Shown: positions 1 through 64,000 of the stretch, piece after piece
Position numbering within the stretch: position 1 is the first letter of the stretch
Layout of the letters: every line of letters starts with the position of its first letter
Source of the DNA: Botryllus schlosseri
Taxonomy: Eukaryota
NCBI GenBank assembly: GCA_051294905.1
Contig: CM119384.1
Coordinates: 8,680,001 to 8,744,000 of the forward strand
Direction of reading: 5' to 3'
DNA length: 64,000 nt
Program-made: the position numbers and the translations under genes
Notes under the pieces: model-generated
The model's input: the letters and a program-made list of their open reading frames with translations, nothing else
The model's database searches: none
What the model was told of the DNA's origin: nothing

Positions 1-312
1 ATATTTAACTTTATATTCGGTATTTGATTCAAGATAAATGGTCAATTAATCTATCTTTCACATAGCTAGCAAAGTGTAATGACTTTGAATCATCTCTCAT
101 ACTTTGAAAACTCAATTTGACTTGAATTGTGACTTGACTCGTGACTTGACTTGACTTGACCCGACTTGACTCGAGTCACCTCCAAAAAAAGAATGACTTG
201 GCTTGACTCGAGTCACCTTCGAAAATCGATTGACGGGACTTGACTCGAGTCAAAATGTGCAATGACTCGACATGACTCGTGACTCGAAGGTAGTGACTTG
301 ATCCCAACACTA
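1..312. mobile_element. Right end of hAT-type non-autonomous element, family F1 (TIR CAGTGTTGGGAT, GACTCGAGTC/GACTT subrepeats), cut by window edge
   Basis: Ends ...GTAGTGACTTGATCCCAACACTA. Nearly identical to 43970-44096 and to the reverse complement of 49899-50100. Confidence 0.85.
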
Positions 313-1131
313 TTCTAATCACGATAACGATATTTACTCTCGTGACGTCACAGTGGGTTCAGAACGAATAGTAACTCATTAACTATGCAGTTAATTCATC
401 ATTGGGCTTGGAAGAAATTGAATAAGCGACTATTTGAGTCCCCCTTTAATAAGGCTTACGAAAACCACACGAAGTCATATAAACTGTCGAAACTTTCTGT
501 GAATAGCCAGAAATCACTTGGTGATTGCGGAACGTACATTACATGCATACATACAATCAGGCCCATAACTGCCGCACCCCAAACCCCCCAATTGGGAGGG
601 GGCAAGCTCGAAGGGGGCCCAAAATTATTTCGTGAATTAGCATAAATTATAGAGTATTTTTTGAAACTTTATGCAACTTTTTCAAAAATTTTTCGCGATT
701 TCAGGTTGCCAATAATCTTGATTTTGGGGTTCTCTTCCCTCAAGAAAATATACGCAAGATTTATAGAACTGGGCATATTGGCGCTGGCCATTACCGCGCC
801 ACGACGAACCAAGTCATATAAAGTAGGCCATGTAACATGCGACTCCAAGAAGGGTGCCAGAATAATCGGCAGCAAGAAAAACTTGGCCAAAAAGGACTGC
901 CCTAATGCTGACCGAAAACTTCGTTATAGATACAAAATACTGTCTTGGCATTCTGAACCTCACAAGACAAATATCATCCCACAGGAAAAAATTGTATGCC
1001 AGTGAAGAAATACCAATTTGAAATCGTGTGCGTCTCTTAGTTTCGTAGCCTACGTTATGGCGATTCTATATTTTTTTTTATATAGCGGACAGGAGGTCAC
1101 GAAATAACATCATGTTAAGGAGTTATACCAA

Positions 1132-1615
1132 AGGTCCCTACAGTGTCCCAGACACCTCACTCAGCTCTACCGGTAAATCTGATTACGTGAACAGAGAGGA
1201 TAAGAAGTTGATAGCAATGTATATGCAATTCCAGATCTTATTGACCGATTTTATCATGAATTTTCTAAAATTTTCGCGCTTCGCGCTGGCTCGCTGAGCA
1301 GTACAACTCATTTCGTCGCAAAAGCGAACAAGGTGATGGGGGGTAGGTTTATCACCCTATGGGAGCCCCAAACCCAAGATTTTTTGCGGGGCCTGACGAG
1401 GTGCTGTTTCATTCCTGCCAACGGGTATACGCCCGAAGATGTTTAATTATAATATTGAGGGGTCCTACCTTTTCAAACACACCTCACTCAGCTCTACTTG
1501 TAAATCTGATTACGTGAGCAGAGAGAGGACAAAAATTGATAGCAACATATATGCAATTCCCGATCATATTGACTGATTGAATAATGAATTATAGAAAATT
1601 TTCGCGCTTCGCGCG
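1132..1615. repeat. Local direct repeat of ~160 bp (about 1132-1290 and 1462-1615), probably transposon remnants
   Basis: Both copies share CACCTCACTCAGCTCTAC..TAAATCTGATTACGTGA..TATATGCAATTCC..AAAATTTTCGCGCTTCGCGC. Confidence 0.7.
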
Positions 1616-2234
1616 TTTAGGCGAGAAAAGCTGACCCACTAAACGGCCCCCAATATAGAGGATAAGTAAGTAGCGGTATTAAGCGAACAGTGTGAGGGGG
1701 GCTGGGGGGCGAAGCTCTCCAGAAGTCTGGTTCATCAACATATGGGGGGCCCAAGACCAACGTTTTGGGGGGGGGCTGGCGAAGTGCTGATACGGCCCTG
1801 CATACAATGCATATAAGGAGGACGAAATATCGGGCAACGCAAAACATCACGTTAAAACGAGACTTGATATACTATATGCGCCAAATATAGTTAATGCCAC
1901 TTTTGAGTAATCGAATATCATCACCATGACATAACGCATGACTTATGTTGCGCCACCAGCCAATCGACAATCTTTCCAATTTCTCTGTAACTATCCCAAG
2001 GCGATGGTCAACTAATCCGATGAACCTATTCTTGGAATTGTAAGAAATAGTAATTGCTTTATTGGACATCGTTCCAGTCGTTTCCCACGATGACTATGTT
2101 TTACACCTAATAATCACTAGCTGTAAATACCAAGTATTCTAATTCTTCCCTATACGACGATAGTAAATAAGTCATTTACGATGTCATCTCTCCGGAAGAA
2201 GAAGTTGTGAGTTATGCACTTGTCGAGGGATGCT

Positions 2235-2242
2235 TATATAAA
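2235..2242 (+). promoter_or_regulatory. Candidate TATA box of gene 1
   Basis: TATATAAA about 130 nt upstream of the ATG at 2372. Position only, no transcript support. Confidence 0.3.
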
Positions 2243-2371
2243 CGGTCAGATAGTTTATTCAAACATTTTTGCAAGGGGTCTACTGAATCAGGGTGCACTA
2301 GTAACTTTGGATGTATCTTTGCAGTTTTCTTAGCCGTAAGTAAGATTAATACCAGTACTTGACGGACAGAA

Positions 2372-5300
2372 ATGAAATCAATATACCTAGTTCTGTTAGC
2401 CTTTGCATCAACTGCATCAGCATTTCTGTATCCAACGGATAGCGGTACGCAAGATACTGGCAGTTGGTCGGATTGGGGTCCTTGGTCTCCGTGTTCATCG
2501 TCATGCATGATCAGTCGCGTTAGGAAATGCAACGCCAAGACATCAGGGTCCGTATTGCGTTTGGGTTTGCACTCTTCCTTTGATTAATATTGGTATCACT
2601 TCAGATCATCTATTGACCTGACCACATTGATGCTTCTTGAGAGTATGGGAAGCTCCGGATCGTCATCTAGCATCTCATCTCTTCTTCCACTTATTGCTAG
2701 TGGCGGGTAAGTTGTGTTAGCTACCGGAACTAATTTTTCATTACGATACTGCTTCTCAAAGTTCGATCTCCACGCTTTAATTTCGAAAATGTTCTGTTAA
2801 ATTCAAAAGTTAACGACCATAAAGCAGGCTAGCTTTGGATTGAAATTAAGGTAAGGTTCCAATATCACTCTAATAGAGACGATTCCGCTTCCGTTGACAA
2901 AGCGAATGCGATTGCTGCAAAATCCCACTCGTTTCCACGGAATCAGGATTATTCATGATTGCATTTAGATTGGCTCTGTATCTACACATGTTCAAAGACT
3001 AAATAGCGATTGAGGTATTATTTGAGTTACTATAAAACAAAGTATACAATGTGTGTTGTATATATATTTCCTTGGTTACGTCACAAATTATCAATGACGT
3101 CACTTTTCGCTGACGGTTCTTTCTTCCATTTTCCAGCCTCGCCCATATTGACCAGATGTGTTTGGGCGTATAAAAACAATAGATTGCAACTGTGAATGAA
3201 GAACAACGAATTATATAAATTTGTCATTCTATTATATTTGATAATTCCAACAAAATGGCGTAAAACGAGAGCGAGGTTCTGTCATAACAATCACCCCATC
3301 ACGTAAATACGGTTTATAGCGTATTACTTAGGGTTACCATACGTCCTCTTTGAAGAGGATTCGTCCTCTTTTTTGACTTTTTGGAAATTGTCCTCGGAGG
3401 ACGCCCTTTTGTCCTCTTTTTTGCGATTTTGTCCTCTTTTTTGTGAATTTTGGACATATTTATAGCAAAATTCGACTTAGACGCGGTGAATTAGCACCGA
3501 AGTGACGCTCCGGCGCATATTTCGGGAGCAGAGTGGTAAGTTGACCTTTTTGAACCACCCGATAACGTGAAGGAAAAAACCGTATTATGGGCACCGTGCG
3601 AGAAAGTTGACCTTTTTCTTTTTTTAGTCAACCGACCACAAAGTGGGAAAAATTTACTATTTTTTGAGAATTCTACTTCGGGTTTGCAAGTCTGAAAATT
3701 CTGAAAAAGTGTCCTCTTTTTAGATTTCCAAAATATGGTAACCTTAGTATTACTACAATGTCAGCGATATCATGATATCTCTGGTCCATTATGGACGAGG
3801 ATGAATCCCGGCTCCAATGCGAATAATTACTTTACTATGTATGAAATATGCCGAAATAAATGTGCAGTAAGACGATTACATTGAAACCACTGAGTTTGCA
3901 TACATGGTTTGATACTTGAATATTCAATATTCATGCTACATACGAACATCCAACTCGTTAATTAGACTAGTTATGCGACATTAATCCGTCTGAATGCTCC
4001 CCCGCATGTTTGCCTCGTGGTGATCACACCGTAGACTGATCGACTCGGCTAATCGCGAGAGTATCGACATTAATGAATCATGAAAACGTTTTAATCTAAG
4101 TAGGCCACCTTTGCCTTCCGCATTTGTTCGAGGCTAGAAATGCAACGGTATCATGTCATGTTCATGGCGGGATGATATTGCAATTACGCTATCAGCACGG
4201 ACGTTTCAACACAGCTATCGCATCTGTATCACCAGGGGCGCAGTTGGTAGTTCGAAGGTGGGTTCGCCCGCCTAAAACAAAATTCGACTGGACATCGTAA
4301 CTTTATCAGCATCCACTCGGTCACAGTAGATCCGTGACGTCACGCTATTGTTAGATATTGCTATCGCAAAAAGTTTTCACATGGCCTTAATTTTCATCCT
4401 GGTTACACCTATGCCTGTTACTTGTCTCTTTAGTTGTCATAGGGTAGAGGCTTTATATTTTCATTTTGATCAAAGATAATTGCGTGATCGCTATTTTACG
4501 ATGTACTGGATTGTGCAAAATAACCGATTACAATCATTATTACTTGAAAGTCTTTGAATGGCCGGGATTGATTTAGATTACAGATGGCGATGCCCTATGT
4601 CCGGATTACATTATACTCAATTTTAATGTGAAAAGAGTGTTTTAACCCAATTTAGTTACGCCTGTGTTCGTGCTGTGCTGGAAAATTTGCGCTGGGTGAT
4701 TTAGTGCTAGATCATTGTCAAACGTATTAAATTAGTCATACATGACAAGAAATGTAGATATTTTTAGATCTTTAGATGTGTCATCTCTCATGCTGATGAA
4801 TGCGCTAGGATCTTCCTCATCAAGTAACAGCTTTCTTCCGCTAATCATGTCGGGCGCTCTTGGAGGTGGTTCAACTGGTATGGGTGATACCGATTCGTTG
4901 ACAACACTACTCTTGCTCACGTCAATGACCGACAACTCAACGTCTTCTTCTTCCAATGACTTGCTGATGTTGATGTTAGTTGGAGGGGGCGGTCTGGGTG
5001 GATCCAGCGGAAACGGCGGAGGGTTGTGAGTGGGCCTGGCCGTAATCAGTGAACGAGAAATATATTACTAAGGGTGTCTTCATACAGATCCTCGCAGGAT
5101 CCTCTGATCACCATGCTTCTCCTCAACTCTATGAGCAGCAACAATTCGTCTGGAATGTCCGATATATTGCCTCTCATCAATTTACTGTCCAATTCTGGGA
5201 CAGACCAGTCTTCGGACATGTCACTCATGCTAATGCTCATGAATATGGGCAATAACAACTCGTCTAGCATAGACCCTCTTTTACTACTTCAACTCTTAGG

Positions 5301-6672
5301 TCAAGGGTCGTCATCCGGGTCGTCATCCGCGACCCAATGCACAGGCTTGAGCATAGAAAGAACGGTAAAGTATAATCCGATTGTGTGATATATTCCAGCT
5401 GTATTACATGGAAGTGACATTTTCTCAGAAATGCGGCGATCAGAAATGTGGCCTCGGCACGTGCCTCACCAACTGGGGTCCGTTTGGGGACTGTTCTGTT
5501 ACTTGTGGCGGAGGATCTAGGAGGAGAATTCGCTCGTGTACGTGCACGAGCCCTATGACGGGAATGCCTCAATGTACTCAACCTTTGGAAGAGAAGAGCC
5601 CATGCGGCCATAATCCATGTGGTGAGAATAGGCCTACTTTTATTCTCGTAGATCAGTGGTTCTCAAACTGGGGGCGCGCAAGCTTCTGAAAGGTGTGCGA
5701 AGCCGCAGTCAACTGAATAAATTTTCGCGCCATGCGCGCTTTACCTCCAGCTCGGTATTTACTATGTCTGCAGTCCGAATTTCATATTCGAGAATTCTGT
5801 CTAAAAAAGTTTGAGAACCACAGTTGTAGATTATGCCTATTCATAGTTGTTAAGAAACGCCTCACGCCACGACAGGATCACCGGACGCTCAATGGTTAGA
5901 ATGGGGTCCGTACAGTTCTTGTCAGCCATACGGAATGAAATGTTACAAGACCAAAAGGAGAAGCTGCTCCATAGACATCGGATGCGTCGGCGCTTTCGAG
6001 CAAGCAGTGGAATGTACCTGCGATAGTGCGCCTGAAATTCAACCGGAAGGTCCGTGCGCAGTGTCCTGGTCGAATCGAGTAGACTGTGGAGTTCCTGGAA
6101 TCACGCGGAGTATGTGTGAGCAGTCCGGATGCTGCTTTGACTCCTCATCGCTCAACAGCTTTTGGTGCTATCGTAAGTTATTGAATGTTCTCGCAGTGTA
6201 CCAATGAATCCAAATATATCGAAATGGAAGTCGTTCAAGTTATATAACATTAGGGCTGAGATTTACTGTTGTGAAAGTATGGGTATCACAANNNNNNNNN
6301 NNNNNNNNNNNNNNNNNNNNNNNNNNNNNNNNNNNNNNNNNNNNNNNNNNNNNNNNNNNNNNNNNNNNNNNNNNNNNNNNNNNNNNNNNNNNNNNNNNNN
6401 NNNNNNNNNNNNNNNNNNNNNNNNNNNNNACTTTAGCGTAATTATACATCTGCCGCAATTACAGGCTTCTTTGTATACTAGCCTCTGAGCACTTCTCCGC
6501 CATCGACTGTAGAATAACTAATGCAAATTAATGATACAATACATGTTTAAATATGCATGCATGCTGCATTGCTTTTATTTATGAAACGACGGACTTATTG
6601 ACAAAACACAATTCGCGTGCCAATTTCATACGCAACAAATGATTATTTTCTACAGATCCTAACAGCGGTTGA
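2372..6672 (+). CDS. Gene 1: secreted protein (~439 aa), signal peptide + 3 TSRs (first split by a long Ser/Leu/Met/Gly insert) + trefoil domain
   Basis: Exons 2372-2547, 2605-2706, 4768-5025, 5088-5364, 5429-5621, 5876-6172, 6656-6672, all GT-AG and frame-consistent (1320 nt). Signal MKSIYLVLLAFASTASA. TSR motifs WSDWGPWSPCSSSC, WGPFGDCSVTCGGGSRRRIRSC, WLEWGPYSSC. Trefoil CAVSWSNRVDCGVPGITRSMCEQSGCCFDSSSLNSFWCY. The last exon is less certain because of the N gap. Confidence 0.8.
3329..3746. mobile_element. hAT-type MITE family F4 (418 bp) in gene 1 intron 2
   Basis: TIRs TAGGGTTACCATA / TATGGTAACCTTA. Perfect 8-bp TSD GTATTACT (3321-3328, 3747-3754). GTCCTCTTT subrepeats. Confidence 0.9.
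5654..5823. mobile_element. Charlie-like hAT MITE (170 bp) filling most of gene 1 intron 5
   Basis: TIRs CAGTGGTTCTCAAAC / GTTTGAGAACCACAG. TSD TCGTAGAT / TTGTAGAT (7/8). Confidence 0.85.
6292..6429. other. Assembly gap (138 N) inside the last intron of gene 1
   Basis: Run of N. Confidence 1.
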
Positions 6673-9505
6673 AGAAGGACAGTTCCTGCAATTTCTAAGG
6701 AAGTGCGGATATAGAGTTTTTTATTCTGTTTAATAGTTACATTTCATGTTTTCTCTTTGCCATGTTGCTTAAAGTAAAATCACGGAGCCGAATAAACCGA
6801 ATTGCAGTCTTGAAATCATCTGATAAGATTTTTAAGAAAGTTGAGATACGAACTGAACCGAATTGCCAAAGCAGTAAAGTCCGGAGAATCTCCAATGTCG
6901 ATTGACTTCGTTTCGTTGTGCAGTTGTAGATCTCTGACTCGATCCTGAAGCGCGCTATATGGTATACTTACTTCACGACATTAAATATATTCTTCAAACA
7001 AGTAAATTAACCTGAATAGAAGCATAATATACAAGCAGAAACCGTGGACCGAGAACAGATTTGAGACTGTAGCAGGCAGGACATATTCGCTGTAGTATAT
7101 TGAAGGTGACGCCTATATATAGTCCGAAGCAAACCTTTGAATAAGCTCGATAAATATCTACTATATATAGTACGTCATTTATATAAAGTTCCGATAAACG
7201 TATACCATACACGACTTACACGTGCATCTGTAATTAAAATCTTAAATAACTTTAATCACCTAAACGATATTATATATATTCGATTTTATTCTAAATCGAA
7301 CGCTAAAAATGTTATCTCAAATTTCCGGTTGTTCCGAGATTGAAGCCATTACGTCGAAAATTACAGAAATTCGAGCCACCTATGAAATATTCTCCTTCCA
7401 TACGCGTATGAGTAATATCGTAGAGCTAGAAATAAGACACGGATTCTAAATTGAAGTAGTCACGTATAGTCGACGTTGAATGCACCTGCGGCTTCTACAA
7501 GAAAACTATATTTCTTCCAAAGTAATCTCTCAATATCGCATCAAATAAGCCTACTCCTATTAGCAGATGCTGATAAAGTTGTATTTTTTCAGTATATTCA
7601 GAATTCGATCATTATCAATTTTCCCCAGTATTAAATGACGCGCAACTGGCGTCCCTCGTGTACCAGACACACAATTGTCGAATTTAGTCGGTCCGCACTG
7701 GTTCTATAAAATGGCCTCTCGAAATTTTTGAAACTAGGGAACCGGTTAGCATTACAGGCAATGACTGGACTGACTGAAAAATGTGACATTTGTGATAGAA
7801 CCGGATGACAAAAAATTCCAGTCCGACCACAGCCTCTATTTATCACTGGCCCACATTAACTCGAATAATCCCACATTTTTCGGTTCAACTTGACTCTCCA
7901 GCATTCTTGCTGATAGGAAACCAATGAGCCTAGCCGATAACAATTATTGCGATTGAAATATGCCTATTGCTGTTTTAATGTTCAAGTATTTTCATCCATC
8001 GGCAGATAATTATCAGATAAAATGTATGCATAAAATATTATTATCATCATAGCTGCACGCACAGTGTATGAAATCCATAACATACTCTATAATATATTAG
8101 CAAGAACGTTGACTTTTTGAAACTATTTTTGACTGAAAGTTCACATACGGTATTGCAAAAAATCCTCCGAACATACGAGCCTGTAATAACGTGATAACAT
8201 GCAAATAACTAGTTTTATGTATAAAACAAGGTAAGCCATTCTTCTCGATCACTTAGTAGACAGATATGGTATCCTTTCACGCCACTTAATTGAGCCAACA
8301 GCGATAACGAGAGATTTCATGTGGTTTCAAACCAAGATCGCTTGGATTTTGAAGAGGGTCAAAACAAGGAATGAGCGTGTTAGAAATAACTTCACAATGT
8401 CAAATTGCACTAGAATTGAAAATAATATTGAAAATATTTATTAACCCTCTACTACAACTCATATTAGAACACAACCCTATGAATGTCACAGCTATATACG
8501 AATAACCCCCGCGGCGAGAAACCTACTATTTCGTCGGGATGGCGCACAATTCTGGAGCTATAGTCTGTCGTCGTCGCGTTCTACACGACAAACGTCACGA
8601 TCTAATTTCGGTCATCATGTGATAAGGGCCGGCATGTGGTTACTTTTATGATACCGAATTGATTTACTTGCAGTCTAATAAGAAACAACAGTGTGAAGAT
8701 GTTGAGGTGAAAACCAATGATTCCACAATTCTGAAAGCAATACGTTAAGGATATTTTACGACATACGACCGAGATTTTATGACATTAATGGTGAACGACG
8801 CGGTAACTTGAAATATGTACAGGATTTGCTAATTCAAATTATCAAATTATTGGTTAGGAGAAGTTCAAATTTTTAGCTGGATGTGGCAATCAACGCTATA
8901 ACTAGTTAATCAAAAACTATTTTAGGCAATTGCATAGATCCGCATAGACGTTGAAGTGATTTAACCGGAAGCTCATATAGGTATAAATGTAGGTCCATGC
9001 CGTCAACCTCGTATTTTCTCAAGGTTCCATCTCCATACGATCTCAATTAAAAAATAGATACCCACAAGCTAAGATAACTGGCAATACGCTTACACAAAAG
9101 CTAAGTGTTGTAATAAAATGATATTCGGGATGTATTCGTTTCTCCCGGAGCAGCGGCTATACGTTCAAATCATCCAACGTTTTGTGATTCAAACTAACCA
9201 AAATTTAGCTCGGTGTAGCGCCCGGGGGGCAGAGTACCAGCTGAAGATGTCGTGGGGTAGCAGTGCTGGTTGGAGGAAGGCTGATCAGATAAGGTTTCTT
9301 TTTTAGAGACAGGAGTATTTTGGCAATATAGGAGGACGATTATGAATTTTCAGCCCATTCAGCGTAGTCTCAGATGTCAATCGCAGCTCTACTAGCGAGA
9401 CTGTAGTTCAGATTTTTAAGCGTGACTGGTAATCCGTCAATAGCGCCTGACCATATTTGACGAGCTATTTTCTTCCACGCAGGCTTAGTATCTCCAACAA
9501 TTATA

Positions 9506-12500
9506 ATGGAGAGCCTATTTCATTTGCTACTGCTGACCTTTTTGGTTGGGGCAATTCATGCCCAAATACCTGGCATCGGCAGCCAAGAACCAGTTGTTGC
9601 GGTGACTGGTTTGAGCCTTGGTAACGTTAGAAACACTGGTAATAGCATAACGAAATGTTCCCGCCCTACGTATTTTTACGGAAATACTTTACAGGAAGCG
9701 AATTCAGTCTCGAGGTTTGGCAAGGAAATCCAGTTTCATGGAGAGAGTGGACAAATTGGAGTGGGTGTACTGGATCCTGTGGAGTTGGTACGCAAGAACG
9801 GCGCAGAGAATGCTGGTTCAGGAGAGAAATAGTCGACATCGGGTAATACCTTGAAATAATTTCGAAAAACAACCCACTCTCATTGAGATTTCGTACAGAC
9901 GCGTTCCGGATATAGCGGCTGCGTCATCTGGTTCTAGCGATCAGTCACCAAATACGCGACAGGGGAGGTTCTCTGATATTGTTACAGGAGAAGGATGCTA
10001 CGGATACGCGAGTCAAGCCCGGGTAAACCTCATTCGCGCTTGCGATTTATACCACATATGTCTGACGCATTGATGCAGCAGTCTGCAAATCGCATTCATA
10101 GAAACCCATAGAATGATTATACCCTATGTAATTTTTAAGAATCCGAATCTGCTGCGAAAGCAATTATTGTCGAGTTTCTGAATCCGAATTCGATTTCCAG
10201 AATTTTTTAATCCAAATCCGAACTATCCTAAACGAAGTTATGGGTTAAAATATGAAACAGAATCCTAAAATATCCAAAGTTGGACTACGCACAATCGGTA
10301 TCCCATCTTAACTTTTGAAGACTGGGCAATATACCTATCCACTTCGCACCATAATTATACTCATTATGACTGCCGCAGTGCTGTTGCTTATCTACAAAAG
10401 TTGGGAATCTATACAGTACCTGATTACTGTCCTATCTATCACCGAGCTGTTCGATAATCTGATGAACAATGAACATCATGAATGACTTCCCAACGGCTCT
10501 ATGTAATCCACCTTTAGGCAGGAGTGGTTAGTAACCATGCTGGTTCGTTAGTTCCATTTTTCGGTTTTGACGTGTAGTCGCTACCTGTTTCCACTGCTTA
10601 CCCCAGTGCACACGTGGTCAAATAAACCATTGGGTATACGTAGTAGTACGAGAAGTATTGCTGTCAATTTCGGTACTCTTCGATACACGCACTAATATCG
10701 AGAACTACTGTTACTATTCGGAAAATAGAAGTACATTTTTAGGCGTAGGCAGCAGGGTGCTTCGTAATTTCGAACAGTCCCTTTCTAGGATCAAGTAGCC
10801 AACCCCTTCCTTTAGAATCCCAAATCGAACTTTTCTCAGCATAATCGCTCATTCGTAATTAGATGCACGCTTAGCGTTTCCGCCGAACAATGTCACAATG
10901 TGACGATGTCCTTTTCTCCTATTCTTCTCTCGTCTGAGAAAACTAGTTAATTTGAACGCGCTCACCGCTCAGCCAGTAATACAAACAATCACCAACATTG
11001 GAGGCGAGAAAAATTAGATCGGTCGCGGGCGCACGGCTTCCGACGCGCGGCAGCGCTCTAATCAGTGCTGCCGTTGACATGATTTTTGGGACAATGATTA
11101 GACTCAAAAAGAACAGTACAAATAAGATAAGTACCAAAGTCATTGTTTTATTCGTATATTTACGAGCCGTGCCATATAACATTATATACCTTTTGCCAGA
11201 AACAACCTGCTCGAGCAACTCCTAATGTCTTGCAATAAAAATTACGACACACTTCTTGCATTTTTGGGTATCACTGTGATCTGAACTAACGGTCTTTCCT
11301 GTTGCCGACAGGGTACTGTCACCATTGTTGTTGTTGATATTGCAAAGTGCGAAACGCCCGCCCTTCAAGCTTTGTTTGACAACACCAAAATCCTGACGAA
11401 ACTAATAAGTTTTACAGATGTAGACTTTTCAGCAGCAAAAAACTATATGTGTAATGTAATATATTTAGCATTCATTTATAGTTCAGCGGCCTTCCTTTAC
11501 TTTTTGAGCGTATTTATTACACCATCATAACATAAACCGAGTTTGGCCCCCTTGTTATACCAAGAAAATATTGAAGGCCTCACATTCATAAGCATCGGCC
11601 CTGATTCACGAGATTTGCACCAAGTCATATAGAATGTCTTGAGTCATATGACTTGGTCGAGTCATGCGCTATGACTCGAGTATAAGTCAGAGTTGATGCA
11701 CAAAATGACTCCAGTTAATCGAATCATTTTCCATTTTTAAGAAAATAAATTGACTCAAGTCGATTCAACGAAAATGTACGACTCGAGTCATTACAACCCT
11801 GTAACAACTAGTTGAAGTATTCGTGATCAACTTTCAATGAACCGCCGACATTTAGAAAACCGTCCAGCATCTTTGCTTGTTACTTTCAGGGCTGTGCTCT
11901 AACACCTTGTATTGGTACTCTGGGACCATGGACTACATGGTCCGCATGCAGTGCACCATGTGGAGAAGGCTCACAATTCAGGACTCGAGTATGCCAAGGA
12001 CCTGGAGAATGCATTGAAGAGACGTTTGCCACAAGAGCGTGCAATGCTGGTCCATGCTGTAAGATGCATCAGTTTTATGTGAACATGTGTACTCTGCCTG
12101 CAGGGTTGTAAAAAAGTCACATTGGTCCCGATTCACAAGTCAATCTCACTTGCATACCGTAGTTTTGACTCGAGTAAAGTTTAATCCTTTTCAATTCAGC
12201 ACAGAGTGAAGTCGTGGTAATGAGGGTCGAGTCCCGAGTTGAGTAATGTTCACCCCGATTTTTTACAACTCTGCTGCTTGGGTGATCTCGACTGCCTCGC
12301 ATTCATAGTATGCTGGTTTTCATGATTCTGAACAATTTCTGGTGCTAATTTTGATGTACGAGTACTGATATACGATATGCCAATAATGTGGAACTTTTCT
12401 TTGTGTAACCACTATTCTTTGAAGTTACAATTTAGTGCCTGTCTCATCCATCCGATTCCAGAGTGATACGCAATGACTCGAGTACCTACAAGTGGAGTCA

Positions 12501-15500
12501 TCAATGTTTAGAAAATTGAAAATCGTGCGTCGAGTCATGACCAGAGTCATGACCACCCTGCTCTTCTGTATACAATTGCAGAAAATGACATTGAAGTGAA
12601 TTGATCTTTATGCCCTAATAGCCCTCTGCTTGGTTTGAACGGCCAATAAATCTGCCGGGTTTACAAAGCTTGAAATTCACAGAACTGGGAATTTGCTGCA
12701 TTATAAAGAGTTGACACTCACGGACACTCATCCGAAAATATCAGCAGACTAAATTATACGTGGTCGGTGGTCCTAAATGATCATCAGCAGAACACTCTGT
12801 AATTTCCCGATACCCTTAGAGTCGGCTTATAAGTGGTCCCCTCTTGGTGCAACTTGAGCAGCCAGAAGGAAAGCAAATTGCCCCAGGACACAATTTTTGT
12901 GTTAGGGTTGCTATGGTGGTAGTGGTAGAGATATTCTACACCAGAATCCCTTCCTGTCTCTCCATCATCCATTGGTCCGGCACTGGGATATGCTGTGCTT
13001 GCCGATGGCTGGTTAACCTGGGTTTTAATGTGACAACTGAGCCTGCAGATTGCGAGCCATCGCCACTGAGTCGTAAGACACAACTTATAAATTTTAGTCT
13101 ATAATTGGAGGCACACTGTGAATATTTATTCGATAAATGCTAACTATACAATGCAATATGATTGTGGTAACATACATGCATTTCCGTTCAAACAAAGATA
13201 AAAGTACAAATTCACAGTCTGACTAAATCACGTTTTACCGTTTTTTATTAAAAAACAGTCCATTTCCTCAGAATGGTACTGACAATTGTTGCACCTCCCA
13301 AAAGTACTCATTTACGGTGCCTTTTTACACCTCCTCATGCGACGCAAATATGGTCGAAAATCCGCTAAAACGTCATTTTTACACAATACAGATACATGGA
13401 CTCAATGGACCAGTTATTCTGCGTGTTCCGGCTCTTGCGGCCAAGGTCAATCTTTCAGATCGAGACGATGCGCAGCTAGCGATGGCTCCAATGCTCCATC
13501 CCTCTCTGAATGTCCAGATCCCACCAATGAAGGTGCTTTCCAGTCGCAGCCATGCAACCTGGGGGATTGCTGTAAGTTATTTATCTTTTCAATTTTGTAT
13601 TAACTCTGCAAAGAGAGAGAGAGAGTATCTTTCGGCTTCTGCCGAGTGTGCTGTTGCCACAGTGCATCAGCACTCACTGATTTAGCGACGGTTCTGTACC
13701 GCACCCTTCCGATTTAACTGGACTTGGGGACGGCCCTTCTCGAAATCAGATGTAAATTTCAATCACAAATTTTTCTTCTGATATTTACATGGAATCAGAC
13801 ACTTGGTTGAGAAGTGGTTTGAAATGAAAACCACTTGTATATGTAGTGCAAGTAGACAAAACGCACTTGGGTACTGTGAAATAGTAGAATAATTTAATTT
13901 CCGTCCACATCTGCAAATCAGTACCGTATGTGAAAGTCCTTTTACACCCCATTCCTGTATGGTGGAATTCCTGTAGAAAATCGATTGAAATGCTTTTGAA
14001 CACAATACAGATGCCTGGACTCAATGGACCAGCTATTCCACATGTTCCGCCCCATGCGGTGCAGGCCAGTCCTTCAGATCTAGACGATGTGCCGGTAGCG
14101 ATGGCTCAAATGCGCCTTCTCTCTCCGAATGTCCGGATCCGTCCAACCTGGGCGCCTTCCAGTCACAGGCATGCAACTTGGGACCGTGCTGTGAGTGACG
14201 GTTTTGATTTTGTACTGATTGCATATCATTAGGCCTTAAAAGGGCAATGACTTCTAATTATGATATGATCTTAAATCAGGTATGAAGTGTGAAAAACATT
14301 CTGGCAGTAGCCACTAGCCACAGGAATTTGAACTGCAGCTGAAAGATTTTTATTGCTTGCTATAGATCGCAGCCGCCGCGGTATTGTAAAACATGGTTCT
14401 TTCATAATATCAGCTGACAACTGTCTAAAGTTTATGGTTTGCCTTGACCGTGTCGTGAAAGTGCAATAGTGAAGAAATGCGTGTCAGAAAGTTCACAACG
14501 GGTTAAGAAGCGATAAGGTTTCACCTGGATATCACAGGGGTTGGTCAACAGTAATGGTACCGTTCTTGAAAAACCCTAGCTGCAGCTCAGCTGCGGTTGC
14601 TTTCTGAGGAAAATAGTTGCTTCCAAAACGTTCTTCTCATTTTCAATTTTAGTCTGGGACCACATATTTAGAGCGCAGTGCCCCTTCAATACTTTGGCTA
14701 TCTGGGATGCTGATGTATCTGAAATTATTATTTTTTCTGCTACTGCTCTGAAGTATTTCAACCCGTGGGCCAGTTTGCAGACAAGTCTAGAAATTCCTTC
14801 ATTGTGCGCCTCGAATTTCAGACCAATGGACCGAGTGGACCGAGTACACATCATGCTCTGCGTCTTGCGGACCTGGCCAAATCTCAAGGTCTAGGAGATG
14901 CGTCGATATTGCCACCAACATCGATTCGCCATCGCTGGCCAGTTGCCCTGATCCGTCAGGCTTGGGCGCTTTCCAGTCGCAGCCATGCAATCTGGGAGCT
15001 TGCTGTAAGTAACAGTCTGTGTAAAGGAGCGCGCATCAAAGGCTTGGTCTATGCACGTGTTGTGAGGAATAACAATGTCAGAATAATTCGCAATTCCCCA
15101 GTCAAATTCGCATTAACTCACCGTATACTGAGGTACTTTAGCACACATCGATGACATTCAAGTACATAGACATTCCCAATCAAATTTTCAAAGGTATTCC
15201 AGACTCCTTTGAATTGAATTTTGATCGATGCGCAAGTGTTGTGAGAAAGTGGTACGTGTCAATATTTAAGTGCTTTGGCCTAAAAAACTGTTACTGGAAA
15301 GTGAAAGGTGCCTAAATAAAATACTGCTTGAATATTTCAAGTATGCAAAACCCAATTTAACTAAAAAAATGTCAGTACTCCTTGATCATGAGCGTTTCTC
15401 AATACAGTCATTGTTGGAATGCCATAAATTTCAACTCAATCACAAGTAAATGCTACTATTTTAAAGACATGCTGAAGCTACTTCTGGAAGTAGAAGTAGA

Positions 15501-18500
15501 ACACGAGAAATTTTGATAAATTCTCAAGTGGGTAGTTTTAGGTAGATTGGGAGGACATGTCCGAATAAAATTCAATCTGTTACTGTCATACAGGATTTGT
15601 CGTGCCGGTTGGTATGGAAATGGAAATTGCACTGATGAAGGTGATGCAAATCCATAAAAATGCTATTTCCTACTTGATGAAACGAAAAAAAGTAATTTGA
15701 CTTTAAAAATTGTTGAGGTAAAAGCTGAAGTAGTCTAAAACGTAACTACCAAAGTAAATATTGGAAGTATACCACATCGACTTGAGTACTTTGAAAAACT
15801 CAAGTATTTCATTTGTGACCACTGACCACCTCATTTGAGCAATCTTGAAAATGGGACTTGTCTTTCCCTACATTATTTAAAATCAGCTCTCATTCAAATC
15901 AAGTGTCAACATTCCTATTTCAATGCAGCAAAAAGTCGAGTTATTGCCAGTAGATTCATGCTAAACAACCAGTTAGTCAAATAAGTTCGACAGATCTGAA
16001 TATTTGCGATTAGGGCACTGGCTGTTGAACTCTTGTCATGAGCGATGATCCGCAAAGTCACAATTTCAATATCGCAGCATCCGTCGTCACCTCCAAATTA
16101 TATTGCTCACAGATTCTTGGACTCAATGGAGCAGTTATTCTACGTGCTCCGCCCCATGCGGTGACGGCCAGACGTTCAGATCGAGACGATGCGCTGCTAG
16201 CGATGGATCAAACGCGCCTTCTCTCTCCGAATGCCCTGATCCCACCAATGCCGGAGCCTTCCAGTCGCAAGCGTGTAATCTAGGACCCTGTTGTAAGTAA
16301 ACCGTATTGCTTTGTTGTCTAATTCCAGCGGTTCTATTATCAGCTGCTCTATTATCTTATCTGCCAAAGTCACAATGTACAAGGTGATACACGTGACTCA
16401 ATACGCTGAAATAAGCAGATAGGAGTATGTGGTATATGGTCAAACATTCTAATGTTCTCCTTGGCATACTGGTATTTCTAGTATTAATGCTCGATGTGAT
16501 TGGTATTCTATCTTCCTTATTTACCCTATTTTCACTGCTCTTTTCATTCTTTTCTTAGTAGCCTATATATGTGTCATCGAGTCTTTCTCTTGGTTTTTTA
16601 ATAAAGACGTCATAAGAACTGTGACGCAGGTGAGGAAGAACCCAAATGTACCATCGACAGTTTGAAACGTTTTACAGCCGAGATTTCAACTTCAGTCTGA
16701 CAGTGGATTAACCAACTTCGTCAACTACCCCATTATGAAAAAGGCCTATTGAAGATTTCCTGTAAGGCTATATTCAGCGGCTCTATTATTTTCATTCACT
16801 CTGTTCAAGGCGTACAATGAATAATGCAATGTAATAACATCCACATTATGGGCAGCTTCTATCTCTAGTACAGGGGTACATAACCCGAGTTCAATCGGAT
16901 TGCATTTGCGATTATAATCATTTTGGGAGGAATTTTGAAATCCTTGATTTACATTGCTGTTTGACTATCCACGACAAATAGATTCTTGGACGCAATGGAC
17001 ATCGTATTCCGTTTGCTCTGCACCGTGCGGGGCCGGTCAAACCTTCCGATCAAGAAGGTGTGCTGCAAGCGATGGCACGTCCGCACCCTCATTATCCGCC
17101 TGTCCCGATCCACAGAACCTCGGCTCATTCCAGAGCCAGTCCTGCAACCTGGGACCTTGTTGTGAGCATGAATCCGTCTGAGATTCGTCGAGATTTCTCC
17201 GAATCCTTTTTTTATTCCTATTTTTACAACTGTGACTGATTGATCGACTATCAACAGATGGCTGGACTGTCTGGACCGAATACAGCGTGTGTTCCGCCAC
17301 CTGCGGAGATGGATCAATCAGCAGGTCCAGGAGATGTGTGGATCTTGCTACAAACATCGATTCGCCTTCCCTAGCAAACTGTGACGATCCGCAAGGTTTG
17401 GGAGCTTTCCAGTCTCAGCCATGCAACTTGGGACCGTGTTGTGAGTATATTGAAAGTGTTAGTTCCTATTCTTCTACTCGTAGTAGCAATTGGGTGAAGG
17501 TAACCCCTTTTATGAGTGTTGCTCTTAAACGCTAGTTTGTCGAAAATTCCAAATAGCGTGCTCGAAAGAAAATTAAATTCGACATCACCTCTTATTTTGT
17601 CTTGCAAGTCATGTTGTCTCACATTATTTTTCACTTTGTGCACATGCCTCACTTTAGCATGTCAATTTTTATTACTATTGTTGGCTGAAGTGGCCGTTAC
17701 ATTAATAGCCGAGTTGTTCCGACTCGTTAATATCTTTTCTTGTAACACAATGTTGTGGTGAGTTGAACTGACGAAAACAACGACGATTGTCCAATGTTGG
17801 TTTAAGCATTGTTTGATTTTACCTGTTGTATTTTTCGGGCCATCGCGGCCGATTAGTATTTTGTCTGTACGCATCTGAAGGGTTATGACTTATGATCTAT
17901 TATTGCGCAGATTCCTGGACTCAATGGACCAGTTACTCGCAATGTTCGGAAACGTGCGGCAATGGTCAGTCTTTCAGAAGTAGGCGATGCGCCGCTGGCG
18001 ATGGCTCGAATGCTCCGTCTCTGTCTGAATGTCCAGATCCGTCCAACGCTGGCGCTTTCCAATCGCGAGCATGTAACCTTGGACCATGCTGTGAGTAGTA
18101 CAACACGTCTGTATCGGTAATATCTAGATTCAATCTCAATTTTCATATCATATTATTATACATACAATACATAGGTCTAGCATTGTCTCCATAGGGACCA
18201 AGAGCACTGCGACCAATGTAACTAAAACATCCTTCAAGTAAAGAGAGCATGAAAGGTTGATAGTTACAAATTGAATTTCCTGTGATGGTGTGGCTTTTGA
18301 AAATCTCCTGATGTCGGTATAGTTCCGATTAATAAAATTTTGCATCAGTGTTGAAGAGTGTTCCTTTGATATGATATACTGGTAGTCTATTTTAAAACTG
18401 GATCTGGATTCCATATGAAAGCCTTAATGTAATGTAAATGATTTAAGAATCATTATAATGTGCAATAGCACTATAATAGATAAAAATGTGCAATAGACGC

Positions 18501-21500
18501 TGTATCTCTTGCTACCAATAAATTCGAAGTGCTTCTTGGAGGTGCAGAACTTCAATATACAGTTGAATAATATATTATTACTGAAATGAATCCAAATATT
18601 TTCGGCTGGGTTAATCTTGAGCAACTAGTGTAGAACTGGAAAAAACATCGTATATCAAAAATTGTACCACAAAATATGACGTCACGTGCATGAAATTTCG
18701 AATAATCGGACAAAGAAGTGATAAATTCTAATCTAACATGTGCTGTGCATAAGCTAGGAAAACCATGGCCTACGTGAACCCTGTTAGAGCTCTCCAATGC
18801 TAACCTTGTAACACCGCGATATGCTAGAATTCCCACCAATTGATTTCTCGGGAACTGATTTTTTCCCTCTAAACTAGTGTCGGCTAATATTTGTTCCACG
18901 GCTTGCATCTATTGTTCTGATTGTGACTGGATGTCCGGTTTTGTTTGCAGACGGATGGACGGCCTGGACCGAATACACCGCGTGTTCCGCCACCTGCGGA
19001 AGTGGATCAATCAGCAGATCAAGGAGATGTGTTGATCTGGCCACAAACATCGATTCGCCTTCCCTCAGCAGCTGCGCCGATCCGCTAAATTTGGGAGCTT
19101 TCCAATCTCAGCCGTGCAATTTGGGACCTTGCTGTGAGTACATGCGTGCTTTGTGTAATTATGAAGTTCTTTCTTGAATGTCCGCTTGCCCCAAAAGTGA
19201 CGTAGTAGTTGCAGCATCGTTTTCTCGTATTTTGCAAGTGCCCATGACCAATTGACTAGCATGAACTAAAATAGCAATGATACATTCGGCAGATTCTAGT
19301 AATGACTAGAATTGCTTTTTTCTCGTTGTATCCACAATGCACAACCCACATACCATATTATTTACTCCACTACTATTTTGTTTGGCAGTGTCAAAACGTT
19401 TCGTTTGTTCTATACAGATTCCTGGACACAATGGACCAGTTACTCGCAATGTTCGGAAACGTGCGGAAATGGCCAGTCCTTCAGAAGTAGGCGATGCGCC
19501 GCTAACGATGGCTCAAATGCTCCATCTCTGTCTGAATGTCCGGATCCATCCAACGCTGGCGCTTTCCAATCGCAAGCATGTAACCTTGGACCATGCTGTG
19601 AGTGGTATAAGACATCTATCTTGATAATTTCTATATTGGCAGGATCTCATTGCTCGTAGTTGTGTTCAGTGATCTGTTGATAGTCTATTTCCGAGCTCCT
19701 GTATAATAATTCCTGTGTCGTTGCTATAAGCTATCGATGGTGACGTCAGTATATCACCATATCTTGTTGGGTATTCCGGTAAACGTAGCATAAAATACTG
19801 TCTCCACTCCGAAGAGCTTCTCGGAGGTACAGAACTTGAACATGAACATACATACAGTTGAATAGTACACTCGTCAGGGGTAATCTAGTGGAGAATTGGA
19901 AAGAACATTGTATATCAACAATCGTATCTCGAAATATGACGTCACCAGCATGAAATGAAATCTCAAATAAGAGAGCGTTCAATGTACTATTTTAAGATGA
20001 TACACAAACTCCTTTTGTTGACAAAGTTTGGGCTGATGTATTCTGGTAAAGGTCGACTCCAAGGCACACAGATTAAAGTGTGTCTCCACTTCATATTCGA
20101 TTTTGGATTTGAGAATCTGTTTTGACAAATTTTGACACCATCCTCGCGGACAGAATAGACCAGAACCATTGCTCAGCTGTGCAATCCGCACTCTTTAACC
20201 ACGATTCCTGATTCTGTAAGCCTCGGGACTTGCCTGAACCAGCCATGCAAACCGGCGCAGTGTGTAAAGAGTATACACCAATAGATTGAAATGGCATAAT
20301 GTCATAGAATAAAAATTGGCATCCATTAGTTTGAACGAGATTGACTGGAAAATGTTATTTACAGACGGTTGGACTGCGTGGACCGAATACACAGTCTGTT
20401 CTGCCACCTGCGGAAATGGACAAATCAGCAGATCAAGGAGATGCGTGGATCTTGCTACAAACATCGATTCGCCTTCTCTGTCAAGCTGTCCCGATCCACA
20501 AAATTTGGGAGCCTTCCAATCTCAGCCGTGCAACTTGGGACCTTGCTGTGAGTACACTCTTGGTATTCATGGTGTTAAAATTGATAATCTTGATGTTGGC
20601 CTAACTGCCCTTCACTGCTGGGTACGTCATGTCCTATTTTTCAAAGGGTGGCATGACCAATATTTATTAATTCGATAGTTCCTGTGTTCTGTAGAATGGC
20701 TCCTTTTATTGATTACAGCTGATGCTTTATCATATCATTAACTTTGTGTCCATAGTATTGCAGTCATCACCTACTGTATTACTCTACTGCCATGTGAAAA
20801 TTGCAAAATTGTCAGTCAGCGTAAAAACATCTCAATTCCGTGACACAGATTCGTGGACCCAATGGACCAGTTATTCGGAATGTTCGCAGACATGCGGAAA
20901 CGGCCAGTCCTTCAGAAGCAGACGATGTGCTGCCAGTGATGGCTCAAACGCTCCGTCCCTGTCTGAATGTCCAGATCCGACCAACGCTGGTGCATTCCAG
21001 TCGCAAGCATGTAACCTTGGACCGTGCTGTAAGTAGTGGGACACACCTGGGGGCGTATTTTGAAACTGTCTTATAATATCTAGTCTGCTTTCAGTGGATA
21101 TCTATGTTCACGTCAATATTTCTCTGATAACGATTTTTGGGTTAACATATTGAAAATTACTTGACCACTTCTTCATCGATAAAGGATATCAGTCAGTAGC
21201 CGTGCTTCAAGAATGGTGTTATTTTTTTCAATAAACACAAAATCAATGAATTGTGTGCTGACAACACTGTTGTGTAGATAAATGTGTGATAACTATAGTA
21301 ACGAGGTTAGTATTATGTTCTGTTTGCTGTGCATCCCTAGGCTCCAGTTAACCTACTATTCCAGCCTTCCTCACTCTGACTGATTAGCTGACGTTGTTCA
21401 CAGACGGTTGGACTGCCTGGACCGAATACACCGTGTGTTCCGCCACCTGCGGAAATGGACAAATCAGCAGGTCCAGGAGATGCGTGGATCTCGCTACAAA

Positions 21501-24500
21501 CATCGATTCGCCTTCCCTAGAAAACTGTGACGATCCGCAAGGTTTGGGAGCTTTCCAGTCTCAACCATGCAACTTGGGACCGTGCTGTGAGTATATTAAA
21601 AGATTTAGTTCATATTCGTCTACTCATAGTAGCAATTTGATGAAGATAACCCCATTTTATGAGTGCTGCTCTTAAACGGTACTTTGCCAAAAATTCCGAA
21701 TAGTGTGCTCGAAAGAAAATTCAATTTGATATCACCTTATATTTTGTCTTGCAAGTCATGTTTTATCCCAGCATTTTTCATTTTGTGTGCAACTGTGCAT
21801 GCCTCACATTAGCATGTGTATTTTTATTACTAATGTTGGCCATGATGGCCGTTTCATCAGTAGCCGAGTTGTTACGACTGGTTACCATCTTTTCTTGTAA
21901 CGCAATGTTGCGGTGTGTTAAACTGACAGAAACAACGACAATGCCCCAAAATTGGTTTAAGATTTGCTTAATTTCAGCTGTTGCATTTTTCGGGCCAGCT
22001 CGGCCGATTAGTATTTTGTCCGTACGTATCTGAATGGTCTGATTGATTCTTGCGCAGATTCGTGGACTCAATGGACCAGTTACTCGCAATGTTCGGAAAC
22101 GTGCGGCAACGGCCAGTCCTTCAGAAGTAGGCGATGCGCCGCTAGCGATGGCTCGAATGCACCATCTCTGTCCGAATGTCCGGATCCGTCCAACGCCGGC
22201 GCCTTCCAGTCTCAAGCGTGTAACCTTGGACCATGCTGTGAGTGCTGTAACGCGTCTATATTGGTAATATCTTGGCCGGATCTCATTTTTTGTATCCATA
22301 CCAATGATTAGGGCCATTTAAAGTCATATTTTTTTTCTATGCATCAGTAAGTCCTGCAATCAATTTTAACGTAAAAACCGTATCCCTATGGGGTGTATTA
22401 AGAAAGTTATGAAGTCATATAAAGTCATATTTTCCTGGTTAGGTCATATTCAAGTTATAAAGTCATATTGCTGTATGCTTTAAATATTAAGTGCCAATTT
22501 AAGCGGTGAAGCGATTAAGCACTAACTAAGTAAGGCAAACTATATGGTTAGCCTACACAACATTACAGTCACAGACCTATGAGGTCACACATTGCATTAT
22601 GTGGTCAGATATTGCATCATGTTGCTACAAAATTTATTTTACTTCTGTGCACTGAAGTGGGACGTCATTTGAAGTTCAGTCAGTCGGCAGGCAAGCTGAA
22701 AAGCTCAGTCTTGGTCTACTTATGTACAAATGCATTACAACTAGTAGCAAACTGAAGAATATAACAGTTGAATATATACACTTAACTTCAAGTTTATTCA
22801 TAAGAGACTTAGATACAGAGAGAATATCTGGTTCAGCATGCCAAAAGTGAGAGAATATAATGCAGCGAAAGTCAAAGCTGCTATAAATGAATCTAAGAAC
22901 TTCAAAATCTCCCCTACAGAGAAAGTGTCCTGTCAGATATGCAGTTGCATTGTGAAGCATGAGAAACGTTTTTTTGCTGAACAGCATCTTGCAACACTCA
23001 TGCATAAGGAATGGGTGGAAGCAAGAACGACCCGCTCCTTAGCTCTGCAACAAGCATTCTCTGCAACTGTTATGTTGTGTATGTTTTACTCGCCTGTTCC
23101 ATGAGTTGGTTACATGTAAAAATACACGATTTTCACATAAAGTCATATAAAGTCATATTTTCCAAAAAATAAAGTCATATAATTGATTTTTTAAGGTCAT
23201 ATAAAAATGACCCTACCAATGATGCACCATCGGAGAATATCCAAGACGACATCAATATTTCTCTGTACCGTGGTATTCAAAAAGACTTGTCGACATTTCA
23301 TTCAATGATAATTTTGCAAATGATGATTTTCATATTACTTTACTGTTGTATATTCTGTACATATTGTCAGTTCGTTGTCTACTGTACTAGTACTGGAACT
23401 TTGATAGCTATCCATAAGTCTCCCAGTATGAGTGAGGATGACACCTTTTGAAGGTGTTCTGGTGTGAGTTAATATTTTAATCCTCGACTAAACTTGGTTT
23501 TGGCAGCCGGTAGCCGTGCTTCAGGAATCCCATGTGAACACACCTATGCGATATTGAAAAAAGAGCATAAAATCATTGCATTGTGTTGTTGACAACACAA
23601 TGGTGTATACGTGTATGTGAATGATATTCACGGCTGCGGTAGACATTGAGGACAATCATCCTGCTATGTCAATGTCAGGTGTGTAGTAATCCATCGCTTA
23701 CAAGTAACCTGCTTAACCGTCTCCACCAATTAATTGATGGAAATGACACTGAATCGCTCATCTTGAACAGATGTTACATCGTATTTTATACATGGCTGGC
23801 ATGTGTCGTTTTCGCTGCAACTGATTGCCGACGTTTTTTACAGACGGCTGGACTGCCTGGACCGAATACACAGTGTGTTCCGCCACTTGCGGAAGCGGAT
23901 CAATCAGCAGGTCCAGGAGATGCGTGGATCTCGCTACAAACATCGATTCGCCTTCCCTAGCAAATTGTGACGATCCGCAAAATTTGGGAGCCTTCCAGTC
24001 TCAGCCATGCAACTTGGGACCTTGCTGTGAGTATAACCCGTCATCCGAACTGTTGACTATCCAATTTTATAAGTGTTGCATTTGAATTGTAATCGCTGCT
24101 AGGTACTGCGCCAGCTGTTCATTTCCTTTGTGCAGAAAATTCCGAATAGTTCGTTGTAATATATAAAATATAAGTAAAATATCAGTTTTGCGAGTACTGA
24201 AATTTTATGCCGCTTGCCACTAAGAGTTGAGTAATCGATCAGAATTACAGTTTCAACATTCTTCTCAACTGCGGTAGGCTGTGAGTCTCGATTGGGCGTA
24301 TCATGGTACACGAAACATGCACCGTAATGCAAAGCTACAAACGTTAGTGGAATGACATATCTGTGAAGTCATGGTTACATTTGGAAACGTTAATGATATC
24401 ACTACAGAATGATGTTCTGAATCCCTTGGGGTTGGTAAATCCTAATCAAAAATGCACATGTACGCAAACTCGTACCTGCACCCTATTGGGTCTTTCCGCT

Positions 24501-27500
24501 GCGTAGCCCTGCGACATCTTCAAGTTCACATCAATTGATTTTATAGGTACTAATTATGTAGCATGTTCATCGGCGTACCATCTACGTATTCATCAGTGTC
24601 AATTTGAAATTGTCGATATCTGCTTACGCTGCTTTGATATTGTCTGTGGTCCGGCAGAAATTTCTGATACGACGGCTTGTTTTCTTCCGAGTTTGACTGC
24701 GAAAGATGCCAGTCACGAAAGGCGTCTTTGGAATCAATTTAAAACATTTATGCGTTGTACAAAACCGTTTCTTGTTCGCTATCATAATCTGCACAAGCAG
24801 AATATTGAAACCCCAGATTGACACCGCTGTTTTGAATTACCACAACAAATAGATTCGTGGACACAATGGACCTCATATTCCGTTTGCTCTGCACCGTGCG
24901 GGGCTGGTCAATCCTTCCGATCTAGACGGTGTGCTGCAAGTGACGGCACGTCCGCACCCTCTTTGTCCGCTTGCCCCGATCCACAAAACCTCGGCTCTTT
25001 CCAGAGCCAGGCCTGCAACCTGGGACCTTGCTGTGAGCATGAATCCTTCCGAGATTCGTCGAGAATTCTCCGAATCCTTTTTTGTTTCGATGTGGTTTCG
25101 ACTTTGACCGATTGAACGACTGTCGACAGATGGCTGGACGGTCTGGACCGAATACAGCGTGTGTTCTGCCACCTGCGGAGATGGACAAATCAGCAGGTCC
25201 AGGAGATGCGTGGATCTCGCTACAAACATCGATTCGCCTTCCCTCAGCAACTGTGATGATCCACAAAATTTGGGAGCGTTCCAATCTCAGCCGTGCAACT
25301 TGGGACCATGCTGTGAGTAGACACAATTATGCGTGCTTGGCACAACATTTAAGATGTTGCGGTAGAATTTAGAGCCACGAACAAGGCTGCCAATAAGATT
25401 TCTTATAAGATTAGTCCTTATTTTTAACTTGTGTCCTTGGTTTGCCGTTATTTTCAATGCTCACCATGGGTAACAATGTATTCACGAACAATATTCATGT
25501 GGGTTTACAAGTAAACCCAATGACGACAATGCCATGATTAAGACTAGCTGAAAGTCCTGATGTTTTTTAGTCAGCAGTTTATCTGTTTTTATCTGTCCTT
25601 ACTTTTTGATCCATCTCATTGACATCCCTGATTACCACTTTTTGTAACTTCTGATCACTTTGTCGGGATTGTTACTATGACAGAATCGCATACAGGATAG
25701 TGGCTGTGACACGGCCGATGTTGTCAATCAAATCAGTGTTACGTCCAATTTCGTACCGCATGTAATCTAAGCTACATTAGGCAATGTATATGCCTCAAAA
25801 CATCAAGGACAAAAATAAAAGTGTTCTATTCCTATTTCCAACTCAGAAAATGAGAAATACCTTGGAGTTTTACTAGACTCGAACATGTCCTGGAAGAGTC
25901 ACATTCAGTCACAAGAAAAAAATGATCACAGAACTGTGGTTTGTTCTACAGCCTTAGACTACATACCAGTCTGGGTCCTTCTGATACTCTTTAAATCATT
26001 TTTCCAATCATAGGTTTCAATTGGCATCATCTGTTGGGCGGCGGCCTGTGTTAGCGCACTGAAGCCACTGCAAAAACTACGACATCAGGTCCTCTGTATC
26101 ATAGCCAGGGCCCCAAAGGGACAAGGATGTGTGTCCAACAAATCACTGCTCAATTGCTTATATCATAAACATAAAAGATATGCGGAAACTAGAAATTGAC
26201 AAGTTTATGTACGAGTTCCTCTGCACCGAAAACTTCAACAACTTCTTTACCTCGGTATTAAAAGTCCATAAGTACGACATTCATGCGACTAGGTCATCCA
26301 ACTACCGTATGGTAGACAAAAAAGATCATCACTCTATCAAATATCCAGGACTTGATTTGTGGAACAGTATCTCGCCGGCTATCCGACAGTCATCGAGCAT
26401 GTCCACATTCAAGTCGAAATACAAACAATTTACACTGAATCATTACTGGTTACTAGTTAGCCCTATAGTTTACCGGACCACGACCTGACATAACGATATC
26501 GCCTTCCGTCACGTGACACCTTTTTTGTCGCCTGTCCTTTTATATTGTCTTCTTTTACTTTTCATTCATTGTGCATGCCTCCTTTTTTATATCGCCTAGG
26601 CCAGGTGGGGGTGTCTGATTTCGAAGACTACTCCAAGTCTTTTCGACACCTTAGTATCTTTCATTGTATCGCAGTTTCGTGGTGTATCGAAATGATAAAA
26701 TTTTCAGCAAAGAATTAAATTGAACCAAGTATCGAGTGTTGACTTGGGAATTGTTGCACGCAGATTCCTGGACTCAATGGACCAGTTATTCGGAATGTTC
26801 CGCCTCATGCGGCAACGGCCAGTCCTTCAGAAGCAGGCGATGTGCCGCCAGCGATGGCTCAAATGCTCCGTCCCTGTCTGAATGTCCGGATCCGACCAAC
26901 GCTGGTGCATTCCAGTCGCAAGCATGTAACCTTGGACCGTGCTGTAAGTAGTATGACACACCTATCGTGGTAATATCTTGACTGGATCCCATTTTTCATA
27001 TCCATTCTAATCATAAACTGGTGGTGTATTTTGAAACTGTCACATAATGTCTAATTTGCCTTGGGTGGATATCTAGGTTCATTGTTCACGTCAATATTTC
27101 TGTGATAACGATTTTTGGGTTAACACATCGAAATATACTTTAACCATTTCTTCGTGGATACAGGATATCGATCAGTGTAGCCATGCTTCAAGAATGATAT
27201 AATTTTTTCAATAAACGTTTTAAAAATATCCCAAAATATGTAGTGAGAGCAAACTTTGTACAAATCAAGCGTCAGTAGATAATGCACATGTAACGGCCTT
27301 CCAGGACTTGATTTGATGTGTGAATAGAGAGTGGAATTATTACCAGCAACTTGGCAATTATGATTACTGAGTTAAAATAGGCGCCTACCGCCTTTTATCG
27401 AGGATTATTTCGCATACCAATTGCAATAACAGTATTCTTGGCATATCCAACGGCAGTTCAGAATTAGGAGTTCTTGCTAACAATGTCCGTTTTCCGTCAA

Positions 27501-30500
27501 TATAAACGCGCAATTTCAGACGAGTGGACCCTGTGGACCGACTGGAGTCAGTGCTCTCGGTCGTGCGACGCCGGTCAGATCAGCCGGAGCAGAAGATGCG
27601 TGGACATCGCCACAAACACCGACGCGCCGTCCCTGTCGAGTTGCTCGGACCCGTTGAACTTGGGTGCCTTCCAGTCGCAGGCTTGCAATCTAGGACCCTG
27701 CTGTAAGTGACACGTTATTTACAGCGACCCAGAGACTGTACAATCATTGTACAAAGCCTGAAAGCTGTATCTTCGGTAAAGAATTTTACTAACCCAGAGA
27801 TGAGCACATTGAATGTTTTCAAATCCAAACCCTGTATTGAATTTTAGATTCAAGCCAAATTGCATGTTTAATTTGGTATCGTTATCAACACCAAGTTCAA
27901 ATCCAGTAAAGGATGAAATTTGTTGAAATTGAAAGTGATGAGAAATTTCATGTCCAAGTCTGAATCCAAATTTGGTTTCGAAATAATAATAATTTATATC
28001 GGTGGTTCCCAAACTTTTATGACTCGTCCTCCCTATATCAATATCAACATATCTAGGTCATCAGTGACCTCATCATTCCACTTTTCCGTATTATTCAAGT
28101 AGGTAGTATCCACTTACTCAAGCAGTTTTGCATGTATACTACATCAAGTTCAACCTTTTCTTTCTTCACAATGTCACAAAATCGCCCACTTTGAGATCCA
28201 CTAAAATCAATAAATCCATCTCTAACTAATCCCTGCCAAACATAGCGAATACAGTCCACTTTTGTCGAGGCTAGTCCGAGACCAACCTATCCGTTCTTTG
28301 GATAGTTTTTTCCATTGCTGCCCTCATTCAGATTCATGGACCCAATGGACTTCGTACTCGGAATGTTCCCAGACTTGTGGCGACGGACAGTCGTTCAGGA
28401 CCAGGCGATGTGCGGCGTCCGACGGGTCCAACTCGCCGAACCTTGCCGAGTGCCCCGATCCCACCAACGCTGGCGCGTTCCAGTCACAGAATTGTAACTT
28501 GGGACCTTGCTGTGAGTAATTCTCTATCAGTATATCTGACGGAAGTGTTTAGAGCAGTCGCTGATCGTAGCTGTTTCAAGTAAAAGAAGTAATGATGAAT
28601 TTGGGAAGGGGGGTATGTCACACATCGTTTCGGAAGGTCAAACGGTCATTGAATCCCACCTGGACAAACAAGTCGAGCACCTCGAGTCAAATGTTTTCAT
28701 ATGCCGAAATAATATCCCTCTCGCAACTAAGACAACTATGAGTTATTCTATTCTCATTCTATATTATTACTATCCTGTTATGCCGAAGGTAGCCTCGAAA
28801 ACTGCTGCATCGTTTTCAATCAAAACCTGTGCAGCCTATACCGATTGAAACCACATCGTTGTAGACTAGTGATCGTGTAGTACAACTGGAATTACGGAAC
28901 TGCGGGTAAGGAATGGTCAGGGGTTCTTAACATGGATCATTGATAGCAAAAGGATTAAGAAGCCCTGGTGTAGATTATAAGAATTTTAGATTTTTTGCGA
29001 TGCAAGAGCATCACCTGACGTCGGTGATGTCAAATTCGATCTAAAGCTAGAGCCTCGATCAACAAGATTTAATCGATAGAATGCAAGTAGCTTACTTTGA
29101 AAGTGGCTTAGTTGCCCGACTTCATTGTTTGAACATCGGCACAGTTTCTGAGTGTGTCGGCATGCAATTGTAGACGGATGGGCGTCCTGGTCCAGTCAGT
29201 CAGACTGCTCCGTCACATGCGGAGTCGGAGAAGCCTCCAGAAGACGACGCTGCCAGACCGACAAAGGGGAATTTGCCAACGACGAGAACTGTGCCATCCC
29301 AGGACAGCCTGGCGCGATACTGACAGAGACGTGCCGGGGGCCGAGATGCTGTATGTTGTACAAAATTTGATAGCGCTTTCTGCGTCGAAGCGTTTGATGA
29401 TCTCTATGCGATTTCTCGTTAGACTCGTATACGCAGTGGACCGCATATTCTGAATGCAGCCAGTCCTGTGGAGCGGGCCAGATATTCCGAAGCAGGCAGT
29501 GTGTCGCCGAGGACAACGGCGAAGTGGTATCAGCAACGAATTGCATCGACGTTTTGAACCTGGGCACTTTCCAATCGCAAACCTGCAACCTTGGACCCTG
29601 CTGTGAGTTGATGGGGATAGTTTCCGACAGGCTTGTTAGAGTATGTGTGACTAATAAGGTGACGGTGTCCGGACCTGATTTGCATTAACATGGTTGTTTG
29701 CTAGGCAGAGGTGCTGCGTCAGGTGCTAGAATATTTTAGGGCCCGAATTTTTAATTCAGACAGATGTAACTCAAACTGTATGGACTATATAACGTAATGT
29801 GTCGCTATAATTACAGCGTAGATAAGTTGACAGCGCAGTTGTCAGAGCTTAGTTGCACTTCAGTTACGGTAGCTTAACATCATTGTGCTTTCATCTGGCT
29901 AATTGTGATTGTTGTACAATAATATTCACCAGCTCGCGTTTACAATCAATATTTAATGCTTGACATGTGAAGCACATCACATACGAAGAATTAACCTGAA
30001 ACAAAGCTACAGTCATAGGGAGTTTTGTTTTGAGAGGTAAATGAATATCGCTCATCGACAGATTGGTAGCTAGTAAATTTTTTTGTTTTCTTAGATCTGA
30101 AGCGTAATTGGTGAGCGTCATTCATGATTAGAATTGAGAGCAAGGACTGTGGTACTCGTGATTTGCAGGCAGGGACTATTTTAGTAATTCAAATCAGATT
30201 ACTTTGAATACTGATACTCCGAGGGTATGTAGTCATAGAAGTAATGATCTCAGTATATGAATGTCGTAATGGTGTGTTACATCTCAGAGGTGTATAACAC
30301 AAAATGCTTTTACCATTGTATTCTGCATGTCTCTGGATTATTAACAAACCAATAACGGAAATCTGACAAGTGTGAAACCAACTAACACTACGACGATGAT
30401 GTGATGTCAAGTTGCATTTCATTAACATTTGCTTCAACGATGCACGTATTTCTCTTGGATAAAATGGAGAAGATGGTGACATGCGATATGTGGATTAACA

Positions 30501-33500
30501 AGCCGGGTGGATTAGCAAGTTGAAATACTATCGAGCAACAACTTTATCGAATGTTGACAGTAGTGAAAGAGGCCAAGAACAGAACAGCGTGGAATTGACG
30601 TACCACAAAGCTTTGGGTTGAATGGTGGAATAATGAATGAACTCGACTGAAAGATTCAATTTTCGCCATTGGCCGTTATAGCGTGTGTACAGCCGTCTCA
30701 TATATAGTTGATGTCTTGAATACAACGATGTGCTCCTAAGCCAAAAAGGCTCCGCAAAGACATTATAAAGTTGTAACCTTCGCGTATGGCCAAGTTTATA
30801 GAGCAATAGCCCCCTCTCTCATGCCAAAGGCGTTGGTTTTCTTCCCATTGAGTAGTAAAACCTAGAAAGCATCACAATGGCCGATCGACTTTGATAAGTG
30901 TACACCGTGCACTTGTACAGTACAATTGTATCCATGTAGAAAATAGAAACATCACTTCTTGGTGAAGTATACTTCGGTACTTTTAGTCAAATTATAGTGA
31001 TAGCAGATAAATGTGATGATTTTGAATTTGCTCAGAACCATATTGTTCAAGTTGAATTGTAACTTACCTATGAAATATGCATCATTTCAGACCGCTTCGC
31101 ACAGTGGGGCTCATGGAGCAAATGCGATTCCCGATGCGGACAAGGAAACATGCAGAGAACCCGTACTTGCGTGACGACAGATGGCCAACCGGGACCCAAC
31201 ACCGGCTGTAGCAACGATCCAAACGACTTCATCATCAGAGCGACTTGCATGAAACGTGCTTGCCGTAAGTATTTGACTATGACAAATATCATTTGTTGTG
31301 TCGGAAAAGTATTACATTCAAATGGTGTGTTGTGTGTACAATATAACGTTGACTCGAATATGAAATCATCACAATCAGGAAGTAGTTCTGAAACATCCAA
31401 ATGCTTGAGTATTGAAGAGTATTCAAAGTAATATTTTGATGGGAGTCAAAATATTGCAATAACAATATTCAGGTTGAGCTGTCGATGACAAGGGAATTTC
31501 AGCGCAAAATACCTCGTAGACACTTTATTTGAAACTCGACTTGCTTCGCAGCTGGAGTATTCCGCCAATGGGCGCAATGGGGAGAGTGCAGCTTGACTTG
31601 TCACGGCGGTGTCCGTATCAGAACAAGACAGTGCACCACCGAGAGGTGCATCGGAAGAAGTCGCGAAGCTCAGATTTGCAACGATTTTGCTTGCGAAGGT
31701 TGGTGGATATTGGTGTACTTGTATACCCGTTATGACTCTTTCTTAAATACACCGCAAGCCAATATTCGAATGACTCACGTCATTACCACAAAATGACTTG
31801 GTCTTGACATTTATGAGAAATGTGGAATCACCTGTAGACTCGCAGACAAATTGTCAAGTCATCATCGACTGGTATTGTATTATCATTACAGCCAGCACGC
31901 ATGATCCTGTTCAGCGCGTGGCATTCATCGCTCATATAACCTCGAGCTGAATTGATAACGTGTGATACTGTTGCCAGGCACTGTGTCAGAGATGGTCAAA
32001 GTAGTCATCACCGGTACTCAAGTAGAAGTAATATTGTAGATCTGTACTCGAGTAATTTCCAAGTAACTAAAATAGTATGTATTCTGGTCCTGGTTTCGCC
32101 TAAAAAACTGAAAACTTGAGTAGAAGTACTTTGTTACTGACCACCTGTTCTCACGTCGTAAACTCTTGTTCAGTTCGTCCCCAAGGAACATGGACAGCTT
32201 GGTCCAACTGGACCCCTTGCACCCAACCTTGCGGCGGCACATCGACGCAAACGAGAGTGTGCGTGGGCGGCAGGACTGCGACCGACTGCGGCCGAGATTG
32301 CGAAGGTAGGGAACTGTGTTCTGTGGCCATACTGGCATGTTTTCAACGCGCCTGCACATCTACCAGAATACAGACGAACAAGGACTTGCACCGATTGCCC
32401 GAGAGGCGGTTCGTTCAGCATCGGGTCCTGCCAAGTCGTCGGAATTCTGAAGCAAGATTGCGGTTTCGGTGGAATATCTGCTGAGGTGGGTTGACATGTG
32501 ATATTGGAATGGGGAGACGCGTTTTGATAGCTTGAAATGGCCGTCTTCTACAAAGAAAAGTCATTGTAGCAATACCATTTAACTCAAAGACTTTTCGTGT
32601 GCTCCTTATTGGAAGTTAATGGCACAATATCCAGCACATAAATGGATCTTTGAATGAAAATCGATTTGGCGAAATTATGAGCAATGTAATCTTGAAAAGA
32701 ACCTCAAACAAAGTATGACACTGTAAATACCGATATATTCTTGGGACACGTTGAGACCCGGGTAACTTTGGAACCCAAACCCATTTCGACGGTGCAACGA
32801 ATGACCGATATCAAACATACCGCTGTCCAGACTGATATCGGCACTCTAATATAAACACAGCCATGGTAGGGTAGTAGAGAGATGTGATTCGGTCTACAAG
32901 ACCTATCGAAAAACTAGCTGGACGGTCAAATTTAAGGATCACCAGCTCGGTGTTCCAGAATCAGCGAGTCTTGCACTGTTATTGGATTAGCAAATACTGA
33001 GCACTTCGGTTTACAATCACACAAACCATTGGCTCCCAGCCTTTTTAAGGCCACGGCCCAATTTCCAATTTAAACTCCACGATTACACGGCCGAGCTCTA
33101 AATTTGGTTAGCTCGTTGCTAAAAAATTGAAAAGGACCTGATTGCTAACTGATTACTAAATGAAATTGAATTACTAATGAAATTATATGAAAACACCGGT
33201 CAACACATTATTGACTACCCAAAAAAAGCAAGCGACTTCAGATTGTAAACCACTCGCGTAAACAATCCGGCTGTCGTTCGATTAGTTTGAGATACGCTAA
33301 ACAGCCATCTTTGTTTTGTTCGTAGGAGTGCACCAACGTCCGCAACTGCTGCTACGATGATACTGTGCCGGCCGGTGAACCCTGGTGTTACCGTCAAAGT
33401 AAGATCCTTGCCCTTTAACCCGTTGTCCTTCATCACATTGGAGACGTTTTTCCAGGCGGCACGTATTCGTTAAATGCACTCGGGAGAAGTCTAGGAGGTG

Positions 33501-33634
33501 CCTCCGGAGGTCTTGGCGGTCCTCCTCCAACAGTGCCTGATGAGACAGACGAACCTACACCACCCCCACCACCCGCACCAACCGACATGCAAGAGCCATC
33601 TGGGATGGATCATATGGATGGTATTTTAGATTAG
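9506..33634 (+). CDS. Gene 2: giant secreted protein (~1726 aa), signal peptide + ~26 TSRs + trefoil domain + acidic Pro-rich tail
   Basis: Exons 9506-9620, 9695-9842, 9899-10022, 11890-12058. Then 19 array exons: 13392-13571, 14011-14190, 14822-15004, 16113-16292, 16982-17161, 17258-17440, 17911-18090, 18951-19133, 19418-19597, 20365-20547, 20849-21028, 21404-21586, 22058-22237, 23844-24026, 24853-25032, 25130-25312, 26764-26943, 27520-27702, 28332-28511. Then 29174-29350, 29423-29602, 31091-31264, 31552-31698, 32174-32305, 32367-32485, 33326-33398, 33456-33634. All GT-AG, open frame of 5181 nt. Signal MESLFHLLLLTFLVGAIHA. Trefoil CQVVGILKQDCGFGGISAEECTNVRNCCYDDTVPAGEPWCY. Possible alternative last exon 34146-34150. 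Confidence 0.85.
10540..11225 (+). pseudogene. Possible heavily degraded rhodopsin-like GPCR remnant nested in gene 2 intron 3
   Basis: Broken frames give CWFVSSIFRF*RVVATCFHCLPQCT (TM3/ICL2-like) and KISTKVIVLFVYLRAVPYNIIYLL (TM6-like) in the right order. Many stops and frameshifts. Motif resemblance only. Confidence 0.25.
11625..11801. mobile_element. Right-end remnant of hAT-type family F3 (TIR CAGGGTTGTAA)
   Basis: Ends GACTCGAGTCATTACAACCCTG, with GACTCGAGTC subrepeats like those at 36726-36851. Confidence 0.7.
12101..12560. mobile_element. Family F3 element just downstream of gene 2 exon 4
   Basis: Starts CAGGGTTGTAAAAAAGTCAC, ends GTCATGACCACCCTG. Interior (CACAAGTCAATCTCACTT...) matches 36099-36150. 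Confidence 0.75.
15470..15830. mobile_element. Degenerate copy of hAT-type family F2 (TIR CAGAGGTGGTCA, GTAGAAGTAG subrepeats)
   Basis: GAAGTAGAAGTAG motifs and terminal ACTGACCACCTC. Left boundary uncertain. Confidence 0.55.
22309..23215 (+). mobile_element. Internally deleted hAT transposon (907 bp) with CGGBP-like zinc-finger remnant, in an array intron
   Basis: TIRs TAGGGCCATTT / AAATGACCCTA. Perfect TSD CCAATGAT (22301-22308, 23216-23223). AAAGTCATAT subterminal repeats at both ends. ORF 22838-23104 MPKV...SCQICSCIVKHEKRFFAEQHLATLMH resembles the N-terminal C2H2 finger of CGGBP1-related hAT transposases. Confidence 0.85.
25810..26720 (+). mobile_element. 5'-truncated L2/CR1-type LINE fragment (RT C-terminus + 3' UTR)
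   Basis: Encodes KYLGVLLDSNMSWKSHI (YLG motif at the end of the RT domain) and the degraded ORF 26129-26488. The 3' UTR GGACCACGACC...GTGGGTGTCTGAT...CATTGTATCGCAG recurs elsewhere in the window. Confidence 0.85.
31987..32147. mobile_element. Short F2 copy ending ~25 nt before the acceptor of exon 32174
   Basis: CAGAGATGGTCAAAGTAG...TTACTGACCACCTG. Confidence 0.75.
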
Positions 33635-34599
33635 AATCCCACCCTAGATGTACAGTTGCTAACCAATCTGCGAGACGTTATGCGCGCGTTGGTGCGATTT
33701 TGAAATGTATTCCGTGGCACTGACGTTGGGGTTATATCGCCCGGTTGGTGGTACAGTTTTTGCTCTCAGTACCGATGCAAATCTGCTACACTACTTTCCG
33801 CTTGACGAAATCTAGTTGAAAAGCATCACTTATTGAGCGAGTTGAGCAAGTAGACTAAACCTACTCGAGTACTGCTAAAAAGCGGATTTGCATTGTCATG
33901 CTTTTCCTACTATAAAGTCTTTTGCCCCATTCATTCTGATTTTTGCTGACTCTGAGTCTGTGTATGTTTTTTAATCCTCCACTCCTCTAAGTTCCATGTG
34001 ACGATATTCAAATGCTACAAGCCATATCCTACATCTGTGTTGCATTGAATTGCAATAATCTTAAGTACAAATATAGCTTACAATTACTAAAAAAGAGTAT
34101 GACTGCATCTTGTTTCAATCTGAATCTCGCTGTTGTGTCTCACAGGTTGAAAGTCAAGAAGCCTGGTGAAAGATAAATCGAGAAACGATATGAAGTCAAC
34201 ATCATTGGAATGCTCCAGACAAAAATAGCAAAGATGAATTATATGATATCATGTGTGCACTATTTCATGCAATTGTTAATACTCCCATACATATTGCTAG
34301 CTTACGATTAATAGGGGAATATTCTGAGAACCGATCGAGTGTTTATTGTAGCAGATGGGCATGGGCTAGGTTCGAGAATGAATTGGAATTGGTTTAGATA
34401 GGAAAACAGAAAGAGGCTTCTTGCTGTCGCGCTCGGTACATTATTCTCAGTATGGGGTTTTGTACATACGGTGGACGTTAGTTCGTTCCCATGTACTGTA
34501 CATTGCAAAGTAGCCTATATGATCGGGGTGCTTTGTCGATGTTGACAGCATTATCTACCGCTTCTAAGGATCGTCATTCAATGATTATTCTACGCTGAT

Positions 34600-34722
34600 C
34601 TCAATCTCCCGTCTTAACAAAGAAAACTACAGATATCGACACCTTCGAGCGGATGAAAATGATCAATCAATCGATAGTGAATTAAAAATGACTCAACTAT
34701 AAAAGTGAGATTGACTTGTGAC
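34600..34722. mobile_element. Inverted F3 fragment, head-to-head with the element at 34754
   Basis: Reverse complement matches 36099-36220 (GTCACAAGTCAATCTCACTTTTATAG...CATCCGCTCGAAGG). Confidence 0.75.
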
Positions 34723-34791
34723 ACGGAGCATTGTGAAGTAGGCTACTTGATACCAGGGTTGTAACTAAGTCATAAGCCTCCGAGTCACAAG

Positions 34792-36098
34792 CAGAGGTGG
34801 TCAAAGTAATCAACAAAGCTACTCAATTAGAAGTAGAAGTAGCGACGAAAAAATCTACTTAAGTACGAGTTGAAGTACTTCTTCCACAAGCAACCTAAAA
34901 CTACTTGGAACTAGAAGTACAATTAACCGACTTTAAATCTACTCAATTAAGTAAGTAGTTGTGAAAACGATCCTAATTCGTTCACATGGACTGTCAAAAG
35001 ATGCAAATTGAACTAAGCAATTTAAGGTGCCGAGCTCGATTCATATTGATGCATACTAGGAGGTATCCAATTTTCGACAGCATAAGCATTCGTCCGCATC
35101 ATGGGATGAAAATGATAGTATTGATATGGAAATGCGATACTAATCCTCTGTTTTCTCGAACAGCATGTTTGAGAAAATATCATGGTATGGGCCCTCCCCC
35201 GCATCATAAGACCCGTAGTTTAGTTGAAGAGCAACACGGAGAAGTATACGATACGGTGTAAACACTTTGCGCGATTAGTAAATGTTAATAAAATATATGG
35301 TGGACCGTAAAAATGCCATATTGTGTAGCTTCATTTCCGGAGATTAAAGGCATTACTACACTTACTTTTATACTTCAACATGTATGTTATCCAGATAAAA
35401 GAACTTCTATTAATTAGAACTCAAATTGTATTATACTGGAAATTGAAAGTGAAATATATTAAATGCTACTTCTAAAAGCGGAACATGTATTTCATGTCTT
35501 TAGTCCAGAAAGTTTCAATAGGTGGCATTCTAAAACAGCTCTAAAACTAAAAGAAAAGTCAGAGTCCACTTTTCCAGATTGGGATACCCCATGGACATTG
35601 GACATGCTAGATGACGATATGATAAGTAAATGCTAGATTACGAAACATCAGTTTCAAACGTTGTGATGAGCCATACATACTGTGTTGAAATATTTCATAT
35701 GGCGAAGGGCGACAATGTGGTGTGAACCGAACCACGCCAACCCACTGCCTAAATTATACTGACCGATACTTTCGTGAAAGCTTTAGCGGTCACTCCGTAT
35801 CCACTGCGCGCGAAACGCGACAAAAATTCTGGACTTTACTCAACTTTTATGGAAATTAAATGGTAATACTCCGTGAAAACAGCCCCGGCATTCATCAGGC
35901 TATCTTCCTGATTGGAGGATTGAACTACTTCTACTTGAAAACTGAAAATAGCGAAAAGTAAGTAAGTGGATCAAAATATATTACGAGATAGAAGTAGAAG
36001 TAGCGAAAATCAGATCTACTTGAGTAAGTACCAGAAGTAGAGAAAAACTACTTGAGTACTTCAAAAGAGTAGAAGTACTTCGTTACTGATCACCTCTG
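34792..36098. mobile_element. Long F2 element (1307 bp) nested in F3
   Basis: TIRs CAGAGGTGGTCA / TGATCACCTCTG. Perfect TSD GTCACAAG (34784-34791, 36099-36106). Confidence 0.9.
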
Positions 36099-36224
36099 GT
36101 CACAAGTCAATCTCACTTTTATAGTTTTGACCCGAGTCATTTTTAATTCACCACCGATTGATTGATGATTTTCATCCGCTCGAAGGTATCGCTATCTGTA
36201 GTTTTTTTTTTGACGGGAGATGGA

Positions 36225-36725
36225 TACAAATATCACACCGTATCCGATACAACTCCGTATTGCTCTTCGACCAAACTACAGGCCTTATAATATCGGGGAG
36301 AGCGCCATACCAAATTTACTAAAGCGTGCTGTTCGAATGTATCGCATTTCCATATCAATACTATCATTTTCCTCCTATGATGCGGACGAATGCTTATCCT
36401 GTCGAAGTTGGATACCTCCTGGTATGCATCAATATGAATCAAGTTCTGCATCTTTCGCATAGCTCAATTTACAGCTTTTGACAATCAATGCGAACGAATC
36501 ACCATCGTTTCAACAACTACTTGCTTACTTGAGTAGATTTAAAGTCAGCCAATTCTACTTCAAGTAGTTTTAGATTGCTTATAGAAGAAGTAGGCTACTT
36601 CTACTCGAAGTTGAGTAGATTTTTCCGTCGCTATTTCTGCTTTTACTTAACTAGCTTTCTTTACTACTTTGACCCAGGGATATCTAGAATCTAGTTTCTA
36701 GATATCCCTGCTTTGACCACCTCTG
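36225..36725. mobile_element. Inverted, truncated long F2 copy nested in F3
   Basis: Reverse complement of 34792-35265. Ends CTTTGACCACCTCTG. Confidence 0.8.
36675..36710. mobile_element. 36-bp TIR-only hAT-type mini element inserted in the F2 terminus
   Basis: CAGGGATATCTAGAA-TCTAGT-TTCTAGATATCCCTG (perfect 15-bp arms), flanked by perfect 8-bp direct repeats CTTTGACC (36667-36674, 36711-36718). Confidence 0.85.
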
Positions 36726-37361
36726 GTCATGCGCAATGACTCGAGTCCAAATCGAGTCAATTAACAGATTGACTCAAGCCATTTCCGTATTTGGAGATAA
36801 TGACTCGAGTCATCAGAAAATCGTGACTCAACTCGAGTCATTACAACCCCGCTTAATACTTAGAAATCAGTCAATCATCACCTAGCTAAATCAAATCGAG
36901 ACCGTTATCTATTGACTTCGCGCGGGCAAGCATATGGTTGAAAACGAGCTCAGCACCGGTGTAGCAGTCGATGTAGACGCATTAGCGTTTATGACACTTG
37001 AATTAACCCCAACTATTCCGGGTAATATAGTACGCTTTCCTTCCTCAGGCGCCACGTGATACAGAACACTCACGAAAGCCACTCTGCTACCAAATCACAT
37101 GATGCATAACGCATGGAACTCCTGCTCAGAACCAAGCCGATTGTTGCAGCATTCATTCACACCAAATCACAAATGCATATTTTCGTCGAATTGTTGCACT
37201 CAAGCTGACACTGTCAACAATCGAAGCGCGACCTCAATTTTAGTAACCTGCCTACTGCTCTCCTATATTATTTTCTCTTTGTCCGATTTGTTTTCCTACA
37301 AAATTGCTAATAAACCAATGATGACTTACGGGAACAAATCGATTAGTCTACCTGTCGCTGG

Positions 37362-37627
37362 CGGTTCCATACTATTACTGAGATGGACATTACCGAGAAC
37401 GGACATTCCTGAGAATGGACCTTACCGAGAATGGCCAATGCTAAGAACCTACCATACTGGGACGGGCGTTGTCGAGAAATTTAAACCGAGAATCGATACC
37501 GAATGGGGCAACGCCGTGATGCACACATACAACCTGTTCATATGCATAACATGCCTGCATTGCATATATTGCATTCACGGTAATATCCAGTCTCGGTAAT
37601 AGCATTCTCGGTATTGACCGGACACCG
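37362..37627. mobile_element. Probable small TIR element with ACCGAGAA(T/C)GG subrepeats
   Basis: Tandem TACCGAGAAYGG at the left, inverted CTCGGTA copies at the right, CGG/CCG termini. No clean TSD found. Confidence 0.4.
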
Positions 37628-37762
37628 CCGCTGACATGTAATGTCATTTTGTCATCTCCTTGTGGACTTAATAAAGCTTCCGTATTTCATGATTGACGAA
37701 GTACTTCAGTCTCTCTCACCCCGTTAAGAGCCATAAATATCACACCGAGCAGTTCAGACCAC

Positions 37763-37768
37763 TTTATT
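37763..37768 (-). terminator. Candidate polyadenylation signal of U2AF2
   Basis: AATAAA on the minus strand about 115 nt downstream of the stop. Confidence 0.5.
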
Positions 37769-37883
37769 TACATCCAGTAAAAATAGTTGTATAGCATCCG
37801 AGTGCCCTGCAGTCCAAAGCCATCACTTCCAGCAATGGAAGCATTCCGAGTCCATCACGTGTCGCCGCGCGAGAATCGCCATC

Positions 37884-46020
<8,137 letters not shown>

Positions 46021-46211
46021 CTTGCTACGTAAATTCAGAAATCTCAACTCAATACGCCAACGCCGCCGACAAATCTGAACACATTTTACATCCGCCAAAA
46101 ATTGCTTCTTCAAACAGCGACAGCGTGTGTTGAGATATGTCGCGATCATCTCTATGTTGATATAGCTACGTTATAAATTGCTATATATATTCCCTAAAAC
46201 AATGATTTATA

Positions 46212-46460
46212 CAGAGATGGTCAGTAACGAAGTACTTCAACTTTTTGAGGTATTTGAAGCAGATTTTGCCTACTCACACTACCTTTGAAGTAGTGATGAT
46301 TTTAGACTACTTCTACTTCTACTCGACAGTTTTCAGTTTTGTAGTCAAAAATAAGCGTAGAATGCCTACTTACTTACTTACTTGTGAACCACCACTCCTA
46401 ATTCTACTTGAGTAGAAATTACGGCGTTACTTCTACTTCTACTTGAGTAGCGACGGTGAC
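46212..46460. mobile_element. F2 copy (reverse orientation) upstream of U2AF2, truncated by a LINE tail
   Basis: CAGAGATGGTCAGTAACGAAGTAC... closely matches the reverse complement of 38539-38797. Confidence 0.85.
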
Positions 46461-46462
46461 TA

Positions 46463-46880
46463 CATCATCATCATTGGTTTATTAGCAATTTGATCAGTTC
46501 AATACACCACAAAAATATGCGATACAATGAAAAGACAGATATCGAAGCGACTTGGAGTAGTCTATATAATCAGACCCCCACCTTGACCTGGGCGATGTAA
46601 AGAGGAGGCATGCACACTGAATGAAAGTAAAGAAGATAGTATAGAAAAACGACAAGAAATCGGGCGGCATGTCATGGGAAGCGAGATCGATAAGTCAGTC
46701 GTGGTCCGGTAATCTTGAGGATGGACTGTATTTATTTAGTAGTAATTGCTTGTATTTCGACTTGAATGTGGACATGCTCGTCGACTGTCGGATGGCCGGC
46801 GGGATACTGTTCCACACATCAGGTAGAGCGATGATCTTTTCGGTCGATCATATGATATTTGGACGACTACTTTGAACACC
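46463..46880 (-). mobile_element. LINE 3' fragment with (TGA)n tail
   Basis: Reverse complement matches 26290-26700. Ends AATAAACCAATGATGATGATG. Confidence 0.8.
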
Positions 46881-46910
46881 TCTGGATTTATTTATATCAT
46901 TGTCAAAAAC

Positions 46911-47010
46911 CAGGGTCACCATTTACGTCCTAGGAAGATTTGTCCACCTTTTTCAAGAAATCGAAAATGTCTTCCGAGAACACCAAAATGTCCTCCTTTT
47001 GGTAATATAT
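46911..47010. mobile_element. F4-related fragment
   Basis: CAGGGTCACCAT...CGTCC...GATTTGTCC motifs resembling 3329 and 61904. Confidence 0.45.
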
Positions 47011-47024
47011 GGTCCTTCGTATCA

Positions 47025-47540
47025 TTGCCAGGCCCAGGGAGCCAGGCTGCGCGTCCAACAAATCACTGCTCAAAAATTGCGGTCTCCTAAACACAAAATA
47101 TATGCGTAAACTAGAAATTGCCAAGTTTGTGTATCAGTTCTATCCAGAGGTGGTCAGTAACGAAGTACTTGAAGTAGATTTTTTCTTCCCACACTAATTT
47201 TTAAGTAGTTATGATTTTAGACTACTTCTACTTCTACTTGACAGTTTTCAGTTTTGTAGGCACAAATAAGCGTAAAATACCTACTTACTTACTTACTTGT
47301 GAACCACTACTTCTACTTCTACTTGAGTAGAAATTCCGGCGTTACTTCTACTTCTACTTGAGTAGCGACGGTGACTACTTTGACCACCTTTGGTTCTATC
47401 GCGGTCACTTCCCAAAAAATTTTAATGACTTTTAATAACCTCGAAATCAAAAGCGCATAAGTGCAACACCCCTTCCTATATTTCATTGTATCGCAGAACC
47501 GGTGTAGTGAAATGATGAAATTGTTGAGAATAAATTAAAT
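47025..47540 (+). mobile_element. LINE fragment interrupted by an F2 MITE
   Basis: GTCCAACAAATCACTGCTC...AAACTAGAAATTG matches 26110-26220. Tail-like CATTGTATCGCAG...AATAAATT at the right end. Confidence 0.7.
47145..47392. mobile_element. F2 MITE (248 bp)
   Basis: CAGAGGTGGTCA...TGACCACCTTTG. Perfect TSD GTTCTATC. Confidence 0.9.
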
Positions 47541-48565
47541 AGAAAAATTTATTGCCTGGTCAGCCAGGTGATTGTACGGATAACTAAAAACGTCCTAAAT
47601 GACTCGACATCTGTGATTTGAATTGCCGACGGAGGCGACCATATAGTAACAAAAGTAGTTATATATTAATTTGGACTGTAGCTAGCCTACTGACGAAAGT
47701 TTTATATTGCCGTAGTACTTATAGGCCTACTCGATCAAGTAGTGGTAATTTTACACTATTTCCATTGTATTTCTATGCCTTTGGAGGCTTATAACTACTT
47801 CTTACATTCTATATCAACCAGAACGTCGAATTGAATGAAACTATCATGGTATTCGAGTGTGTTTCAAAAATTCAGTTTATTTGTGGCATCACTATACTTG
47901 AAAAGAATGATAAGTTGAAATTTTGTAATTCCGAAAGTTCTCACCCGTGATTGACTTACCAAAGCTGGAGCATGCCTTGAAAATCTCTAGTTCTGTTAGT
48001 TCACTCGTCCAGTTAAACGTATCGAGCAACAATCAGCGGTCATGATTTGAATCACGAAATGGTTGGCGTTGGTAGTATATGAGCCAGACCAACTACAAAT
48101 AGTGGTACACGGTCAGCAACGAAGCAGGTAGCCTATACTTCTACTTGTGGAAGTACTTCAATTAGACTTTGCCTAATCGCACTACTTCGTCAAGTTGTTA
48201 ATGATTTAGGACTATACTTCTCAGGCACGTATAGCCCCCCTCTCCCTTGAAACTATAAACCCCACACTTTAGAAATGTCGATTGTATCCCAGATCATTCT
48301 TAGCTCATTATGCAGGTCAGCGATTCGTATTATCAATACATCCTATTTAGCGAGAATGGGCTATATATGGAACCACAGGTGCACACTGCACATGCACATT
48401 GCACAATACACACGAACGGCGACCTGCTGAGACTGTAATTGTGCTGTACGCGAAATCGAGTGATTGGCATATCCTGTTGTGTAGAGATACGATATACGTA
48501 GTGGCCGTCGAAACTATCGTGTCTCCTGCGATCGTGATGTCATGCCGGCTCAAGACCGCGAGGAC

Positions 48566-48910
48566 GCCTATCCGACAGTCGTCGAGCACTCGAGCATGTC
48601 CGCATTCAAGTCGGAATACAGGCAATTTCTGCTAAATCAATACTAGCCAGTCTTCAGGATTACCGGACCACGACCTAACATCGACCTCGCCCTCCGCCAC
48701 ATGCCACCTCATTTTGTCGCTTGCGTCTTATATTCTCTGCATTACTTTTCGTCCAGTGTGCATGCCTCTTATTTACTTTGCCTAGGCTAAGGTGGGTGTC
48801 TGATCTTAAAGGCTACTCCAAGTTGTTTCGACACCTTCCTATCTTTTCATTGTATCGCAGCCTGGTGATGTTTTGTAACGATGAAAATATTAATAAACCT
48901 GATTGATTGA
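48566..48910 (+). mobile_element. LINE 3' fragment with (TGAT)n tail
   Basis: Matches 26380-26700 and is nearly identical to 61165-61440. Ends AATAAACCTGATTGATTGA. Confidence 0.85.
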
Positions 48911-49442
48911 CGTAAGCGGATGGGTGTGACCGGTGTTAGACTCCAGCGACGTAATTGATTTCGATTTGCGTTTGAACTCACCGATCAGAATCGTAATCAC
49001 TTCTGAGGGGATTCCGGACGAGACTCGGACATCTGCGAAAATAGTTCCTATAATTTCAATTCGACAACATAAGCTCGCTCATACTGTAGTCGTTTGTTCT
49101 TATAACGGAGTGATTGAAATCTTCTGATATTGTCAGCGAACACATTACATATTAGCGGGAGAGATCATTCATTCTAGGGTCAGCTTCGCACCTCTTACTT
49201 GATCTTGCCAGATTTTAGTTTTTTATTTGCACAAAACTAAGCCTAAAATACCTGTAAATCTACACTACTTTTTGAGTAGAAATTGACAGCATTGCTTCGA
49301 TTACTTGACCACCACTGCTGACTACTTGGATACTAACTTATTCAGAGTCATACTGCGGACCGGCATGTCACAGAACCACTCAAACAGAAAACAGTCTTCT
49401 ATAAAGAATTTCTCTTTGATCAAACAATCTTCCAACAAACCA

Positions 49443-52458
<3,016 letters not shown>

Positions 52459-53218
52459 TTCCACAGACTTAGCCTGGCATACAGAAATGCGAGGATACGC
52501 AGTAGTAAGAGGCCGGTAACTGCCAGTAGTCAAGCTTAGCCAAAGTCACCACCAACAAAATCAATTGTACAAGGGTGCCTTTAAACGGATGATGGCGTAT
52601 GCGGAAACAACGGAACGATTTAGCTGACGATGACAAAAGCATCAGTTTGTTTACGTTTCATTCTTGTTTATTCCATCGTTATGAGATAAAACACTCATTT
52701 ATTATAATACATATATAACATATATATCTTATTTCTCACCATCTTATGCGTACGTCTGGAAAACGATTATTATTTCATGATTACTCTACCGTAGTCCGCG
52801 TAATTCGGTGCTGTCGTTATTTTAGTGACACCGGATATTGATAGGGTTCCGACATCAACAGTACAACAACACAACAACAGATACATTCCCATTGTCGAAG
52901 TCATCATTATATTTTGACGATGACGATGTCAAAATATACTGCAGCGATTTCACGTTGTACTATAGTCAGGGGTTAGCTTACAAAACATGCTCCTTGCTTA
53001 GTCCATGACATGCTGACATCGCCAATTTTAATCTACCCCGCTTGTTTTGCTTTTGCACTAATCACGACAACGTAGACAGAAAGCGCACAGCAGTGTATAG
53101 TAGGCCTACCTAGCGGCGCAGCACTTGTTTTACGTTCTTTTTTGCGTAATATGGCAGACGAATGAATATTTTCATGGAAAACTGAATATAGCAGATATTA
53201 TTCTTTGGGTGGTTATAT

Positions 53219-53262
53219 TATAGATTACTAACCTGCGCCCTGCGGTAGGTTAGTAATCTATA
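53219..53262. repeat. 44-bp hairpin with perfect 16-bp arms in the NDUFS8/SGF29 divergent intergenic region
   Basis: TATAGATTACTAACCT-12 nt-AGGTTAGTAATCTATA, flanked by GTTATAT direct repeats. Confidence 0.8.
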
Positions 53263-53567
53263 GTTATATGTGTAGTGCATGTAATCATGAACTTACGCAA
53301 TATTTTAACTGACCGCTACTGCAGAGTTTATATATACAGTATGTATCTGTAATAGACAGTTCGATTATTTGCCTCCGATGGGCGATCTAAGGCACACAAT
53401 GTGATGAAATTGAAAGGTAGGGAAGTCGGACGGCCAAGTACAGTCAATTTAACAACCACCTCGGCCCACTGGTAGTACTTGTTATATGCCTGATAAACCA
53501 CTGTCATGATCTTTCGCTTTCCAGATTTAGCTTTCAAGAGGTATTTTCAGTTACAGCACTATCAACT

Positions 53568-55315
53568 ATGAGTGAACACGATATCAAAATAAAGGCGTTG
53601 CTGCAAGATTTACACGACGCTGTCTGTTCAGCCCAAGAGGAACGAAACTTTAGCGAAAAAAATCTGGACAACATTTCAAAAGCTCATGACAAGATTGAAG
53701 CAGAGAACAAATGTGATTATTACCTCATTATCCGTCTCGAAGTCTATTTGACTCCGATCGTATGTGTGTATATTGTATAAGCTCATAGCTTCAAGCTTGT
53801 GTCAGTCAAGTGGAGTATCATCATTGGAGTATTGAATAACATGCTTGTTTCATTTCAGTATCTCCATACTACAAACACAAGCTGAAGAATTTCTATTCCT
53901 CAGCCTTGACAGATGCCGAAAAAGAATGTGATGCGTTGAAAAGCGGATTGGAAATTATAACAAAAATCAAGAACTTGCAAGAAGAAAAACGTATGGCGAT
54001 GAGATACACAGGTGCATTAAAATATCATTGTCCAAATGCAATGATCAAACACCTGTTTTACTGGTAGGATCCCAAGGCGGCACAGACCAGCCTCGCAAAA
54101 CAATGAGAAGGGGTGTTCTTATGAGCATGTTGCAGAAATCAGCACAAACATTGCCGCTCTGGATTGGCAAACCAGGAGAGAAGTATAAAACTATTAGCAG
54201 CACAAAACTCTTTCCTAGACTCTTTGTTTATGTGGTCTTTCGTTCAGGCCACCTCCACTGTGTGGAGCTATTCCACCAGCCGCAGACTATGTGGCCAAGC
54301 CTGGAGATAAAGTAGCCGCACGGGTACCGAGCATGGAAGAAGAAGAGCAATGGATACTTGCAGAAGTAGGTGGTGGTGACTTACCCAATACCCATGCACT
54401 ATGCAGTGTTAGCGACACACTAAAGGCTCCTCTGTTAACGTAGTTCAAAGCAGTGTCGGGATGTCTGAATGGACTCGGATTCGACGATAATAATAGTAAC
54501 GACTCGTATCAATGTCGTAGTTGAAAGACATCCACATTTAGTTTGACTTGGCTTAGCATAATCGTCTTTATACCATTATGCACCTACACATAATTCAAAT
54601 CCCAAAGGGATTGATTAACCAGATCCATGGTTTCACTGGCATTTGGATATTGACACCACAGCCGCTGACCACATACAACCAATTGAATTGATGAGTGTAC
54701 TTTCACAATAACAACTAAGGAATAGTATATTCACTGTCAGTCGGAAATATTCGGGTTATTTCAATATGAATATACCATTCAGTTGTATATTTAAGTTCTG
54801 TACCTCCAAGAAGCTCTATAACAACTGAGGTTACGCAATTCACATATCACTAACCATTTTCATAAAGTATTTTTCCTGCTATTATCATCTTTCAGGTTGT
54901 TTCTTTCAACCAACTCAGCAATAAATACGAAGTCGATGATATTGACGAAGAGGGGAAAGAATGCCACACTTTAAGCAAGAGAAGGGTAGTCCCGCTGCCG
55001 CAGTGGAGGGCTAACCCAGACACAGATCCAGATGCCATATACAGCAAAGGAACGGTATGGGGTAGTAGTGGTAGTGGTGCTGTTTTTTGGTTCATCAACA
55101 CAACTTCCATGAATTTTCAGCTGGTGATGGCGTTGTATCCTCAGACGACATGCTTCTACCGAGCCGTCATTTGTTCACAACCGAAGACATCCCAAGATGA
55201 ATATATGGTTCTTTTTGAAGACAGTTCATACCCAGACGGATACTCTCCCTCTCTTCCAGTAGCGCAGAGGTATGTGGTTGTGCCCAAGGAGATGAGAGAT
55301 GGTCGACGTCGCTAG
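53568..55315 (+). CDS. SGF29: SAGA complex-associated factor 29 (tandem Tudor), ~294 aa
   Basis: Exons 53568-53712, 53859-54011, 54068-54182, 54248-54365, 54896-55054, 55121-55315. RKTMRRGVLM...LPLWIGKPGEKPPPLCGAIP, EQWILAEVV, KYEVDDIDEEGKE, ALYPQTTCFYRA, VLFEDSSYPDGYSP. Confidence 0.96.
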
Positions 55316-55319
55316 GTCC

Positions 55320-57540
55320 TCATAGAGAAGAAATCTTGTCACAATGAAGCAGTGCTTTGTCCGGATCATCTTTATAAAGCATGAAATGTGCCTGAACTTG
55401 AGCCATATTCAGCGACTGGGAGTGCTTAGCACAGTTTTGCGCAAAAGCGTGTGCTTGTGTGTCAGTAGCATTCGGGAAAAACCTTATGAACATGCATGCC
55501 AGCTGGTACTCTGTAGAATGGCTGACCATTTCCTTCATGTCCACCCGTCCAGGCCGCAAGAGTGCGGGATCAAGTCTGAACAACAGGATGTCAGGAGAAA
55601 TATACCACAAAAATGCAATGGCGATTACCTTTCAATATGATTTGTAGTCATGAAGACGATTCTTGCTTCCGAAGACACTACGCCATCCAGAGCGTTCAGT
55701 AATCCGCTAAATGTGATAGACCCCATTCCTTGATATCTTGGATCTGTAATAATAATAAAATAGTGATTAAAACACAATGCTTGTGTCAATTCTGCATTGT
55801 AGCAGCAACTTTAGCTTTATCGCATGATAAGGAGAAAGTCCATATTCATATTATTTCACACAGTATATATAAAACCAAGGCTGGGCAATCGAAGAAAGCA
55901 TACTGAAAGAATTTCATCATATCACGCACCATTTTGAACAGCTGTCCTGTCCACAAATGCAGCATCAATGTCCTCCAAGAGGATTATGCTCTGAGGAGGA
56001 GCGGAGGCCATGAAACTCAACAGCCTATCATCTGACAACGACCAATCGCCGATGTTCAAAACACAAATGCTGTACTCCAGCTCTCCTGCCAGGGCTGTAC
56101 TGTTAAGACATACAAATCAACATTTGTATGGAACGCGCACAGAAACAACTCACATAAAGCTTGTTTTACCACAACCAGGTGGGCCATAGAGAAGATAACC
56201 ACGTCGATATGGTATTCCCCTGTCAGTATACCACTCTTGAGATAATGTAAAATGACGAACATCGGAGAGAATCCTTTCACTTTGTCCCTGGTCGAGAATT
56301 ACAGAATGCAGTGGTCTACGGCGTTGCGGATTACCAAATTGGCGCCATTCGTGACCCATTGGCTTGAATACCAACGTCATGCCTTGACGTTCCATAAATG
56401 CATCGTTTCTCGCTGAAACAGTTGAATATTCAATATTTGCTCGAGCTCAGTAAGAATATTAATGGCGGAGCATCATAGAATGTGACCACTATGTAGTATA
56501 TTAGGCCTACCATAGAAGAAAAGTGAATGATACTCCGAGGACGCATTTCGATGAAGGGTACTCCGAGGACGGATTTCGAGTCAGTTGCTTATACTGTAAA
56601 CAAGACTTTGAAGCGAGACATTGTATTTATTACAAAAAAAAAATACTACAGCCATCCCTACTTTCCTAATTGTTATTGCGCACATTGTTCGGTGTTCTCG
56701 GTAACAGCTGGGCCTTTTTACATGCAACAATCTGTCATAAACTTTTTGGCCACCAAGGAAATGTAGAACATCGAACTCAAACGTCACAATTCTACTTTCA
56801 TTGTGATAGCTGACAGTAAAAAGACCTCTTTGGGGTGCTGAAAATATATTGGGTCAGAGTATAGGTATATGATCTATTCCTACATTGACTTGAGTTATCC
56901 TTACCTTCATATAATATGTCTTCAAATAGTTCTTTATTTCGCCCTAATGTTGTAAGAGTTACGGTTTCATAGGGAACATGCCGTGATTGGTCTACCATCT
57001 GTTTCTCTCTATTTCTTTCAATCCGAATTGGAAATTTCTTATACCTGTCAAATATTTAAACACAGCCCATTAGCACCAAGACTGCAGCAATTCAAAAAAG
57101 ATCTACCGGAATACCAGATGTAATGTGATCCAGGGCTTGGCATGAACTTGAACGAGGTTGAGATTTTCCCGCTGTGAAGCTGTTCAAATGCAGTGTTGAC
57201 ACTGACGTGACAGGACATGTCTGGACGCTTTGCTATCCACTGTAGCACCCAGCCGTAGCTGTGATCGGACACTGGTATCTCCAGGGTGGTGATGAGGTAC
57301 CTTAAAAAAATTTGAAAGATGGCTATGACCATTTGTGATACTAATGGACGCGCTATCGACTTATTGCCTGAGGACAGATTTTGAGTATCAAAGAATGCGA
57401 ATATACCTCCTCATGACTTGGGTAGCATAACCAGAGCTCTTTTTGAGCAAGCCTGCTGCAGTTCCAATAGCGAAAAGTCCGAATCCCGCGCCAAAGTACG
57501 GGTTGTCACCGAGGGTCAATAGGGCTTCGGGCAACGGCAT
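55320..57540 (-). CDS. BCS1L: Mitochondrial AAA chaperone BCS1 (~419 aa)
   Basis: Exons 57540-57407, 57300-57115, 57044-56905, 56412-56154, 56099-55930, 55743-55629, 55575-55320. [32 protein letters not shown] (Walker A), [31 protein letters not shown]. Confidence 0.97.
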
Positions 57541-57609
57541 CTCGAAGGGTTACTTACACGCACCCTTGATGTGCGGGCTGTACGTGAAATCACAGCAACA
57601 GGTCAAATG

Positions 57610-58834
57610 CAGTGTTGCCAACTCCGGATGGAAGAAAATCGCTAGATGGCGCTAAATATTGACAAAAAAGCGCTGAAAAATAGCGCTAAATCTGCAAAAG
57701 GTGCCAAAGGTATTAAATTGAACCATTATATCGATATATTCTTCTCAGCTATATTTTACTCGTCTGGGGCCAAAGTCACTTATCATATTTTTAGTTCATA
57801 ATACGTAATAGTCATATCTAAGCGGGACAAAACGGCAGTGCATTTCGATAAAGCAGATCGCTTTGCGCAACGATCGCTATACGTGAACAGACTGAACACT
57901 GACCAGGTTTGCAGGCATAACCGCTCACTATATCAGCGTGCCTTACTCGATGCGTCCGTGAATACGTGATGAAATGTACCGTGGTTATGCGCTTGACTTC
58001 TTCTCTAAACTGTGTTGGAGTTGGCCTACTTGAACACGACATGACACCCGTGTACACGACATGCGACTTGACCCGACACAACACGACATTGAAACGGGTT
58101 TGTTTGCCACTATAAGTAGAGACCTTAGCCTACGAAAATAATCCGAGGACCAACCCGGGAAAATGTAATTAATGCTAACTGTAATTAATCCGGTCTTAAA
58201 CGAATGACCAGACATTGGAGCGACCTCAAAACAGCCCCCAAAGTCTGGAAATCGGCATTGATATGAACAATCGCTGGACGAAATTGGTCATTGTTATGTT
58301 CATTGTGTTGCGGCGGTGCCATTGTTGGAGCAATAATGCCGGTTTTCAGACTTTGAGGGCTGTTTCGGGGTGCATGGTTCCATTGTCTGGACGAGATTTT
58401 ATTTTGTATTTTCGAAATCACTGCGACACTATCTTTCGATCATGGCCATTGGCCAATTTTACTAAATTTCAGCGTTAAGGTCGCCAGATGTAGCACTGCC
58501 AACTATGCTACAATTACATTACTCAGCAAGAAGAGACACTGTTTGCCCGTGCGTAACCGCCAGGAGTTGCGTATCTACTACTATCTATCGGTAGGTAGTA
58601 ATCTATAATTATATATCATCGGAGTCCGCTCTCTGGTGACCGGTATAGCCAATGCAGTCGTCAGCCAGAACTGATCTTTATTGGTTATTTCGGTAAAAAA
58701 GCGCTAAATAATCGCTAAATACTTTTTCAAAAATCGCTAGATTTATATCTAGGCGCTAGATCCATATTTTTTGGCGCTAAACCGGATGAAAAATCGCTAG
58801 ATCTAGCGCGAAAATCGCTAAATTGGCAACACTG
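57610..58834. mobile_element. hAT-type element family F5 (1225 bp) just upstream of the BCS1L ATG
   Basis: TIRs CAGTGTTGCCAA / TTGGCAACACTG. Perfect TSD GTCAAATG (57602-57609, 58835-58842). (A/G)TCGCTA and GGCGCTA subterminal repeats. Confidence 0.92.
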
Positions 58835-58981
58835 GTCAAATGCCGGCAATACAATAACAACATGCGAGTGTACCGGTTGAGTGATTTTTACAGCCTGAGA
58901 AGAGTTGAGCGGATTTGAAATTCCCTTGCCCTAATCCAATCCAAATCCGAAGCTTGAAAGCCTAATCCAGAAATTTTGTAT

Positions 58982-59113
58982 ATCAATCAATCAGTCAGTT
59001 TTATTAATATTTTCATCATTTCAAAACAACACAAGACTGCAATTCAACGAGAAGATAGGAAGGTGCCGAAAGAACTTGGAGTAGCCTCTAAGATCAGACA
59101 CCCACCTTAGCCC
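58982..59113 (-). mobile_element. Short LINE tail copy
   Basis: Reverse complement of GGGTGTCTGATCTT...GATTGATTGA tail. Confidence 0.65.
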
Positions 59114-59382
59114 ACCCAAGCCTATTTCAATCCTAATCCGATTCAAACTTGGAATTCCACTTGGAAAGCCTACATCTTACGCCTATAATTCTGCAAAAAG
59201 ACATAAAACGCTAAAGGTGTGCCAATGAAGATGAAGTAACTCTGGTAAGTCTTTGTCGCCGTTCGCCACAGACACCAATCTCCCCGAAAATCGGTGAATC
59301 CAATCCTGATCCTAATCCATTGAAGACTAGGGTAGTCACTCATAGTTCAGTGACGTTGGGTTGTATTATCCGGATAACGGTT

Positions 59383-59664
59383 CATCATCATCATTGGTTT
59401 ATTATCAATTTTATCAGTTCAATACACCACAAAAAATGCCATACAATGAAAAGAAACGAAGATGTGGCAGCGACTAGGAGTTGTCTATGGAATCGGACGT
59501 AGGTTAGTTATCGATAATCGGACACCCACCTTGGCCTAGGCGACACTGAATGAAAGTAAAGAGGATAGTATAGAAAAAGGAAGCGACAAGAAATAGGGCG
59601 GCATGTCATGGGAAGCGAGATCGATTGGTCAGTCGTGGTCCGGTAATCTTGAGGATGGACTGTA
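59383..59664 (-). mobile_element. LINE 3' UTR copy with (TGA)n tail
   Basis: Close match to 46463-46735. Confidence 0.8.
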
Positions 59665-59829
59665 ACCGATTAACCGCATTTTTTTAATTATCTGATATCC
59701 GGATATAATTCTGCCGGTTAACCGGATAAAGGAGTATTGTTGCTAATGCGTTTTACACTTTTTAGTGAGCTTAAATAAGTCATATTATGAGTGTTGCGCG
59801 CGGCCAACTAGCGAGATATGACTGTGCAG

Positions 59830-60020
59830 TAGTGCGGAGCGGATCGACAAATTCTCTGGTCCGGCTCCGATCCGGTTTGCCAATTCTCTGGTACGGCTCC
59901 GATCCGCCTCTGGCCGTATCAGGATAAAGTACTGATCCGGCTCCGATCCAGTCCGGTCCGGCCCAAATTGAATATATCCGGCCGGATATCCAATCCGGCT
60001 CCGGTCCATACTCCGCACCA
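59830..60020. repeat. CCGGATC/TCCGGC-rich short element, probably a MITE
   Basis: Repeated CCGGCTCCGATCC units, ends TAGTGCGGAG / CTCCGCACCA. No convincing TSD. Confidence 0.45.
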
Positions 60021-60172
60021 GTGTGCGCAAAATGTAATGCGGCGCGATCTCTCGCTGAGAAGATCTAGAAATTGGGTCGTTGATTGCCGCGAGCTCGGCT
60101 ATAGTCGCTGGCCTGATTTATCGCGTCTTCAACAAGCGTCTAGTTCAGCTGGCTAGAAGAAACGCATCCGCA

Positions 60173-60796
60173 CAGACGTGGTCAGAGTAGTCAAGAAAGC
60201 TACTCAAGTAGAAGTAGCGACGAAAAAAATCTACTCAAGTACGAGTAGAAGTACTTCTTCCATAAGCCACCTAAAACTAATTTATGAAGAAGAATTGACT
60301 GACTTTAAATCTACTCAAGTAAGTAAGTATAGTTTTTGAAAACAGTCATAATTCGTTCGCATGGACTGTCAAAACCTGCAATTTCAGCTATGCGGAAGGT
60401 GCAGAGAGATTGATTCGTATTGATGCATCCCAGGAGGTATCAATTTTCGACAGAATAAACATTTTTCCTCATCATGGGATACAAATTATAGTATTGATAT
60501 GAAAATGTGACGCTAACCCTTAGTTTACTAGAAGACCCCGTTTTAGAGAACATCATGACATGGGGCCTTACCCTATGTTTATAACGCCCCAAGTTTAGGC
60601 AAAGAGCAATACGGAAAAGTTGTATCTTATACGCGGGGTTGCCATACCGTCCTTATTTCTAAGATTTGTCCTTACTTTGAAGGGCCATGTCTTAGAAGTA
60701 GAGAAAATCAGATCTACTTGAGTAAGTACCAGAAGTAGGGGAAAACTACTTGAGTACTTCTAAAAAGTAGAAGTACTTCGTTACTGACCACCTCTT
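60173..60796. mobile_element. Long-type F2 element
   Basis: CAGACGTGGTCA ... TGACCACCTCT. Interior matches 34792-35240. Flanks CATCCGCA / CATCTGTA (6/8). Confidence 0.8.
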
Positions 60797-61164
60797 CATC
60801 TGTAGTAGACCCTGTGCACCATGGCATCTCTGGCCTGTACAATCGCATCTGCATTGGCTTGGTGCTCACGATATTATCGCTGGCCTGCGCAATTGCATCT
60901 GCAATAGGCCTGGTACGAAATATATCATCGTTGGTCTAACCATTGCGTTTCGGGCTGAGCATGCTCGGCTCCTATCTCTCGATGGATTGGGGACAATATG
61001 CCGTCGAGTGTATGCTGATTAGCGATTGTGATTAAAGAGTGACATTACGAAACTGCGACATCGAAATGCTCGCAAACGCGTGCGTGCGAGCGTAATCATA
61101 AAAAATAACTAACGGTGTGACATGAACATGACTTAACGATGTACAATTACGCTCCTTGTATTTT

Positions 61165-61440
61165 CGAATACTAGCCGGTCTTCAGGATTACCGGACCACG
61201 ACCTAACATCGACCTCGCCCTCCGCCACATGCCACCTCATTTTGTCGCTTGCGTCTTATATTCTCTGCATTACTTTTCATTCAGTGTGCATGCCTCTTCT
61301 TTATTTCGCTCTAGGCTCAGGTGGGTGTCTGATATTGAAGGATACTCCAAGTTGTTCTGACACCTTCTTATCTTTTCATTGTATCGCAGTCTTGTGATGT
61401 TTTGAAACGCTGAAAATAATAATAAACCTGATTGATTGAT
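61165..61440 (+). mobile_element. LINE 3' UTR copy with (TGAT)n tail
   Basis: Nearly identical to 48630-48910. Confidence 0.85.
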
Positions 61441-61903
61441 CGAAATCATCATCCTCCACCAGCTCTACCACTAACTCTGATCATGTAGGCGGAGAGAGGA
61501 TCAAAACTATATAGTAATATACGAAAGAACAAATATTATCGACCTAATTCATTCAAATCATTTAACGACCAGATGCATATAGGAAGCCCCCAGAAGTTGT
61601 ATCGATTACCCTACGGTGGGCCCAAAATCAGTGTTTATTTGTGCGGGAGGGGGCTGAAAAAATGTGGCGTCGGCTGTGGTTACAGCTTGCAACACACAGC
61701 CACATACTCCTGAACTGGACCTGATCGTGATCACTTCTAGTCGATAGACAAAGCTTTCTGTTGTGACGTCATATTGAGCGACATTCTGCTCATACCTCAT
61801 TTTAAAATCCACTAGTGGACGCTAAGGAGCGACCGGAATTTGTGTAACAAAAATATGGCAACGCTACTCTAGGATCCTCTTCCCCGAAGTCGCTGCTCTT
61901 AGG

Positions 61904-62220
61904 TAGGTTTACCATACGTCCTCTTTTAAGAGGATTTGTCCTATTTTTTGAATTCTTTGAAATAGTCATCAGAGGACGCCCTTCTGTCCTCTTTTTTGAG
62001 ATTTTGTCCTCTTGTTGGAAAATTGAGGTCATATTTAGAGCAAAATGCGAGTGATATGCCGTAAATTAGCACATCAGTGATGCTCAAACGGTATTTTGAG
62101 GTGGGTGTCTGATATTCAAGGATACTCTAAGTTGTTCTGACACCTTCTTATCTTTTCATTGTATCGCAGTCTTGTGATGTTTTGAAATGATGAATTTTTT
62201 TGAATAAACTTGAACTTCAA
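61904..62220. mobile_element. F4 left half followed by a LINE tail (from ~62096)
   Basis: TAGGTTTACCATACGTCCTCTTT matches 3329. GGTGGGTGTCTGATATTCAAGG matches 61320. Confidence 0.75.
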
Positions 62221-62776
62221 CTTGAACTCAGAACTGTGACATCACGCCACTACGTCGATGTGGATATCAGTTTAAGAGACAGTAAGTTGTGTCTTGTTCA
62301 GATGAAAATATCATCTGACCTCAACAATGATCTCACGATAATTAATATGTTTATCAACTTCAGCAACATCTATTCTGCCGGAATGTCACCAGCAGCAGTC
62401 AGTCTTGTGTGACGGTTTGATTCTCACTTGAGCCAATCAGAGTATCACACGGGTATCACGGTACGCTGACTGTTATGCTTCGTGTTTTTTTGCACTGTTT
62501 TGCAAAATATGATGCTACATAGTAGGGCTGCGTAGTCGAGTTCTAGTTGAGTCGTCTCAAGAAAGGAAGTCAGTCGTAGAGTTGGTGGAAATTCATTTGG
62601 ATTCATAGTTGAGGTAACCTCGCAATAATTCAATCCGTCTGTTATACTACCACATACTTTTGTTGTTGGCAAAGTATAGGCATAATCTGTAATATACGAT
62701 TCGATGTATAAACGTGTATAATTACATATTCATTATCATCATACTTAATACTGTGTTTCAGGAACTAACAGGAAAT

Positions 62777-63703
62777 ATGAACAAGGTGGACGAGTTGATA
62801 AGGCTCATGACTACTCAGATACCAATACTTTTGGTGCTATTTGAACTTCACTGTGAAGGTAATACTGTTTTTCCAAGTTTTCCTTGATTTATATGGTTCA
62901 CATGTAATTAAAATCGAATTGGAAATAGTTTCCTTGGTAATTCCACTGTAACTGTAAATTTATAATATACATTAAATCATTAAAAGAGTCCACAGTAGCA
63001 TAAGATATACTATTTTTACTCTATAAAGATTTGTAACACAATGTGTATTTCAGGTGTGTTAGGGTTGAATACAGCGCAATCTCAGAAGCATCTTACTGCT
63101 GGCAGTCAATTACTGCATGCTGGACAATTAGCAGACGCACTAGCAGAATTTCACAAGGCGATAGGTAAATATATTCTTTATGACCTTTTTATCTCATGGT
63201 TTTGAGATTATTGTGATGTCGTTACTTCAGAAAATGATCATAGAAATTATCAAGCACATTACATGAGAGCCACTGTGTATCTTGCCATGGGTAAAGCTAG
63301 AGCAGGCTTGGGCGATCTTGACAAGGTTCGTCGACAACACTCCTCTACTACATGATACATTTTCATGTTACGATTTAACATCATATATCTTCTAGGTAAT
63401 CATTTTACAACCAAATTTCGTGAAAGCGCGACTCCAACGGGGAAACCTTTATTTGAAAATGGGCAGGTTTAATGAAGCACAGAGCGACTATGAGTCTGTC
63501 GTAAGTTGTGAAAATGATTGTATTAATGTGAATAAGCTAACTGTTGAGCTTATTTTTCATAGCTGAGCCAGGAAGATAATATGGAAGCTCAAGGCAAGGT
63601 AGAAGTAATTCGACCTTTGAGACGTAATTTAAATCAAGCCAGTCGAGCAATGCAAACCAAAGACTACAATCAAGCAGTGGCTATGATGAAAGATGTTATT
63701 GAG
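62777..63703 (+). CDS. DNAJC3: DnaJ homolog subfamily C member 3 (p58IPK), 5' part, continues beyond the window
   Basis: Exons 62777-62858, 63054-63164, 63231-63325, 63396-63500, 63563-63703. IPILLVLFELHCEG signal, KHLTAGSQLLHAGQLADALAEFHKAI, YMRATVYLAMGKARAGLGDLDKVI, KARLQRGNLYLKMGRFNEAQSDY (TPRs). Confidence 0.9.
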
Positions 63704-64000
63704 GTAAAAATACAATGTTCAATAATTGTGTGTGTACTGTTTGTAGCCTTATATAGATTTATGATTATGTAAGTTATGAATGAATATTGGCACTAAGTGA
63801 TTGATCACTAGATACCAATTCGATCAATTCTTGAGGTAAACAAAATTTTACAAAATATACTCTAAGGTTGGTCCGATGTTTAGCTGGATATCTGTAACAA
63901 ATAATATAACTTCTGAGATTAACATGACGCTGATATAAATTTAAACTTTGCAGAACTTCTGATAGTCTCCATGTTTAAATATCACTTATACCACTATTAT

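Follow-up and report, generated by a model that had tools for sequence, protein, structure and literature searches.

A TSR interrupted by a 209-residue insert akin to the repeats of a tunicate secreted protein family

Gene 1 and its transcript

The window, that is, the whole stretch of DNA analysed here, comprises 64,000 nt of the Botryllus schlosseri assembly GCA_051294905.1 (contig CM119384.1, 8,680,001–8,744,000, forward strand). Within it lies gene 1 (Table 1), whose product of 439 amino acids consists of a signal peptide, two TSRs (TSR1 and TSR2), a degenerate TSR and a trefoil domain followed by the stop. An NDUFS8 exon, the protein of which is 95% identical to those of fish and of an ostracod, is conserved too strongly to say more than that the DNA is metazoan; the taxa in which the repeat family occurs and introns of ~60 nt point to a tunicate.

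Table 1. Features of gene 1, in positions of the window
Feature	Position	Strand	Content and evidence
Putative TATA box TATATAAA	2235..2242	+	~90 nt 5′ of the RNA contig start (2326); from sequence
Exon 1	2326..2547	+	5′ UTR, ATG 2372, signal peptide, N-terminal half of TSR1, six loop residues; Pfam, RNA
Exon 2	2605..2706	+	102 nt, phase 2-2; first double unit of the insert (DLTTLMLLESM and SSLLPLI blocks); RNA joints in two runs
Intron 2	2707..4767	+	2061 nt; contains an interspersed repeat at ~3328–3745
Exon 3	4768..5025	+	258 nt, phase 2-2; four insert blocks and GGGGLGG spacer; RNA, tunicate family profile match of 33 bits
Exon 4	5088..5364	+	277 nt; four insert blocks, then Cys4 and nine strand C residues of TSR1; RNA, tunicate family profile
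Exon 5	5429..5621	+	Cys5 and Cys6 of TSR1, then the whole of TSR2; Pfam TSP_1 E 6.8e-10, positions 2–49/49; joint 5363/5428
Exon 6	5876..6172	+	degenerate third TSR-like module, then trefoil (P) domain; Pfam Trefoil E 1.7e-12; joint 5622/5878
Exon 7	6656..6792	+	last five codons, TGA 6670–6672, 3′ UTR; loose end of the RNA contigs past 6172 matches from 6656

The coding parts of the first five exons (2372–2547, 2605–2706, 4768–5025, 5088–5364 and 5429–5621) have GT..AG at all borders and join in frame. RNA contigs from two runs, belonging to two studies, contain the joints 2546/2604, 2705/4767, 5025/5088, 5363/5428 and 5622/5878; a single contig of 1491 nt covers exons 1 to 7, and all seven exons are joined exactly as predicted. 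The initial annotation had placed exons 2605–5364 in frame with exons 1 and 5, and had named beforehand transcripts lacking this joining as grounds against its model: the RNA contigs contain the joining. At the 3′ end, an AATAAA at 6791 coincides with the end of the RNA contig. Reads of gene 1 numbered zero in two bulk RNA-seq samples, and the transcript was assembled from small runs of two further studies; expression is probably restricted to a particular tissue or stage. Protein collections in which the full-length protein was sought yielded just two entries: P0001, which is a mis-called ORF of the locus, and P0002, an orthologous exon.

Among the domains of the product, the trefoil domain (PF00088) scores 47.5 bits (cut-off 21) over positions 1–42 of 43, and the module that precedes it in exon 6 has W-x-x-W, a basic strand and the Cys pattern of a TSR without a Pfam match. 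Intron 2 contains short direct repeats, and its RNA depth is confined to 3322–3857, where all reads are partial fits, many with loose ends; because of this pattern, the transcripts of the interspersed repeat in this intron are attributed to other loci.

A TSR closed around a long loop

TSR1 reads, in order, WSDWGPWSPC-SSSC-MISRVRKC, then 209 residues, then CTGLSIERTKCGDQKC. The gap from Cys3 to Cys4 (Cys53 and Cys263) is thus 209 residues, against 13–14 in the TSRs of gene 2, and the placement of the insert between these two cysteines, made originally from the genomic letters, is borne out by the spliced product and the RNA contigs. The three exons that had been considered dedicated to the insert do carry it (exons 2–4), but the division is less clean than proposed: exon 1, which ends in phase 2 (GG/gt), gives the first six residues of the loop, and exon 4 also encodes Cys4 and nine further residues of the TSR.

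Once the insert is deleted, the two halves form one canonical six-Cys TSR, in support of the initial reading: Pfam TSP_1 (PF00090) matches from end to end (positions 1–49 of 49) with 29.3 bits against a gathering cut-off of 21.6, and exon 1 alone, with W-x-x-W-x-x-W and Cys1–3, reaches 17.4 bits over positions 1–27 of 49. The W-x-x-W-x-x-W ladder (WSDWGPW), the R-x-R strand (SRVRKC), all six Cys and the canonical C4-x9-C5-x4-C6 spacing (CTGLSIERTKCGDQKC) are intact, and the CSxxCG motif is imperfect (CSSSCM). In the TSRs of thrombospondin-1, Cys3 is bonded to Cys4 and, because of this homology, the insert would be a B–C loop closed by a predicted Cys3–Cys4 disulfide; the other TSR pairs, Cys1–5 and Cys2–6, and the layered Trp–Arg fold would likewise be expected by homology.

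It could be instead that the halves do not pair, the N-terminal one being vestigial and the protein amounting to a repeat-family segment fused before TSR2 and the trefoil domain. The imperfect CSSSCM motif would suit such an arrangement, as would the burden that a hydrophobic loop of 209 residues may place on folding, but the intact cysteines, ladder, strand and spacing, the joint score above the Pfam cut-off and the conservation of Cys4 with its C-x-G-x3-E context in the orthologous exon all argue for pairing. The TSR1 exons in the RNA contigs of the two runs, moreover, show two synonymous changes and a single amino-acid replacement, S31N, and we regard unpaired halves as quite improbable.

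TSR6 of properdin (human complement factor P), for which a structure has been solved, has a 22-residue insertion in the B–C loop that is N-glycosylated and forms an interaction surface (PMC6736995). As in TSR1 of gene 1, the extra segment lies between Cys3 and Cys4, but that of properdin is a folded β-hairpin of 22 residues, whereas in gene 1 three additional exons supply 209 residues of repeats for which no fold is predicted; the separate Pfam model of properdin TSR6 (PF22195) matches exon 1 weakly. TSRs are very common as extracellular modules and have, as a rule, short loops. With about ten times as many inserted residues (209) as the only solved precedent, TSR1 of gene 1 offers a natural experiment on how much insertion a small disulfide-rich domain can bear.

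Composition and constraint of the insert

The insert (S55 L42 G28 M17 N15 T13 D11) has a net charge of about −11, and its translation agrees with the description first given of it: after K56 there are no K, R, H, W, Y or C and one F. The hydrophobic blocks, put at about ten in that description, come to ten with a spacing of ~20 residues when the SSLLPLI block, called by eye, is counted; they are 6–11 residues long, hydrophobic throughout and flanked by Asp and Gly. The several N-x-S/T sequons reported are five, overlapping at the three sites N149, N197/198 and N235/236 and every one within the insert, and all five Pro fall in LPLI or DPL contexts. As a module, the insert alternates S/D-x-LLPLI-x-x-G blocks with D-x0-3-L-M-L-L-x-S-M (or DPLLLLxLL) blocks, separated by acidic Ser/Gly/Asn spacers with conserved N-glycan sites.

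The DNA of the insert contains no repeats and makes use of six of the six Ser codons and six of the six Leu codons, and the insert is for these reasons not low complexity of the slippage type. It also has a single open frame, and the orthologous exon P0002, from another sample, is 55% identical to exon 4 and retains the blocks, two sequons and Cys4 in C-x-G-x3-E while its spacers vary. By these features together, the insert is conserved at the protein level.

Kinship with a tunicate secreted repeat family

A profile of the insert exons, searched against 1.84 billion representatives, gave five matches, and three of the three that lie outside gene 1 and its orthologue have both block types. The repeat occurs in a family of tunicate proteins with signal peptides, and hence secreted, found in Ciona, Phallusia, Clavelina, Styela and Oikopleura (for example Phallusia ‘LOC100183754’, Clavelina LOC143462866, Ciona savignyi H2Z4A1, Styela LOC120333875 and 235-aa Oikopleura proteins) and common both in the transcriptomes of tunicates and in metatranscriptomes of plankton; its blocks alternate D-LLPLLL-GG and D/N-P-LLLxLL. 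The family profile aligns collinearly with the insert in one stretch of ~210 residues (residues 55–266; 52 bits, E 3.5e-15) and finds no match in the other ORFs of the 64-kb window. Set against shuffles that preserve the blocks, the insert scores 41.2 bits versus −3.2 ± 7.0 (z 6.3), and against full shuffles z is 11.5. This full profile, which separates well, replaced a narrow 40-position repeat-unit HMM that separates insert from block shuffles weakly (z 2.6), a value from which it follows that part of the similarity between insert and family is block architecture.

On these alignments, the insert is a stretch of the repeat that the tunicate family carries in long arrays. Both share two alternating block types, fixed Pro, Asp before the blocks, Gly/Ser spacers and N-x-S/T after the blocks, and they differ in that the insert has more Ser (26% versus ~10%), less Gly (13% versus ~20%) and more Met. 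Unlike gene 1, the family proteins are free-standing, with a signal peptide, their own Cys-containing N-domain, 8–16 blocks and a conserved tail, and none has TSP_1 or Trefoil. The N-domain (C-x5-SDC-x5-C ... GKEC) and C-terminal tail are absent in gene 1. Since the alignment is restricted to profile positions 171–380 and the flanks of the insert are TSR halves, gene 1 carries the repeat module of the family, and its protein, taken in full, does not belong to that family. As to how the module was acquired, simple exon capture from a family gene is not supported, because the introns of the Clavelina gene, the family gene used for the comparison, differ in phase and position: its repeats lie in one 1134-nt exon, its introns are phase 1 and the nearest is about five residues away from that of gene 1, whose insert exons are phase 2. 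The first TSR of gene 2 has an intron of phase 2 in the corresponding loop.

The Met-rich blocks raise the question of whether the insert might bind a soft metal such as Cu(I) through M-x-M-x-M-x-M, or act as a sacrificial antioxidant. There are 17 Met in the insert, with runs such as LMLMLMNM, and some relatives (P0004, P0005) are extremely Met-rich; Clavelina and Phallusia, however, have 0–1% Met at the equivalent positions. Because Met and Leu swap freely across the family, the conserved feature is hydrophobicity and not sulfur, and the insert moreover contains no His or Cys. Cu(I) binding was rejected on the grounds of this interchange, and a metal or antioxidant role in general seems very improbable indeed.

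Neither Pfam nor PHROGs gave anything above threshold in the members of the family or in the insert exons, with faint matches to Dumpy DPY/DX in the family N-domain; the family profile had no match in a sequence search of the PDB. Literature searches by family accessions and motif strings found no paper, that by an Oikopleura gene id returned unrelated papers only, and two papers on oikosins do not mention such proteins. The insert points to a repeat family for which no Pfam model, solved structure or literature report was found. Its members may rank among the chief proteins of a tunicate secretion, such as the mucus used in feeding, the tunic or the house, the protein chemistry of which is little characterised.

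Look-alike blocks in phage proteins

Similar blocks occur beyond tunicates. Proteins of jumbo Bacillus phages, such as gp208 of vB_BceM_WH1 (annotated ‘virion structural protein’), and metagenomic relatives have, at their C-terminal end, D-P-M/L-x-L-M-x-L blocks in alternation with D-D-LLPLLLM-x-GG blocks; both are like those of the insert, which an HMM of the phage repeat scores at 32.4 bits versus 2.3 ± 6.6 for block shuffles. Unlike gene 1, these proteins have no signal peptide, no sequons and another N-terminal domain, and neither PHROGs nor Pfam gave a match above threshold in them. The initial annotation knew of no characterised protein with such a design. This is upheld in that no paper was found on the relatives, but with the tunicate family and the jumbo-phage virion proteins the design is not one of a kind.

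Whether the phage look-alikes reflect transfer or convergence can be tested. Tunicates have a bacterial-type cellulose synthase, and it is conceivable, if hardly likely, that D-LLPLLL-GG / D-P-LLLxLL is one repeat module shared by descent between jumbo-phage virion and tunicate secreted proteins, gained horizontally by tunicates, expanded into a matrix family and grafted into a disulfide-closed TSR loop as a new extracellular cross-linker.

The phage blocks also bear on what the loop may contact. It might bind lipid, membrane or hydrophobic particles rather than itself, and be surfactant-like or particle-capturing in feeding mucus, or antimicrobial or lytic: the blocks are uniformly hydrophobic between Asp and Gly flanks, and the phage protein, which the insert resembles well beyond block shuffles, could conceivably act at the host envelope. 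We consider this unlikely, given that the blocks are too short to cross a bilayer and are not amphipathic, that the acidic insert is without the basic residues typical of most membrane-active peptides, and that the virion role of the phage protein is putative.

Predicted fold and proposed function

AlphaFold2 models of two relatives give the repeats pLDDT values of 30–45 without stable helices and the flanking domains 60–95, the alignments being shallow (11–14 sequences) such that low pLDDT may stem from depth instead of disorder. In the ESM Atlas, exon 4 and a family repeat region had top scores of 0.69 and 0.65, under any useful level. We infer from these models that the loop would be without a fixed fold of its own. 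The amphipathic micro-helices once envisaged for the blocks are not supported: the blocks are hydrophobic all round, and helices are lacking in the modelled relatives.

A loop of this kind could be no more than a disordered and glycosylated spacer or stalk, inert and lacking any specific partner, its blocks being tolerated remnants of the donor. Low AlphaFold confidence in the relatives, the abundance of Ser and the confinement of N-glycan sequons to the insert are all in keeping with such a role, which we nonetheless consider decidedly unlikely, as conservation, both in the orthologous exon and over the family, falls on the hydrophobic blocks and Pro positions and the spacers vary. The block contexts in which every Pro lies also argue against it, and closure at the base would bar the loop from serving as an interdomain stalk.

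We favour, tentatively and with a probability of roughly 45%, a reading in which the gene 1 protein is a secreted glycoprotein that, through its loop, links the components of a secreted gel reversibly and non-covalently, as a cross-linker or adaptor. The TSR1 B–C loop, closed by the Cys3–Cys4 bond, would bear ~210 residues of the tunicate repeat module, and its ten blocks may be weak, multivalent stickers that bind one another or the long arrays of free-standing family proteins. The TSRs and trefoil domain may meanwhile hold glycans or matrix, such that the protein would reversibly cross-link a gel, whether feeding mucus, tunic or some other matrix, in a restricted tissue or stage. The anatomy of the insert, with regularly spaced hydrophobic blocks and flexible polar spacers, fits a sticker–spacer polymer, and self-association through stickers would be consistent with it. 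If the blocks do act as reversible hydrophobic stickers, the family would be a new natural model of associative-polymer gels.

Parallels for such a role exist in other secreted materials. Elastin hydrophobic domains, lamprin with its GGLGY repeats and scallop abductin, rich in Gly and Met, are secreted matrix proteins that self-assemble through weak hydrophobic contacts. They resemble gene 1 in a functional sense only, through alternating hydrophobic and Gly-rich segments and GGLGG-type motifs; unlike them, the insert has no Lys or Tyr cross-link sites, far more hydrophobic Leu/Met blocks and Ser-rich spacers that are predicted to be glycosylated. Trefoil factor peptides and mucin CysD domains act as non-covalent cross-linkers of mucus, and adjustment of a mucus gel by low-energy interactions is an established idea (PMC6861317). 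The gene 1 protein, a putative mucus protein, shares the trefoil domain with the former and, unlike mucin CysD systems, has neither a mucin PTS domain nor CysD: the insert is 26% Ser, 6% Thr and 2% Pro, unlike a mucin, and the Pfam scan of the exons returned trefoil and TSR matches without VWD or CysD.

Splicing and transcription of gene 1

The coding sequence of gene 1 opens at ATG 2372 with a signal-peptide-like sequence followed by WSDWGPWSPC-SSSC-MISRVRKC, and its product, exon 7 included, is 439 residues long (see table). Pfam scans matched exon 5 to a complete TSP_1 and exon 6 to a Trefoil domain, but exon 1 only to the N-terminal half of TSP_1; the exons of the insert gave no match. RNA contigs of two runs, which belong to different studies (2015 and 2021), were aligned to window positions 2250–6250, and every predicted joint is present among them; a single 1491-nt contig covers every exon from 2326 onwards, reaches into exon 7 and stops at AATAAA 6791. 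The in-frame joining of the insert exons to exons 1 and 5, proposed in the initial annotation, is thus borne out by transcripts, and the spliced exons confirm 209 residues between Cys3 and Cys4 of the first thrombospondin repeat (TSR1), as opposed to 13–14 in the TSRs of gene 2, the neighbouring TSR-array gene. Three variants fall inside the insert in contigs of the two runs, two of them silent and one conservative (T138A). In two bulk RNA-seq samples of 2026 no read fell on any gene 1 exon, which points to expression restricted by tissue or stage. RNA from all four runs does pile up on a repeat in intron 2, but it comes from transcripts of other copies, as each read or contig fits only partly and continues into other sequence.

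Positions of features in the window and of related loci in other genomes
Feature	Position	Strand	Remarks
Gene 1 coding exons 1–5	2372–2547, 2605–2706, 4768–5025, 5088–5364, 5429–5621	+	GT..AG borders, one joined frame
Gene 1 exon 6	5876–6172	+	TSR-like stretch, then Trefoil (Pfam)
Stretch before Trefoil domain	5876–6040	+	resembles a degenerate third TSR (W-x-x-W-G-P-Y, KTKRRSC, C-V-G-x2-E-x4-C-x-C); no Pfam score
Gene 1 exon 7	from 6656	+	five codons and stop
Gene 1 intron 2 repeat	3328–3745		interspersed, with GTCCTCTTTTTTG-type short repeats
Gene 2 start	9507–9842		signal peptide exon, then exon with split TSR
U2AF2-like (RRM) exon	42456–43115	-	housekeeping
NDUFS8 exon	49443–49844	-	housekeeping
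Clavelina lepadiformis chromosome	L004:6001–8184, L004:10976–13341		two tandem repeat-family genes
Bacillus phage vB_BceM_WH1 gp208	L005:793–2268		annotated 'virion structural protein'

A canonical TSR sequence with a probable enlarged loop

With the insert removed, the remaining 52-residue string of TSR1 matches positions 1–49 of the 49 in Pfam TSP_1 (29.3 bits, cut-off 21.6), and the repeat is canonical in its W ladder, R-x-R strand and C4-x9-C5-x4-C6 spacing. Because Cys3 pairs with Cys4 in the TSRs of thrombospondin-1, the insert would, by homology, form a loop closed at its base; that the two halves of TSR1 are instead unpaired seems quite improbable. The initial annotation knew of no characterised protein of this design, and searches of Pfam, of solved structures and of the literature turned up no description of the repeat module. 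The insertion has a solved precedent in properdin TSR6, whose B-C loop likewise carries an N-glycosylated beta-hairpin of 22 residues (PMC6736995). The TSR1 insert is about ten times longer, and its design is an extreme variant of this known type of loop insertion.

Composition and constraint of the insert

The 209 residues (S55, L42, G28, M17, N15, T13, D11) carry a net charge of about -11 and, beyond K56, lack K, R, H, W, Y and C and contain F once. They are laid out as five double units, about 20 residues per block, each consisting of D-x0-3-L-M-L-L-x-S-M with a Ser run, then x-LLPLI-x-S-G or DPLLLL with a Gly/Ser run. The insert is not mere low complexity: no DNA-level repeats were found in its exons, all six Ser and all six Leu codons are used, the only open frame is the one employed, the translations of the three exons align on a common unit with an invariant LPLI, and three of the five prolines lie in LPLI, the other two in DPL. 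Conservation argues likewise. In P0002, an orthologue of exon 4 that comes from a different sample (55% identical), the spacers drift, but DILP, SDM-LML-L and DPLL-LQLLG are retained, along with two N-glycan sequons and the C-x-G-x3-E motif that opens strand C. The acidic Ser/Gly/Asn spacers bear conserved N-glycan sites, as an inert glycosylated spacer might, but the blocks are the conserved part and we consider that reading distinctly unlikely.

The ten blocks, of 6–11 residues each, had been described as amphipathic; all prove fully hydrophobic. They start with Asp, Ser or Asn (often Pro too) and end with Gly, both classical helix caps, and the overall anatomy is that of a multiblock amphiphile.

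A tunicate family with the same repeats

Scored against 1.84 billion representative proteins, the insert-exon profile gave only five matches: a mis-called ORF of the gene 1 locus itself (P0001), the orthologous exon (P0002) and three marine metatranscriptome proteins, P0003, P0004 and P0005, in which both block types recur. Four marine metatranscriptome proteins (P0004, P0005, P0006, P0028) carry an extreme-Met version of this module, LLPLMMMGG / DPMMMMLMM, on either side of a small globular domain. Searches that began with P0003 and continued with a profile of 14 sequences gathered a family of secreted proteins of about 350–670 residues, with named but uncharacterised members in Clavelina, Phallusia, Ciona savignyi and Styela, no Pfam domains, and a pattern of S-ILPLLLL-S-N-S-S-LGGG alternating with D-D-N-LLLLLLL-S-GGLGG-TGTG. 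Met and Leu exchange freely across this family, so metal binding by the methionines of the insert is a very remote prospect. The Clavelina lepadiformis pair and the adjacent accession numbers of the Ciona savignyi members suggest tandem clusters. The same searches found small, abundant, secreted and unannotated 235-residue proteins in Oikopleura dioica and relatives and in transcript contigs (P0052–P0064, alignment A3), with many member sequences in metatranscriptomes, in which two almost invariant LLPLLLL/GGLGG arrays surround a helical hairpin, predicted at pLDDT above 90, that has conserved Cys.

The family profile matches the spliced gene 1 protein in one collinear stretch covering insert residues 55–266 (52 bits, E 3.5e-15), and none of the 1263 window ORFs gave another match. 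The insert scores 41.2 bits, compared with -3.2 +/- 7.0 (maximum 22.4) for shuffles in which each block and spacer stays at its position; against full shuffles z is 11.5. A narrower unit HMM is much less decisive (z 2.6), so part of the similarity lies in the block architecture itself. From these sequence comparisons we put the probability that the insert represents a segment of the family's repeat region at roughly 0.8. Gene 1 as a whole stands outside the family, as its protein lacks the family N-domain and tail. The taxa in which the family occurs and introns of roughly 60 nt point to an ascidian genome; the housekeeping NDUFS8 exon, which shares 95% identity with proteins of fish and arthropods, is uninformative in this respect.

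In gene 1, intron 1 has phase 2, and exons 2 and 3, which follow it, are symmetric (phase 2-2). The B-C loop of the first TSR of gene 2 is likewise split by a phase-2 intron at nearly the same place (..RREC plus 9 residues, GG|gt at 9842/9843), suggesting that an old intron in the TSR loop could have received exons; the C-terminal half of that TSR was not found. Simple exon capture is disfavoured, as the repeats of a Clavelina family gene occupy a single 1134-nt exon with phase-1 introns on either side.

Phage proteins with similar ends

The family profile also matches proteins on compact, one-strand, jumbo-phage-like contigs with NAMPT, TerD, ThiF and RNA ligase genes, and tblastn with one such protein found homologues in 230-kb Bacillus phages and phage G. 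The C-terminus of gp208 alternates FDPMLLLALG with DDLLPLLLMGGGLGG, and other block-ended proteins of phages or phage-like contigs include P0057, P0070, P0085, P0069, P0072, P0073 and P0099, and loci L002 and L003; none belongs to a Pfam or PHROG family. Their ends show the D-P-M/L-x-L-M and D-D-LLPLLLM-GG alternation of the tunicate family and the insert. An HMM of these C-terminal ends scores the insert at 32.4 bits versus 2.3 +/- 6.6 for block shuffles, 1 of 500 of which reached that score. The likeness may stem either from common ancestry or from convergent evolution of capped hydrophobic mini-segments.

Fold and possible function

AlphaFold2 models of a Phallusia and an Oikopleura-type member gave pLDDT 60–95 for non-repeat domains and 30–45 for the repeats, which one model renders as short strands and the other as helices of four residues; this hints at a flexible chain, although weakly, since the alignments were shallow. 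The blocks of the insert might associate weakly and multivalently through hydrophobic contacts, with each other or with the long arrays of free-standing family proteins, while the TSRs and trefoil domain could bind glycans or matrix. The best-supported mechanism, if a tentative one that we hold at a little under even odds, is that the protein acts by these two means to cross-link a secreted gel reversibly, or as an adaptor in it; binding of the insert to lipids, membranes or hydrophobic particles we regard as unlikely.

Follow-up and report, generated by a model that had tools for sequence, protein, structure and literature searches.

The window analysed here is a stretch of 64,000 nucleotides from Botryllus schlosseri (GCA_051294905.1, contig CM119384.1, positions 8,680,001 to 8,744,000, forward strand), and positions below are counted from its first letter. 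Two neighboring genes lie on its + strand, gene 1 at 2372-6672 and gene 2 at 9506-33634, and both encode mosaic proteins with TSRs and a trefoil domain. As the preliminary description had held, they are two separate genes, and according to RNA contigs and uninterrupted translations both are intact and transcribed.

Gene models and transcripts

Gene 1 has seven exons for a protein of 439 amino acids (45 kDa, 26 Cys). Its spliced translation contains no internal stop, and every splice joint was seen in RNA contigs of runs X11 and X15. Exon 1 (2372-2547) carries the start codon, the signal peptide and the N-terminal half of TSR1 with WxxWxxW and Cys1-3, as read from the sequence, the spliced translation and a weak TSP_1/TSP1_CFP_C match, and ends at phase 2 in a Gly codon. 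Exons 2 (2605-2706) and 3 (4768-5025), both running from phase 2 to phase 2, encode the first Leu/Met and Ser/Gly/Asn unit of an insert in TSR1 and further insert units, respectively. The RNA contigs have a loose end in front of 4767 that equals the end of exon 2, so that 2706 joins 4768 directly, and the X11 and X15 contigs cover exon 3 with a joint from 5025 to 5088 (GT..AG).

Exon 4 (5088-5364) contains the end of the insert and Cys4 with eight more residues, as supported by translation and the RNA joint from 5364 to 5429, and ends at phase 0. Exon 5 (5429-5621) provides Cys5 and Cys6 of TSR1 and then TSR2, matched by Pfam TSP_1, and its phase-1 end is joined to 5876 in RNA. Exon 6 (5876-6172) holds an atypical TSR3 and a P-type trefoil together and ends at phase 1, as supported by Pfam, similarity to HrEpiC of Halocynthia roretzi and a structure model. 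A synonymous A>G change at 5877 is shown by the transcripts. The last exon (6656-6791) consists of five codons (HPNSG), a stop at 6670-6672 and a 3′ UTR reaching at least 6791, as seen in translation and in the X11 and X15 contigs.

An assembly gap of 138 N at 6292-6429 lies within the last intron of gene 1 (6173-6655) and breaks no frame. The frame here depends on the splice rather than on the gap, because RNA contigs of X11 and X15 bridge the gap by joining 6172 straight to 6656 with GT..AG ends. The length of this intron in the assembly counts the 138 N.

Gene 2 has 31 exons with all GT-AG introns, and its spliced translation of 1732 codons has one stop, which is terminal (184 kDa, 163 Cys). 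RNA covers its first three splices. Exon 1 (9483-9638) follows a trans-splice acceptor AG at 9481-9482 and contains the 5′ UTR, the ATG at 9506 and the signal peptide, ending at phase 1. Exon 2 (9695-9842) encodes the N-terminal half of TSR1 (TSP_1, 22.8 bits) and ends at phase 2 in a Gly codon, with RNA joints from 9638 to 9695 and from 9842 to 9899 in three runs. Exon 3 (9899-10022), covered by RNA contigs whose loose end after 10023 is the start of exon 4, encodes the remainder of a 42-residue loop between Cys3 and Cys4, then Cys4 and eight residues, and ends at phase 0. Exon 4 (11890-12058) provides Cys5 and Cys6 of TSR1 and then TSR2, as read from the sequence and a Pfam TSP_1 match, and ends at phase 1.

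Exons 5-25 (13392-29602) are 21 single-TSR exons, phase 1 to phase 1 throughout so that skipping any of them would preserve the frame, assigned by sequence and Pfam TSP_1 (13392-13571, 14011-14190, 14822-15004, 16113-16292, 16982-17161, 17258-17440, 17911-18090, 18951-19133, 19418-19597, 20365-20547, 20849-21028, 21404-21586, 22058-22237, 23844-24026, 24853-25032, 25130-25312, 26764-26943, 27520-27702, 28332-28511, 29174-29350 and 29423-29602). Exons 26-28 (31091-31264, 31552-31698 and 32174-32305) encode three divergent TSRs, the first two with TSP_1 matches of 26.9 and 36.1 bits and the last atypical with 16.5 bits, under the cut-off. Exon 29 (32367-32485), which uses the sole in-frame acceptor, encodes a Cys-containing linker and the first trefoil half and ends at phase 0. 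The second trefoil half (..CCYD..WCYRQ) is in exon 30 (33326-33398), which was assigned by sequence, translation and Pfam and ends at phase 1. Exon 31 (33456-33634) is translated into a Gly/Pro/acidic tail of 59 residues that matches no Pfam family, with the stop at 33632-33634.

The 5′ leader of gene-2 mRNA is non-genomic in both RNA contigs and raw reads and equals the published consensus of the tunicate spliced leader (SL); the gene-2 mRNA is SL trans-spliced. Downstream genes of tunicate operons are SL trans-spliced, and gene 2 lies downstream of gene 1 on a common strand, as would be the case if the locus were an operon transcribed as one unit, or a single gene. On the other hand, gene 1 ends with a stop of its own, the contig of its 3′ UTR reaches only to 6791, about 2.7 kb separates 6791 from the acceptor at 9482, and the only contig within 6792-9480 is an unrelated one that covers 38 bases at 7776-7813. 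In run X25, gene 2 was found without a gene-1 contig. Tunicate operons combine SL with a very short spacer, and an operon is most improbable here because of the long spacer and the appearance of gene 2 alone in X25, even though SL is present. The single-gene reading was rejected on the basis of the RNA contigs.

Domains, TSR array and loop

Pfam matched TSP_1 and Trefoil in both genes and, together with the gene models, confirmed the architecture that had been proposed for both, namely signal peptide, split TSR1, more TSRs, atypical last TSR, trefoil and tail. The proposed enlargement of a loop in gene 1 and of a repeat array in gene 2 was borne out as well. Cys3 is paired with Cys4 in canonical TSRs, and in TSR1 of the two genes a loop between these cysteines, of 209 residues in gene 1 versus 42 in gene 2, interrupts the domain. 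The TSRs total 3 versus 26. Introns were searched for additional concealed TSR exons, and none was found.

The array exons of gene 2 are of two types, A of 180 nt and B of 183 nt, that mostly alternate, without exception in exons 10-23. Exons of the same type are up to 94% identical, and introns are included in the block duplications. Growth of the array via unequal crossing-over of A/B exon pairs is the best explanation. The TSRs are nearly linker-less and lead to the trefoil and then to the acidic Pro-rich tail. SCO-spondin and hemicentin resemble gene 2 in being secreted and in having one TSR per phase-1 exon in an exon-duplicated tandem array, whereas gene 2 is set apart from them by its strict A/B alternation, by TSRs with hardly any linkers, by the split in its first TSR and by the trefoil at its C-terminus.

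Against TSP_1 (PF00090), TSR2 scored 37 bits in gene 1 and 46 bits in gene 2, and the A and B exons scored 36 and 33 bits, all of them above the curated cut-off and with the W-x2-W and six-Cys pattern. The final TSR of either gene and the halves of the split TSR1 scored under or close to the curated cut-off of this family. The trefoils scored 48 bits in gene 1 and 43 bits in gene 2, where the two halves were joined, with a curated cut-off of 21 bits (PF00088), and both show the six-Cys pattern CX9-10CGX..CX..CC[FY]..WC[FY]. Both split TSR1 halves also matched weakly, in every case under the cut-off, the insertion-tolerant C-terminal TSR of properdin (PF22195, TSP1_CFP_C). The insertion in the properdin TSR has about 25 residues and is structured, unlike the 209-residue low-complexity loop of gene 1, which has about ten hydrophobic Leu/Met patches with Ser/Gly/Asn spacers between them.

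When the TSR3-trefoil exon of gene 1 was modeled, it matched the structure of BAI1 TSR3 with a TM score by target of 0.68, and its trefoil matched the crystal structures of TFF3 and TFF1 with 44-49% identity in the modeled alignment. Both genes have the trefoil fold and the six-Cys pattern in common with vertebrate TFF1-3 and frog integumentary mucins, which are secreted modules associated with glycans and mucins. TFFs differ from the proteins of this locus in being small peptides or parts of mucins.

Relation between the two genes

Four intron sites had been proposed as common to the two genes. A phase-2 intron in a Gly codon at the TSR1 insert is indeed found past Cys3 in both, although its distance from Cys3 differs, being 5 residues in gene 1 and 9 in gene 2. 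Two other sites agree fully, as a phase-0 intron is located exactly 8 residues after Cys4 and one before Cys5, and a phase-1 intron directly past TSR2, one base beyond its last Cys. The fourth, a phase-1 intron just past the trefoil WCY, proved not to be common, as it follows WCY + 1 nt in gene 1 versus WCYRQ + 1 nt in gene 2, in different codons. Furthermore, the trefoil is cut by a phase-0 intron (32486-33325) in gene 2 but uncut in gene 1, a 61-nt intron separates the last TSR from the trefoil in gene 2 while TSR3 and the trefoil form a single exon in gene 1, and an additional phase-1 intron separates the signal peptide from TSR1 in gene 2 only.

The paralogy claimed in the preliminary description is thereby supported in one respect and not in another. 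Common ancestry of the two genes rests on adjacency, domain order and the three matching N-terminal intron sites, but the domain sequences give no specific support to it. The two proteins are only 26-30% identical, via generic Cys/Trp positions. None of the gene-1 TSRs has its positional counterpart in gene 2 as the best match, and the trefoil of one gene ranks that of the other 387/399 and 362/398 reciprocally.

These ranks and the TSRs without positional match, along with the different C-terminal exon structures and the trefoil that is intron-split only in gene 2, could mean that the two genes are not mutual duplicates. Each would then have been assembled independently by shuffling phase-1 TSR/trefoil exons, and their adjacency and similar domain order would reflect coincidence or merely a partial 5′ duplication. 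We regard such independent assembly as a serious but rather unlikely alternative, against which several features stand. Within and behind TSR1, three successive intron sites and their phases match, while none of the remaining 24 TSR exons of gene 2 contains an internal intron. The first TSR has an oversized Cys3-Cys4 loop in both genes, and the two genes have strand and neighborhood in common. A single trefoil clade for both genes was neither rejected nor favored by the AU test (p-AU of 0.68), as the tree of 39 columns was too short to decide. We prefer the view that the N-terminal module of both genes, comprising split TSR1 and TSR2, goes back to a common ancestor that was duplicated locally long ago.

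HrEpiC family and a candidate role in the tunic

Sequence similarity makes gene 1 the orthologue of H. roretzi HrEpiC, and therefore it is not new, as the family was deposited in 1999 (BAA82359.1 / Q9Y1V4). We take the name to mean an epidermis-specific gene of Halocynthia embryos. HrEpiC (P0066) matches residues 4-98 of the gene-1 exon 6 query with a phmmer E of 5.6e-12, colinear over the TSR and the trefoil, and the identity over this exon is 41-42%. Like gene 1, HrEpiC has a signal peptide, a TSR1 interrupted past Cys3 by Leu-rich and Ser/Gly/Asn-rich repeats, an atypical TSR (C-x6-KC-xKTxxRxC), a trefoil directly behind it and a short tail. Unlike gene 1, it has a Pro-rich linker in place of TSR2, and its Lys/Glu-rich tail is longer. 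P0152 is a close orthologue of gene 1 with the same layout, and insert motifs of the SLLPLLLSGG type are conserved in both HrEpiC and P0152. The full-length AlphaFold model of P0152 has a low mean pLDDT of 36.

Gene 2 has only the general layout in common with HrEpiC. Colinear similarity to the family over the atypical TSR and the trefoil is found in gene 1 but not in gene 2, whose trefoil is distant. Gene 2 also lacks the HrEpiC-type loop that gene 1 has, because its 42-residue loop at the same place is without Leu/Met motifs.

Among 1.84 billion representatives, only HrEpiC and a near-identical ORF fragment, P0001, aligned with the TSR part as well as the trefoil part of the gene-1 exon query. 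The latter is a read-through ORF from another copy. In a regex scan of the fetched proteins, a TSR-like domain and a trefoil occurred in one protein only in HrEpiC (two variants) and P0152. No TSR was found among the best 150 trefoil matches outside the HrEpiC family, and no convincing TSR-plus-trefoil match in AlphaFold DB clusters. A literature search on HrEpiC and ascidian TSR and trefoil proteins returned no relevant paper beyond an SL review and a preprint on Ciona Epi-1.

Ciona Epi-1 (CsEpi-1) is a tunicate-specific, epidermis-expressed protein that combines a signal peptide with a P-type trefoil close to its C-terminus (bioRxiv 10.1101/2024.09.30.615758). It is required for a hydrophilic, GAG-coated and sturdy larval cuticle, as its knockout makes the cuticle sticky, GAG-free and fragile, and despite the signal peptide the protein was found inside epidermal cells and undetected in the tunic or perivitelline space (bioRxiv 10.1101/2024.09.30.615758). 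TSRs are not mentioned in its published description. With 80.8 kDa and the trefoil in exon 12, versus 45 kDa and exon 6 for gene 1 and 184 kDa and exons 29-30 for gene 2, Ciona Epi-1 fits neither gene exactly in size and exon number, though both layouts could yield them. Its antigen peptide was absent from all fetched proteins.

Our best overall explanation, with a probability of roughly 0.6, is that the locus contains adjacent, separately transcribed ascidian genes for secreted mosaic proteins, an HrEpiC orthologue and a 26-TSR protein, whose N-terminal module came from an old local duplication and which act in the epidermal tunic or cuticle. An epidermal tunic or cuticle matrix would be the likeliest place of action if Ciona Epi-1 is taken as the analogy. 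Both proteins would be made and probably secreted by the epidermis to take part in building the tunic/cuticle surface, where their TSRs and trefoil may bind sulfated or other glycans.

It is conceivable, though improbable, that the proteins, at least that of gene 1, act instead inside epidermal cells or the secretory pathway. In line with a proposal made for Ciona Epi-1, they would then condition cellulose synthesis or other cuticle proteins and would not themselves be structural components of the tunic. The failure to detect that protein in the tunic or perivitelline space despite its signal peptide favors an intracellular role. Both proteins of this locus, however, have signal peptides and many disulfide-bonded domains of the extracellular type (26 and 163 Cys), and such domains do not fold in the cytosol.

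A partnership had also been suggested, in which the same cells would secrete a long TSR rod from gene 2 together with a short sticky partner from gene 1, and the two would bind to one another and make up a net, adhesive or cuticle layer. The designs of the two proteins are complementary, and both mRNAs are present in X11 and X15, two small libraries, with similar contig depths (24 and 49 in X11, 10 and 31 in X15), although contig depth is a poor measure of expression. On the other hand, X11 and X15 are the only runs common to the two lists of runs in which gene 1 and gene 2 are best represented, and X25 has gene 2 at a depth of 325 but no gene-1 contig, a missing contig not being proof of absence. 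We consider an obligate two-component material unlikely.

Equally speculative is a broader version, that an HrEpiC-type gene and its giant TSR-trefoil neighbor form a conserved, tunicate-specific two-gene cassette building the outer tunic surface. The gene-1 protein would use its Leu/Met loop to insert into the hydrophobic cuticle or to condense it, and the 26-TSR rod of gene 2 (~120 nm if extended) would point outward and bind sulfated glycans that test cells provide. If true, it would account for the lack of stickiness of a tunic made of cellulose. The tunic is the innovation that defines tunicates, and we know of few protein parts of it beyond cellulose synthase.

Apart from such a cassette, the locus provides a fully resolved, RNA-supported gene model of an HrEpiC orthologue and a previously unnoticed giant TSR-trefoil neighbor whose first TSR is split in the same unusual way. 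Should the Ciona Epi-1 phenotype belong to the HrEpiC family, both genes would be concrete candidates for organising the cuticle and its glycan coat. In the epidermal tunic/cuticle role that we prefer, the hydrophobic loop of gene 1 could drive self-association or anchoring in a hydrophobic cuticle. The loop also offers a natural example of how a disordered "sticker and spacer" segment is inserted into a compact folded domain. The Leu/Met repeats of the insert recur in look-alikes (P0153-P0157 and P0160-P0166), secreted proteins of about 400-670 aa from marine metatranscriptomes and Logan assemblies in which no Pfam family was found.

Structure of genes 1 and 2

Gene 1 lies on the forward strand at 2372-6672. 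Spliced translation of its seven exons (2372-2547, 2605-2706, 4768-5025, 5088-5364, 5429-5621, 5876-6172, and 6656-6672) gives a product of 439 aa without an internal stop. All joints are supported by RNA contigs, in the case of 2706-4768 by a contig whose loose end has the sequence in which exon 2 finishes. The window, which is animal DNA with a GC content of 0.41, has one N run, a 138-N assembly gap at 6292-6429. A GTAAGT donor follows the trefoil exon, whose last base is 6172, and in transcript contigs from the RNA runs X11 and X15 this base is spliced directly to 6656 across an intron with GT..AG termini, so the gap falls inside the last intron (6173-6655). Thus, the frame of gene 1 is independent of the gap, which affects only the length of that intron.

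The gene 1 protein begins with a signal peptide, followed by the N-terminal half of thrombospondin type-1 repeat 1 (TSR1; WSDWGPWSPC...C...C), an insert, and the rest of TSR1 (Cys4-x9-Cys5-x4-Cys6). TSR2 is canonical and scores 37 bits against Pfam TSP_1, TSR3 is atypical, and a P-type trefoil (Pfam, 48 bits) and five last residues complete the protein. The Cys3-Cys4 stretch spans 209 residues, and the insert is made up of Ser (26%), Leu (21%), Gly (14%), and Met (8%), among others, with ten hydrophobic patches of the LMLL or LLPLIA type. It is encoded by three exons with all introns in phase 2, and its growth by exon duplication fits because exons 2 and 3 run from phase 2 to phase 2. The predicted structure of the TSR3-trefoil exon (pLDDT 67) matches the BAI1 TSR3 structure with a TM score by target of 0.68, and TFF3/TFF1 crystal structures at 44-49% identity. 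In AlphaFold DB, a weak, long structural match to this model was H2XLE2 ('Uncharacterized LOC100179307', 482 aa), presumably a Ciona accession, which might be a relative of the gene 1 family.

Gene 2 (9506-33634, forward strand) has 31 GT-AG exons, and its spliced translation yields 1732 aa with one terminal stop. Contigs of three RNA runs bear out joints one to three and read on into exon 4. The order is signal peptide, TSR1 with a Cys3-Cys4 loop of 42 residues, TSR2, 21 single-TSR exons, three divergent TSRs, a Cys-containing linker, a trefoil (Pfam, 43 bits), and a Gly/Pro/acidic tail of 59 residues. The single-TSR exons fall into a 180-nt kind (A) and a 183-nt kind (B); the two mostly alternate, without exception from exon 10 to 23, and identity within a kind is up to 94%.

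Duplicated blocks in this array include introns (17229-18149 versus 21373-22296, 85%; 16930-17447 versus 24800-25319, 88%), and therefore the array grew by unequal crossing-over, which the sequence points to as having been fairly recent. As all array exons are phase 1-1, copy number may differ among individuals. No extra TSR exon or pseudo-exon was found in the long introns of gene 2. The cysteine count of the protein, 163, is odd, and from the start of the last TSR to the trefoil (32174-32485) there are seven versus six in gene 1; a free thiol could permit disulfide-linked multimers.

The 5′ leader of the gene 2 mRNA is absent from the window. Together with the acceptor AG (9481-9482, forward strand), it is identical to the 25-nt spliced leader published for tunicates, GATTGGAGTATTTGGTTGTATTAAG, the 'Chordata 1' consensus (PMC3795323). 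Thus, gene 2 is spliced-leader trans-spliced, with the leader joined at 9482/9483.

Gene family and probable common origin

The gene 1 TSR3-trefoil exon was searched against 1.84 billion representative proteins. Among the 150 matches listed, out of 317, only two span both halves of the query: P0001, a read-through ORF from another copy with 92% identity, and P0066, which is HrEpiC of Halocynthia roretzi (BAA82359.1). A word-index search with HrEpiC as query, rather than the exon search, gave P0152, a transcript-derived close orthologue with the exact gene 1 layout. A regular-expression scan of every fetched protein finds a TSR-like pattern alongside a trefoil pattern in P0066, P0151 (a variant of P0066), and P0152 alone. 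Like gene 1, HrEpiC has its first TSR interrupted by Leu-rich and Ser/Gly/Asn-rich repeats with invariant SLLPLLLSGG-type motifs, but it lacks TSR2. HrEpiC belongs to a set of Halocynthia embryonic genes named as epidermis-specific (Satoh laboratory, 1990s). Gene 1 adds a member to this known, little-studied family, and what is new beyond that is gene 2 and the tandem arrangement.

A further family of proteins from marine metatranscriptomes and Logan assemblies (P0153-P0157 and P0160-P0166; secreted, roughly 400-670 aa) is composed almost entirely of Leu/Met patches like those of the gene 1 insert, spaced by Ser/Gly/Asp (LLPLLLSGG, DLLLIMTLM). No Pfam family matched these proteins, and the patch motif may represent a more widespread module that has yet to be described.

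A preliminary description had proposed the two genes as tandem TSR-trefoil paralogues. Its observations were accurate as to domain orders (translation and Pfam), loop lengths, and TSR counts (3 and 26), and the models now have RNA support. Of the shared introns that it claimed, the three N-terminal sites correspond. The first is in phase 2 in a Gly codon, 5 (gene 1) versus 9 (gene 2) residues past Cys3; the second is in phase 0, exactly eight residues past Cys4 in both; and the third is in phase 1, one base past the final Cys of TSR2 in both. The post-trefoil site, however, agrees only approximately, as the phase 1 intron follows WCY in gene 1 but WCYRQ in gene 2. Moreover, gene 1 has TSR3 and trefoil within a single exon, unlike gene 2, where a 61-nt intron lies between the last TSR and the trefoil and a phase-0 intron splits the trefoil. 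Gene 2 also has an additional intron after the signal peptide.

Common origin is favored by the neighboring position on a shared strand, a rare order of domains, the oversized Cys3-Cys4 loop in both first TSRs, and the three matching intron sites, given that none of the remaining 24 gene 2 TSRs is interrupted by an intron. Other observations speak against it or are neutral. Overall identity is 26-30% via generic positions, and no gene 1 TSR has its positional gene 2 counterpart as first match. The mutual trefoil ranks are 387/399 and 362/398, whereas the gene 1 trefoil is 60% identical to that of HrEpiC. An AU test on 39 trefoil columns, run as the phylogenetic refutation that the preliminary description had proposed, neither rejected nor supported a single clade of both genes (p 0.68). 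The C-terminal likeness could be convergent. We put the probability that at least the N-terminal module has a common origin at roughly 65%.

Expression, likely function, and surroundings

Words from gene 1 occur in several small RNA libraries and those from gene 2 in a partly different set, X11 and X15 being common to both. Both mRNAs were assembled there, at contig depths of 24 and 49 (X11) and 10 and 31 (X15). X25 has a gene 2 contig at depth 325 and no gene 1 contig, where contigs prove presence, never absence; raw reads of X24 include a few for gene 2 and none for gene 1. Co-expression thus occurs, yet is not obligatory. An operon or a single gene, for which the shared strand and the spliced leader of gene 2 might speak, is unlikely because no RNA contig links the two genes and the gene 1 contig ends at 6791, 2.7 kb from the gene 2 acceptor.

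Both proteins have signal peptides and solely extracellular-type, disulfide-rich domains. Sulfated glycans and matrix are established ligands of TSRs, as glycans and mucins are of trefoils. Ciona Epi-1, an epidermal protein specific to tunicates, carries a signal peptide and a trefoil; its knockout leaves the larval cuticle sticky, fragile, and glycosaminoglycan-free with disordered cellulose; oddly, the protein was detected inside cells (bioRxiv 10.1101/2024.09.30.615758). By analogy, we lean towards both gene products being epidermal and acting on the tunic or cuticle surface. Their partnership, raised earlier as a possible two-component extracellular material, is hypothetical.

The window has no further TSR or trefoil gene. 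The downstream neighbors, within 42459-57410, are ordinary genes: RRM (U2AF-like), NDUFS8-like Fe-S subunit (4Fe-4S), and BCS1 on the reverse strand, and SGF29 on the forward strand. Short bits of unrelated, well-expressed X25/X24 contigs at 5654-5821 (gene 1 intron 5) and 7776-7813 (intergenic) are probably repeat copies or small exons that belong to a different transcript.

Polymorphism in the species is high. Among DNA runs from other samples, the share of the words present is only 0.43-0.63. Transcripts differ from the assembly at many exon positions in 4888-5952 and 9515-9735, one of them being a synonymous A>G at 5877.
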